Source of the DNA: Bacilli bacterium
Lineage (GTDB): Bacteria; Bacillota_I; Bacilli_A; RFN20; CAG-826
Assembly: GCA_024408305.1 (NCBI GenBank)
Contig: JAKSVD010000002.1
Coordinates: 1 to 32,284 of the forward strand
Direction of reading: 5' to 3'
Length of the DNA: 32,284 nucleotides
Shown here: in pieces, positions 1 through 32,284 of the stretch
Numbering within the stretch: the stretch's first letter is position 1
Layout of the letters: the number at the start of each line of letters is the position of its first letter
The notes under the pieces: model-generated
Told to the model about the DNA's origin: nothing
What the model saw: the letters and a program-made list of their open reading frames with translations, nothing else
Database searches by the model: none
Position numbers and translations under genes: made by a program

Positions 1-747
1 TGCCTGAGCGTCTGTAACTTCAAGCCACATAACAAATGTAATGCGTCTTGATTCGCCTGCTTTGAGTTCAGAACCTGTTCTATAGAAGACTGTCTCGTCA
101 TCCTGGAACTGAGTTGCATATCCACCGAAGATTGCATTTGTATCGTCTAATCCGACATATGCATCGTAGTTTTCTTTGCCGTTTTCATCATAATGTGACT
201 TCACTTCTTTTTTGGCATAAATGTCATAAGCGTGTTCGTCTGATGTTGCAGCGTTATCGAAATATTTGACTCTTAATAAGTCAGCTAAATCATAGTTGAC
301 GTTAGATGGCTTTGTTGAGTCATCGATAAAGAATTTGGTGTTGTAGATTGCGTCTGTCTTTCCGAGGTTCTTAACGAAGAAGGTATATTTAAAGAAGTAC
401 ATTCCTGTAACGTTACCATCACCATCAGTTCTGTCACCAACCTGGCCATTGGATTCCTTTGAGTCAATGTAGCTATCCTCATTGTGATCCATCATGTGCG
501 CATACTGGTAAGGTGCATATTCAGGTGTAGCGTTAAGGGACATGAAAGTAGTTGAATCGTTCTCTTCCATTGCACTTAATAAGCCAAGAGTGACACCGTG
601 GTTTTCCATCTTAACTGTGAAATTACCAATGCGTCTTCCTAACATTGCAAGGATGATTAAAGCGACAGCACCTAATGTGCCAACGCCTCCAGCAATTGCG
701 GCGATCTTCTTTCTTCTCTTCTTTTTTACGTACGCTAAATCAATCAT
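1..747 (-). CDS. Membrane-anchored secreted/surface protein, N-terminal 249 codons only (C-terminus runs off the left edge); distant paralog of the 1084..2019 product
   Basis: Absent from the ORF track because it has no in-window stop. The minus strand from ATG 747..745 is open to position 1 (MIDLAYVKKKRRKKIAAIAGGVGTLGAVALIILAML...SELKAGESRRITFVMWLEVTDAQA). It has a basic N-region and one hydrophobic helix. 'LKAGE..ITFVMWLEVTD' aligns with 'LKADE..VHFVAWFEGSD' of the neighbouring gene. Riboswitch copy 1 lies upstream. Confidence 0.75.
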   Translation of the reverse strand, partial: MIDLAYVKKKRRKKIAAIAGGVGTLGAVALIILAMLGRRIGNFTVKMENHGVTLGLLSAMEENDSTTFMSLNATPEYAPYQYAHMMDHNEDSYIDSKESNGQVGDRTDGDGNVTGMYFFKYTFFVKNLGKTDAIYNTKFFIDDSTKPSNVNYDLADLLRVKYFDNAATSDEHAYDIYAKKEVKSHYDENGKENYDAYVGLDDTNAIFGGYATQFQDDETVFYRTGSELKAGESRRITFVMWLEVTDAQA

Positions 748-760
748 AGGTCCCCGTTTC

Positions 761-815
761 AAAATAAACAAAAGCACCGGATTCCAACCTCTCTTCCGCA
801 GGTGCAGTGCATTAG
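761..815 (-). terminator. Intrinsic terminator acting as the expression platform of riboswitch copy 1
   Basis: Minus strand reads GCACC-UG-CGGA-(13-nt loop)-UCCG-GUGC followed by UUUUGUUUAUUUU. It lies between the aptamer (905..978) and ATG 747. Confidence 0.55.
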
Positions 816-904
816 AGCAATTAGAGTGTCCCGTCCAAGACTCCGGCTCCCTAGTAATTAAAACGCTGCCTATCAAACAACGTTCTACACGGAACCATTG
901 TCAT

Positions 905-978
905 CGGCAGCTGGCTGTCTAAGATCAATAGACCCTTTAGCTTTGCGTCACCAGATTACTCTGGGTTTGCTTTTGAAC
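905..978 (-). promoter_or_regulatory. c-di-GMP-I (GEMM-I) riboswitch aptamer, copy 1
   Basis: Minus strand: GUUCAAAAGCAAACCCAGA-GUAA-UCUGGUGACGCAAAGCUAAAGGGUCUA-UUGAUCU-UAGACAGCCAGCUGCCG. GEMM-I hallmarks are present: GCAAA, a GNRA-capped first hairpin, GACGCAAAGC, a GGGUC second hairpin and AGCC.GCUGCC. It is one of four alignable copies with compensatory stem changes. Confidence 0.88.
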
Positions 979-984
979 ACGAAT

Positions 985-1013
985 AGTATAAACCTGGTTA
1001 CCACTATATACAA
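985..1013 (-). promoter_or_regulatory. Sigma-70/SigA-type promoter driving riboswitch copy 1
   Basis: Minus strand TTGTAT-17 nt-TATACT. The -10 ends about 10 nt upstream of the AAAAGCAAA aptamer start, the same geometry as the other three copies. Confidence 0.5.
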
Positions 1014-1037
1014 CATATTTTAATATGTGTATCACTA

Positions 1038-1068
1038 TAAAATAAAAGAGGGTCATTTACGACCCTCT
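1038..1068 (-). terminator. Rho-independent terminator of the 1084..2019 gene
   Basis: Minus strand AGAGGGUC-GUAAAU-GACCCUCU (8-bp GC-rich stem) followed by UUUUAUUUU, 16 nt after the stop codon. Confidence 0.8.
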
Positions 1069-1083
1069 CAAATGCGAACAGAA

Positions 1084-2019
1084 TTAGTTGTTTGACCAAG
1101 TAACTGCGTAGAATGATGCAGACAATGTTAATGGATCGAAATCAGCTTCTGTGTTCGAAGCGTTGCTCTGAATACAATTCTTATCAGATCCTTCAAACCA
1201 TGCAACAAAGTGAACTGTTGTGGTTTCATCTGCCTTAAGGCCGGAAGCAAGATGGTACTTGCTGCCTGTAGCACTTGATTTTGTGTCGCTTGATGTATAT
1301 ACAACATTTGCAGCTGCATCGATGAAATCGTCTGCATCATAATTAGCAACAGCAGGTGCTGTTTCACCCATTTTTACGTATTTAGTTGGGATGTTTTCGT
1401 TAGCAGTTGATGCCTGAGGTGCCCAAATTACAGTTTCATCGTCTGAGACCATAGCAAGTCTGAATGCCTTACCGATTTCTGTAGTACCAGATAATTTAGA
1501 TTTTGTGCCAGTTGGATCAAAGAATAACTCATATTCACCAAATGCATCGGAATCGATTGTGAAATCAATGTCCCAAACTGCTGCAAAGCAAACATTATTC
1601 TTTGTTGTTCCATCATTGAAATAACCAGCTGGTGTTTTTGACTCAACCTTGTCTGTAACGTTGATATAGCCATCAACAGCTTTATTAGTTACTGAAGCAA
1701 TGTGATACTCATCATTCATTGCGTCATAGCTGCAATCTCTTAAATATTCGAGATTGAATGTTTTTCCGGAGATGTAGTCACCTGTTTCTCCTTCAGCAGG
1801 AGCGTTGCCATCAGCTGTAACTGTATTAGGAGTTTTGATTCCAGAGATGCCCCTGATATTTGCGACAAGATCACCAGCTGTGTTGATAGCAGCGATATTT
1901 CCAACGCTAATAGCAGCTGACTGTGAAGCTGTGAACCATGCGACGGTTCCTGTAACTGATGCGATTCCTGAAACAGCTAAGAGAGCGATTGCAGGAAGAA
2001 TGATTCTTGATTTTTTCAT
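1084..2019 (-). CDS. Secreted TasA/camelysin-like protein with an AWF-type signal peptide (311 aa from ATG 2019)
   Basis: The track ORF 1084..2094 is trimmed to Met26 (MKKSRIILPAIALLAVSGIASVTGTVAWFTASQ...), which has GAAAGGA 9 nt upstream. 'GTVAWFTAS' resembles the TasA 'GGGTWAAFND' signal junction. The C-terminal 'VHFVAWFEGSDKNCIQ' resembles the D-x-G-N-x-x-Q end of TasA/camelysin-type proteins, as I recall it. Confidence 0.8.
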   Translation of the reverse strand: MKKSRIILPAIALLAVSGIASVTGTVAWFTASQSAAISVGNIAAINTAGDLVANIRGISGIKTPNTVTADGNAPAEGETGDYISGKTFNLEYLRDCSYDAMNDEYHIASVTNKAVDGYINVTDKVESKTPAGYFNDGTTKNNVCFAAVWDIDFTIDSDAFGEYELFFDPTGTKSKLSGTTEIGKAFRLAMVSDDETVIWAPQASTANENIPTKYVKMGETAPAVANYDADDFIDAAANVVYTSSDTKSSATGSKYHLASGLKADETTTVHFVAWFEGSDKNCIQSNASNTEADFDPLTLSASFYAVTWSNN

Positions 2020-2178
2020 TTTGAATTGTCCTTTCGGGTAGTAATTATTGGGGCTACCCATAGTTATTGTGATTGCTAAGTTGTCCACTTGCACCTGTTC
2101 AACTTAAGCTCTGATAGTGAAGGATCTTTCGCTAAAACTTGTTGGACTCAAGGTCTAGAAAAAGGTTCTACAGCAAAA

Positions 2179-2206
2179 ACTATACACATAATACGCGCAT
2201 ATGCAA
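2179..2206 (-). promoter_or_regulatory. Putative promoter of the 1084..2019 gene
   Basis: Minus strand TTGCAT-16 nt-TATAGT. It leaves a ~150-nt leader with no GEMM-I core. Confidence 0.45.
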
Positions 2207-2248
2207 GCATTATTTTGCGCGCACTCGCGTTTTATATAAAGAAATAAT

Positions 2249-2276
2249 AAAAGAAAAGGAAGGTTTGTGCCTTCCT
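2249..2276 (-). terminator. Rho-independent terminator of the 2283..2648 gene
   Basis: Minus strand GGAAGG-CACAAA-CCUUCC followed by UUUUCUUUU, immediately after the stop. Confidence 0.8.
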
Positions 2277-2282
2277 GTAGTT

Positions 2283-2648
2283 TTATTCGCCCTTCTGTAG
2301 GTCCTTCATTAACTCTGCTCTGAGTTTAGCTTTTTCTTCCTCAGAGAGATCGTTTAATGCTACCTTCTTCTTCTCATTTGCTTTCTTTGCGTATGTGATG
2401 AGCACCCATATGTTGACGATGAATAATGCTAACAACGGGAGTACAACTACAAGCAAGAATACATTTGGGTTCTGTTGGAAGTATCCAATGAATCCTGGAG
2501 CATATCCATTAACAATAATCTCATATTCATCTTTTGGCATGGTCACAATCATGACGATTGAAACAACCAAAAAGAACAGTGTCAACGCAATGTCAGCACC
2601 GAACAGTGTTCCATAAAGTACTTTTTTAGATGTTGGTAGATCTTTCAT
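2283..2648 (-). CDS. Small membrane protein (2-3 TM helices, charged coiled C-tail), function unknown
   Basis: 121-aa ORF with ATG preceded by GAGG. It has hydrophobic stretches (LFGADIALTLFFLVVSIVMIV, FLLVVVLPLLALFIVNIWVLI) and a Lys/Glu-rich tail. Confidence 0.7.
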   Translation of the reverse strand: MKDLPTSKKVLYGTLFGADIALTLFFLVVSIVMIVTMPKDEYEIIVNGYAPGFIGYFQQNPNVFLLVVVLPLLALFIVNIWVLITYAKKANEKKKVALNDLSEEEKAKLRAELMKDLQKGE

Positions 2649-2690
2649 TGGGGCCTCTATCTTTGTGTAGTTTACATTCTATACCTAAAA

Positions 2691-2723
2691 TTTCAAATAA
2701 AATCGTCAAAAATGATGTTTGAC
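2691..2723 (-). terminator. Weak candidate terminator after the giant gene L1
   Basis: Minus strand GUCAAA-CAUCAUU-UUUGAC followed by GAUUUUAUUUGAAA. The stem is AT-rich and only 6 bp. Confidence 0.35.
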
Positions 2724-2752
2724 AAAACAATGTTTGCCCAATTTTATCTTTT

Positions 2753-5700
2753 TTAAATCAAAAACGTGTCACCCTGAGCAATACTAGCTAACTCACCGTT
2801 AATATAAATGTGGAAATTGCCGTCAACACTAAGCACCTTTACATTAACAGATTCGCTCTCGCCAGAAATGTTCCAGACTAAGTTATATCCATCGAGCGAC
2901 TTGTAATATGCTCCTTCGAAAGAATCATCATCTACAACCGTCACCTCAAAATATAGCGATACAGTAGTAGGGTCAAGATACTTGTATCTTAATGATAGAG
3001 CACTATTCCCGCCAGAAAGTGTAACGAAATCTGTAGAATTAGCCCTGGTCTCAAAATATATACGTTCATCATTTGTTATCGATGAACTGATGTCATTTCC
3101 ATTCTCGTCATTCCTAGTCATTTCTATAGTATCAACGCCCTGCGTTCGTATAATATGCGTCTCTGCCATTGTAGTAGTGTTGACCGCAATAATATGCGTT
3201 CTGCGTATTAAAGTTTCTCTTGCGACCACGTCGTCATCTAGGAGGTTAGAATTTTTGTCGCGCAAAGAGGTGGATTCGTCGATATAACCTATAGAAATAC
3301 CAGTTGTAGATGAAAAGTTTGCGGTAGCATTCGTACCGTCTATTTGCAACAATACTGTGCCGCTAAAGGATGGAGCAACAGCAATTGCGATAATAGAATT
3401 TGTGTCATCCACTTCTCCACCTGGCGCAGCCAAAGCCACACCGTATGGATACACATATGTCTTACTTACGGTCTTGATCTCCTCATGAATAATGGAGTAA
3501 TTAATCTTTTGGGCGTTTGCGGCAATATCAAGATAGAGCAAATATGCTCCAGTGCCACCATCAACAGATCCCAAAGCATATTCACCAAGATTCATAGGAA
3601 TTTCAAAATAATACATGTATTTTGTTGTGGATAAATCGCTTCCTTGATTTTTAATCCATGACGTCTTAAAAATTGAGGAATAAGTACTTGGGATTGAAGA
3701 CGGAGTGTTCAGTGATGCCCCTATTGTTTTATCCGCATTAATTACATATCCGATGGAATAAGAGTCGTCAGAATATTGGTAAATGTACGAGTGCCTAGGA
3801 TCATTGTCCCCAAAAATTTCTTTAATTTCCTTGATCTCAACTATATTTTCACTCGAATCCCTCACTATATCATGCAAAGAGAAAAAACTGTTATTGCCAG
3901 AAAAATATGTCCCTGCAAAAAAGTTTATGAACCCCTTCTCTTTCAAATTGAAATCAATGCAGTCAGCCGGTAACTGATAATTACGATGAGGTTCTTCCTT
4001 GTTAACTCTTGCATATTGCGCTGTGACAAGATTGTTCATACTAATGCTTGAATTCATAAAATGCAATCCGTATACATAGGTACCGTCGGTAGACATTACC
4101 TTTCTTAAGGCTTCTTTTGAATCATTATACTTTTCAAAGGTGTTATTGGATGCGATTACATGCAAGCCCCCATCATCAACAGTATAAATAGAACGTATAT
4201 TGCCGTTTCGATATGATGTAGTGTTAATATTATCCGATATCTCATATCGTGAAACACGTATGTCCCCCGTTCTCAAAGGAAACATAAATCTATCCGGAAC
4301 GTCATGGCTACCAGCTACTACGTACCCTGTATTCGCTTCATGGACTTCAAAATTATTATCAGAAACTGTTCTCAAAGGAAAATATGTGACATTATTGCCT
4401 GTATAATCGACATAATCGTCACTAAATGACACACCCATGGAACGATTAAAACTTTGTAGAGATAGCGTAGCCTCGTTCGCCCTTGGTGTCCAGTTATTGT
4501 TTGTGCCGCTTAAATAAACAGTTTTGCCTTCAACTAAAGTTGTCACATTATTTGTTCCAATACTCCACGTATTCATCGGCATAGTTGAAACTACAAAACT
4601 GTAATTAGTAGTATTAGATCCAGTGTTTCTAACGTTTAAAAAATAGGTGATATTGCCAGCGACGGTATAAAGATGATTTTTACCATCAAGAGCCCAATAT
4701 GTGTTAGCCGTGGTGCTTGATGTAACGCCGTTTCGAGCGTTGTTAATATTAAGATAATAATTCCTGTTGTTGTTAGTTATATAAAAGCGATACGCAGTGG
4801 TCTGATCAGTAGATTGTGTTGTCCTCGTAACATGAGTTCCGCCCGATAAATAAATATACTGCGGATTTTGAATTGTGTTGCTCTCGGAAGCGTTGGCAAA
4901 GACGAAAGAGCCATATTTTTCGTTGTAGTTGGTTTTATTATTAAGATATGTCCAAATGTAATTGTTAGTCGAATTAGTGCTAGTAATAGTCGTACCAGAA
5001 ACATAATCGTTTCGAGCATACACATAATTAGTAGTTCTTGTTGCGGAACTAGAACGAATTGAATTTAGACGACTGTACATAGACTTCATATTAATCGAGC
5101 CGCCCCAAGCACTTTCACTTCCCTCGTTGCCACTATAAACATCGTCCTCGGTAGAAAGAGTTGGAGTATATATTGTAGTGTCAGACACGTTTAAAACGTT
5201 ACGATAAGGAGCGGTGCAATAACCAACTAACGTATAGTCACTTAAATTTGTGGTGACAGAACTAAGAGGTGCCGTGCCAGATGCGACCGATATAGTAGAT
5301 CCCGAAACTCCAATGCCAGATAAAGAGCCATTAACATAACCAGCGGCAACACCCAAAAGAGATTGATTCAGTTGCGTCTCTACAAAACAATCCTTTAAAT
5401 AAACATTAGATACAGAAGGGGCGAATGATGAATACGTTCCAGCTCCATCATAATCCCCAATAACGCCAAACATACCGACAATATTTACGCCTGACAGTCC
5501 CTCAACGCTTAATGGTTTTTTCTCGATAAAACCAGGACCAAGTTTATTAGTAATTCTAAGATTTTTGATTGTGGATCCATTTCCATTAAAAACACCAATG
5601 AATGGATTGTTGGTTGTCCCAATAGGCGGAAGAACAAGGCCTGACATGTCGATTTCACAATCTTCTTCAAGTTCAAAATAATACTGTTTTATCTGTTGTG

Positions 5701-5953
5701 TCGTTTCATCTTTTTTGTTGAATTCCCCAAGATACTGAAGCCACGCAAGATTATATAAATGAATCGGAGAGTTTATAACATAAGGTTTTTCATCACTACC
5801 ATCTCCGCTATGGAAATAAGATGCTGCAGTATAGCCATAACCGTCGTCAAAATCCACTTCGCCTGAACTTAAAAACCACGCAAACGAGGCGGAAATGAAT
5901 GTCAAAAATGACGAAATCACAACTGAGGTTTTAAGAAATAGTTTTCTATCCAT
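2753..5953 (-). CDS. Giant secreted/surface protein L1 (1066 aa): AWF-type signal peptide, GLUG/beta-helix-like N-module, Asn/Thr-rich body; putative adhesin
   Basis: Long ORF with GAGGGG 7 nt upstream of the ATG. The start overlaps the stop of the small gene by 8 nt (AAATGGATAG). N-terminus is MDRKLFLKTSVVISSFLTFISASFAWFLSS. 'YFHSGDGSDEKPYVINSPIHLYNL...LPPIG...PFIGVFNGNGSTIKNLRI' is paralogous to L2 and to the 21763..23853 lipoprotein. Confidence 0.9.
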   Translation of the reverse strand: MDRKLFLKTSVVISSFLTFISASFAWFLSSGEVDFDDGYGYTAASYFHSGDGSDEKPYVINSPIHLYNLAWLQYLGEFNKKDETTQQIKQYYFELEEDCEIDMSGLVLPPIGTTNNPFIGVFNGNGSTIKNLRITNKLGPGFIEKKPLSVEGLSGVNIVGMFGVIGDYDGAGTYSSFAPSVSNVYLKDCFVETQLNQSLLGVAAGYVNGSLSGIGVSGSTISVASGTAPLSSVTTNLSDYTLVGYCTAPYRNVLNVSDTTIYTPTLSTEDDVYSGNEGSESAWGGSINMKSMYSRLNSIRSSSATRTTNYVYARNDYVSGTTITSTNSTNNYIWTYLNNKTNYNEKYGSFVFANASESNTIQNPQYIYLSGGTHVTRTTQSTDQTTAYRFYITNNNRNYYLNINNARNGVTSSTTANTYWALDGKNHLYTVAGNITYFLNVRNTGSNTTNYSFVVSTMPMNTWSIGTNNVTTLVEGKTVYLSGTNNNWTPRANEATLSLQSFNRSMGVSFSDDYVDYTGNNVTYFPLRTVSDNNFEVHEANTGYVVAGSHDVPDRFMFPLRTGDIRVSRYEISDNINTTSYRNGNIRSIYTVDDGGLHVIASNNTFEKYNDSKEALRKVMSTDGTYVYGLHFMNSSISMNNLVTAQYARVNKEEPHRNYQLPADCIDFNLKEKGFINFFAGTYFSGNNSFFSLHDIVRDSSENIVEIKEIKEIFGDNDPRHSYIYQYSDDSYSIGYVINADKTIGASLNTPSSIPSTYSSIFKTSWIKNQGSDLSTTKYMYYFEIPMNLGEYALGSVDGGTGAYLLYLDIAANAQKINYSIIHEEIKTVSKTYVYPYGVALAAPGGEVDDTNSIIAIAVAPSFSGTVLLQIDGTNATANFSSTTGISIGYIDESTSLRDKNSNLLDDDVVARETLIRRTHIIAVNTTTMAETHIIRTQGVDTIEMTRNDENGNDISSSITNDERIYFETRANSTDFVTLSGGNSALSLRYKYLDPTTVSLYFEVTVVDDDSFEGAYYKSLDGYNLVWNISGESESVNVKVLSVDGNFHIYINGELASIAQGDTFLI

Positions 5954-6719
5954 TTGTCAACCCCTCAATCTTGTTTATATAAAAACAGAAATCAGCTGAA
6001 TATGTAATGTATGAATGACCATCAACAACGGTCATATCATCCCCAACACCAGAAGTAATATCGTTGCCTAAATTTGCAGAATAAATTGTCTCTATCGAAA
6101 TCTCGTCATAATCGATGACAACATATACCCTGTCAGTGTTTGAAAACTGACATACCCTCGCTTTTTTATCGTCCACTAAATCCGTATAATCAGCATTTAT
6201 AAAATTAGTCTTTCTTGATGAATAGGTAGTTAAATCAACGGAATAAAATGTTTCATTGATTGTTAGCTCCGTATTATTTAAACCATAAAAACAGACAATA
6301 CTTGAAAGTGAATTTCCGGTTGCATGCAAGGAATAAATAGGATTGTCGTTTTCGTCTCTTTCAACAATACCTAAATATGAGTCTGAATACGTTTCAGCAG
6401 TAACCGAAATACTCATCTCGCTTTCCAAAACAATCTCCATCAGCAGTTGGTAACCTGAATTGATGATTGAATAGTAACCTAGTGTCTTACTGCTAATTGG
6501 GGTTTTGTCAAAATAATACTGTGTTTTCGTACCACTCATCTTTGAGCTGTATGGGTAGAAATTGACTTCCTTTACAACCTGATCCTTGATAACGGCAATG
6601 TTGCCAGCATCACCATCAGTAATCGGCCTAGTAGTAAACCAAGCAAGCGTAACTAAAGATAAGCCAACAACATTGGCCATCGTGAGTGAGATTAATGATA
6701 CTAGCTTGCCTGTTTTCAT
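5946..6719 (-). CDS. Small secreted protein S1 (257 aa) with an AWF-type signal peptide; candidate fibre/anchor subunit
   Basis: The track ORF 5946..6743 begins at a TTG that lies inside the riboswitch aptamer. I trimmed it to ATG 6719 (MKTGKLVSLISLTMANVVGLSLVTLAWFTTRPITDGDAGNIAVI...). It is paralogous to S2 (9966..10754). Confidence 0.85.
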   Translation of the reverse strand: MKTGKLVSLISLTMANVVGLSLVTLAWFTTRPITDGDAGNIAVIKDQVVKEVNFYPYSSKMSGTKTQYYFDKTPISSKTLGYYSIINSGYQLLMEIVLESEMSISVTAETYSDSYLGIVERDENDNPIYSLHATGNSLSSIVCFYGLNNTELTINETFYSVDLTTYSSRKTNFINADYTDLVDDKKARVCQFSNTDRVYVVIDYDEISIETIYSANLGNDITSGVGDDMTVVDGHSYITYSADFCFYINKIEGLTNG

Positions 6720-6730
6720 TCTTACTGATT

Positions 6731-6801
6731 CGGCAGCTGGCAATCCTTCTAGGACCCTAATAGCTTTGCGTCACTAGATTACTCTAGTTTTGCTTTTAAC
6801 G
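6731..6801 (-). promoter_or_regulatory. c-di-GMP-I (GEMM-I) riboswitch aptamer, copy 2
   Basis: Minus strand: GUUAAAAGCAAAACUAGA-GUAA-UCUAGUGACGCAAAGCUAUUAGGGUCCU-AGA-AGGAUUGCCAGCUGCCG. The first stem is CUAGA/UCUAG here versus CCAGA/UCUGG in copies 1 and 3, a compensatory change. The aptamer 3' end lies 11 nt from ATG 6719. Confidence 0.88.
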
Positions 6802-6806
6802 TGAAT

Positions 6807-6835
6807 AATGTAGCGTATGTGTGCGTAAAAGGCAA
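6807..6835 (-). promoter_or_regulatory. Promoter driving riboswitch copy 2
   Basis: Minus strand TTGCCT-17 nt-TACATT, about 9 nt upstream of AAAAGCAAA. Confidence 0.5.
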
Positions 6836-6900
6836 GAAAAACAAAAATACTGAAAATCGTTCTAATAACTGAAAATTAGATATCTTTTTTGTAATTTTGT

Positions 6901-9900
6901 TCATTGTATTGACGAAGCTGGTATTTCCCTTGTTGATGAGGCTTCAGTGACTTCAACATAATCATTCAAATTACTGGTTTTGATAAATACTTGGTAAAAA
7001 CCACTGTAATAGTTATATATCTTCAACGTTGTATTCGTATCTGCATAGCAATCAATCAAATATTTTCCAATATAAGTTGAACTTTCCCCTTCTTCAAATG
7101 CAACATATGAAACTTTAATTTTATATTGGAACGAAACAGCTAGTGTTTCAAAGAAAAAGTTTAATATAGTATTGTCAATAGTTTGAGGGTAATCTCTGTA
7201 TCCGACCGTACCAAAAGTTCCACCAAAACCGTCCTTTGCCTTGAATTCAAAGTCAATATTTGTAACCCAAGTTTGATATCCGTTGTTTGATTGCCCCCCA
7301 AGGCACATAACATATGTATCAATTTTAAGCTGGTCCTCACGAGACATTTCTGTCGATCCATCTGATGCGTATCTTCCAAGAATTCTGCCCTCAGAATCTA
7401 GTGCACAGTAAGAGGCCTTTTTGATATATTCTTCGTTTAAATCTAGGGATATTGTGTTGGTTAATTGGATGATGCCATTACCATCAGATTCCGTACCCGT
7501 TTCCTTAATTTTCATGAATCCATCGCGTTTTTTGAATGTAGGTTCAACGATATCACTTGAGTAGCCAAGAATCTTTGCTTGAACATAGGTAAATGCAATT
7601 TTTCCCATCGCATCATCTCTCGAATCTAGAGGGTTTGCAGTGTTTTTAATAAATAGAACGATGGAGCTAGGACATCTTTCGTTTGCATAAAAATGGTCGC
7701 CAACATCTGTTTCATTGATCAAAGACACTTTATCACCAGCCGATCTTTCGCTATCTAACCCAATGATAGCAATTTGCTGCCCAAAAAGTTCTTGATAATA
7801 AAACTGGGCGCCGTCACCAACAACATCGATATTTTTAGAACGATAGCCTGACTCATAAACAATGGTTTCCTCGCCAATAAAGTAATTAACATCGTCTGCA
7901 CCTTGAATTGGATCTCTGCTAATTAATGACAATCTCCATAGAGGGTTACCGCTATTAATATCAACCGAATATGTAAAGTTTGTATATTTTATGTCGGTTT
8001 CATCAATAACAACAAAATCAGCACTTTCAACGCCGTCAAACACTTCTTTGTACAACAACTTTGACTCAAAACTTCTTACGTCAACGTGAGGCATTAATCT
8101 ATCTTTGTTTTCTTCAAAATCAAATTTATGTGTCAAGAAATTCTCTTCTGGAATATCATTATCGATTTCTTTGAATTCTGTTTTGTTTTGTACATTAGTT
8201 TTGACGGATGGAACAACAAGACCGGAATTTACGTCATTTACAAGAACTTCGACCTGATCCAATGTGTTGTTGTCGGAATTATAATTACCATAAACAAATG
8301 TGTGCGTATATGATGTTCCCCAGGCCGTGTACTGGTAACTGATATAAATCGAAAACTTATGGTACCCTTCTTGCAATTTCCTTTGAACAGGTTGAACTGT
8401 AAATGTGCATTCATAATATCTACCAGCCAAACTGGCTCCAGCAGATAAAGCCTCGCTTTTATACGTTATATCTAGTGGGATTTTTTTTTTATTGTTAAAT
8501 ATATAACCCGTAATATTCAAATCAGGTGCAAACCATTTTCTCTCTTGAGTCGTGAAGTTTGGTATTTTACATAGGACATCAAAATCATAGTTGTCATAGC
8601 CATTAATAACTTGTCTGTCGTAAGATTCTCCATAAAAATAGCAATTGTAATTTGGATCATCTGGATCATTGTTTTTGTAATAATATGCTGTCGGGGCTTC
8701 TTGTTTTGTCTCTGGGTTTACTATAAGTCCCTCGCCCGAACCGATCATGGATTCCGTAACATAACTTGGCTGAGTAGCCGGCATTTTAATTGCACCGTCA
8801 TGAGAGTGATCATCGCCATCCAATTCGATGTACTCTCTATCTTCGTAGTAAACGTTATAGTCATGTCTGGCCTCTACATATTCTGGCGTAGCATAACCGA
8901 TCGTGGAAAGCGAATAACCGTCCTGAAGGTCATACGTTGTACCAACAACGTTAGAAGAAGGTTTAACTGAACTTGAAAATGGTTCGATAATGTTTTGTGT
9001 TCCAGTCTTTATTTGCCTTTGAACTTTATCGCCATTATCATTGGCTTCCAAATTTTCAGTTTGGCGAACATTTCTAAGTACTAACTGCTGGTCGTTAATT
9101 GAGTCATATGTATTATCGAAATAATTAAAAACAGCCTGAGAGTTTAATGTAAATTGATAGTCATTACCTTGTCCAAACGAGCCTCCCAAAGAATCCTTTG
9201 TAGCCTTTCCGTAATATCCATAATTGTTAATTTGTTTATTCGTGGTAGAACCCATCAAAGTACAATCGTTAACATAGACATTGGTAAAGTTAGAAGCATC
9301 CTCAATGTGGCCTGCAATATACCCAAAATGAACAGCTGAATCATTGTGGAAATGACTTTCTGATGTCGTATATCTTCCATAAGACGTCTCTATCTCAAAA
9401 TTTTTGAAATAAGCATTTGAGCAAGTTCCTTCATCAACATAACCAAAAATACCTATGTCAGAGAAAAATTTATCATCTTTTTTTGCAGATATTTTAAAAC
9501 TTGAAATGGTAATATTGTTGCCGCTAATAACAGAATTGAATGGCAGATCTTCAGAACCTAATGGTGGCAACACTTCAGTTCCAGTACAGTCAAGAACAGT
9601 TGAAACCCCTCCATTAGATGGATCATATTTTCCGTTCGAATAATTATAGACTTGAATCTTGCCGTCTCCATTAATGTCCGCACCAAAAGAGAAATGATAC
9701 TTTTTCTCCGCAAATCCAGGGAGATTATAATGGAGGAGAACCATATTTTCGTAATGTTTTGGTCTGGTAATGGTAAATGGATCATCTTCTGAACCATCTC
9801 CAGAATGGAAATATTTTTGAAGGACGGACCCCGTTAATCCGTCCGCAGGAACATCAATGTTGTCCTGTGAAATGAACCAAGCTGCAGCAAAACCGCTAGA

Positions 9901-9966
9901 AAGCAAAAGCCCAAAAGAACAGATGGATGAGACTATCAATGCAAACTTAGATTTATTAAAAGTCAT
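6901..9966 (-). CDS. Giant secreted/surface protein L2 (1021 aa): AWF-type signal peptide, GLUG/beta-helix-like N-module; putative adhesin
   Basis: Long ORF with GGGGGAGG 7 nt upstream. The start overlaps the S2 stop (TAATG). N-terminus is MTFNKSKFALIVSSICSFGLLLSSGFAAAWFISQD. 'YFHSGDGSEDDPFTITRPKHYENM...LPPLG...PFNSVISGNNITISSFKI' is paralogous to L1. Confidence 0.9.
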   Translation of the reverse strand: MTFNKSKFALIVSSICSFGLLLSSGFAAAWFISQDNIDVPADGLTGSVLQKYFHSGDGSEDDPFTITRPKHYENMVLLHYNLPGFAEKKYHFSFGADINGDGKIQVYNYSNGKYDPSNGGVSTVLDCTGTEVLPPLGSEDLPFNSVISGNNITISSFKISAKKDDKFFSDIGIFGYVDEGTCSNAYFKNFEIETSYGRYTTSESHFHNDSAVHFGYIAGHIEDASNFTNVYVNDCTLMGSTTNKQINNYGYYGKATKDSLGGSFGQGNDYQFTLNSQAVFNYFDNTYDSINDQQLVLRNVRQTENLEANDNGDKVQRQIKTGTQNIIEPFSSSVKPSSNVVGTTYDLQDGYSLSTIGYATPEYVEARHDYNVYYEDREYIELDGDDHSHDGAIKMPATQPSYVTESMIGSGEGLIVNPETKQEAPTAYYYKNNDPDDPNYNCYFYGESYDRQVINGYDNYDFDVLCKIPNFTTQERKWFAPDLNITGYIFNNKKKIPLDITYKSEALSAGASLAGRYYECTFTVQPVQRKLQEGYHKFSIYISYQYTAWGTSYTHTFVYGNYNSDNNTLDQVEVLVNDVNSGLVVPSVKTNVQNKTEFKEIDNDIPEENFLTHKFDFEENKDRLMPHVDVRSFESKLLYKEVFDGVESADFVVIDETDIKYTNFTYSVDINSGNPLWRLSLISRDPIQGADDVNYFIGEETIVYESGYRSKNIDVVGDGAQFYYQELFGQQIAIIGLDSERSAGDKVSLINETDVGDHFYANERCPSSIVLFIKNTANPLDSRDDAMGKIAFTYVQAKILGYSSDIVEPTFKKRDGFMKIKETGTESDGNGIIQLTNTISLDLNEEYIKKASYCALDSEGRILGRYASDGSTEMSREDQLKIDTYVMCLGGQSNNGYQTWVTNIDFEFKAKDGFGGTFGTVGYRDYPQTIDNTILNFFFETLAVSFQYKIKVSYVAFEEGESSTYIGKYLIDCYADTNTTLKIYNYYSGFYQVFIKTSNLNDYVEVTEASSTREIPASSIQ
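8481..8490 (-). repeat. A10 homopolymer inside the L2 coding sequence (T10 on the plus strand)
   Basis: Coding strand AAC AAU AAA AAA AAA AUC (..NNKKKI..). This is the longest homopolymer I found in the window. Confidence 0.9.
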
Positions 9967-10754
9967 TAGTTTGCCTCCCCCGCAAATTCAAAACGCACAA
10001 TATCGCAGTCAAAGGAAATTGCTGTACCTTCTAAATTATCTGCAGTAATTTGTCCGACATCTGAATTGTCAAAATAATAGTCAACTAAAGTTTCATCATA
10101 AAAATATTCAATGTAGAGAACGGTGATTTTATCATCTGCCGTTTCATCTATATCGAGATTTCTCAAATGAATTGTTTTATCGATCGCTTTGGTTCCGACT
10201 CCATCAGACACAGTCACATAGCTAAATGAAGTATCAATAGTGTCGAAGATATCAAATGCAGAATCATAAATTGTCGATGCTGAAGTTTCATCTAATGCAC
10301 CGGCAATAGAGTCGTGTTTCAGGAAGTATTTAAAACCAATGATATTGGACATGTTGTTACACACGTGATCATTAGAATCGGTAAAGTCTCCATTTGAAGG
10401 AATGTCAACATTGAAGGTGGTATCAGAAGATGTGTCACCCTTGGATATAATTTCCATTCTTAAAATCTTGTTATTGTGAACATTTCTATCCTTAATAAAA
10501 GTATCGTATTGAGGAAGCGCAAAACGATCACCGGTCTTTTCTTTATCAACTGCAATTCTTCCCGAACGGTTATCTTCATCGTATTCGTAAAGTTCAAAAT
10601 CAACGTCCAGTGGGTCGTCTGATATCGCAGTAATCTGGCCCATTGAATTATCCGCTCTTTGATTTGCAGTAAACCATGCGAATGTAAGCATGCCTAAACA
10701 AACGACATTCATCGCTAGTAAACTGGACAAGGCTGCTACAACACTCTTTTTCAT
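9966..10754 (-). CDS. Small secreted protein S2 (262 aa) with an AWF-type signal peptide; paralog of S1
   Basis: MKKSVVAALSSLLAMNVVCLGMLTFAWFTANQRADNSMGQITAI... The ATG lies 13 nt downstream of aptamer copy 3. The C-terminal strand 'ITVLYIEYFYDE' corresponds to S1 'RVYVVIDYDE'. Confidence 0.9.
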   Translation of the reverse strand: MKKSVVAALSSLLAMNVVCLGMLTFAWFTANQRADNSMGQITAISDDPLDVDFELYEYDEDNRSGRIAVDKEKTGDRFALPQYDTFIKDRNVHNNKILRMEIISKGDTSSDTTFNVDIPSNGDFTDSNDHVCNNMSNIIGFKYFLKHDSIAGALDETSASTIYDSAFDIFDTIDTSFSYVTVSDGVGTKAIDKTIHLRNLDIDETADDKITVLYIEYFYDETLVDYYFDNSDVGQITADNLEGTAISFDCDIVRFEFAGEAN

Positions 10755-10767
10755 CTTAAGTAATTAC

Positions 10768-10838
10768 CGGCAGCTGGCTATCCAATTTGGACCCTTTTAG
10801 CTTTGCGTCACCAGATTGCTCTGGCTTTGCTTTTTCAC
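10768..10838 (-). promoter_or_regulatory. c-di-GMP-I (GEMM-I) riboswitch aptamer, copy 3
   Basis: Minus strand: GUGAAAAAGCAAAGCCAGA-GCAA-UCUGGUGACGCAAAGCUAAAAGGGUCCA-AAU-UGGAUAGCCAGCUGCCGG. Confidence 0.88.
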
Positions 10839-10842
10839 GCGT

Positions 10843-10871
10843 AGTATATACACGTACATGTGCTATATCAA
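10843..10871 (-). promoter_or_regulatory. Promoter driving riboswitch copy 3
   Basis: Minus strand TTGATA-17 nt-TATACT, 7 nt upstream of AAAAAGCAAA. Confidence 0.5.
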
Positions 10872-10897
10872 GAAAAAAGAAACCGGCCCCTTTCTTT
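10871..10897 (-). terminator. Weak candidate terminator after the GGDEF/EAL operon
   Basis: Minus strand AAGAAA-GGGGCCGG-UUUCUU followed by UUUUCU. The stem is almost all A-U, so this is low confidence. It abuts the -35 of promoter 3. Confidence 0.3.
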
Positions 10898-10984
10898 TAG
10901 AAACGTCCAAAATTATCTTTAATATGCAAAATCTCCACAAATTCGACATATATCAAATAAAAACGAGGCTTCTTAACCTCGTAA

Positions 10985-13429
10985 TTATTTTTTTACAAAT
11001 GGTGTTCCAGGCATCGGTTGAGCCGGTCTTCTGATCAATTTTAAGCACTCGTCCTGAGGGGCAGGCTTGGAATAAATATAGCCCTGAACGTACTGAATTC
11101 CACATATCTTTAAGGTGTCCGCAACAAGCTTTGAATCCACCCTTTCGAAGATGACTCTCTTGCCTAAATCACGGCAAATATCCACTAAATGTCTTAAGAG
11201 CTTTCTAGATTTTTCATCAAGTCCATTTTCGGTTACGAAATAAATGCCATCCATCTTAACAGTATCAAAAGCAACACGTCTTAAGATATCCAAAGATGAA
11301 GGACCCTTGCCAAAGTCATCTAGAGCCACTTTTGCGCCGAGTTTGTGGATATTATCGACTGCTTCTAAAACAGCCTTCTCTGAGCTTAAAAACGCTGCTT
11401 CTGAGAGTTCGAACTCTATTAATGATGGTTCAATTTCATTCTCTTCGAGAATCTTCTTATATTCATCAATCCAATCGGATTTCAAAAGGTGCCTTGATGA
11501 AACGTTAACGGAAATTGGGAGCGGTCTAATTCCACTTCTCTTTTGGTCTACGAGAACGTTGATTGCATTCTTGAATACAAGGATATCAACGTCATTGATA
11601 AGCCCACTCTTTTCAAGCATTGGAATTGTATCAACTGGGGACAATATACCCTTGGTTGGATCGTTCCATCTAAATAGGCCTTCTAAGCCGACCCAGGTAT
11701 TGTTGATGAGGTCTTTCTTTGCCTGATAAACGACTTGGTAATGTCCGTCGAATAACGCCTTCTTGGCATTCTGCTCGAATGCGGATTCATTTAACTCATG
11801 GAGCATCATCTCATCCTTATATTGGACAATGGTGTCGGTTAAATATGTCTTATCTATATGTTGTTGCGCGATATGTGCGCGGGAGATAGCAGCCTGGAAG
11901 TCCGTGATTTCCTTGCCTGGATAATAGACTCCAACTATAACCTCTGCTTTTAGGTCATAATGGACTGAAATATATTGTTCGATTGAGATTTGAATGGATT
12001 TAACTCGACGAACGATTTCTTCATAGCTATCTTCGTGCATTAAAGCGACGAATCTATCGCCATAGAATCTAACCACTACTTCTGAATCATCAACCATTCC
12101 GGCAAGGATAGTCTTATATAATCCAAGGATGAGCATATCGGATTTTTCTTTTCCGATAGTCTCAAGGATGTATTTGTATCTTACGACATTGAATTCGAGA
12201 ACAGCGACGTTACTTCTTCCCTCAACAATCTTTGGTCCATCTATCAAGAATCTCTCGTAGTTGATGGATCCTGTCCACTGATCGATATATTCAGCGTTGA
12301 GGAGCAACACTTTGCGGTGTCCAGACAAAGCGCATGCAAGTGCGAACAAGATGCCGGAAACGAAAAGCAATGCGGTTGTTATAACCATCGTTATGAATAT
12401 TTCGGTGGATGTTGTTGATAACGACGGATTCAAGATAAAGAAACGAGATAGAGCGAAGACCGAGAATGCTAAAAGCGTTGCGGCTCCAAGGGCTGCAAGG
12501 ATTCCCCATTTTGCGCGCTTTGCAGCGATTTCGTCTTTATATAAGCGAGGTTTTGCAATCTTTTTGCGTTCTTCTTCAACTGAAACTCCACCACTATTGG
12601 TGAATTTAGCGACGAGTTTTCCGTCTAAATATGCTTCTTTCTTTGTTTTGCCTTTTGCTAAACGAAGTGACTTATCCGCTCTTTCAAGGAGCAAGGAGAA
12701 TTCCGCTCCTGAATAGGTCATCATAGAAATGCCACAACAGCAGGAAATAACAATATTTTTGTGTCCTGCCTTGACGTTTAACTGCGTTGCAAGAGTCTTT
12801 TTAGCGTATTCGACTAAATCGAGCTCTGTGACGTCATCAATGAAGATAACGAATTCATCTCCACCGAATCTTCCCAAGATTGCATCAGGGGCTATTTCAC
12901 GCAATTTATTGGCAAATCCCCTTAAACATTCATCGCCGATTCTATGTCCGAAGTCATCATTGATCTTTTTGAAGTTGTTGACATCGATTAAAAGGAATCC
13001 ACATTTAGAGAATGGGTCATGCTTTTTGATACGATTGTTAACCGTTCTGATAAAGTGTGATCTAGCAGTTAAGCCAGTTAATGAGTCAACAGAATGGATA
13101 CCGGTGCCCAACGCACGGGAATCGAGTTCAGTAACGATGATTCTCATGATATCTGGGAATTGAGGCATCCAGATAAATGTGAGAATAAGAGCGCCGTTCT
13201 TATCTGTATATGGATACATCGCTACATGGTTCTCTTTAGCGTTTACGAATGACTGGATGACGTGAAATGAGTAATTCTCGTCTAAAGAAGAGAATGGTTC
13301 ACCCGTCATATAGCGGGTAAAGAACGTTTCAAAAGACATCGTGTTATTGCCTCTTATTGAGGATGACACGACGGTCTTTGAGCGGACGTCTATTTCCACT
13401 CGAAGAATTGAATCGCCTTCTTTTGCCAT
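10985..13429 (-). CDS. Bifunctional-type c-di-GMP enzyme (814 aa): N-domain, GGDEF (intact), 2 TM helices, degenerate GGDEF, EAL
   Basis: AAGGAG lies upstream of the ATG. The first GGDEF domain reads 'LIDVNNFKKINDDFGHRIGDECL...RFGGDEFVIF' (GGDEF codons at 12851..12865). Two hydrophobic helices follow (WGILAALGAATLLAFSVFAL, IFITMVITTALLFVSGILFALA). The second GGDEF-like domain has 'RFYGDRFVAL'. EAL-domain motifs are EGLFR (11669..11683), NVS, ELSE, DDFGKG, KMD and QGY. Confidence 0.9.
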   Translation of the reverse strand: MAKEGDSILRVEIDVRSKTVVSSSIRGNNTMSFETFFTRYMTGEPFSSLDENYSFHVIQSFVNAKENHVAMYPYTDKNGALILTFIWMPQFPDIMRIIVTELDSRALGTGIHSVDSLTGLTARSHFIRTVNNRIKKHDPFSKCGFLLIDVNNFKKINDDFGHRIGDECLRGFANKLREIAPDAILGRFGGDEFVIFIDDVTELDLVEYAKKTLATQLNVKAGHKNIVISCCCGISMMTYSGAEFSLLLERADKSLRLAKGKTKKEAYLDGKLVAKFTNSGGVSVEEERKKIAKPRLYKDEIAAKRAKWGILAALGAATLLAFSVFALSRFFILNPSLSTTSTEIFITMVITTALLFVSGILFALACALSGHRKVLLLNAEYIDQWTGSINYERFLIDGPKIVEGRSNVAVLEFNVVRYKYILETIGKEKSDMLILGLYKTILAGMVDDSEVVVRFYGDRFVALMHEDSYEEIVRRVKSIQISIEQYISVHYDLKAEVIVGVYYPGKEITDFQAAISRAHIAQQHIDKTYLTDTIVQYKDEMMLHELNESAFEQNAKKALFDGHYQVVYQAKKDLINNTWVGLEGLFRWNDPTKGILSPVDTIPMLEKSGLINDVDILVFKNAINVLVDQKRSGIRPLPISVNVSSRHLLKSDWIDEYKKILEENEIEPSLIEFELSEAAFLSSEKAVLEAVDNIHKLGAKVALDDFGKGPSSLDILRRVAFDTVKMDGIYFVTENGLDEKSRKLLRHLVDICRDLGKRVIFERVDSKLVADTLKICGIQYVQGYIYSKPAPQDECLKLIRRPAQPMPGTPFVKK

Positions 13430-13455
13430 GTATTTTCTTCTCCTTAACGACCAAA

Positions 13456-13477
13456 ACCCCTACCAAAAGATAAGGGT
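13456..13477 (-). terminator. Possible intra-operon hairpin/attenuator between the two GGDEF/EAL genes
   Basis: Minus strand ACCCUUA-UCUUUUGG-UAGGGGU followed by only UUUGG. It may be an RNA-processing or stability element rather than a terminator. Confidence 0.3.
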
Positions 13478-13487
13478 TCTGTTTGGA

Positions 13488-16400
13488 TTATTTTAAGATT
13501 GCCTGCTTTGATGACGCTGTCTTAAGAAGAGACAAGAATTCATCAATGACAAGTGGTTTGAAGAAGTACCAACCTTCAAAGTTGTTGATGCCTTCTTCGT
13601 CGAATACGACGTTGACCTGTTCGCGTCTTTCAATACCAACAAGTGTGACCTTGAAGTTGAATGTCTTTGCAAGAGCAATGAGTGATTTGACTTCGTTGAG
13701 TCTATTTGGGTTGCTATCGATTTCCATGACAAGGGTTCTAGCAAGCTTAACTTCAGTGAATCCGAGCTTAGCAAGCTGTTCGATTGAAATGTCCTTACCT
13801 GTGTAGTTATCGCAGACGAGGCTGATGTTGAGGTCTCTGATCTTGCGTGATGCTTCTCTAATAACTTCGACATTTGCGGCGATATCAGCTTCATTAAGCT
13901 CGAAGTTGATGAATCCCTTAGCGAAGTTGTATTCGAGAATTGCAGCCTGCATATCATTCAAGAACTGGTCATTCTGGAAGTAGATAGAGTCAACGTTGAG
14001 GGAGATTCTATCAAGGAAGCCGGATCTGAAGATTGTAGCGCCGTAAGTCTTATAGAGGTTACCGATCTGCTCGATCATGATGTTTGTGAAGCGACCCATT
14101 GATGAGTGCTTTGATGCGATTGGAATGAATTCGCCTGCATCGAAGAATGAATTGGTGAGTTCATCGTTAAGTCTAAGCAAGACTTCACCACCATTGATAA
14201 CGCCAGAAGCCTTTGAGACGATTGGCTGGATACGGATATCGAAGTTCTTGTTTTCGAAGGCCTTAGCAAGGAGAGAATAAATATATGCTTCTCTATATGC
14301 TGGTCTAACGATGTTAGCGTCGATGAGGTGTAACTGGTTGTCGCCTCTTGTGTTATTTGAATTGAAGTAGACTTCGACGTGTCTTAAGAAGTCGAATGAT
14401 GACGCGAATGTCATTGGATATGAGAAGACACGGTATGACTTCTCGATCTTGAATCCCTGATATTCGTCATTGAATTTATCTTTAAGAGCCTTTTCGACTT
14501 TTTCGATGCTTCTGAAGATATCGGTTCTTGTGATTTCATTTAAGAGGATTGCAATTGTTGATGCGTTATATGAGAAGACCTCATCATGTGTAACGCCTGT
14601 AGAAGCAATGACATCGCCTAATTCTCTTAAGAACTGGTTAGTGACTGGTTCGCCTAAGACGCTGACCATGTTGCGGAAATTAGCGAGGTTCAAGAGAACG
14701 AGGTTACCCTTGAGGTTGTAATTCCACTTATCTGCCATTCTCATAGCAAGTGAATATGGGGTTGCAAGTTTTGTTTCGGAGTCATAACGCTCTCTTGCAA
14801 GGTTTCTTCTATCGGTTGGCTCTAAGAAGAGTGTTGCATCAACCTTGTTTTCTCTGTTTGAGAGAATGGTGTGATATGCATAGTTCTTGTTATCGATAAC
14901 GCATCTCTTCTTCTTGCCGTGGCGGATTGGGCAGTCAGCGCATGGAGCATCTAAACCATAGATTGCCTTATAGCACTTCTCTCCATCTTTGCCCTTTGTT
15001 GCTGAGCATAAGCCACGTGAGTGTGATAAGAGTGTGTATGTATTCTTGTTGATGGTATACATCTGATATGCACTGTAGAGGAGCAATGAATCGAGCTGAG
15101 CGGCTGATCCTTCGATTGTGCCTCTTGAGTGTAATTCCTTTAAGGATGATGCGAATAAGTTAGAGAAGACGACAAGGGATTCTCTTGAATATGCATCAAG
15201 GACTAATTTCTTTGTGAAGTTAACGAAGATCAATGCGGCATAGACCTGTCCATTTGAATAGACGAGTGACATATGGCCTGAAACGATTCCATAGATGTCT
15301 AAGTATTTGCCTAAGTTGGATGTTATGTTCTCTCTATTGAAGAATGTGAGTGATCCATCCTTATCAGCGACTTTAGCGAGTTCTTCGATGATTGCTGCTC
15401 CATCATTTCTCAAAACGATGTGCTTGCCTTCGATTGTGCAGTGATCAGCGATCTGTGAGACCTCACCTGTTGATGAATTCTTTGCTAAGACTGCAACGCC
15501 TTCGAATCCAAGGAAGTCTGAGATTGATGTTGCACAAGCGATGACTTCTTCTCTATATGCTTCAACATTACCCTTCTTGGTGAATGCTGTGTTCATTCTT
15601 TCGATGATTTCGCCGACTGCATTGATTCTCTGTGCCTCTGTTACCAATGCATCCTTATCAAGGCTTCTCTCTGGGAGATAGACGTTGATGTCCTGGCCTC
15701 TTCTTTCAGCGTATCTTAAGTCAGAAACGATTGTTTCAACTGATGAATATGGATAGACAGACATTGAGACCTTTAATGGAAGGACGTCTGTGGACTTCTC
15801 TCCGAATCTTGCGATGGTTGATTTATGGACGACGTATCTTAATTTGCTTTCCACAATTGAGATAGAGTCGATGTTTGACATGAAAGCGATGAATGAATAG
15901 TCGGTATCCTGAGATACGACTGGTGCATTGTCAGCGAAGACTTCATTGATGACGTCAAGTAAGCGAGCCATGTCAGCGTGTGATGGGTTTGCCTCTGTTG
16001 TGTCATAAATGAATGAGACCATAGCGTTTCTAAATGACTTAGAGACATTGACCATTGCAGGGATTGAAGCGAAGAATGATTCCTTAGCAATTGTCTTGCC
16101 GCCGAACGATGGATCCTTCTCTAATCCGATTTCTGACATATCCGCAACAGCAGACATCATGACGATGGTGTTGTATTTGCCGTTGATCTTTGCGATTGCG
16201 TCATTAAGCTGGCTGAATTCTCCTCCAGGTGCGTCTACTGGATATTGCTCTAAGTTGTATTTATTCTTTGAGACCTTATCCATGTTCTCTGCAGTTCTCT
16301 CAAACAATGGCTTCACGACGCCTTGGCGGATTGTCTTGACGTAAAAATACGCTGAGCCTGCAGAAAGACCGATGAACATCAAGGCGAGGATGCCTAATAT

Positions 16401-16544
16401 AAGCGTTACGATCTTGTTACCTGTGATTCCTCCGACGATGATAAGCACAAGTAAGATGACTCCGCCGACTCCGCCGGAAATGAATTCGACGAGTCTTAGG
16501 TACTTTACCTTCTGTGAGATGTTTAATTTGCTACTTGCTTCCAT
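13488..16544 (-). CDS. Membrane-anchored multidomain protein (1018 aa) with degenerate GGDEF and partly degenerate EAL domains; candidate c-di-GMP receptor/sensor
   Basis: AGGAGGAAAA lies 7 nt upstream. Two N-terminal TM helices are present. A GGDEF-like fold reads 'LLNLANFRNMVSVLGEPVTNQFLRELGD...FSYNASTIAIL' and has no GGDEF motif. The EAL-like domain keeps EVLLR, N (LNVDS) and ELNE. It has CDNYTG for DDFGTG, KLA for KxD and EGW for QGY. A five-Cys cluster lies at 14901..15008. Confidence 0.9.
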   Translation of the reverse strand: MEASSKLNISQKVKYLRLVEFISGGVGGVILLVLIIVGGITGNKIVTLILGILALMFIGLSAGSAYFYVKTIRQGVVKPLFERTAENMDKVSKNKYNLEQYPVDAPGGEFSQLNDAIAKINGKYNTIVMMSAVADMSEIGLEKDPSFGGKTIAKESFFASIPAMVNVSKSFRNAMVSFIYDTTEANPSHADMARLLDVINEVFADNAPVVSQDTDYSFIAFMSNIDSISIVESKLRYVVHKSTIARFGEKSTDVLPLKVSMSVYPYSSVETIVSDLRYAERRGQDINVYLPERSLDKDALVTEAQRINAVGEIIERMNTAFTKKGNVEAYREEVIACATSISDFLGFEGVAVLAKNSSTGEVSQIADHCTIEGKHIVLRNDGAAIIEELAKVADKDGSLTFFNRENITSNLGKYLDIYGIVSGHMSLVYSNGQVYAALIFVNFTKKLVLDAYSRESLVVFSNLFASSLKELHSRGTIEGSAAQLDSLLLYSAYQMYTINKNTYTLLSHSRGLCSATKGKDGEKCYKAIYGLDAPCADCPIRHGKKKRCVIDNKNYAYHTILSNRENKVDATLFLEPTDRRNLARERYDSETKLATPYSLAMRMADKWNYNLKGNLVLLNLANFRNMVSVLGEPVTNQFLRELGDVIASTGVTHDEVFSYNASTIAILLNEITRTDIFRSIEKVEKALKDKFNDEYQGFKIEKSYRVFSYPMTFASSFDFLRHVEVYFNSNNTRGDNQLHLIDANIVRPAYREAYIYSLLAKAFENKNFDIRIQPIVSKASGVINGGEVLLRLNDELTNSFFDAGEFIPIASKHSSMGRFTNIMIEQIGNLYKTYGATIFRSGFLDRISLNVDSIYFQNDQFLNDMQAAILEYNFAKGFINFELNEADIAANVEVIREASRKIRDLNISLVCDNYTGKDISIEQLAKLGFTEVKLARTLVMEIDSNPNRLNEVKSLIALAKTFNFKVTLVGIERREQVNVVFDEEGINNFEGWYFFKPLVIDEFLSLLKTASSKQAILK

Positions 16545-16567
16545 GAGTTTTCCTCCTGATTGTCGTT

Positions 16568-16599
16568 AATGATAAAAGCGGCACACTATTGTTGCCGCT
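16568..16599 (-). terminator. Intrinsic terminator acting as the expression platform of riboswitch copy 4
   Basis: Minus strand AGCGGCA-ACAAUAGUG-UGCCGCU followed by UUUUAUCAUU. It lies between the aptamer and the AGGAGG SD of the 1018-aa gene. Confidence 0.6.
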
Positions 16600-16629
16600 A
16601 TGATAACTGCATTACCAATTAGCGACATT

Positions 16630-16700
16630 CGGTAACTGGCTATCTATTTCTAGACCCTCTAGCTTTGCGTCCCTAGATTGCTCTAGGTTTGCTTTTGGAC
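16630..16700 (-). promoter_or_regulatory. c-di-GMP-I (GEMM-I) riboswitch aptamer, copy 4
   Basis: Minus strand: GUCCAAAAGCAAACCUAGA-GCAA-UCUAGGGACGCAAAGCUAGAGGGUCUA-GAAA-UAGAUAGCCAGUUACCG. Confidence 0.88.
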
Positions 16701-16706
16701 TTTGAT

Positions 16707-16735
16707 ATTTTACGTTGTCATACGTATGTGTGCAA
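16707..16735 (-). promoter_or_regulatory. Promoter driving riboswitch copy 4
   Basis: Minus strand TTGCAC-17 nt-TAAAAT, about 10 nt upstream of AAAAGCAAA. Confidence 0.5.
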
Positions 16736-16778
16736 TAAATTTTGCGTGTGCATACCGTATGAACATTTAGGTTAGAGC

Positions 16779-17564
16779 CTATTCACATTCGTTTTCTTTC
16801 TTTCTCAATTGTTTTCTGTATCGGTAATATTTGTCGATTGAGATGTCCAAAAACTCGGAAACATCCCTATAAGTGGCCCTACCACTTTTTACCAATTCCT
16901 CAAATTCCCTAAATCTTTTTTCATCAACCTCTATTGGTTTGCGGCCTAGATACTTCTTTTCTAATTTAGCCTTATCCCTGCCATGTTTTAGCACTGTATT
17001 CTTGTATAGTGATGACTTCTGATACATTTTTCTTAGCAAAGAGAACGTTGTTTGTCTATTTTCGTCATCAATAATTTCACCTGAATAAAAGACATCGTTT
17101 CCTTTTGCTAATTCATCGAGGATACGCTTGATGATGGTTGGAATGTTATCAGTTGAGCTATCATCAATATCCACGGTCTTCTTTTCTTCATGTGGCAGGA
17201 CAATTAATTTGTCACCCGAATATCTTGTCTTAACCCTCATTAGATATTCAAGCGGGTTCATGTAGTCCATACCAACACTTTCAAGCATTTCCCAATAATC
17301 TTCACGATTCTCTTGTGGAACTCTTTCAGAAATGAAGACAGGAAGGACATTCTCTCTTACATAGACCTCTTTCCTTAGATCAAGGTTTAACCCAGGAATG
17401 CCTGCAAAACACTTAGGATCTACAATATCGATAACGCTGAAATTTGGTTTAAAAATATACTTAAAAGTACCATCCTCGTTCTCTATATGGGTGATGGAGG
17501 AAAGTCTATATATGATATTTTCATGTTCTACGCAAATAGAAGCGTTGGTGACAACACTATTCAT
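16779..17564 (-). CDS. HipS-like (HipA N-subdomain-like) domain fused to a C-terminal resolvase-type HTH (261 aa); candidate antitoxin/regulator
   Basis: GGAGG lies 8 nt upstream and the ATG overlaps the kinase stop by 8 nt. The N-terminal ~125 aa align by eye with E. coli HipA residues ~5-110 (DGTFKYIFKPNF vs GAHTFKYAPEW; VLPVFISERVP...NPLEYLMRVKTRYSGDKLIVLPHEE vs FDNLLPDSPI...PFDLLSEIGRDSVGAVTLIPEDE). The C-terminus 'GRKPIEVDEKRFREFEELVKSGRATYRDVSEFLDISIDKYYRYRKQ' has the HTH pattern of serine-recombinase C-domains. Confidence 0.75.
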   Translation of the reverse strand: MNSVVTNASICVEHENIIYRLSSITHIENEDGTFKYIFKPNFSVIDIVDPKCFAGIPGLNLDLRKEVYVRENVLPVFISERVPQENREDYWEMLESVGMDYMNPLEYLMRVKTRYSGDKLIVLPHEEKKTVDIDDSSTDNIPTIIKRILDELAKGNDVFYSGEIIDDENRQTTFSLLRKMYQKSSLYKNTVLKHGRDKAKLEKKYLGRKPIEVDEKRFREFEELVKSGRATYRDVSEFLDISIDKYYRYRKQLRKKENECE

Positions 17565-18426
17565 CTTTCATGCCTCCAATTAATTTTTCATATGAGCTAA
17601 GAAGTATCTTCTCATATCTGTGTTTCAACATCGTTTTATAAAAACTTTTTTGAATATCGCTAATGCATGATATTCCATCAATGAAGTTATAGATACGATC
17701 CATATTTAACCTATCCATAACCCACTTTAATTGTTCATTACACTTTTCAAATGATAAGGAAGATATTACCTCATAATAAGAACTCTTCTTGCCGTTGATC
17801 TTAATCTGAGAAGTCGGATATTTGTACACTCTATCGTTTATCTCTTCTTCGTTAGACAAAACATATAGCATCTCGTTTTCATCAACCATTTGTGGATATA
17901 AACATGACCCATTATCAAAGACCGGCGCCAAAGAATAAGAATTCCCCTTTTTGATAAAACCCCAATTTGCACCATGCCTATCGAAATTTCCGATCAAAGC
18001 GTCGACAATAAATACCCTGAAAAAGATATCTATTGCCTCCTCGACATCAGTGATTTTTATGTTCCTTTTGAGCAAAACAAGGATATCTTCATAAGAATAC
18101 TGATAATGTTCAACATCAGTTTCGATGGTTGATTCTCCTACTGCATTGAAGGGAATGAAGAAGGTATCGTCTAGAACAAAATCACGGCAGGCAACAACGT
18201 TTTCACCTTTATAAGTGCCTAGTTGAGTTTCGTGGACGTCAATGCCGATTAATTCAAAAATATGGCTACCAATATATTCCGAAATATGATTGTTTCTTCT
18301 CCCGAACTGAGTGCGGCTTTGAATTTTTAGCATGTATTTAACGCCATTATTTACGATACCGATTTTACGTTCGGAACCACCATACCTGATGCCGCTTAAT
18401 CTACAAGATGAGTAATCAATAACCAT
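17557..18426 (-). CDS. HipA-family Ser/Thr kinase core lacking the N-subdomain (HipT-like), 289 aa
   Basis: The track ORF starts at TTG 18462. I trimmed it to ATG 18426 because AAGGAGG lies 7 nt upstream. The P-loop-like 'IRYGGSERKIG' corresponds to HipA 'VAGAQEKTA'. The catalytic-core signature 'GNFDRHGANWGF...LAPVFDNG' corresponds to HipA 'GN.DRH.KN...LAP.YD'. Confidence 0.8.
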   Translation of the reverse strand: MVIDYSSCRLSGIRYGGSERKIGIVNNGVKYMLKIQSRTQFGRRNNHISEYIGSHIFELIGIDVHETQLGTYKGENVVACRDFVLDDTFFIPFNAVGESTIETDVEHYQYSYEDILVLLKRNIKITDVEEAIDIFFRVFIVDALIGNFDRHGANWGFIKKGNSYSLAPVFDNGSCLYPQMVDENEMLYVLSNEEEINDRVYKYPTSQIKINGKKSSYYEVISSLSFEKCNEQLKWVMDRLNMDRIYNFIDGISCISDIQKSFYKTMLKHRYEKILLSSYEKLIGGMKDE

Positions 18427-18492
18427 AGCATACCCTCCTTCACAATATGCTATATTCGACAAATTATATTTGCAATAGGTTATCTTTTATTT

Positions 18493-19107
18493 TTGCAAAT
18501 GGACATAAATGGATACACGCAACACTTGAAGTGCTATAGTGTTTTCATGAATATTGAGCTTCCATTTGAAAGAATACCTGCATCAGAAAATCCACTATCT
18601 GCGGATGTTATCGTCATAAAGCAAGGCGGAACTGCTTATATTTTTGATGTTGGCGAGTCGGATGAAGCATATGACTACATAAATCAAATCGAAGAGAAAA
18701 AGGTTGTTATCCTTTCACATTTCCATAGAGACCACTGCTTCAATCTTTCCCGCCTCAAAGTGGATGAAATTTATGGAGGAAAGGAAACCATTAAACACAC
18801 CAAAACCGGAGTGATTGTTAGAAGTGAAATTTCCTTATCGGATGACATAAGATTGATCCCGCTCCCCTCATCACACTGTAAAGGATGTATAGCTTTGCTA
18901 TATAAAGACTTCCTGTTCGTTGGCGATGCCTTATATCCAGGCATCGAAAAAGGCAATGAGAAATTCAATCCTCAGATCATGGATAACACGATTAAAACGC
19001 TTGAAAACATAGACTTCAAATATTTCTGTATCAGCCACAGAAAACTCTTCGTAAACCCAAAAGAGGCCATCATGAGATGGCTGTCTTTCACACGCGAACA
19101 TATTTAA
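18493..19107 (+). CDS. MBL-fold metallo-hydrolase
   Basis: It carries the 'VVILSHFHRDHCFN' (HxHxDH) motif. The start is uncertain: the track uses TTG 18493, ATG 18499 and ATG 18547 (MNIELPF...) are alternatives, and none has a good SD. Confidence 0.75.
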   Translation: MQMDINGYTQHLKCYSVFMNIELPFERIPASENPLSADVIVIKQGGTAYIFDVGESDEAYDYINQIEEKKVVILSHFHRDHCFNLSRLKVDEIYGGKETIKHTKTGVIVRSEISLSDDIRLIPLPSSHCKGCIALLYKDFLFVGDALYPGIEKGNEKFNPQIMDNTIKTLENIDFKYFCISHRKLFVNPKEAIMRWLSFTREHI

Positions 19108-19157
19108 TTTGTAATTTTTTATTCTCATTCACGGTAAAGATAGTACATAATATTCTT

Positions 19158-19406
19158 ATGATATTTGGAACACTTGCAATCATTGCTACTTTAGGCCTAA
19201 AAGTATTACACATGTTAGTAGGCCACTATAGACTACCATTAGGATGCGCAGTACTTCTTGGCATCGCAATCATCGAGGCCATCATCGAAGTGTGTGGTAA
19301 AAAGGGCTGGGTCAAATTCCTCGCAATTGGAATCACATCACTTGCAATCCTCGTTGTTGGATATTTTGCTATCTACCAGGGTCTTGGCTGGATTCCATTA
19401 GCCTAA
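19158..19406 (+). CDS. Small membrane protein (about 82 aa, 2-3 TM helices)
   Basis: The track ORF 19077..19406 overlaps the MBL gene end. An internal ATG at 19158 (MIFGTLAIIATLGLKVL...) begins the hydrophobic part. There is no clear SD, so the start is uncertain. Confidence 0.5.
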   Translation: MIFGTLAIIATLGLKVLHMLVGHYRLPLGCAVLLGIAIIEAIIEVCGKKGWVKFLAIGITSLAILVVGYFAIYQGLGWIPLA

Positions 19407-19423
19407 CTTAACATTGATGAATA

Positions 19424-19448
19424 ACGCGCCAGAAGGTGCGTTTTTTTA
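19424..19448 (+). terminator. Rho-independent terminator of the plus-strand MBL/membrane-protein unit
   Basis: ACGCGCC-AGAA-GGUGCGU followed by a U7 run. Confidence 0.75.
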
Positions 19449-19452
19449 TCTC

Positions 19453-19483
19453 ATAACAAAAGACCACCGATTGCTCGATGGTC
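19453..19483 (-). terminator. Rho-independent terminator of the lipoprotein operon
   Basis: Minus strand GACCAUCG-AGCAAU-CGGUGGUC followed by UUUUGUUAU, 8 nt after the stop at 19491. Confidence 0.75.
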
Positions 19484-19490
19484 GTAATTG

Positions 19491-21761
19491 TTAGGCTCTA
19501 GTTGCAACAGCGTTATAGATGTCATCTCCATAGCAACCCGAAACATGAATCGTTAAGGTGTCATTGTCCGGATTCCATGTAAAGACGTTCTCGTCATCGT
19601 CGTAATTAGCGAAATTGCTGACTGTTAGCTTATGAGTCTTTTCATCATAAGTGAACGTAAATGCATAGCCATTCCATGTGCCATTACCGTTCTCCTCGAT
19701 AACAAGGCTTACTGTGCTTGTGGTCCAATTGCCCGCGAATGATTTTGTTGGAGTTGATGGGGTGCTACCTCCGACTCTACTTAACACATCCGTGCAGCCG
19801 GTCTCGTAATATTCATCCCAAAGAACGATCTCCACAGTATCTGAACCTGCATTGTATTTGAAGTAATTATCCTCACCGTCAAATACAGTATGCGGATTGA
19901 TCTTTCCGATGCCAGTTGACTCGTCATAAGTGAATGTAAGCTTATGCGTTCCATTCCATGTCGCATTGCCATTGGCCTCTAATACCAACGTGTTAGATCC
20001 ATGTGTCCACGTTCCAACATACTTAGGTGTTTCAGCTGGAGCTTCCTTGATTGTGATATCTAAAGTCTTAGGAGTGCACAATCCAGTAGATGTTGAGAAA
20101 GTAATTGTGACAGTTCCTGCCTTTAGCGCCTCACCATACCAAACACCGCCGTCATTATAGACGCGCATGAGGGTCTCATCGCTTGATGCGACTGAGAATA
20201 ACTGATCGGCCTCAACAGGCTTCAGATTGGCTGTAAATGTTGTAATTTTGCCAACAGACATATTAATGCCTTCGCTGGATTTAATAGTATCGAATGATGT
20301 TGCGTCTGGCTTAACGCAGGTAACCACTACATCTTTAGCCTCACCAGTGGATTTTCTCTTAATGGTTAAAGTTGCCTGTCCTTCGCTTAAGGCATAATAG
20401 GTTGTATCAGTATCCTTCTTCTTTCCGATGATTGATGTATCGGAGGAGGAGACAATCTCAAAGTTTTCCTGGAGATAATCAACCGCATAGGTCTGAGAAG
20501 GTTCTCTAGCCTCGAACTGAATGTAATTTCCAACTAGTGCGACGTTATCTTCTTTTGAACCATACGTTCTAACGAAGTTCTGGTAATTGCTTGTCAGATG
20601 GAAATCAGACACTCCAACAGGGAGTTCCTTAGCCTTCGCGTCATGTTTGACATCAATTGAATATTCGTATGTATATCTGATGCCTTCAAAATCAGGATTG
20701 AAATATGCGGTATCCTTAAACTTAAGGTCAAGCAATTCACCCTGAGGATTGATGGTTGCCTCTAATGAGCCCTTATATGAATACTGATATCCATTCTCCT
20801 CGTGGCTGTACTTAATCTTGATAAGATCATCTTCAACAACCCCAGTGTATGATTTCGTGCCATTCCATTTCGATGGCTGTTCGACATATTTAAAAATCTC
20901 TTCAAATTCGCTGATTTCTCTAGCAATGCTCAGATATGTATCGTTTATTGATCCACCCGCTTTGCTATATTCATCACGGTAATCATATGTTGAGTAGGTA
21001 TGGTCTAATTCATAGAACTTATCCCCTTCAATTCCCTTAAAGCCTGCAATTGGAGCTGATTTTCCACTTGCGCTGTCGGAATGGGTGCCTGTATATGCAA
21101 CGTTTCCATCTTCCCCATAAACATATTGCTTTATCTCTTCGGTTACATTATTTAAAGAGGAATCTTCTTTGTATGTTGTGTACTTATAGTTATAGGTATA
21201 TCCACTTATGTTGGTGGTCTTCTCGTTGCTATCTTCAAGTAGCTTCTTTCCATCTTCCCAAGTACTTGGAGCGACAATTGGTTCTTTAACAGTGACCTCA
21301 AAAGAGGCTGATGCACCTCCACCATCTGCGGCTGTGATTGTGATTGTTGCCTTACCTGGAGCGTATGCATTAAGAGTCGTTCTAGATACATCCGCAACGC
21401 TCGGATTGCTTGATGAATAGGTAACCTTTGTGTTATCAGCGTTTTCTGGAGAAACACTAACACTTAATCTAACGGATTCATTTACCTCCATGACAGTTGG
21501 GGCATTATCAACAACGATGGATGAAACGTAAATAATCTGCTTCTCAGAAGATGAGCTAGATTGAATGGATTCACTTGATACAGCGCTTGAAACGGATGAT
21601 TCTACCTTGCTTTCTTCCTTAGATACTTGGCTAGAAGCCTCGCTATTTAAGCTAGATTCGCTAGGAGTTGGGGAGCTGCTTTCAGCTGGAGTGGTTGGTT
21701 TACCGTTACAAGAGGCTAAGACCAATGTTGCAGATACCAATAGTAAATATCTCTTATTCAT
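19491..21761 (-). CDS. Surface lipoprotein with a Ser-rich linker, Ig-like (Big_2-type) domains and two C-terminal ~85-aa repeats
   Basis: Trimmed to ATG 21761 (MNKRYLLLVSATLVLASCNG, lipobox LASC), 1 nt after the upstream stop. The Big_2-like segment reads 'MEVNESVRLSVSVSPENADNTKVTYSSSNPSVADV...GKATITITAADGG'. The repeats are 'GTWTHGSNTLVLEANGNATWNGTHKLTFTYDE' and 'GNWTTSTVSLVIEENGNGTWNGYAFTFTYDE'. Confidence 0.85.
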   Translation of the reverse strand: MNKRYLLLVSATLVLASCNGKPTTPAESSSPTPSESSLNSEASSQVSKEESKVESSVSSAVSSESIQSSSSSEKQIIYVSSIVVDNAPTVMEVNESVRLSVSVSPENADNTKVTYSSSNPSVADVSRTTLNAYAPGKATITITAADGGGASASFEVTVKEPIVAPSTWEDGKKLLEDSNEKTTNISGYTYNYKYTTYKEDSSLNNVTEEIKQYVYGEDGNVAYTGTHSDSASGKSAPIAGFKGIEGDKFYELDHTYSTYDYRDEYSKAGGSINDTYLSIAREISEFEEIFKYVEQPSKWNGTKSYTGVVEDDLIKIKYSHEENGYQYSYKGSLEATINPQGELLDLKFKDTAYFNPDFEGIRYTYEYSIDVKHDAKAKELPVGVSDFHLTSNYQNFVRTYGSKEDNVALVGNYIQFEAREPSQTYAVDYLQENFEIVSSSDTSIIGKKKDTDTTYYALSEGQATLTIKRKSTGEAKDVVVTCVKPDATSFDTIKSSEGINMSVGKITTFTANLKPVEADQLFSVASSDETLMRVYNDGGVWYGEALKAGTVTITFSTSTGLCTPKTLDITIKEAPAETPKYVGTWTHGSNTLVLEANGNATWNGTHKLTFTYDESTGIGKINPHTVFDGEDNYFKYNAGSDTVEIVLWDEYYETGCTDVLSRVGGSTPSTPTKSFAGNWTTSTVSLVIEENGNGTWNGYAFTFTYDEKTHKLTVSNFANYDDDENVFTWNPDNDTLTIHVSGCYGDDIYNAVATRA

Positions 21762-21762
21762 A

Positions 21763-23853
21763 TTACTTAACCCTTTCATAGGTGACGCCATCACCAACTA
21801 ATGTGTCGGTTGTAGCGTCGTATCTTAATTCGATTCTGGCGATGATTGGTGATGCATCAAGAATGATTGTGAAACCATCGTATTGGACACCTCCAAAATA
21901 ATCGACCTTCTTATCGACGAAATATGCGACTGCCGTACAATATTCATCGATTGTGACAACTGCCTTACCATTGGTCCATTTGCCTAAGAATGGTTCTCCC
22001 TTAATTGATGGGACCTCAACGTTTCCGTTATTAGGGGTTGCTAAATATTCAGCCGAATCAGAATTAACATCGTAACCGGTAAGCGTACCATCATCCTGGA
22101 GAGTGAATATCTCGTCCTCATATCCTCCAAGCGCAGCGCGGTAATTGCCTTGGTATTCGCCTAAGAACACATACTTGCCATTGAATCTATATTTGTATTC
22201 CGAATACGATCCATCCTTGCGTAACCAATAGAATGAATCCTCGGTGAATTTCCAGGTACCTGACTGGATCTTTGATTCGTAATACTGGCAGATAACGGTG
22301 TAATCGCCCACCAATGGATCAAGGTCTGCATATCCGCAGTAGATCGATAAATCACTATTGATTGGAGCATACCATCTCCACATGATTGTGGCGTTATCAT
22401 CGTAATATAGACCATGGAATGAGAATCCTTTTCTCTTTGGAGCCTGATAATAGAAATTAATCTGTGCAGAAATTGATGAATAATTACCCGCATCGATGGT
22501 GTATTCGTTTCCCTTTTCTCCACCGAAGTTAGGATTTACTTTGAGTTTGACCTTGTATTCAGGATTTTCTTTATTTAGAACAGGCTTTCCATCCTTAAAA
22601 TTCCAGGAATTTGTGGAGAAACCGATTCTCTTTAACAACTCTTCTGATACTTCTACCTTATTGTCTGCCGTATTCTTAACATCGCCCTTGATTGTGCCAT
22701 ATGTTGCATAATTCTCGTACATAGCGCATCCGGCAATGTCCAAATCGCTTTCATATAAATCGCTTGCAATGAATCCAGCGATATCACCTGAATACGACTT
22801 GTAGATAGATGATTTTGCAATTGTGCCATCAATATGGTTGACCTTTGCATAGTTTCCAATCAATGCGGATTCGTTCTTTGTGAATCCTGCGATACCTCCA
22901 ACATAAGCTGTATCTTCTTCGAATGATGCAAGCGTGTCTGATTCCACATAGCAGTTAACAATGGATGTGTAATATGACATAGACGCGCCAATGCCACCAA
23001 CATATAATCCGCCTTCGATATCTCCGACGAATGAGCAGTTATTGACCGCCATCAATCCGGTGTAATATCCAGTATCCATAACCGCAACGATTCCACCTTC
23101 TGCATCAACGACATCTGTTGCGTCTTCTAGATTAACAATGATGTCGCCAGTGACTGAGCAGTTCCTGATGTCCGTGTAATACATTCCATCATCATCTTGA
23201 GTTGAATCAAAATACGATGCTATGCCGCCTGCGTATAAATAAGATTTCTCGTTCTGGACTGTGACAACTTCGAATTTATTATAATTGACATGAACGTTCT
23301 GCACGCTGGAATTAGATGCGTATGCAACCGCACCACCTATTCCGTAGCTTGTTGATTTTCCTAAGACCTGCATATCAATTGTCATCTCAAGATTGAGGTT
23401 TGCGATCTTGCCCTTCTCCATCTGACCGATGAATCCGTAGAAGATCTGTGTCTTGCTAGATCTTGTGATTTCCAATCCCTTGATTGTGTGACCTGCACCA
23501 TTAAAAACGCCTTTAAACGATTCTTCCCCGGCACATACAGGAGTCCACTCTCCTTTGAATTCAATGTCGTTCTCTAACTGATAATGAACATTAGGCAAGG
23601 TGACCGTGTTGTTCATGAATTCGAGCAAATCATCTTTGGTTTTGATGAGATATGGTTTTATTGGTGTTCCGTTACCTGGGAGGTCTGCATTACCGATGAC
23701 ATCATCGTCATCATAAATCTGCTCAGACTTTGAATTAGACATTTCAGAGAAGTCGTTGACCTTTGAACTGTCTTTATCGTTTCCTGAGCCACCACAACCT
23801 GCAAGGATTGAAGTGATTGATAATAATGCAATCAATGTTGATTTCTTTTTCAT
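21763..23853 (-). CDS. Surface lipoprotein with GLUG-type repeats (beta-helix adhesin/protease-like N-module)
   Basis: MKKKSTLIALLSITSILAGCGG (lipobox LAGC), with AGGGGA upstream of the ATG. The N-module reads 'GNGTPIKPYLIKTKDDLLEF...FKGVFNGAGHTIKGLEI'. It contains repeated GGI[AVG] motifs (GGIASYF, GGIVAV, GGIGAS, GGIAGF). Confidence 0.85.
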   Translation of the reverse strand: MKKKSTLIALLSITSILAGCGGSGNDKDSSKVNDFSEMSNSKSEQIYDDDDVIGNADLPGNGTPIKPYLIKTKDDLLEFMNNTVTLPNVHYQLENDIEFKGEWTPVCAGEESFKGVFNGAGHTIKGLEITRSSKTQIFYGFIGQMEKGKIANLNLEMTIDMQVLGKSTSYGIGGAVAYASNSSVQNVHVNYNKFEVVTVQNEKSYLYAGGIASYFDSTQDDDGMYYTDIRNCSVTGDIIVNLEDATDVVDAEGGIVAVMDTGYYTGLMAVNNCSFVGDIEGGLYVGGIGASMSYYTSIVNCYVESDTLASFEEDTAYVGGIAGFTKNESALIGNYAKVNHIDGTIAKSSIYKSYSGDIAGFIASDLYESDLDIAGCAMYENYATYGTIKGDVKNTADNKVEVSEELLKRIGFSTNSWNFKDGKPVLNKENPEYKVKLKVNPNFGGEKGNEYTIDAGNYSSISAQINFYYQAPKRKGFSFHGLYYDDNATIMWRWYAPINSDLSIYCGYADLDPLVGDYTVICQYYESKIQSGTWKFTEDSFYWLRKDGSYSEYKYRFNGKYVFLGEYQGNYRAALGGYEDEIFTLQDDGTLTGYDVNSDSAEYLATPNNGNVEVPSIKGEPFLGKWTNGKAVVTIDEYCTAVAYFVDKKVDYFGGVQYDGFTIILDASPIIARIELRYDATTDTLVGDGVTYERVK

Positions 23854-23993
23854 AAGTTATATCCCCTAACTTACGTTCGACTAACGTATACGCGTAATAT
23901 TAATACTAATTAGAAAAAAACTAACTCAATAATTTGACTTTTTGTATTTTGAACATTTTTAAAGATAATCCTTACAAAATAGCAAAATAATAT

Positions 23994-24022
23994 TTGAACT
24001 TATTAAAGTTCGTGGTTATAGT
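23994..24022 (+). promoter_or_regulatory. Promoter of the large ncRNA
   Basis: TTGAAC (23994..23999)-17 nt-TATAGT (24017..24022). It sits exactly at the transition from ~18% GC spacer (11 of 60 bases in 23941..24000) to the GC-rich block. Confidence 0.5.
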
Positions 24023-24029
24023 AATGCTC

Positions 24030-32284: not shown

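What the first reader, a model, noticed from the sequence alone, without database searches (positions are those of the whole stretch)
905..16735. Four c-di-GMP-I (GEMM-I) riboswitch aptamers, each with its own promoter, within 16 kb
The segments 905..978, 6731..6801, 10768..10838 and 16630..16700 are mutually alignable on the minus strand. All four contain AAAAGCAAA, a 5-bp hairpin capped by a GNRA loop (GUAA or GCAA), GACGCAAAGC, GGGUC opening a second short hairpin, and AGCCAG(C/U)U(G/A)CCG. This is the core I recognise from the Vibrio cholerae Vc2 / GEMM-I family. Both stems covary. Stem 1 is CCAGA/UCUGG in copies 1 and 3 and CUAGA/UCUAG in copies 2 and 4. Stem 2 is GUCUA/UAGAC, GUCCU/AGGAU, GUCCA/UGGAU and GUCUA/UAGAU in copies 1-4. 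Each copy has a TTGnnn-17-TAnnnT promoter ending 7-10 nt upstream. This density of one riboswitch class around one gene family is unusual and defines a local c-di-GMP regulon.
Basis: partly seen in the sequence, partly recalled or inferred. Interest (0 to 1): 0.8.

Follow-up and report, generated by a model that had tools for sequence, protein, structure and literature searches.

The report
Four c-di-GMP riboswitches, one locus
Four genuine copies of a well-known RNA sensor for the bacterial signal c-di-GMP sit at the start of four neighbouring operons in an uncultured gut bacterium, where they most likely switch on uncharacterised cell-surface proteins and c-di-GMP signalling genes; the sensor is a known kind, and the proteins it controls are the unknown part.

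Summary
Rfam finds exactly four matches in the window. All are c-di-GMP-I (RF01051), all on the minus strand at the stated places, at 52.8-61.8 bits against a cut-off of 35. Thirty-four further copies from related gut and rumen Bacilli MAGs support both stems by covariation. They also show a conserved sigma-70-type promoter whose -10 box ends 11-15 nt before the aptamer core, so the aptamer starts at the 5' end of the transcript.

- Every copy has A, not G, at the position equivalent to Vc2 G20. This is the GEMM-Ib / bispecific signature. c-di-GMP remains the likely ligand because one copy controls a GGDEF/EAL operon, but sequence alone does not prove it.
- The genes are not one family. Two copies control paralogous two-gene cassettes, one controls a different membrane protein, and one controls GGDEF/EAL genes.
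- The layout is shared by related MAGs, and two copies within 8 kb occur in five of their loci.

The expression platforms point to ON switches. The controlled proteins share an invariant N-terminal AWF motif and match no Pfam, NCBIfam or PDB entry.

Verdict: new members of a known riboswitch class, of moderate interest.

The parts
903..981 (-). Riboswitch copy 1, c-di-GMP-I aptamer. A20-equivalent at 971, C92-equivalent at 907.
   Evidence: Rfam RF01051, 58.5 bits. Own model R1, 82.7 bits. 93% identical over 184 nt (aptamer, promoter and leader) to the syntenic MAG locus L018, against 64-75% in the neighbouring genes.
985..1013 (-). Promoter of copy 1: TTGTAT, 17 nt, TATACT. The -10 box ends 13 nt before A20.
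   Evidence: Read from the sequence. Conserved spacing across 30 of 37 copies. An upstream terminator at 1046-1069 insulates it.
856..913 (-). Copy 1 expression platform. The aptamer 3' strand GCUGCC pairs with GGCAGC (870-865), followed by UUUU (863-860). This is a terminator-like hairpin that can form only when the aptamer is not locked.
   Evidence: MFE -19.7 kcal/mol, z -2.85. Same design as 15 of 35 copies in the lineage.
1..747 (-). Gene controlled by copy 1. Membrane-anchored protein, partial (249 aa; it runs off the window).
   Evidence: Translation. Relatives follow the same riboswitch in L016, L019, L026 and L022. No Pfam or NCBIfam match.
6729..6804 (-). Riboswitch copy 2, aptamer. 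A20-equivalent at 6794, C92-equivalent at 6733.
   Evidence: Rfam, 59.2 bits. R1, 82.5 bits.
6807..6835 (-). Promoter of copy 2: TTGCCT, 17 nt, TACATT.
   Evidence: sequence.
2283..6719 (-). Operon of copy 2: A2 (5946-6719, 257 aa), B2 (2753-5953, 1066 aa) and a 121-aa membrane protein (2283-2648). The AUG at 6719 lies 13 nt after C93, with no Shine-Dalgarno sequence. Codons 4-8 (GGCAAGCUAGUAU) are complementary to the aptamer 3' strand.
   Evidence: A terminator at 2257-2276 ends the operon. Syntenic in L018.
1084..2019 (-). A0, a 311-aa protein with the same N-terminal AWFT motif, between the copy 2 operon and copy 1. No riboswitch of its own.
10766..10841 (-). Riboswitch copy 3, aptamer. 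A20-equivalent at 10831, C92-equivalent at 10770.
   Evidence: Rfam, 52.8 bits. R1, 79.9 bits. Orthologous A genes on L006 and L007 keep the riboswitch.
10843..10871 (-). Promoter of copy 3: TTGATA, 17 nt, TATACT.
   Evidence: Promoter scan, 10 of 12 matches. An upstream terminator lies at 10963-10982.
6901..10754 (-). Operon of copy 3: A3 (9966-10754, 262 aa) and B3 (6901-9966, 1021 aa). The AUG at 10754 lies 15 nt after C93, with no Shine-Dalgarno sequence.
   Evidence: The A+B pairing is conserved in L002-L007. A3 and A2 are 24% identical; B3 and B2 are 29% identical over the N-terminal 190 aa.
16628..16703 (-). Riboswitch copy 4, aptamer. A20-equivalent at 16693; the 3' strand reads GUUACC.
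   Evidence: Rfam, 61.8 bits. R1, 88.9 bits. 93% identical to L020.
16707..16735 (-). Promoter of copy 4: TTGCAC, 17 nt, TAAAAT.
16574..16640 (-). Copy 4 expression platform.
- Aptamer 3' strand (16640-16631) pairs with AAUUGGUAAU (16620-16611).
- Antiterminator: UGUCGCU...AGCGGCA (16627-16593).
- Terminator: GCGGCA...UGCCGC plus UUUU (16598-16574).
A Shine-Dalgarno AGGAGG follows at 16557-16552.
   Evidence: The same three-hairpin logic, with different sequences, is present in L020 and L031.
10985..16544 (-). Operon of copy 4. First gene: 1018-aa membrane protein with degenerate GGDEF and EAL domains (13488-16544). Second gene: 814-aa protein with an intact GGDEF motif and intact EAL motifs (10985-13429).
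   Evidence: Pfam, NCBIfam, motif comparison. Syntenic in L020 and L031.

Best explanation
These are four functional class I cyclic-di-GMP riboswitches (GEMM-I, Rfam RF01051). Each sits at the extreme 5' end of its own sigma-70-type transcript in an uncultured gut Bacilli bacterium.

Proposed mechanism. Each aptamer folds into the two standard hairpins, P2 with a GYAA loop and P3. The ligand is held by the A at the Vc2-G20 position, by A47 and by C92. The transcript starts about 5-7 nt before that A, so there is almost no closing P1 helix. The switch instead works through the 3' strand of P3 and the C92 region (CCAGYURCC). Without ligand, that strand pairs with a complementary segment further downstream.
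- Copy 1: the pairing builds a terminator-like hairpin.
- Copy 4: it blocks an antiterminator, so a separate terminator forms.
- Copies 2 and 3: it ties up codons 4-8 next to a start codon that has no Shine-Dalgarno sequence.
With ligand bound, the strand is held in the aptamer and the genes are expressed. All four are therefore predicted to be ON switches.

Predicted output. High c-di-GMP would turn on membrane-anchored or secreted proteins of unknown family that share an invariant N-terminal AWF motif. It would also turn on a c-di-GMP module made of a degenerate GGDEF-EAL protein (candidate receptor) and an intact GGDEF-EAL enzyme, which gives feedback on the signal itself.

Status of each step.
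- Shown here: family membership, covariation, promoter conservation, conserved synteny, complementarity of the platforms.
- Inferred: the ligand (c-di-GMP rather than cGAMP), the ON direction, the surface role of the proteins.
For: Family membership: four Rfam hits well above the cut-off.

Structure: 97.1% of cells paired, 8 compensatory pairs, 0 of 500 shuffles as good.

Binding-site residues: A47 and C92 equivalents are invariant in 38 copies, and the G20 equivalent is A in all 37 full copies.

Promoters: found at a fixed distance in 30 of 37 copies, against 3.3% of random positions.

Selection: the riboswitch, promoter and leader of copy 1 are 93% identical to a MAG locus whose genes are only 64-75% identical.

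ON logic:
- In 15 of 35 copies the best complement of the aptamer 3' strand is directly followed by a U-run (background 7.1%, P = 5e-9).
- Copy 1 hairpin: -19.7 kcal/mol, z -2.85.
- The complement follows the aptamer strand: GCUGCC:GGCAGC in copy 1, GUUACC:GGUAAU in copy 4.
- The three-hairpin platform of copy 4 is kept, with different sequences, in L020 and L031.
- Copies 2 and 3, and their orthologues L006, L007 and L018, place the AUG about 9-21 nt after the 3' end of the aptamer match and carry the complement inside the first codons.

Ligand:
- The only intact GGDEF in the window has the canonical Asn...Asp guanine-specifying residues and a GGDEF motif.
- EAL domains act on c-di-GMP (established knowledge).
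- A natural A20 aptamer from Clostridium beijerinckii binds c-di-GMP at 30 nM and cGAMP at 463 nM (PMC6140456).

Precedent: the class I riboswitch Bc2 of Bacillus thuringiensis is an ON switch for an adhesin gene (PMC6366702).
Against: - A at position 20 is the signature of cGAMP-sensing GEMM-Ib RNAs, and the Vc2 G20A mutant binds both ligands about equally (53 and 120 nM). The ligand is not settled.
- Thermodynamic snapshots of the copy 4 leader favour the antiterminator whether or not the aptamer strand is free, so the ON prediction there rests on a kinetic argument.
- The complement in copy 3 is short (5-6 bp, z about 0).
- The U-tract of copy 1 is only UUUUAAUU. A second terminator-like hairpin (805-761) lies further down its leader and is not explained.
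- No experiment or transcript data were available.
Confidence: 0.72

Rival explanations
1. The aptamers sense 3',3'-cGAMP, or both cGAMP and c-di-GMP, as GEMM-Ib riboswitches do. The locus would then be a cGAMP or mixed regulon.
For: All copies have the A-A-C binding-site triplet at positions 20/47/92. This is the triplet of the Geobacter cGAMP riboswitches. Vc2 G20A binds cGAMP at 120 nM.
Against: - The operon under copy 4 encodes GGDEF/EAL proteins. Its intact GGDEF has the canonical Asp, not the Ser of Hypr GGDEF cGAMP synthases (the role of this residue is from my own knowledge of Hallberg et al. 2016).
- No CD-NTase or DncV-like gene is seen in the window.
- The tested clostridial A20 aptamer prefers c-di-GMP about 15-fold.
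Confidence: 0.15
2. Some or all of the four are OFF switches: ligand binding lowers expression, as for the class I riboswitches of C. difficile.
For: - All functional class I riboswitches of C. difficile are OFF.
- In copies 2 and 3 a folded aptamer ends only 13-15 nt before an AUG that has no Shine-Dalgarno sequence, which could hinder ribosome loading.
- The antiterminator of copy 4 is thermodynamically favoured in both states.
Against: - The terminator or sequestering strand is the aptamer's own 3' strand in most copies of the lineage. That layout gives ON logic.
- The controlled genes look like surface proteins, which c-di-GMP usually induces.
Confidence: 0.2
3. The four copies are decaying duplicates of a repeated cassette and have no regulatory function.
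For: They are repeated together with their promoters and lie next to paralogous genes.
Against: - Each copy has a positional orthologue in other species-level MAGs.
- The copy 1 aptamer with its promoter and leader is much better conserved (93%) than the flanking genes.
- Base pairs are kept through compensatory changes, and the binding-site residues are invariant.
Confidence: 0.02

Closest known systems
Vc2 / c-di-GMP-I (GEMM-I) riboswitch, Rfam RF01051
   Same: Same two-hairpin core, with a GNRA-type loop on P2, GACGCAAAGC, and the A47 and C92 equivalents. Matches the covariance model at 53-62 bits. Sits in a 5' leader.
   Different: - A instead of G at position 20.
- Very short P3, with a total length of about 76 nt.
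- The transcript starts 5-7 nt before position 20, so P1 is at most 2-3 bp.
- Switching uses the P3 3' strand rather than P1.
GEMM-Ib cGAMP riboswitches (Gs1761, Gm0970) and the bispecific Cbe 1-2 of Clostridium beijerinckii
   Same: A at position 20, so the same A-A-C ligand-contact triplet.
   Different: The host is a gut Bacilli lineage, not Geobacter. The genes controlled are surface proteins and GGDEF/EAL proteins, not exoelectrogenesis genes. The local cyclase has canonical guanine-specifying residues. The ligand preference is untested.
Bc2 riboswitch upstream of cap (collagen adhesion protein) in Bacillus thuringiensis
   Same: A class I aptamer that acts as an ON switch by transcription read-through in front of a surface adhesin gene in a Firmicute (PMC6366702).
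   Different: Here the ON behaviour is only predicted. The controlled proteins belong to no described family. Two of the four copies appear to act on translation.
TasA / CalY matrix-fibre proteins with SipW-type signal peptides
   Same: A hydrophobic N-terminal segment ends in T-x-A-(W/Y/A)-F, like TasA (GTWA|AFND). TasA is cleaved with Phe at P2' by SipW (PMC10269814). Several such proteins sit in one operon.
   Different: - No hit to any NCBIfam model, including the SipW-cognate signal model if the library carries it.
- No Pfam match.
- The profile search of PDB sequences does not find TasA.
- Foldseek to the TasA fibre 8aur gives only E 0.04 and TM 0.25.
This is a resemblance of motif only.

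Membership tests
c-di-GMP-I riboswitch (GEMM-I, RF01051) | Score at or above the family's gathering threshold with the curated covariance model | tested here: met
   52.8-61.8 bits against 35, four hits. Related clan families score lower.
c-di-GMP-I riboswitch (GEMM-I, RF01051) | P2 hairpin with a GNRA-type tetraloop and P3 hairpin, both supported by covariation | tested here: met
   97.1% of cells paired. Compensatory changes in 4 of 6 P2 pairs and 4 of 11 P3 pairs. Slid controls give 21-39%.
c-di-GMP-I riboswitch (GEMM-I, RF01051) | Ligand-contacting residues G20, A47 and C92 (Vc2 numbering) | tested here: inconclusive
   The A47 and C92 equivalents are invariant. Position 20 is A in all 37 full copies. 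A20 variants are accepted members of the Rfam family, but they can bind cGAMP as well.
c-di-GMP-I riboswitch (GEMM-I, RF01051) | Closing P1 helix formed by the 5' and 3' ends | tested here: not met
   The conserved -10 box places the start 5-7 nt before position 20. Only a G:C93 pair plus 1-2 more pairs can form in most copies. P1 is not part of the Rfam consensus structure.
c-di-GMP-I riboswitch (GEMM-I, RF01051) | Cis position in the 5' leader of a gene, followed by an expression platform | tested here: met
   All four are on the gene strand, 13-160 nt upstream of a start codon, with terminator or sequestering complements.
c-di-GMP-I riboswitch (GEMM-I, RF01051) | Binds c-di-GMP and changes structure | not testable with these tools
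   Needs in-line probing, ITC or reporter assays.
GEMM-Ib cGAMP riboswitch | A at position 20 | tested here: met
GEMM-Ib cGAMP riboswitch | A cGAMP synthase in the organism (Hypr GGDEF with Ser at the guanine-specifying Asp position, or a DncV/CD-NTase) | tested here: not met
   Tested within this window only. The one intact GGDEF domain reads INDDFGHRIGD...GGDEF, with the canonical Asn and Asp. No CD-NTase domain was found. The rest of the genome was not available.
GEMM-Ib cGAMP riboswitch | Selectivity for cGAMP over c-di-GMP | not testable with these tools
   Natural A20 aptamers range from about 1600-fold cGAMP-selective (Gm0970) to c-di-GMP-preferring (Cbe 1-2).
TasA/camelysin family with SipW-type signal peptide (for the controlled A and B proteins) | Match to the family or signal-peptide HMMs | tested here: not met
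   No Pfam or NCBIfam hit for any AWF-motif protein.
TasA/camelysin family with SipW-type signal peptide (for the controlled A and B proteins) | TasA-like fold | tested here: not met
   The AlphaFold model has pLDDT 70.9. The best Foldseek hits against PDB are SdrD at E 0.016 and the TasA fibre at E 0.04 with TM 0.25. None is significant.

The most novel reading that the evidence does not exclude
The A20, P1-less form of GEMM-I is the dedicated regulator of an undescribed surface system in uncultured gut and rumen Bacilli. The system consists of operons of two or more proteins: a 220-320 aa 'A' protein and a 650-1400 aa 'B' protein. Both carry an invariant N-terminal AWF motif that may be a processing or assembly signal. 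High c-di-GMP would switch them on together with a LapD-like degenerate GGDEF-EAL receptor. If so, this locus is the entry point to a new kind of c-di-GMP-controlled adhesin or fibre in a lineage with no cultured model.
Probability: 0.35. Interest if true: 0.6.

Novelty: new member of a known kind. Interest (0 to 1): 0.4.

Why it matters
The riboswitch class itself is well known, so the annotation is routine. Its value lies in what it points to.
- It marks, with high confidence, a set of unannotated proteins as outputs of c-di-GMP signalling in uncultured gut Bacilli. These organisms appear in public records as Erysipelotrichaceae, Anaeroplasmataceae, Acholeplasmatales or 'Bacilli bacterium' MAGs.
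- It gives a rare example of a c-di-GMP riboswitch that controls c-di-GMP signalling genes.
- It supplies a compact natural aptamer of about 76 nt, with A at position 20 and almost no P1. This could be useful for studying ligand discrimination and for biosensor design.

Tried and rejected
- **TasA/SipW idea for the AWF proteins.** The motif resembles TasA and CalY, but no HMM, PDB-sequence or fold match supports it. It is kept only as a lead.
- **Domain searches of the controlled proteins.** Pfam, NCBIfam and PDB sequence searches found nothing, in the window and in 48 proteins from related loci, apart from GGDEF/EAL and unrelated neighbours.
- **Second RNA element in the long leader of copy 1 (748-902).** Rfam at E up to 1 finds only the aptamer, and the distal 114 nt fold no better than shuffles (z -0.05).
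- **Thermodynamic snapshots of the copy 4 leader.** They do not separate the two states, so the ON call rests on the order of folding.
- **Source organism.** The assembly accession GCA_024500515.1 appears in no held paper. Placement therefore rests on syntenic MAG loci.
- **Kellenberger et al. 2015.** The paper could not be read.
- **GC-rich stretch at 24040-25100.** No homologue was found in phages, plasmids or 80 kdgK loci from metagenomes.
Full report
**Observation.** A gathering-threshold Rfam scan of the whole window returns exactly four matches. All are RF01051 (c-di-GMP-I), all on the minus strand: 16628-16703 (61.8 bits), 6729-6804 (59.2), 903-981 (58.5) and 10766-10841 (52.8). The cut-off is 35 bits.

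**Wider sample.** The pattern AGCAAANCYAGAGYAATCTRGNGACGCAAAGCTA was searched in one genome per species and found in 27 contigs. Nearly all are MAGs of uncultured gut or rumen Bacilli. Their records call them Erysipelotrichaceae, Anaeroplasmataceae, Acholeplasmatales, Candidatus Enteromonas, or 'Bacilli/Bacillales bacterium'. A covariance model built from these copies found 38 copies in the window and the fetched loci. Four are in the window. Five loci of 8 kb or less hold a second copy that the pattern had not required.

On this alignment, 97.1% of cells form standard pairs, against 21-39% when the 3' partners are slid. Eight of 19 pairs show compensatory changes, and no shuffle out of 500 reaches the observed covariation score. 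The alignment was fitted to the model, which favours pairing, but the size of the margin and the slid controls make the structure secure.

**Binding site.** The columns equivalent to A47 and C92 of Vc2 are invariant. The column equivalent to G20 is A in all 37 full-length copies, including the five that were not selected by the pattern. I mapped the positions from the Rfam structure line: the residue lies just 5' of the G-C/C-G mini-helix whose 3' strand is followed by A47. I checked this against the published contact lists for Gs1761 (A11 A12 U13 A14 ... A41 A42 ... G74 C75 C76) and the statement that A14 corresponds to G20.

A at this position is the hallmark of cGAMP-sensing GEMM-Ib RNAs. 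The Vc2 G20A mutant binds c-di-GMP at 53 nM and cGAMP at 120 nM. A natural A20 aptamer from Clostridium beijerinckii binds them at 30 nM and 463 nM (PMC6140456). The ligand therefore cannot be read from the sequence.

I still favour c-di-GMP, for two reasons. Copy 4 controls two GGDEF/EAL proteins. The one intact GGDEF domain (814-aa protein...INDDFGHRIGD...RFGGDEF...) keeps the Asn and Asp that specify guanine. That Hypr cGAMP synthases carry Ser at that Asp is from my own knowledge.

**Promoters.**
- Copy 1: TTGTAT-17-TATACT (1013-985).
- Copy 2: TTGCCT-17-TACATT (6835-6807).
- Copy 3: TTGATA-17-TATACT (10871-10843).
- Copy 4: TTGCAC-17-TAAAAT (16735-16707).

 Across the lineage, 30 of 37 copies have a -35-like hexamer, 16-18 nt and TAnnnT, with the -10 box ending 11-15 nt (mostly 12-13) before the core A. 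This occurs at 3.3% of random positions in the same DNA. Terminators lie just upstream of the promoters of copies 1 and 3 (1046-1069 and 10963-10982).

A start about 7 nt after the -10 box leaves only 5-7 nt before the core A. The closing P1 helix of Vc2 is thus reduced to a G:C93 pair plus one or two more. The aptamer is effectively the 5' end of the mRNA.

**Genes controlled.**
- Copy 4 precedes a 1018-aa membrane protein (13488-16544) with a weak GGDEF match. Its EAL domain keeps ExLxR, N and ExxE but has lost the second Asp of DDFG, the Asp of KxD and the Gln. It is a candidate receptor rather than an enzyme (inference). An 814-aa protein with an intact GGDEF motif and intact EAL motifs follows (10985-13429).
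- Copy 3 precedes A3 (262 aa) and B3 (1021 aa).
- Copy 2 precedes A2 (257 aa), B2 (1066 aa) and a 121-aa membrane protein.
- Copy 1 precedes a different membrane-anchored protein that runs off the window.

A3 and A2 are 24% identical. B3 and B2 are 29% identical over their first 190 residues. 'One gene family' is therefore only partly right.

None of the A or B proteins matches Pfam, NCBIfam or any PDB sequence. An AlphaFold model of A3 (pLDDT 70.9) shows a long N-terminal helix and a beta-rich domain. It has no significant Foldseek match: SdrD at E 0.016, the TasA fibre at E 0.04 with TM 0.25. The N-terminal module of B2 resembles that of the GLUG-motif protein at 21763-23853 (E 2e-6).

The A family is small. 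The word-indexed search of 5.8 billion proteins gave 10 hits for A3 alone and 57 for the profile. A full HMM scan of 1.84 billion representatives gave 305 at E up to 0.001. Some of these are proteins of more than 1000 aa with the A domain at their N terminus.

**Association across the lineage.** In nearly every related locus, the first gene after the riboswitch encodes a 220-320 aa protein with AW(F/Y/I) at residues 25-38, at the end of a hydrophobic N-terminal segment. It is usually followed by a 650-1400 aa protein with the same motif. A-W-F-T is invariant in the A alignment. The motif resembles the SipW-type cleavage region of TasA, where cleavage leaves Phe at P2' (PMC10269814). No HMM or fold evidence supports membership, so this remains a lead.

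**Conserved layout.** The four-riboswitch arrangement is conserved.
- L018 (Bacilli bacterium Horse_feces351) has riboswitch, 256 aa, 1094 aa, 122 aa, 305 aa, riboswitch.
- L031 (Horse_feces352) has riboswitch, 1018 aa, 808 aa, riboswitch, A gene. L020 (UBA1744) has the first part of the same layout, riboswitch and 1019-aa protein, before its contig ends.

Genes are 64-75% identical to the window at the DNA level. The copy 1 riboswitch with its promoter and leader is 93% identical over 184 nt. This rules out decaying repeats.

**Mechanism.** In 15 of 35 copies, the best complement to the aptamer's 3' strand within 75 nt downstream is followed at once by at least 5 U in 6. The background is 7.1%, and the binomial P is 5e-9. 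The terminator's 5' half is then the aptamer's own 3' strand, so ligand binding should prevent termination. That is ON logic.

In the window:
- **Copy 1.** GCUGCC pairs with GGCAGC (870-865), followed by UUUU (863-860). The hairpin has -19.7 kcal/mol and z -2.85. When the aptamer strand is withheld, a weaker hairpin forms that buries the U-tract.
- **Copy 4.** The strand has changed to GUUACC, and the complement has changed with it to GGUAAU. A separate antiterminator (UGUCGCU...AGCGGCA) and a terminator (GCGGCA...UGCCGC-UUUU, 16598-16574) follow, then AGGAGG and the AUG. L020 and L031 keep the same three-hairpin design with different sequences. Thermodynamic snapshots do not separate the two states, so the ON call depends on the order of folding.
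- **Copies 2 and 3.** There is no Shine-Dalgarno sequence. The AUG lies 13 and 15 nt after C93, and the complement lies in codons 4-8 (GGCAAGCUAGUAU in copy 2, GCAGC in copy 3). The orthologues L006, L007 and L018 are built the same way. This suggests control of translation, again ON, but the evidence for copy 3 is thin.

**Comparison with what is known.**
- C. difficile 630 has 12 class I and 4 class II c-di-GMP riboswitches. Its functional class I copies are all OFF.
- Bc2 of B. thuringiensis is a class I ON switch for an adhesin gene.
- G. sulfurreducens has 17 GEMM-I copies.

Against this background, four copies in 16 kb is dense, but the same layout recurs in related MAGs. The ON prediction has a precedent. 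Control of a GGDEF/EAL operon is the less common feature.

**Verdict.** The caveats concern the ligand (A at position 20), the 'one gene family' wording and the claim of unusual density. Interest is moderate. The RNA is ordinary, but it labels an undescribed family of AWF-motif proteins as c-di-GMP outputs in an uncultured gut lineage.

Noticed in passing
window 24040-25100: About 1 kb without a credible ORF. GC is 0.50-0.56 in a genome of 0.37-0.42, with a strong A>T skew on the + strand. It lies between a small membrane-protein gene (25122-25550) and the GLUG-motif gene. The + strand folds better than all 20 shuffles (z -1.97); the minus strand does not (z -0.42). No Rfam family matches at E up to 1, and there is no match in phages, plasmids or 80 kdgK loci from metagenomes. 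It may be a large structured RNA or a decayed foreign segment.
   Followed up: partly
window 13488-16544: The first gene under riboswitch copy 4 has a degenerate GGDEF domain. Its EAL domain lacks several catalytic residues but keeps ExLxR, and the protein has N-terminal membrane helices. This layout recalls c-di-GMP receptors such as LapD (NCBIfam LapD model E 7.6e-17, among many EAL models).
   Followed up: partly
window 6717-6732 and 10752-10769; L006 150-161; L007 64-75; L008 and L034 leaders: Genes for the AWF-motif 'A' proteins lack a Shine-Dalgarno sequence. The AUG follows the aptamer, or the terminator U-tract, within about 10-15 nt. The GGDEF/EAL gene in the same window has a strong AGGAGG.
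   Followed up: partly
window 761-805: A second terminator-like hairpin (GCACC...GGUGC followed by UUUUGUUUAUUUU) lies in the long leader of copy 1, just before the start codon. It is not accounted for by the riboswitch model.
   Followed up: partly
window 16779-18462: A HipA_C-domain kinase-like gene (17557-18462) overlaps a 261-aa gene of unknown family (16779-17564). This looks like a toxin-antitoxin-style pair, directly upstream of the copy 4 promoter.
   Followed up: no
window 19491-23853: Two large probable surface proteins, one with a GLUG motif (696 aa) and one with a Big_2 domain (768 aa), have overlapping reading frames and no riboswitch. The GLUG protein shares its N-terminal module with B2.
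   Followed up: no
window 25691-30642: A hexuronate-utilisation gene row on the minus strand: short-chain dehydrogenase, UxuA, UxaC, KDPG aldolase and a PfkB-family kinase. The closest metagenome relatives of the kinase are only 67% identical, so the organism is poorly sampled.
   Followed up: no
L021 1-2285: In one related MAG, the riboswitch-controlled AWF gene is followed by BREX defence genes, with BrxC-domain hits here and a BrxB hit in the earlier scan.
   Followed up: no

Follow-up and report, generated by a model that had tools for sequence, protein, structure and literature searches.

The window, which is the whole 32,284-nt stretch of DNA analysed here, contains two diverged cassettes, each consisting of a c-di-GMP-I riboswitch, a gene for a protein of ~260 aa (S) and a gene for a protein of ~1000 aa (L). 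All features given with coordinates below lie on the minus strand. The first cassette encodes S1 (5946..6719, 257 aa) and its partner L1 (2753..5953, 1066 aa), whose genes overlap by 8 nt (ATGGATAG); the second encodes S2 (9966..10754, 262 aa) and its partner L2 (6901..9966, 1021 aa), which belongs to the same L family and whose gene overlaps that of S2 by 1 nt (TAATG). This layout, including coordinates and overlaps, had been reported in the initial annotation, and we confirmed all of it from the open reading frames. S1 starts at an ATG, and the TTG at 6743 falls within the aptamer. S1 and S2 are only 24% identical (E 1e-4), and L1 and L2 only 27% identical across their N-terminal ~300 aa (E 7e-12); the cassettes are ancient paralogous modules rather than the product of a recent duplication.

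A sigma-70-like promoter (TTGATA-17-TATACT, 10843..10871; 10/12 matches in a motif scan) lies directly upstream of the S2-L2 aptamer. For S1-L1 there is a weak promoter-like site (TTGCCT-17-TACATT, 6807..6835), seen by eye only, whose score of 8/12 falls under the threshold of the promoter scan; the stretch from the L2 stop to this site yielded no terminator. The S1-L1 operon ends with a gene for a small membrane protein of 121 aa (2283..2648) and is closed by an intrinsic terminator at 2257..2276, found by the terminator scan.

The aptamers of S1-L1 (6729..6804) and S2-L2 (10766..10841) scored 59.2 and 52.8 bits with Rfam RF01051, compared with a gathering score of 35, indicating that both are genuine, as had been claimed; with our own model they scored 80.4 and 77.4 bits. 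Rfam identified four c-di-GMP-I riboswitches in the window, of which only two had been counted before. The third (903..981) precedes M, a gene discussed below, and is followed by a GCUGCC...GGCAGC-UUUU hairpin that looks by eye like an ON-type terminator; the strict terminator screen did not flag it because of its long loop. The fourth (16628..16703) has a separate terminator and an AGGAGG Shine-Dalgarno site, and domain annotation placed downstream of it a GGDEF-EAL protein with a degenerate GGDEF domain (13488..16544). Another GGDEF-EAL protein, with an intact GGDEF motif, adjoins the cassettes (10985..13429; terminator at 10963-10982).

Synteny was assessed with 86 L genes with an intact N-terminus, from uncultured gut and rumen Bacilli and Clostridia. 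An S or T gene (T is described below) lies directly upstream of L in at least 66 of the 86, and a riboswitch precedes at least 55, to which inspection of the table adds ~7. The gaps from the S stop to the L start are mostly -4, -1 or 0 to 8 nt. Thus, both the riboswitch-S-L order and the tight coupling of S to L are strongly conserved. A profile of the S family (487 representative clusters) matched, over at least 150 of its 259 positions, 50/69 of the small proteins adjacent to L but 4/63 of the AWF proteins (see below) elsewhere, which marks S as the specific partner of L.

As first noticed from the translations, S1, S2, L1, L2 and T (1084..2019, 311 aa, with its own terminator at 1046-1069) share an N-terminal AWF motif (SFAWFLS, TLAWFTT, AAAWFIS, TFAWFTA, TVAWFTA), and the associated G[NQ]I[AT][AV]I segment was also found. 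Within the S family (n=21 sequences) the W never varies and conservation of the A and the F reaches at least 90%, and in an alignment of L proteins (n=78) the W is the sole invariant residue of the motif. Among relatives, 114/122 T, 16/17 S and 79/91 L proteins carry it. Given the invariant W and the presence of the motif in most relatives, AWF is not a chance occurrence. It ends a hydrophobic helix as [TS]-x-A|W-[FY], with T or S at -3, A at -1 (78-95%, depending on the class), W at +1 and F or Y at +2, which fits a signal-peptidase site and has the T-x-A|x-F layout of the known TasA site, GGGTWA|AFND. These statistics support the view that AWF N-termini make up a signal-peptide class of their own.

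The initial annotation had likened these leaders to SipW-cognate signal peptides. The T/S-x-A layout bears this out, as does a linkage to peptidases in relatives, but the signal-peptide model TIGR04088, which does match TasA as a control, gave 13.1 bits for T (cut-off 19) and nothing for S1, S2, L1 or L2. In 15/81 loci, and in 9/31 of the loci of at least 20 kb, L has a full-length SipW-type peptidase no more than 10 kb away; these peptidases pass TIGR02228, and their best match is the SipW model NF046067. The genomic linkage of the AWF leader class to SipW-type peptidases is therefore supported in relatives. In roughly half of the large related loci, neither a peptidase nor M nor a GTPase pair was seen within 10 kb, and in the window a catalytic SipW is absent. 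LPxTG motifs, as previously stated, and HExxH motifs are missing from all five AWF proteins, and there is no class III leader here.

A kinship of S to TasA or camelysin, proposed earlier, was not borne out. S, T and L did not match Peptidase_M73, the TasA model or the BsaA model (TIGR04090), a profile-profile comparison with TasA was not significant, and no sequence or profile link of S, T or M to TasA, camelysin or BsaA was detected. The AF2 model of S1 (pLDDT 74, pTM 0.76) is beta-sandwich-like, and comparison with the PDB gave no significant neighbour, TasA included (best TM-score ~0.25). The analysis thus supports neither homology of S to TasA nor a TasA-like fold. S and T have in common only their N-terminal ~55 residues (hhalign probability 95%), including a segment of ~25 residues with a beta-strand pattern, WF[TA]xN[RK]xV...I.V.

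T, of the 'W-x-E-G-x-D-x-x-C' family, is a candidate for the main subunit. Profile comparison showed that it shares a C-terminal motif (hhalign probability 96.7%) with M (1..747), which is membrane-anchored, has no AWF and runs to the edge of the contig. In relatives, SipW-type peptidases adjoin a McrBC-like GTPase pair, M and further AWF proteins of the T type, and 'CoCoPALM' is the name already given to this arrangement; one locus (L089) has a homologue of M followed by T-T-GTPase-McrC-like-SipW-EAL. The GTPase of these relatives is McrB-like, with a TM segment, a coiled coil and a GTANNDDST (NxD) signature, and its partner is a DUF2357 McrC-like protein. The window stops inside M, so the GTPase pair is out of view. 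T and M, together with the McrBC-like pair, form a conserved core that the initial annotation overlooked; it had assigned polymerization or anchoring to S, which is probably not the polymerizing subunit.

In the AF2 model of L1, which is confident (pLDDT 86), a helix at the N-terminus is joined by a disordered linker to a body of several domains, all of them beta. Neither the PDB nor BFVD yielded a significant neighbour for this model. The L profile matched 3N6Z ('putative IgA1 protease', E 1.2e-5) and SeviL lectin (E 0.013). L1 can be divided into the helix, the flexible linker, an N-module like that of an IgA1 protease or GLUG lipoprotein, a region that may resemble an R-type lectin and, at the C-terminus, a conserved beta region. 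The N-module had been described as GLUG-type. It is indeed related to a GLUG lipoprotein of the same window and to 3N6Z, although Pfam Glug did not match L.

Taken together, these genes suggest, with a probability of about 55%, a c-di-GMP-induced surface adhesin or fibre system processed by a SipW-type peptidase. The original interpretation is partly supported. Each cassette would be a c-di-GMP-induced operon of promoter, c-di-GMP-I aptamer and translationally coupled S and L, and the two GGDEF/EAL genes beside the cassettes, as local signalling, count for this reading. S, L, T and their hundreds of homologues would be exported by the Sec pathway with a dedicated leader (basic N-region, ~20-residue hydrophobic helix, [TS]-x-A|W-[FY]), and a SipW-type (archaeal/ER-type) signal peptidase would cut A|W to leave W-F as the mature N-terminus. 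We infer a fibre in which the N-terminal strand of S and T docks the subunits together, by analogy with the donor strand of TasA/TapA. M, with no cleavage motif, would be the base that remains membrane-bound, and the shaft would consist of T proteins. S may be an L-specific adaptor or nucleator, and L may be the distal adhesin, with its N-module of IgA1-protease/GLUG-like type and perhaps a lectin-like region as well.

It is conceivable, though somewhat unlikely, that the AWF helix is an uncleaved signal-anchor and that S, L and T are individually displayed type II membrane proteins that form no fibre, with S a membrane co-receptor or chaperone for L. This would suit wall-less or Mollicutes-like hosts, and many host genomes are labelled Acholeplasmatales, Anaeroplasma or 'Mollicutes'. 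In the AF2 model of L1, residues 4-28, which include AWF, form one continuous helix before the flexible linker, and the lack of a catalytic SipW in the window, of a wall anchor in the five proteins and of a detected TasA-like fold points the same way. However, the small residues strictly kept at -3 and -1, just ahead of the W, are a requirement of signal peptidases and would be unnecessary in a plain anchor. These genes also show a strong enrichment of SipW-type peptidases next to them. Furthermore, M would be the uncleaved anchor of this system, and M lacks the motif. We therefore favor the SipW-processed system.

In at least 32/86 of the relatives' aptamers, the aptamer 3' strand, AGCCAGYUGCC, doubles as the 5' arm of an intrinsic terminator, and consequently c-di-GMP turns expression on in these relatives, a direction of switching that the initial annotation had missed. 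In relatives with a short leader, this strand pairs with the start region instead. The S1 and S2 leaders, unlike those of relatives, have no terminator between aptamer and AUG; they also have no Shine-Dalgarno site there, and the aptamer ends 10 nt (S1) or 11 nt (S2) before the AUG. In the MFE fold of S2, codons ~9-15 of the gene are paired to the 3' half of the aptamer, with a number of cross-pairs reached by 0/300 codon shuffles. In L009, which has an S1 orthologue, the aptamer strand forms a ~15-bp helix with the start region (MFE z = -2.7), with a cross-pair count matched by 43% of shuffles; the alternative pairing of S1 was no better than shuffles. Because the S1 and S2 leaders have no terminator and the S1 pairing is at the shuffle level, the sign of regulation in the window is assigned by analogy, which suggests ON logic for S1 and S2. 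Since the aptamer abuts the AUG, this switching possibly acts at translation.

Were the bound aptamer, so close to the AUG, to block the 30S subunit sterically, c-di-GMP would switch S1-L1 and S2-L2 off, and they would be expressed at low c-di-GMP, unlike their terminator-type relatives. We consider this unlikely. The missing Shine-Dalgarno site and terminator, the S1 pairing and the AUG, predicted to be unpaired in both folds, are compatible with such a block, but in S2 and L009 the early coding region is paired to the very strand that forms the terminator arm in ON-type relatives. In addition, the M riboswitch in the window appears, by eye, with an ON-type terminator, and co-regulated partners would be out of phase. 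Induction by c-di-GMP thus remains the preferred reading.

It is very unlikely that the cluster mainly serves conflict or phage defence as a McrBC-derived 'CoCoPALM', with S, L and T as secreted or surface effectors (decoys, receptor-masking) and not an adhesion organelle: the GTPase matches the PADLOC candidate PDC-M26A (E 5e-41), its partner has the McrC-type DUF2357 domain, the pair lies inside M-T-SipW clusters in more than 10 loci and a HipA-like module is nearby in the window, but c-di-GMP riboswitches and flanking GGDEF/EAL genes are typical of adhesion and biofilm functions, the C proteins of L089 and L040 have no Pfam match and so no recognised nuclease domain, S-L modules often have no GTPase pair within 10 kb, and Bell et al. 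read the association as pilus assembly (PMC11090510). That work only names CoCoPALM and defers its description to a later publication (PMC11090510); relatives carry exactly the named parts (McrB-like GTPase, DUF2357 McrC-like protein, SipW-family peptidases), and we found no paper describing CoCoPALM substrates, regulators or the S-L module.

The adhesin/fibre system proposed here would be a variant of SipW-dependent, c-di-GMP-induced surface systems, and may represent a widespread, unstudied surface-adhesion system of gut Firmicutes. In C. difficile (CD2831/CD3246, pilA1) and B. thuringiensis (Bc2-cap), genes for surface adhesins or pili are turned on at high c-di-GMP through a c-di-GMP aptamer in their 5' leaders, and the products are sortase-anchored or type IV pilins. 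The aptamer in the leader of a surface gene is shared, whereas here there is no LPxTG or class III leader, the gene families are unannotated, and a small and a giant gene are coupled, often in tandem copies.

In B. subtilis, TasA fibres, for which TapA is the nucleator and SipW the peptidase, assemble by donor strands, TasA and TapA having a common mature N-terminal strand, and tapA-sipW-tasA is controlled by SinR (PMC9674648). Similarities to that operon are a SipW-type peptidase encoded alongside its substrates (here in relatives), a leader ending in T-x-A|x-F, two proteins with a common mature N-terminal strand (here T/S) and beta-rich proteins with no wall anchor. In contrast, sequence, profile and fold similarity to TasA was not detectable, W-F is invariant at +1/+2, the giant partner L, the membrane-anchored paralogue M and the McrBC-like GTPase pair are additional, and c-di-GMP riboswitches take the place of SinR. 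The sipW-bsaA-bsaB-bsaC cluster of C. perfringens encodes a SipW-dependent BsaA polymer, with a proposed donor-strand N-terminus, and a large accessory protein, BsaC (PMC7395162; bioRxiv 10.1101/2024.11.04.621531). This clostridial cluster likewise combines several paralogous small subunits with a larger secreted protein, but TIGR04090 (BsaA family) does not match the proteins here, BsaC is a vWA protein and L is not, and bsa is under the BsaRS two-component system and temperature, not riboswitches. Archaeal bundling pili (AbpA) have TasA-like subunits in a donor-strand fibre (PMC9245690), the same class as SipW-dependent secreted fibres, although gene content differs and no homology was detected.

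The small membrane protein that ends the S1-L1 operon (2283..2648) is the only SipW homologue in the window. It is similar to SipW-type peptidases in both TM ends and in the charged tail, but the catalytic domain is missing; a profile built from full-length SipW-like proteins matched it with 33.7 bits over HMM positions 150-215. A homologue occupies the same position in L009, and others are present in L025, L033, L036, L037, L042, L055 and L060.

The two cassettes of riboswitch, small gene and giant gene described in the initial annotation were found as claimed, on the minus strand. In the ORF table, with ATG taken as the start of S1, the genes for the ~260-aa proteins S1 (5946..6719) and S2 (9966..10754) each overlap the gene for a ~1000-aa partner, L1 (2753..5953) and L2 (6901..9966), by 8 nt (ATGGATAG) and 1 nt (TAATG), respectively, as calculated from the ORF coordinates. 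An alternative TTG start of S1, at 6743, falls within the aptamer. Membership in Rfam family RF01051 was assigned on a full-length match with a covariance-model score at or above the gathering score of 35 bits. On this basis, the minus-strand sequences preceding S1-L1 (6729-6804, 59.2 bits) and S2-L2 (10766-10841, 52.8 bits), both matched over model positions 1-87, are c-di-GMP-I aptamers, with predicted ligand binding and gene control. A third and a fourth c-di-GMP-I aptamer lie on the minus strand at 903-981 (RF01051, 58.5 bits) and 16628-16703 (RF01051, 61.8 bits). The S2 aptamer is preceded by a good sigma-70-like site; the promoter-like site of S1 is weaker and was seen by eye only.

The protein features noted at the same time, five AWF N-termini with the G[NQ]I[AT][AV]I segment and a YFHSGDGS...LPP[IL]G module common to L1 and L2, were likewise all present, confirming the original observation. 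Sequence identity is 24% between S1 and S2, and 27% between L1 and L2 across the N-terminal ~300 residues. Because the S1-L1 and S2-L2 copies each have their own orthologues elsewhere, we conclude that they are old paralogous modules.

To follow the cassette in relatives, ORFs were called in 89 loci (~1.4 Mb) and then classified with profiles. A gene for a 245-330-aa AWF protein was located directly upstream of L for at least 66 of the 86 L genes with an intact N-terminus. Most distances from S stop to L start are -4, -1 or 0 to 8 nt, indicating that the coupling is conserved. The S profile was matched over at least 150 of its 259 positions by 50 of 69 L-adjacent small proteins, compared with only 4 of 63 AWF proteins elsewhere in the loci at the same threshold; thus, the L-adjacent proteins are true S-family members. 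The motif W-x-E-G-x-D-x-x-C was present in 26 of the 63 non-adjacent AWF proteins versus 1 of the 69 adjacent ones.

Using a covariance model built from 35 Rfam-verified aptamers, we detected 87 aptamers in 90 sources. An aptamer lies immediately upstream of S (or of L when S is absent) for at least 55 of the 86 L genes, and inspection of the table added about 7 further cases. Rfam confirmed the aptamer in all 15 loci with a match to the aptamer pattern and in 6 of 11 without one. The riboswitch-S-L synteny is therefore strongly conserved in related genomes, and tandem duplications of the cassette also occur in four of the relatives' loci (L024, L034, L035 and L056). In lineage UBA1744 (L001/L002, 8972-9838), an S-L pair lacks the riboswitch and is preceded instead by a gene for an AraC-family regulator, and control of this module seems to have passed to a protein regulator.

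S1, S2, L1, L2 and T, a 311-aa protein with an AWF leader (1084..2019), had no match to any Pfam or NCBIfam model. Word-indexed searches returned only ~20 clusters for S; a profile search of 1.8 billion representatives returned 487 (E <= 1e-3), all of ~250-280 aa, which corresponds to ~490 clusters at 50% identity. L gave more than 340 matches (clusters at 90% identity), with E <= 1e-87 for all of the 120 matches listed; among the matches listed, the homologues span 1000-1800 aa, lack any Pfam domain and, wherever named, are labelled 'hypothetical protein'. Neither the S nor the L family is named in any source.

A scan of one genome per species yielded 145 L-encoding stretches, whose hosts are almost all uncultured gut and rumen Bacilli (Candidatus Onthovivens, Acholeplasmatales, Anaeroplasma, Erysipelotrichaceae and 'Mollicutes' bins) and Clostridia (Lachnospiraceae, Acetatifactor and Acutalibacteraceae). 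The closest relative, L009, is from a 'Bacilli bacterium' MAG from horse faeces and has the gene order of the window: S, L, small membrane protein, T, riboswitch. L-family genes were also seen in bins named Alistipes, Bacteroides uniformis, Prevotellaceae and Faecalibacterium prausnitzii (L048, L061, L058, L064, L073, L078 and L081). All of them belong to a single isolate-naming series (H076xx cleanbin), and their L contigs are most likely mis-binned Firmicutes rather than the result of horizontal transfer.

Across the families, the AWF leader consists of a basic N-region, a ~20-residue hydrophobic segment and then the motif. T or S occupies position -3 and an aromatic or aliphatic residue position -2; at -1, A accounts for 78-95% of sequences, varying with the class, and G, S or C for the remainder; +1 is W, and +2 is F or Y. 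The leaders in the window (TVAWF, TLAWF, TFAWF, SFAWF and AAAWF) fit a T-x-A|x-F layout after one hydrophobic helix, and in S and T the motif leads into [TA]-x-N-[RK]-x-V and an alternating hydrophobic pattern. TIGR04088, the curated model for SipW-type leaders, with a cut-off of 19 bits, did not match S1, S2, L1 or L2 and gave 13.1 bits (E 0.084), under the cut-off, for the N-terminus of T; the TasA control scored 38 bits. Given these low or nil scores, the AWF leader represents an unmodelled leader class. A rival explanation is that the AWF helix is not cut at all and serves as a membrane anchor. The leader residues obey the -3/-1 rule of type I signal peptidase, and the layout is the same as that of TasA at its experimentally known site, GGGTWA|AFND, where both the mature protein and the fibre structure 8AUR start at A28. 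Judging from these sequence features, we favor export of the AWF proteins, with a SipW-type peptidase predicted to cut between A and W.

Candidate peptidases are encoded near L in some relatives. In L007, from an Acutalibacteraceae genome, the genes lying back to back with S-L are an EAL gene, homologues of M and T, and genes for two signal peptidases that carry SDSMAPT, NTHRI and GDAN motifs. The relatives' peptidases pass TIGR02228, the model for signal peptidase I of the archaeal/ER type, and match the SipW model best. Of 81 non-redundant loci, 15 have a full-length SipW-type gene at most 10 kb from L, as do 9 of the 31 loci of at least 20 kb; 15 of those 31 have at least one of peptidase, M, GTPase or the GTPase partner. 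For a peptidase with 1-2 copies per genome, such closeness would be expected to arise rarely by chance. Within the window, no catalytic SipW gene was found. The last gene of the S1-L1 operon (2283..2648, minus strand, 121 aa) scores 33.7 bits to SipW-type peptidases, and its product matches both transmembrane ends and the charged C-tail of these enzymes without the catalytic domain; thus, it looks like a pseudo-peptidase. Eight relatives have a homologue of this gene: L009, at the same operon position, and L025, L033, L036, L037, L042, L055 and L060.

In many relatives, the aptamer 3' strand (AGCCAGYUGCC) also forms the 5' arm of a hairpin that, together with the U-run after it, sits immediately ahead of the start codon, a design found by strict criteria in at least 32 of 86 aptamers. 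Because the strand is shared, the ligand-bound aptamer and the terminator are mutually exclusive, which is the standard ON arrangement. The riboswitch at 903-981 (minus strand), which controls the gene M that runs off the contig, appears to have the same terminator design with a longer loop; the terminator was read by eye as ON-type, and the strict screen did not flag it.

The S1 and S2 aptamers end 10-11 nt before the AUG, and neither a terminator nor a clear Shine-Dalgarno site was found between aptamer and AUG in these leaders. For leaders this short, the opposite sign, OFF logic, is a rival reading. In S2, the aptamer 3' strand pairs with codons ~9-15, and 0 of 300 codon shuffles reached the same cross-pair count. 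In L009, which has the S1 orthologue, a ~15-bp helix joins the aptamer 3' half to codons 4-10 (MFE z = -2.7), with a cross-pair count equalled by 43% of shuffles, and in L025 the 5' P2 strand of the aptamer pairs with the 11 nt preceding the AUG. The alternative pairing of S1 itself was no better than that of shuffles. By analogy with the ON arrangement in relatives, we infer that the S1 and S2 leaders would act as translational ON switches.

The fourth riboswitch (16628-16703, minus strand) has a separate terminator and an AGGAGG Shine-Dalgarno site and precedes a degenerate-GGDEF/EAL gene (13488-16544, minus strand), which is followed by a GGDEF-EAL gene with an intact GGDEF motif (10985-13429, minus strand). 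Together, these elements suggest a local c-di-GMP feedback loop beside the cassettes.

M (1..747) is cut short at the end of the contig; its transmembrane helix looks uncleaved and leads into G[NS]FT[VI]. M and T have a C-terminal motif in common (hhalign probability 96.7%); S and T are alike only in their first ~55 residues (hhalign probability 95%). A metagenome scan with M found a single distant locus, L089 (32% identity), with the order riboswitch, M, T, T, 504-aa ATPase, 567-aa protein, SipW, EAL. The ATPase, or GTPase, contains a transmembrane segment, a coiled coil, a Walker A sequence (GISGTGKT) and the signature GTANNDDST, and matches AAA_5 and the PADLOC candidate PDC-M26A (E 5e-41). 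Its partner matches DUF2357, the McrC-type domain. The GTPase-DUF2357 pair is present in L089 and also in L007, L018, L019, L020, L036, L037, L040, L055 and L075, among others; the McrB-like GTPase and McrC-like genes span 3170-6387 in L089, 2450-5186 in L007, 1-2007 in L055 and 2827-5766 in L040.

These are parts of a system, CoCoPALM, that is only named in PMC11090510, with its description deferred to a later publication; that publication was not found in the literature searched. The parts (GTPase with NxD, McrC homologue and peptidase genes) were found in the ten relatives, and the window ends inside M. Because M homologues head M-T-T-GTPase-McrC-like-SipW operons, the window probably continues leftward, by analogy, with T genes and the GTPase/McrC-like pair. 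A conflict-system role is a rival explanation for this McrBC-derived cluster, and the match to a PADLOC candidate is in keeping with it.

The initial annotation had proposed that S resembles TasA and that L1 and L2 are of the GLUG type. At E up to 1, S1, S2 and T did not match the TasA/camelysin profiles (PF12389 Peptidase_M73 and NF046066), and 21 T homologues searched against Pfam gave only stray sub-threshold matches (Peptidase_M73 in 1 of 21, E 0.078; Arch_flagellin, E 5e-4). By hhalign, S, T and M showed no significant similarity to TasA (E >= 0.009, probability < 5%), although the best local pieces do align C-terminal strands. The S1 model (pLDDT 74, pTM 0.76) has a beta-sandwich-like domain and a low-confidence N-terminus; a Foldseek search of the PDB gave no significant neighbour. 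Of its 662 matches, the 50 listed do not include TasA, and TM-scores reach ~0.25 at best. A PDB sequence search with the S profile and with L1 gave no match, and TIGR04090 (BsaA family) matched neither any window protein nor the T and M relatives tested. The TasA-like assignment of S was therefore not supported.

The GLUG-motif assignment did not hold up either: L1 and L2 did not match Pfam Glug (PF07581) at E up to 1. However, L1 residues 50-326 are 26% identical (E 1e-5) to the window lipoprotein encoded at 21763-23853 (minus strand), which does match Glug (E 2.6e-6), and L profile positions 41-134 match PDB 3N6Z, a 'putative immunoglobulin A1 protease' (E 1.2e-5), pointing to homology of the N-module, that is, the cap and first beta-helix turns. 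L profile positions 378-457 weakly match the R-type lectin SeviL (E 0.013). The L1 model (pLDDT 86) has a helix at 4-28, a disordered linker and an all-beta multidomain body; as a whole, it found no meaningful neighbour in the PDB or BFVD by Foldseek (TM-score < 0.1), a multidomain model being a poor query. The GLUG lipoprotein gene overlaps another lipoprotein gene (19491-21797, minus strand; Big_2 domains), and the N-module of the GLUG one is homologous to that of L1.

Other candidates were set aside. A sortase-anchored adhesin was ruled out, since S1, S2, L1, L2 and T have no LP.[TSA]G (LPxTG) motif and no such C-terminal sorting signal; a type IV pilin leader was ruled out by a motif that follows the hydrophobic helix and by the lack of GFxxxE; HExxH metalloprotease activity of L was rejected, as L has no HExxH; and a lipobox in the window proteins was considered and rejected.

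The best-supported reading is that S-L is a c-di-GMP-induced secreted pair in which S is the dedicated partner of L, and L is probably a large adhesin that binds glycans or the host. M, T, S and L plausibly belong to a set that forms a surface filament. On the model of TasA/TapA (PMC9674648) and BsaA/B/C (PMC7395162; bioRxiv 10.1101/2024.11.04.621531), the mature N-terminus that S and T have in common could serve as a strand for docking or donation in such a filament; M would then be the base, and L the tip. The central ideas of the initial annotation (gating by a second messenger, a dedicated leader of the SipW-like kind and a giant subunit that is adhesive) hold up. Its specific homology claims, a TasA-like S and the GLUG motif, do not, and the probable polymer subunit is T rather than S.

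A broader possibility, to which we tentatively give a probability of roughly 0.3, is that S-L, T and M are CoCoPALM substrates, together making a new surface filament with a SipW-cut leader, driven by the GTPase and encoded in c-di-GMP-ON operons. The filament would be a new Gram-positive or Mollicutes type, with subunits bearing a '[TS]xA|WF' leader. The membrane-anchored McrB-like GTPase and its McrC-like partner would drive assembly, or retraction or anchoring, and c-di-GMP riboswitches would turn on all of the operons, so that a pilus gated by a second messenger would use a motor taken over from a restriction system. We rate the system as akin to SipW-dependent matrix/adhesin systems and to c-di-GMP-riboswitch-controlled adhesins, and it could realistically belong to something categorically new, an McrBC-motor-linked filament.

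S and L are among the most consistent c-di-GMP-I riboswitch targets in uncultured gut and rumen Bacilli (RF39-like, Acholeplasmatales-like and Erysipelotrichaceae-like) and Clostridia (Lachnospiraceae and Acutalibacteraceae). If our reading is true, it would show what c-di-GMP controls in these poorly known commensals and would define a new SipW-type leader class missed by current annotation models. The CoCoPALM McrBC-derived systems would also gain candidate substrates and a regulator, making their function directly testable.

Two other regions of the window were also noted. The ORF-free ~0.9 kb at 24060-24960 (plus strand) has a GC content of 0.50 versus ~0.40 around it and had no Rfam match at E up to 0.1. 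Its plus strand gives a much better fold than its shuffles do (z = -3.4; none of 20 shuffles equalled it), compared with z = -0.06 for the minus strand, and ends in a terminator-like hairpin plus U-run; the stretch may encode a large structured RNA that has not been described before. A gene for a HipA_C-domain kinase (17557-18462, minus strand) overlaps the downstream gene for a 261-aa partner (16779-17564, minus strand), and the two, which lie between the c-di-GMP island and the lipoprotein genes, may form a toxin-antitoxin-like module.

Follow-up and report, generated by a model that had tools for sequence, protein, structure and literature searches.

The window, by which we mean the whole stretch of 32,284 nt analysed here, carries on its minus strand four matches to the c-di-GMP-I riboswitch family (RF01051), all of which score above the gathering score of 35 in an Rfam search and which are the only c-di-GMP-I aptamers in the assembly (1.6 Mb, 70% complete). 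Copies 2 and 3 each lead a cassette of a small gene (S1, S2) followed by a giant gene (L1, L2), and copy 4 leads two GGDEF/EAL genes (Table 1).

Table 1. Positions of the features discussed, in order along the window
Feature	Position	Strand	Basis or remark
Copy 1 second long hairpin, then CUUUUGUUUAUUUU	761..838	-	contains the previously described terminator 761-815
Copy 1 aptamer-coupled terminator-like element: GCUGCC (911-906) paired with GGCAGC (870-865), then GUUUUAAUU	856..911	-	
c-di-GMP-I aptamer copy 1	903..981	-	RF01051, 58.5 bits
L1 gene, 1066 aa	2753..5953	-	own FAWF signal-like N-terminus
S1 gene, 257 aa, secreted or membrane protein	5946..6719	-	N-terminal MKTGK, hydrophobic stretch, LAWFT
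Candidate 3' arm of cassette 2 hairpin, GGCAAGCUAGUA, S1 codons 3-7	6699..6710	-	folds, duplex test
11-nt spacer AAUCAGUAAGA, aptamer end (GCCG) to S1 AUG	6720..6730	-	without SD
c-di-GMP-I aptamer copy 2	6729..6804	-	RF01051, 59.2 bits, E 2.4e-09
Candidate 5' arm of cassette 2 hairpin, aptamer 3' strand UGCCAGCUGCC	6732..6742	-	MFE folds
Putative promoter, cassette 2: TTGCCT (6835-6830), 17 nt, TACATT (6812-6807)	6807..6835	-	read by eye
L2 gene, 1021 aa	6901..9966	-	SD GGGGGAGG at 9981-9974
S2 gene, 262 aa	9966..10754	-	S1 paralog, 24% identity
Candidate 3' arm GCAGCCUUGUCCAGUUU, S2 codons 7-12	10720..10736	-	predicted partner: aptamer nt 10788-10770 (AAAUUGGAUAGCCAGCUGC)
13-nt spacer GUAAUUACUUAAG	10755..10767	-	without SD
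c-di-GMP-I aptamer copy 3	10766..10841	-	RF01051, 52.8 bits
Putative promoter, cassette 3: TTGATA, 17 nt, TATACT	10843..10871	-	promoter scan, 10/12 consensus matches
Two GGDEF/EAL genes (16544-13488, 13429-10985)	10985..16544	-	Pfam matches; SD AGGAGG 16556-16551
Copy 4 intrinsic terminator: AGCGGCA...UGCCGCU, then UUUAUC	16571..16599	-	fold
c-di-GMP-I aptamer copy 4	16628..16703	-	RF01051, 61.8 bits

Aptamers and their two leader layouts

Both hairpins of the class are found in the Rfam alignments, the first capped by a GNRA tetraloop (GUAA in copies 1 and 2, GCAA in copies 3 and 4), and the ACGCAAAGC and GCC motifs are present. Among the nucleotides that contact the ligand in Vc2 (G20, A47 and C92), the position of G20 is occupied by A in all four window copies and in 49 of 76 family aptamers. 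The G20A mutant of Vc2 binds both c-di-GMP and 3',3'-cGAMP, and bispecificity is described as possible for natural A20 variants (PMC6140456). We infer that the ligand of the window aptamers is c-di-GMP. The closing helix P1, which covaries across the 76 family aptamers, amounts to at most about 2 bp in copies 2 and 3, where the AUG lies 11-13 nt past the last aptamer pair and the spacer falls outside the predicted aptamer fold. Promoter spacing suggests, for each of the four copies and for the family at large, that transcription starts within a few nucleotides of the aptamer; in cassette 2 the start would lie a few nucleotides 5' of the aptamer, behind a putative promoter that matches 8/12 consensus positions, below those listed by the promoter scan, and a -10-like TAAT commonly occurs at the same distance in the 76-aptamer alignment.

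Copies 1 and 4 had been described in an earlier note as being followed by terminators, and a G+C-rich hairpin with a U tract indeed follows each. At copy 4 the hairpin (16599-16577) precedes UUUUAUCAUU, the AGGAGG reported before and an ATG at 16544, and the terminator folds at -24.7 kcal/mol (z -3.51, 0/200 shuffles as good); 5' of it, GUUACC/GGUAAU form an anti-aptamer hairpin and GUCGCUA/UAGCGGC a possible antiterminator, an arrangement for which we propose ON logic. At copy 1 the terminator placed at 761-815 is present, but an upstream aptamer-coupled terminator-like element (911-865) had been overlooked. The second hairpin ends at 771, with its U tract at 770-761, followed by GGGGA and an ATG at 747 (z -2.19 for the region, equalled by 5/200 shuffles); the upstream element has GAUAGGCAG and a U run in common with the terminators of L025, L007 and L021, a homology drawn by eye, MAFFT having aligned the relatives to the second hairpin instead. 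Two successive terminators likewise occur in the long platform of Bc1, which has dual effects on transcription and translation (PMC11218506).

Copies 2 and 3 end in ...GCCAGCUGCCG, followed by AAUCAGUAAGA (6730-6720) with the AUG at 6719 and by GUAAUUACUUAAG (10767-10755) with the AUG at 10754, respectively, and neither spacer contains a hairpin with a U tract or an SD (anti-SD duplex dG -0.9 kcal/mol in copy 2 and -3.1 kcal/mol in copy 3), in agreement with the first description. The ATGs of S1 and S2 are likely true starts because homologues share an MKK... beginning at this position of the alignment; their N-terminus is Lys-rich and leads through a hydrophobic stretch to an invariant AWFT motif. 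The giant genes do carry the strong SDs ascribed to them (GAGGGG at 5966-5961 for L1; GGGGGAGG for L2), each 7 nt before ATG. The L1 start overlaps the S1 stop (ATGGATAG) and the L2 start overlaps the S2 stop as TAATG, a stop/start overlap seen in 4/6 related loci examined, and the suggested dependence of L translation on S is plausible.

The missing SD had been offered as evidence for direct gating; it is absent from both spacers but this is ordinary here, as a strong SD is missing in about half of the genome's long ORFs and in 14/22 classical terminator junctions. Of the proposal that the window holds two expression-platform designs, the two layouts stand, and S1 and S2 must be controlled at translation initiation or close to it, since so short a spacer cannot house a separate platform; gating by the ligand-bound fold without a platform is not supported by the evidence below.

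Predicted pairing between the aptamer and the early coding region

We surveyed 62 aptamer-to-AWF-gene junctions from this bacterial family, the counts of which are not independent, the relatives being kin. In 31/62 the RNA downstream of the aptamer contains a complement to its 3' strand that is equalled by at most 10/200 shuffles, and 22 of those 31 have this complement 5' of the start codon with a U tract behind it, as in a classical ON terminator. The pairing covaries, with one variable strand position facing its partner as C-G in 14, U-A in 9 and U-G in 4 junctions, and a second as G-C in 16, G-U in 7 and A-U in 6. The usual platform of the family is a predicted terminator that uses the aptamer 3' strand as its 5' arm, which would give ON logic. 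The compact SD-less layout occurs in 10/62 junctions, in several S-like subfamilies and genomes, with an SD in 0/10 and with d, the distance in nt from the terminal GCC of the aptamer to the start codon, at 11-12 in seven and at 5, 9 and 14 in one each; S-like genes without an aptamer carry an SD (dG -6.4 to -11.8 kcal/mol at 5 loci).

Several compact or near-compact relatives have the 3' arm inside the ORF, followed by a U tract in L017, L045/L046 and L099 and by a U-rich tail in L128. L017 has CCAGCUGC paired with GCAGCUGG, then UUUUUUAUG at codons 9-13 (-19.8 kcal/mol, z -3.42, 0/200 shuffles); L045 folds at -18.8 kcal/mol (z -4.29, 0/200 shuffles); and in L099 the SD and AUG fall within the arm, and codons 3-6 contain the U tract (0/200 shuffles). 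In L128, an S1 ortholog (55% identical) obtained after the hypothesis had been set, the 3' strand of its own P3 helix pairs over 15 bp with codons 3-8 (fold of -33.1 kcal/mol, z -3.09, 1/200 shuffles; duplex tests p 0.0035 and 0.002). The start codon thus sits in the loop of a predicted hairpin in L017, L045/L046, L099 and L128, and a mutually exclusive downstream partner, as strand exchange demands, is clear in L017, L045, L099 and L128. The compact relatives L117 and L090 gave no arm signal (p 0.76 and 0.44).

In S1 the proposed hairpin has a stem of 10 bp, interrupted by one bulge and one mismatch, and its loop holds the AUG (-11.5 kcal/mol, z -2.07; equalled by 6/200 shuffles). A duplex test restricted to the first 30 coding nt, a window chosen, like the other position-restricted ones save that of L128, with the data in view, gave p 0.003; the complement over the whole 115-nt downstream region (p 0.18-0.2, 39/200 shuffles) and the test with a longer 5' strand (p 0.119) were not significant, and the extended fold (z -0.61) was equalled by 46/200 shuffles. 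At the matching position, L128 and a second ortholog, L042, each have a sequence complementary to the strand of their own aptamer (L042, p 0.0275), and the Lys codon AAG of S1 is AAA in L128, a synonymous change that covaries with aptamer C versus U. In S2 an extended pairing of 16 bp (MFE -20.5 kcal/mol) reached p 0.029 in the duplex test; its fold (z -1.0) was equalled by 30/200 shuffles, a short hairpin (-8.8 kcal/mol, z +0.22) by 115/200, the 14-nt strand test gave p 0.30, and the S2 ortholog L034 gave p 0.12 in both duplex tests. We regard the S2 arm as a weak candidate, barely above chance (p 0.03 to 0.30).

These observations bear on direct occlusion, the reading in which a bound aptamer 11-13 nt from the AUG would block the 30S subunit sterically and c-di-GMP would turn S and L OFF with no alternative pairing. 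The proximity and the missing SD are both real, neither S2 nor L034 has an arm clearly above chance, the tight cluster of seven junctions at d = 11-12 could mean a steric requirement, and direct-occlusion riboswitches are an established group (PMC10907184). That group, however, places the ribosome-binding site inside an aptamer helix (PMC10907184), whereas copies 2 and 3 have neither ribosome-binding site nor start codon in such a helix, their SD-less spacer being outside the fold. The S2-type orthologs L037, L142 and L140 lie behind ON terminators, with an SD, so that OFF logic would flip regulation between orthologs. An mRNA leaves the 30S channel about 11-14 nt away, a spacing that would fit minimal clearance for a folded aptamer, not a clash. 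With the in-ORF arms of relatives and the S1 arm added, we consider direct occlusion rather improbable, though less so for S2, whose arm is barely above chance.

A second reading is mainly transcriptional, with U-tailed hairpins in the first 25 codons stopping the polymerase unless ligand is bound or a ribosome is translating through. It draws on the arms and U-rich tails within the ORFs of L017, L045/46, L099 and L128, on a further terminator-like hairpin in S1 (6678-6662, then UAUCUUUAGU) preserved in L128 through synonymous GGC UUA -> GGU CUU, and on terminator-like hairpins in the first 130 nt of 15/62 genes versus 73/937 control ORF starts in this genome, an enrichment that may stem from U-rich hydrophobic signal-peptide codons and sequence kinship. 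No U tract directly follows the anti-aptamer arm of S1 or S2, however (tails AUCAUUAAUC and ACUAGCGAUG), a search for an antiterminator link to the 6678-6662 hairpin found none, and the equivalent hairpin of S2 has only 5-6 bp; we think this reading unlikely.

Proposed strand exchange

We propose, with moderate confidence, that copies 2 and 3 are compact ON switches in which the aptamer exchanges strands with the beginning of the ORF, such that S1 and S2 would carry their expression platform within the first 3 to 12 codons. As long as no ligand is bound, the aptamer 3' strand (GCCAGCUGCC and part of the P3 helix) would pair with the early coding region and shut the SD-less AUG and its flanks in a hairpin onto which the 30S subunit could not load; in some relatives the same hairpin, with its in-ORF U tract, would be expected to terminate transcription too. 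With ligand, the aptamer would retain its 3' strand, leaving an A/U-rich region from about -11 to +20 single-stranded from the aptamer 3' edge onward, and S would be translated, followed by L via coupling at the overlapping stop/start. What we observe is the layout and how it recurs among relatives, together with complementary strands that covary. The ON direction, the hindrance to ribosome loading, the coupling, the site where transcription starts and the identity of the ligand are what we would expect from these observations.

In folding models that leave out tertiary structure, the energy of ligand binding and the kinetics of co-transcriptional folding, the anti-aptamer state is favoured over an aptamer with its downstream RNA folded separately, by 7.8 kcal/mol in S1, 1.4 in S2, 13.0 in L017 and 11.1 in L045. 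Opening -12..+16 costs 9.1 kcal/mol in free versus 4.8 in aptamer-locked S1 RNA and 4.7 versus 3.2 in S2, and the difference (free minus locked) is positive in 10/10 junctions with d <= 14. The AUG would be left in a loop of 21-30 nt by the proposed hairpin.

The small energy gap of S2 (1.4 kcal/mol) and its near-chance alternative pairing would also suit a decayed platform in copies 2 and/or 3, where ligand would still bind and expression would no longer be appreciably controlled, and Bc1 is described as hardly affecting its gene under physiological conditions (PMC11218506). Against decay, conservation of both aptamers is good (52.8-59.2 bits) and the compact layout, found in 10 junctions of several S-like subfamilies and genomes, argues for selection; we find decay quite unlikely. 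We give as little credence to an ON mechanism without strand exchange, in which a ligand-stabilised 5'-terminal aptamer would guard the mRNA from 5' exonuclease or place the 30S subunit instead of an SD. The putative transcription starts close to the aptamer in the four copies and the family, the tight spacing, and the lack of an SD in all 10 compact junctions set against its presence in aptamer-less S-like genes (5 loci) would agree with it, but its support is purely inferential and it leaves the conserved complement in the S1 lineage unexplained.

Returning to strand exchange, a wider reading, which we hold doubtful, is that a lineage of c-di-GMP-I riboswitches may have lost its 5'-UTR platform, with the 3' arm of the terminator or sequestor, and in some members the U tract, now in signal-peptide codons and the start codon in the terminator loop, so that a single hairpin would govern transcription as well as translation without an SD. 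Where reduction has gone furthest, as in S2, a bound aptamer at the extreme 5' end may do the work of the SD, either placing the ribosome or making the mRNA more stable.

Known riboswitches and the S and L proteins

The platform of the Vibrio vulnificus add adenine riboswitch extends only to the first codon or so. Without ligand, its ribosome-binding site and AUG are held in a sequester hairpin, from which ligand frees them (PMC10907184). The strand exchange proposed for copies 2 and 3 would resemble it as translational ON control; unlike it, they have another aptamer class, no SD, the AUG in a loop and the arm at codons 3-12. The cobalamin riboswitch of E. coli btuB requires coding-region sequence for regulation, with another aptamer class, an SD and OFF logic. 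SAM-II and preQ1-I/II, direct-occlusion riboswitches, are like copies 2 and 3 in that the start site adjoins the aptamer with no separate platform, but they are OFF switches with the ribosome-binding site in an aptamer helix (PMC10907184).

Of the same aptamer class is Bc2 of Bacillus thuringiensis, a c-di-GMP-I ON riboswitch upstream of cap through which c-di-GMP raises expression of the downstream gene, encoding a surface or adhesion protein (PMC11218506). It shares with copies 2 and 3 the class and, as proposed here, the ON direction; it differs in having a separate 5'-UTR platform, a Bc2 element of 152 bp being the one compared in that study (PMC11218506), as against their spacer of 11-13 nt, missing SD and candidate arm in the coding sequence. 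Bc1 has in common with our reading the joint transcriptional and translational control by one c-di-GMP-I element, but it behaves incoherently and has 220 nt between aptamer and AUG (PMC11218506), where copies 2 and 3 have 11-13. ON c-di-GMP-I switches were already known from Bc2 (PMC11218506), and what may be new is a candidate switching arm of this class inside the coding sequence. Riboswitch surveys search between aptamer and start codon, where an in-ORF platform would be overlooked or called absent. If the proposal is true, the loci reveal the extent to which a transcriptional ON switch can shrink, and the same codons serve both protein coding and RNA switching, as the synonymous site covarying with the aptamer suggests.

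The S and L proteins, S1 included, matched nothing in Pfam or NCBIfam. The two were compared with the TasA/camelysin-like secreted fibre proteins that depend on SipW, a group marked by a SipW-type signal peptide, a cognate signal peptidase of archaeal type and a TasA-like fold. The AF2 model of S2 has a beta-sandwich fold (pLDDT 68.7), and none of the fold matches rose above noise, with Z at 6.0 for the Epf adhesin, 5.8 for the cannula fibre and 4.7 for the TasA fibre. The AWF[TIL] motif after the hydrophobic N-terminus is invariant in the S homologue alignment and presumably resembles the TasA signal; a TIGR02228-type peptidase lies on G000:C150 (58.2 bits versus a cut-off of 51.85). The loci link c-di-GMP to S and L, a pair of secreted protein families without a prior name, and offer a testable lead to surface or matrix components of these uncultured, small-genome gut Bacilli, in which the aptamer is present at 27/32 related loci scanned.

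The window's four aptamers and their junctions

The four c-di-GMP-I aptamers (RF01051) score 52.8–61.8 bits against an Rfam gathering score of 35, and they are the only such aptamers in the whole assembly (1.6 Mb, 70% complete). A sigma-70-like promoter lies 5' of every copy, with the end of its -10 box 14–16 nt before the conserved GCAAA, and transcription would therefore start a few nucleotides 5' of each aptamer. Copy 1 precedes a membrane protein gene and copy 4 two GGDEF/EAL genes, while copies 2 and 3 precede the small and giant gene pairs S1 (257 aa) and L1 (1066 aa), and S2 (262 aa) and L2 (1021 aa), respectively; all four of these proteins have a hydrophobic N-terminal stretch ending in AWF[TIL]. 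Adjoining the copy 4 promoter region on its upstream side is a 301-aa ORF (17557–18462) whose C-terminal kinase domain is HipA-like (Pfam, E = 7.5e-15).

Aptamers and terminator elements in the window (SD, Shine-Dalgarno sequence)
Feature	Position	Strand	Source or detail
c-di-GMP-I aptamer, copy 1	981–903	minus	Rfam
c-di-GMP-I aptamer, copy 2	6804–6729	minus	Rfam
c-di-GMP-I aptamer, copy 3	10841–10766	minus	Rfam
c-di-GMP-I aptamer, copy 4	16703–16628	minus	Rfam
Copy 4 terminator	16599–16571	minus	then SD
Copy 1 hairpin and U tract	838–761	minus	
Copy 1 upstream terminator-like element using the aptamer strand	911–906 with 870–865	minus	GCUGCC with GGCAGC, then GUUUUAAUU

An earlier note, made by a model from the sequence alone, had separated these junctions into two layouts, and the analysis confirms this. 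Copy 2 ends in ...GCCAGCUGCCG, followed by the spacer AAUCAGUAAGA and the AUG at 6719; copy 3 has the same 3' end (GCCAGCUGCCG), followed by GUAAUUACUUAAG and the AUG at 10754. Neither spacer contains an SD (anti-SD duplex dG of -0.9 kcal/mol for copy 2 and -3.1 kcal/mol for copy 3), and hairpins with U tracts are likewise absent. Homologues start with MKK at the same aligned position, which supports these ATGs as starts. Two other kinds of start were rejected: an upstream in-frame TTG at 6743 for S1, which falls within the aptamer and has AGAAGGA immediately next to it, and the downstream Met codons (S1 codon 14, S2 codon 15), which lack an SD and would cut the Lys-rich N-terminal region common to the homologues.

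The terminator and SD after copy 4 are as the note described, the hairpin and U tract after copy 1 are present, and so are the quoted SDs of L1 and L2, whose starts overlap the S stops. By eye, the upstream element of copy 1 resembles, as a homologue, the terminators of three related loci (L025, L007 and L021), a placement for which the MAFFT alignment is ambiguous and aligned the element otherwise.

Platforms and early-codon arms among relatives

A regular expression recovered 78 distinct aptamers in L001–L125, numbered loci from the same bacterial family, and removal of 14 with a non-AWF downstream gene and two without an ORF left 62 junctions (the starts of L069 and L062 were reassigned by eye; that of L040 is ambiguous, at 5 or 17 nt). 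The aptamer 3' strand was compared with the downstream 115 nt (200 shuffles for each junction); d counts the nucleotides that separate the terminal GCC of the aptamer from its start codon. The junctions comprise: (i) 22 classical ON terminators (ligand raises expression) whose 5' arm is shared with the aptamer, with a significant complement before the start and a U tract; (ii) four (L017, L045, L046 and L099) in which complement and U tract fall within the ORF or span its start; (iii) seven compact junctions (d ≤ 14 nt) in which the 115-nt test reveals no significant arm (S1, S2, L034, L042, L117, L090 and L040); (iv) 24 with d > 14 nt and no significant arm, 10 of which have an SD at dG ≤ -7 kcal/mol and several a terminator visible by eye; and (v) five others. 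Across the 31 significant junctions, the first variable strand position and its partner are C-G in 14, U-A in nine and U-G in four, and the second G-C in 16, G-U in seven and A-U in six; these pairs were chosen by energy, and significance rests on the shuffles. An SD is absent from all ten junctions with d ≤ 14, where d is 11–12 in seven and 5, 9 and 14 in one each.

A separate subfamily with the N-termini MADFRSKRLK or MIDYRSNRLK (L078, L080, L083, L084, L118, L102, L092 and L137–L139) has the aptamer, a strong SD in the 22–30 nt that follow it, and no terminator. Its start codon often lies within GGC-AUG-GCA, a stretch that might base-pair with both GCC motifs in the aptamer strand; this would be a third, purely translational layout.

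The clearest in-ORF arms, early-codon stretches complementary to the aptamer 3' strand, belong to relatives. In L017, CCAGCUGC pairs with GCAGCUGG (codons 9–11), followed by UUUUUUAUG (fold of -19.8 kcal/mol, z -3.42, 0/200 shuffles); L045 folds at -18.8 kcal/mol (z -4.29, 0/200); and in L099 the arm covers both SD and AUG, with the U tract at codons 3–6 (0/200). The predicted structures of these three loci place the start codon in the terminator loop, and our searches of open-access full text turned up no riboswitch terminator described as surrounding a start codon or as overlapping or lying within coding sequence.

In the minimum-free-energy structure of S1, UGCCAGCUGCC (6742–6732) pairs with GGCAAGCUAGUA (6710–6699, codons 3–7), giving a hairpin of -11.5 kcal/mol (z -2.07) that 6/200 shuffles equal. 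The complement is significant against the first 30 coding nucleotides (p 0.003) and not over 115 nt downstream (p 0.18 and 39/200) or with a longer 5' strand (p 0.119). L128, an S1 ortholog (55% identity) found in the genus (78 genomes) after the hypothesis was formed, has a 21-nt spacer containing AGGAG; its codons 3–8 (GGC AAA CUG CUA UCC C), after which comes UGUUUCUAUU, pair over 15 bp with the P3 3' strand of L128's own aptamer (fold of -33.1 kcal/mol, z -3.09, 1/200; duplex tests p 0.0035 and 0.002). A Lys codon is AAG in S1, with the aptamer strand CAGCUGCC, and AAA in L128, with CAGUUGCC, a synonymous difference that keeps the putative pair. A further S1 ortholog, L042 (~40% identity), carries GCAACUUGG at codons 4–7, complementary to CCAGUUGC (p 0.0275 and 0.053). 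The register of the in-ORF helix and the spacer length vary among loci.

The short hairpin of S2 does no better than chance (-8.8 kcal/mol, z +0.22), and a longer pairing of 10788–10770 with 10736–10720 (-20.5 kcal/mol, z -1.0) reaches p 0.029 when a 27-nt strand is tested and p 0.30 with 14 nt. Its compact ortholog L034 (57% identity) gives p 0.12 in both duplex tests, and an S2-type MERKYK subgroup (L037, L142 and L140) has a classical terminator and SD. The near-chance S2 pairing would suit a decayed platform in copies 2 and/or 3, a reading that we regard as quite improbable; the well-conserved aptamers and the recurrence of the compact layout in ten junctions speak against it.

Switch logic of copies 2 and 3

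The most likely reading of copies 2 and 3, to which we give about even chances, is an ON switch in which an aptamer strand is exchanged with the first codons of the gene. In the absence of ligand, the aptamer strand would pair with codons 3–12 and enclose the AUG; with ligand bound, the A/U-rich initiation region would be free right up to the aptamer edge. Copies 1 and 4 are probably ON switches as well. A c-di-GMP-I ON switch, Bc2, is described alongside Bc1, whose platform spans 220 nt and includes two terminators (PMC11218506).

Secondary-structure folding favours the anti-aptamer state over the aptamer with independent downstream folding by 7.8 kcal/mol in S1, 1.4 in S2, 1.8 in L034, 6.1 in L042, 13.0 in L017 and 11.1 in L045, and opening of positions -12 to +16 is costlier with the aptamer unlocked in 10/10 compact junctions (unlocked vs locked, 9.1 vs 4.8 kcal/mol for S1 and 4.7 vs 3.2 for S2). 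The arm statistics are partly post hoc, and the relatives are kin.

The earlier note had proposed direct translational gating without a separate platform. The closeness of the AUG and the missing SD, on which it drew, stand; its view that the ribosome footprint must overlap the ligand-binding fold is not supported. P1 (pairs from the last C of GCC with a G ~6 nt before GCAAA onward) shows covariation in an alignment of 76 aptamers and reaches ~2 bp at most in copies 2 and 3, so the modelled ligand-bound fold leaves the spacer outside. No longer P1 pairing that might bring the spacer within the aptamer was found. Occlusion by the ligand-bound aptamer, with OFF logic, thus appears distinctly unlikely; a 2024 review sets direct occlusion apart from strand exchange (PMC10907184). 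A terminator acting within the ORF, perhaps relieved by translation, is also unlikely for copies 2 and 3: the U-rich tails after the arms of L017, L045, L046, L099 and L128 would suit it, and in S1 and S2 no U tract directly follows the arm.

The missing SD could also mean that the aptamer serves as a 5'-terminal stabiliser or SD substitute, a reading we hold to be rather doubtful. Aptamer-less S-like genes do have an SD (dG -6.4 to -11.8 kcal/mol; five loci, two identical), and an SD is absent in 14/22 classical terminator junctions. In the window's own assembly, 58% of 897 ORFs (≥ 200 aa) have a candidate start with an SD at dG ≤ -7 kcal/mol, against 16% at control positions, by a generic anti-SD because the 16S 3' end is absent from the assembly; roughly half of the genes are therefore SD-less, a low SD use for Bacilli.

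Ligand, encoded proteins and further hairpins

The base just 5' of GCAAA (6795, 10832, 16694 and 971), equivalent to G20 of Vc2 and Rfam column 11, is A in 4/4 window aptamers, and among family aptamers it is A in 49/76 and G in 24/76. Vc2 G20A and natural A20 variants are reported to bind both c-di-GMP and 3',3'-cGAMP (PMC6140456), and by analogy the ligand here could therefore be c-di-GMP, 3',3'-cGAMP or both. In seven relatives (L043, L044, L046, L050, L052, L056 and L063), the best match is c-di-GMP-I-GGC (RF03167; 59.2–63.8 bits, gathering score 59). RF01051 is present in 23/61 sampled family genomes, and by Rfam an aptamer or GGC variant lies just upstream in 27/32 related loci (17/20 + 10/12).

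S1, S2, L1 and L2 match no Pfam or NCBIfam family; pairwise identity is 24% for S1 with S2 and, over the N-terminal 300 residues, 27% for L1 with L2. Foldseek of the S2 model against the PDB gave nothing at E ≤ 0.001, and the best hit of a wide fold search (VIA), Z 6.0, is under the tool's stated level for meaningful matches. The S family is rare, with 10 proteins at E ≤ 0.001 among 5.8 billion; its profile matches 79/401 genomes of the same bacterial family, which are small, yields only two loci in genome contigs, and gave 188 pattern matches in metagenome contigs, none confirmed. In several relatives (L043, L047, L048, L049, L051, L053, L057 and others), an S-like domain forms the N-terminus of a 971–1502-aa open frame, so that S may in some cases be joined to a giant protein; neither L1 nor L2 matched the available parts of these loci by tblastn. 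On another contig of the assembly, an archaeal-type (SipW-like) signal peptidase I (TIGR02228; G000:C150:1707–2030, L126) reaches 58.2 bits (cut-off 51.85) and would fit the signal-like AWF N-termini that S and L share. A search of open-access full text found nothing on c-di-GMP riboswitches upstream of TasA or SipW genes; the single candidate paper names these terms in its references alone.

Further into the S1 ORF, a terminator-like hairpin at 6652–6678 (minus strand, codons 14–22) reads GGCCAAUGUUGUUGGCU then UAUCUUUAGU; L128 keeps it as GGCCAAUAUGGUUGGUC then UUUCUUUAG, where the synonymous change GGC UUA to GGU CUU preserves the pairs. Such hairpins occur within the first 130 nt in 15/62 riboswitch-controlled AWF genes vs 73/937 ORF starts and 35/937 internal windows of the assembly, an excess that may reflect only U-rich signal-peptide codons and related sequences.

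Follow-up and report, generated by a model that had tools for sequence, protein, structure and literature searches.

Does a c-di-GMP riboswitch in a gut member of the Bacilli control genes whose products themselves sense, make and degrade c-di-GMP? According to a 2019 review, c-di-GMP signalling proteins are rare targets of such riboswitches: the usual outputs are adhesins, pili and flagella, and only rarely the messenger's own enzymes or receptors (PMC6366702). The question is raised by a two-gene unit, here called A-B, within a 32,284-nt stretch of contig JAKSVD010000002.1 (the window; Table 1). Based on the sequence, we favour the view, as reasonably probable though by no means assured, that A-B is controlled by a riboswitch of the ON type acting through conditional termination, and that it encodes a putative non-catalytic c-di-GMP receptor (A) and a probable cyclase/phosphodiesterase (DGC/PDE; B).

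All of the features lie on the minus strand, at positions which agree with a first-pass annotation of the window. That annotation placed a riboswitch and a terminator ahead of a 1018-aa and then an 814-aa ORF, an arrangement borne out by the aptamer match (61.8 bits), the RNA folds and the ORF calls; its description of the two products as 'giant' is overstated for proteins of 814-1018 aa.

Table 1. Features of the A-B locus (positions in the window, or amino acid residues of the named protein)
Feature	Position	Strand	Details
Transcription unit A-B	10985-16735	minus	two genes; host, gut Bacilli (Erysipelotrichales-like)
Sigma-70-like promoter	16707..16735	minus	TTGCAC (16735-16730), 17-nt spacer, TAAAAT (16712-16707)
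c-di-GMP-I (GEMM-I) aptamer	16628..16703	minus	Rfam RF01051
Element a, CCAGUUACC	16631..16639	minus	3' strand of P3 and junction nucleotides; alternative partner, element c
Antiterminator region	16601..16626	minus	constrained folds
Element b, GUCGCUA	16626-16620	minus	
Element c, GGUAAU	16616-16611	minus	
Element d, GUUAUC	16607-16602	minus	
Element e, UAGCGGC	16600-16594	minus	overlaps terminator 5' arm
Leader terminator	16572..16600	minus	(U)AGCGGCA, 9-nt loop, UGCCGCU, then UUUUAU; MFE folds
ORF A, 1018 aa	13488..16544	minus	SD AGGAGG at 16552-16557
A: TM hairpin	residues ~18-70		loop between helices ~4 residues
A: alpha/beta domain	residues ~136-290		
A: GAF-fold domain	residues ~300-475		structure model of residues 125-590
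A: PAS-like domain	residues ~480-576		invariant C524/C535/C538
A: degenerate GGDEF (NASTI)	residues 587-710		Pfam, weak, E 2.9e-7
A: degenerate EAL	residues 759-997; 13554..14270	minus	Pfam E 2e-34
A-B gap hairpin	13452..13481	minus	13 bp, -18.7 kcal/mol, z -3.15
ORF B, 814 aa	10985..13429	minus	SD AAGGAG at 13440-13445
B: N-terminal domain	residues 1-110		
B: intact GGDEF (RFGGDEF, without RxxD)	residues 114-263		Pfam E 1.1e-38
B: two TM helices	residues 308-370		between the two halves
B: second, degenerate GGDEF (RFYGDRF)	residues ~405-523		E 3.6e-7
B: complete EAL	residues 555-789		Pfam E 6e-48
Intrinsic terminator ending A-B unit	10953..10982	minus	ACGAGGUUAAGAAGCCUCGU then UUUUUAUUU; 8-bp stem, 4 GC pairs, T-run

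The order of the elements, from 5' to 3', is as follows: sigma-70-like promoter, c-di-GMP-I aptamer, terminator hairpin, SD, ORF A and ORF B. The predicted transcription start lies a few nucleotides ahead of the aptamer. The promoter scan also lists an overlapping match, TGCACA-16-TAAAAT, and orthologous leaders carry TTGCGA-17-TAGAAT in the same position and layout; promoter, terminator and SD are all kept across these leaders.

The aptamer matches RF01051 over model positions 1-87 of 87 (gathering score 35, E 5.6e-10), is assigned to c-di-GMP-I by Rfam clan competition, has a GNRA tetraloop (GCAA) in P2 and lies 84 nt from the ATG of ORF A on the same strand. The equivalents of A47 (GACGC-A-AAG) and C92 (UUA-C-CGAA) are present (Vc2 numbering, mapped by hand). 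At the position which we take to correspond to G20 of Vc2, again mapped by hand, the window copy has an A (AAAAGCAAAC), and the same A stands ahead of the P2 G-C pair in all four aptamers of the window (AAAAGCAAA). Because of this A, c-di-GMP may not be the exclusive ligand. A stronger reading, that of a bispecific or cGAMP-preferring aptamer (GEMM-Ib-like) whose unit answers 3'3'-cGAMP instead of, or besides, c-di-GMP, appears improbable to us, the G20 equivalence being a manual mapping and not a computed one. It would fit the uniform A of the window aptamers and the published finding that G20A turns Vc2 into a binder of both c-di-GMP and 3'3'-cGAMP, natural A20 variants, e.g. one in Clostridium beijerinckii, being likewise bispecific (PMC6140456). 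However, the orthologous leaders L005, L008 and L009 have a G there ahead of the same genes, the genes under control encode GGDEF/EAL proteins, c-di-GMP-I wins the clan competition, and the GGDEF domain of B carries the canonical Asp (Asp166) and not Ser at the position marking cGAMP-making Hypr GGDEFs (PMC6456294).

Downstream of the aptamer, pairings c:d and b:e combine into a single long hairpin, which ties up the 5' arm of the leader terminator and is disrupted by pairing a:c. Compensating changes preserve all three pairings (a:c; c:d with b:e; e:f), which exclude one another, in two leader types of divergent sequence, the relatives following the same pairing logic with other sequences (c, GGUGAUUGG; d, CACCAG; b, GARUGC; e, GCAUUC). 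The aptamer and a competing expression platform are joined in cis, with the a:c, antiterminator and terminator alternatives all conserved. The GCGGCA/UGCCGC stem and its U-run are kept in 10 leaders, and RNA folding recovers the leader terminator in every leader that has this platform type; it is missing from the output of the consensus terminator scan, probably since its 9-nt loop exceeds 8 nt. In L001 and L013, which belong to relatives with 34% identity, the leader is A+T-rich and no terminator logic was recognisable on folding.

As unconstrained MFE folds of whole leaders gave the terminator nearly every time, they were discarded as a test of polarity and constrained folds of eight leaders, with the aptamer strand either blocked or free, were used instead. 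With the aptamer 3' strand blocked, the antiterminator was the MFE structure or lay within 0.7-3.1 kcal/mol of it in all eight leaders; with the strand freed, the MFE structure in each was a:c plus the terminator, 4.2-5.4 kcal/mol below the best blocked-strand fold. The ligand-bound state of the window leader is a near tie (terminator -15.3, antiterminator -14.5 kcal/mol), the direction of the switch being read from co-transcriptional order and conservation.

From these we infer an ON switch, in which c-di-GMP favours read-through. In the ligand-free state, the aptamer 3' strand would pair with GGUAAU and dismantle the antiterminator hairpin; the GC-rich terminator would fold and transcription would halt ahead of ORF A. 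With c-di-GMP bound, the strand would be retained in the aptamer, the antiterminator (GUCGCUA:UAGCGGC with GGUAAU:GUUAUC) would fold first and block the terminator, and the polymerase would enter A and very probably continue into B.

Class-I c-di-GMP riboswitches of both directions are known, Bc2 of Bacillus thuringiensis being ON and Cd1 of C. difficile OFF. We regard the opposite polarity, under which c-di-GMP would favour the terminator and high c-di-GMP would shut A and B, as unlikely, though with some claim to attention. The terminator does appear in both states for several leaders (window, L003, L007 and L009, 'bound, full' fold), but the aptamer 3' strand is not complementary to either arm of the terminator, and its conserved partner, element c, belongs to the antiterminator, so that a freed strand can only weaken antitermination. 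Locking the aptamer strand, moreover, makes the antiterminator itself the MFE structure in half of the leaders (4/8), which has to be set against the observation that many class-I c-di-GMP riboswitches of Firmicutes are OFF switches, four of seven targets of the class being decreased (PMC6200980).

Whether the switch reaches B depends on the 58-nt A-B gap. B has its own SD, the promoter scan found no promoter-like match in or near the gap, and the first strong terminator past the leader is that downstream of B. Judging from this layout, A is very probably read through into B on one transcript. The gap does contain a stable hairpin (Table 1), kept with changed sequence in four of the five relatives examined, which was rejected as a canonical internal terminator as its U-run lies inside the stem. 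It might nonetheless end or process the A mRNA, leaving B independent and the riboswitch in control of A only, a division seen in the 34%-identity relatives, where the riboswitch, with a B-like gene upstream of it, gates A alone. We consider this unlikely for the window, given that no U-tract follows the hairpin, that the 36-nt gap of L005 lacks the hairpin altogether and that closer relatives keep strictly to the order A, then B, and to its spacing. Public runs containing the locus are gut metagenomes; RNA is represented by one 242-nt contig of the single metatranscriptome, which lies inside A and therefore has no bearing on termination or co-transcription.

The A protein begins with a membrane hairpin and ends with a degenerate GGDEF-EAL pair. 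Among the domain types that the first-pass annotation named for a Pfam search, GGDEF and EAL were matched in both A and B and GAF and PAS were not; in residues 95-600 of A, Pfam and NCBIfam gave no GAF, PAS or other match. The GAF assignment comes from a second structure model, of residues 125-590. A Foldseek search with the model of the whole protein (pLDDT 64, pTM 0.30) returned GGDEF-EAL proteins only, including LapD; both models are mediocre in confidence because the underlying alignment holds only seven sequences. A third GGDEF-like domain, which the order of secondary structures had suggested at residues 125-295, was rejected, as hhalign to the GGDEF profiles of A and B gave a probability below 1%.

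The GGDEF motif of A is lost (FSYNASTIAIL), as had been noted, the sequence and the weak Pfam GGDEF match being in agreement, and the EAL-domain motifs EVLLR, ELNE, CDNYTG, KLA and EGW are all present as first quoted. The equation of CDNYTG with DDFGTG was off by one in register: when the domain is aligned by HMM to Bd1971, an active EAL enzyme, D912 matches the first Asp and N913 the second, and a distant member of the family reading DDYTGE supports this placement. Profile alignment to Bd1971 and LapD indicates that A keeps E787, R791, N850, E882, E885, D912, K933 and E972, with substitutions at N913 (second Asp of DDFGTG), A935 (Asp of KxD), V969 (first Glu of EGVE, an addition to the earlier list) and E990 (Gln of QGY). 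A is thereby short of the full EAL catalytic set (E(AL), R, N, ExxE, both Asp, K, the EGVE Glu and Q). Seven family members show the losses without exception or almost so; four distant ones likewise lack the first Glu of EGVE, which is replaced by V, T or C throughout the family, and QGY is kept in the most distant ortholog.

We take N913 and V969 to be the equivalents of D647 and E703 of TBD1265 (second-metal ligands and general base); residues of this kind are said, from the work of Rao in 2008 and Tchigvintsev in 2010, to be needed in characterised EAL enzymes. That A, with its odd motifs, should still function as a phosphodiesterase, and the unit be a simple negative-feedback PDE operon, seems very unlikely to us: both of these positions are replaced, the Asp of KxD is missing as well, and the exchange of the EGVE Glu is family-wide, even though seven of the retained residues (E787 to K933) make up a complete first-metal site with the catalytic Lys and the most distant ortholog still has QGY. 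The pattern supports the earlier proposal of a receptor rather than an enzyme, as the M1-site and substrate contacts are kept and the equivalents of D647, E703 and the Gln are lost. Like LapD and FimX, A most likely binds c-di-GMP but does not hydrolyse it, judging from the retained E787, R791, N850, E882, D912 and K933, and would combine this binding with another input. Doubly degenerate GGDEF-EAL proteins are known to serve as c-di-GMP receptors (PMC3032553).

B has the residues of an enzyme. Its motifs RFGGDEF, EGLFR, DDFGKG, KMD and QGY are as first reported, and the reported lack of an I-site, an optional feature expected five residues ahead of GGDEF, holds beyond the window, which has APDA where R-x-x-D is found in none of five aligned B-family sequences. 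The second, degenerate GGDEF domain had been overlooked. In the first, D149, K154, N157 and D166 are invariant in five orthologs and presumably correspond to D327, K332, N335 and D344 of PleD (mapped by hand); in the EAL domain, E583, R587, N642, E674, E677, D704, D705, K725, D727, E762 and Q782 are likewise invariant in five orthologs. The N-terminus of B gave no match in Pfam or NCBIfam. B is probably a bifunctional DGC/PDE, which would make c-di-GMP with a cyclase free of a product-inhibition site and degrade it with a GGDEF*-EAL module separated from the cyclase by two membrane helices.

The association of riboswitch and A is well conserved. In 11 of 11 other distinct A-ortholog loci (34-74% identity; gut Bacilli, e.g. 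Faecalibacillus), the 34%-identity relatives included, a c-di-GMP-I aptamer of 55.9-66.2 bits lies directly upstream of A, at most ~160 nt away. Every relative of 55-74% identity whose sequence extends past A has B following A. In the 34%-identity relatives the B-like gene precedes the aptamer, so what always accompanies the riboswitch is A and not the enzyme. The idea that the messenger gates proteins which make, break and probably bind it is right as to the arrangement, which is real and conserved, except that in these relatives A alone would be gated.

Beyond these loci, about 100 clusters at 50% identity share the layout of A (~1015 aa, TM hairpin, alpha/beta, GAF and Cys-cluster PAS-like domains, degenerate GGDEF and EAL). 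A word-index homology search had returned a tiny clade of seven proteins, which was dropped after an exhaustive profile search revealed this much larger family. No aptamer was found directly upstream of the more distant members; for at least one of them, an aptamer heads an [EAL]-[PNP_UDP_1]-[A] operon.

The cellular c-di-GMP level would, in the reading that we favour, license both a c-di-GMP sensor and a turnover enzyme, i.e. an autoregulatory loop. The sign of such a loop hinges on which activity of B prevails, DGC or PDE, and on the switch direction; neither it nor any bistable or committed switching is readable from sequence. A wider hypothesis is that the A family consists of c-di-GMP receptors licensed by GEMM-clan riboswitches, and that A tunes the cyclase/PDE balance of B in trans, replacing the missing I-site and creating a two-tier RNA and protein loop with threshold or commitment behaviour. 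Although this is a speculation to which we give little credence at present, binding of c-di-GMP by A together with communication between A and B would, if true, amount to a layering of RNA and protein sensors for one signal.

Self-regulating c-di-GMP wiring is uncommon yet already known, and the A-B locus adds another case. GEMM was noted upstream of GGDEF and HD-GYP genes in its original description and has been on record there since 2007, so the principle is not new (PMC1950547). What the locus offers is a clear, conserved case of the rarer wiring that lends itself to experiment: an aptamer with a readable ON-type platform is tied to an uncharacterised degenerate GGDEF-EAL family in every ortholog locus found, and usually also to a dual-domain enzyme. 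A known principle is thereby carried over to uncultured gut Bacilli, and nothing is overturned.

Compared with known RF01051 riboswitches, e.g. Vc2 of Vibrio cholerae, the window aptamer is alike in its full-length model match, GNRA tetraloop, 5'-UTR position and intrinsic-terminator platform, and differs in having an A where Vc2 has G20. In the model of PMC1950547, the aptamer overlaps the terminator directly, whereas the platform described here has three stages, with the aptamer strand set against an anti-antiterminator.

A resembles the LapD/FimX class in its membrane anchor, its GGDEF-like domain without the motif and its EAL domain with catalytic substitutions, and over the GGDEF and EAL domains its best matches in sequence and fold include LapD (3pjw, 6pwj). 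However, LapD has a HAMP domain and a periplasmic LapG-binding output domain, for neither of which A gave a Pfam or NCBIfam match; A has ~500 extra cytoplasmic residues (alpha/beta, GAF and Cys-cluster PAS-like domains) and keeps the Glu of the EAL motif that LapD has lost (KVL). Membership in the NCBIfam equivalogs (DibA, LapD, CsrD, DosP and others) was rejected, every score being far below its cut-off, with 60.8 against 1020 for LapD and a similarly distant score for CsrD.

The nearest counterparts of B are the bifunctional or GTP-regulated GGDEF-EAL enzymes (PA0575, MorA, DosP and the CC3396/PdeA type), with which it shares all catalytic EAL residues. Its C-terminal GGDEF*-EAL part aligns end to end with PA0575 (E 9e-48) and MorA (E 6e-44), and a degenerate GGDEF ahead of an EAL domain is the classical PDE layout. 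Unlike the PA0575/MorA type, B adds to this module a complete GGDEF cyclase with its own N-terminal domain across two TM helices, and so combines two GGDEF domains in one chain that has no I-site.

The window contains four aptamers that Rfam assigns to c-di-GMP-I. The best-scoring of them, copy 4 (GEMM-I, RF01051), lies upstream of ORF A, which encodes a degenerate GGDEF-EAL protein, and of the next gene downstream, ORF B, also encoding a GGDEF/EAL protein. The observation of the first-pass annotation that a riboswitch precedes two such genes was confirmed by Rfam, Pfam and the ORF layout, and its coordinates and motifs were correct on checking. The putative promoter of the unit is matched in the leaders of orthologs by TTGCGA-17-TAGAAT at the same distance. 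The leader hairpin was absent from the list produced by the simple terminator scan, probably because of its 9-nt loop, while RNA folding recovers it consistently. Directly upstream of the riboswitch promoter, within 16779-18462, the ORF for a HipA_C kinase domain is followed by a 261-aa ORF of unknown family; the two may form a HipA-type toxin module.

Features of the c-di-GMP-associated region, in window coordinates
Feature	Position	Strand	Details
HipA_C kinase-domain ORF	17557-18462	minus	301 aa; 8-nt overlap with next ORF
Sigma-70-like promoter, just upstream of copy 4	TTGCAC 16735-16730; TAAAAT 16712-16707	minus	17-nt spacing
Aptamer copy 4	16628-16703	minus	full-length Rfam hit of 61.8 bits (gathering score 35; E 5.6e-10)
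GC-rich leader hairpin	16572-16600	minus	AGCGGCA/UGCCGCU, then UUUUAU
SD site of ORF A	16552-16557	minus	AGGAGG
ORF A	13488-16544	minus	1018 aa, ATG start
Cys cluster of ORF A	14898-14975		C-x10-C-x2-C-P, residues 524-549, between GAF and GGDEF-like domains
A-B gap hairpin	13452-13481		13 bp
ORF B	10985-13429	minus	814 aa, own SD AAGGAG; 58-nt gap after ORF A
Strong intrinsic terminator after ORF B	10963-10982 plus T-run	minus	terminator scan
Aptamer copy 3	10766-10841	minus	Rfam c-di-GMP-I; ATG at about 10754
Cassette protein	9966-10754	minus	262 aa
Cassette protein	6901-9966	minus	1021 aa
Aptamer copy 2	6729-6804	minus	Rfam c-di-GMP-I; ATG at about 6717
Cassette protein	5946-6743	minus	265 aa
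Cassette protein	2753-5953	minus	1066 aa
Further aptamer	903-981		Rfam c-di-GMP-I

A word-indexed search for ORF A returned six close relatives (34-74% identity), and 11 further distinct loci were collected from the contigs of these relatives and a scan of GTDB genomes; they originate from Faecalibacillus sp., horse-faeces 'Bacilli bacterium' MAGs, Bacillales UBA1744 and two Lachnospiraceae-labelled bins. A c-di-GMP-I aptamer stands directly upstream of the ORF A ortholog in all 11 (55.9-66.2 bits). The order A-then-B is kept in every relative of 55-74% identity with long enough sequence, often followed by another aptamer and a ~260-aa ORF, as in the window. The feedback wiring claimed by the first-pass annotation is supported by sequence and conservation. 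The relatives of 34% identity have a B-like gene (1057-aa GGDEF-EAL) upstream of the aptamer, and mgsA follows A; in these loci the riboswitch gates A alone. Its constant partner is therefore the degenerate protein, not the enzyme.

The domain check proposed earlier matched GGDEF and EAL in both proteins and left ~500 residues of ORF A, N-terminal to these domains, with no family match. In ORF A, Pfam matches EAL over residues 759-997 (E 2e-34); its GGDEF match, at 587-710, is weak (E 2.9e-7). N-[ASG]-S-T-[IVL] replaces GGDEF in all seven family members, and no RxxD precedes this site in their alignment. The EAL register was set by a profile alignment of the family with Bd1971, an active enzyme. 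ORF A retains E787 and R791 (EVLLR), N850, E882/E885 (ELNE), D912, K933 and E972, which by this alignment correspond to the first-metal ligands and substrate contacts. Across the family, the second Asp of DDFGTG has become N/Q and the Asp of KxD A/G; in ORF A the first Glu of EGVE is V969 and the Gln of QGY is E990, Q being retained only by the most distant ortholog. The earlier reading of CDNYTG was off by one residue, as the profile alignment revealed, and the Bd1971-based register is upheld by a distant family member reading DDYTGE. The residues lost are the second-metal and general-base ones that characterised EAL enzymes reportedly need, as in mutagenesis of RocR and TBD1265. LapD, a c-di-GMP receptor that is the prototype of the doubly degenerate kind (PMC3032553), ranks third among PDB sequence matches across the GGDEF and EAL domains and also appears among the fold matches of ORF A. 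We infer that ORF A is probably a c-di-GMP receptor.

N-terminal to the GGDEF and EAL domains, ORF A has a two-helix membrane hairpin. In a structure model of residues 125-590 (pLDDT 65), GAF domains match at approximately residues 300-475 (6oza, TM 0.64, E 8e-7); an additional GGDEF-like domain, suspected at 125-295, was not supported. The GAF domain is followed by a small beta-rich domain in which C524, C535 and C538 (C-x10-C-x2-C) are invariant throughout the family, members of <30% identity included. This cluster could serve in metal binding or redox chemistry.

For ORF B, the motifs quoted previously were correct, but a second GGDEF and a membrane segment had been overlooked. The first GGDEF (residues 114-263, Pfam E 1e-38) reads RFGGDEF. 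Five orthologs share its metal/substrate residues D149, K154, N157 and D166 without change, and no RxxD was found at this domain in their alignment. Ser at the position of D166 marks the cGAMP-making Hypr GGDEFs (PMC6456294); ORF B carries Asp. Two TM helices (308-370) separate the cyclase half from the second GGDEF, which is degenerate (RFYGDRF, Pfam E 3.6e-7) and aligns with the first in hhalign with a probability of 96.7%. In the EAL domain (555-789, E 6e-48) all catalytic residues are present and invariant. As it combines a GGDEF with full motif and a GGDEF*-EAL with all catalytic residues, ORF B is a candidate bifunctional enzyme, made of a cyclase module and a GGDEF*-EAL module of the classical phosphodiesterase type.

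The orthologous leaders fall into two sequence types with a common logic of pairing. Between the types, the partners in b:e and c:d change in concert, which lends these pairings comparative support.

Pairing elements of the two leader types, from the aptamer 3' strand to the terminator 3' arm
Element	Role	Window type	Second type
a	aptamer 3' strand	CCAGUUACC	CCAGUUACC
b	partner of e	GUCGCUA	GARUGC
c	partner of a or d	GGUAAU	GGUGAUUGG
d	partner of c	GUUAUC	CACCAG
e	terminator 5' arm	UAGCGGC	GCAUUC
f	terminator 3' arm, then U-run	UGCCGC	UGCCGC

The antiterminator is a single long hairpin composed of b:e and c:d, and is transcribed earlier than f. Constrained folds were computed for eight leaders, with a blocked aptamer strand mimicking bound ligand. 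With the strand blocked, the antiterminator was the MFE structure in four leaders and lay within 0.7-3.1 kcal/mol of it in the other four; freeing the strand made a:c together with the terminator the MFE in all eight, 4.2-5.4 kcal/mol lower than the best blocked-strand fold. Bound c-di-GMP would keep element a in the aptamer, which would let the antiterminator form and the polymerase read through. Based on these predicted structures and the conserved pairings, it is fairly likely that the leader of ORF A is an ON switch. Terminator/antiterminator logic was not found in L001 and L013, the loci of 34% identity, both of which have A+T-rich leaders. The L001 leader (9860-10001) contains the aptamer and no recognisable terminator or anti-SD logic, and L013 is alike.

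All four window aptamers have A just ahead of the first P2 pair, at a position that we take to correspond to Vc2 G20, a ligand-contact nucleotide; G occupies this position in the leaders of three ortholog loci (L005, L008, L009). With the G20A change, Vc2 binds 3'3'-cGAMP besides c-di-GMP, and A20 variants found in nature can likewise bind both (PMC6140456). As the physiological ligand, c-di-GMP is favoured, since orthologous leaders with G control the same genes, the regulated genes encode GGDEF/EAL proteins and the predicted cyclase of ORF B is of the canonical Asp type.

A scan found no promoter-like site in or near the A-B gap, and the only strong terminator stands after ORF B; co-transcription of ORF A and ORF B is probable. 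Four of five relatives retain the gap hairpin (-18.7 kcal/mol, z -3.15), with a changed sequence; L005 lacks it. The hairpin is not a canonical terminator, as its U-run lies within the stem, and could modulate the ORF B level or mRNA stability. Public RNA data at the locus are sparse, consisting of one 242-nt contig within ORF A. In one metagenome contig (DNA run X1), 13429 is followed directly by 13528, and the 98 nt between them, which comprise the last part of ORF A and the entire gap, are missing. Either strain variation or an assembly error may account for this junction, which by frame count would leave the two reading frames unfused.

Neither a terminator hairpin nor a GGAGG-type SD was found at aptamer copies 2 and 3, where no more than 9-12 nt separate the 3' tail of the aptamer from the start codon (ATG) of the ~260-aa ORF. 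These copies must be controlled otherwise than copy 4, perhaps through translation initiation at the aptamer's edge. The four cassette proteins have no Pfam or NCBIfam match, and all start with a hydrophobic helix ending A-W-F-[TIL]. This common start resembles a special motif for export or processing, and recalls pilin-like or SipW/TasA-type leaders.

The N-terminal module of ORF A served as the profile in an exhaustive search, in which 246 representatives scored E <= 1e-3 and 102 reached E <= 1e-10. Most of these proteins have 1000-1035 aa and carry the module in the same position. In four distant members that were inspected, the Cys cluster is retained and the Glu of EGVE is missing. In the distant members sampled (L016, L018, L019, L020, L022), the A-like gene is the last in its operon, after EAL and PNP_UDP_1 genes, the latter nucleoside phosphorylase-like; an EAL-PNP_UDP_1 pair is found upstream in L001 too. 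No aptamer lies immediately upstream of the distant A-like genes in the contexts sampled. The operon of L022 (1322-13051), the sole case with its head reachable, has a GEMM-I-clan aptamer there (1029-1115; best model c-di-GMP-I-GGC, 57.2 bits, just under GA 59, E 1e-11).

The bistability of the A-B loop that the first-pass annotation suggested is speculative, since the net activity of ORF B sets the sign of the loop. GEMM aptamers ahead of GGDEF and HD-GYP genes were already listed in the first description of the motif (PMC1950547, Table 2), thus the principle of a c-di-GMP riboswitch acting on c-di-GMP signalling genes is known but uncommon. Specific to the present system are the link of the riboswitch to an uncharacterised degenerate GGDEF-EAL family at all ortholog loci found, the neighbouring dual-domain putative enzyme without an I-site, and an anti-antiterminator platform that can be read in the sequence.
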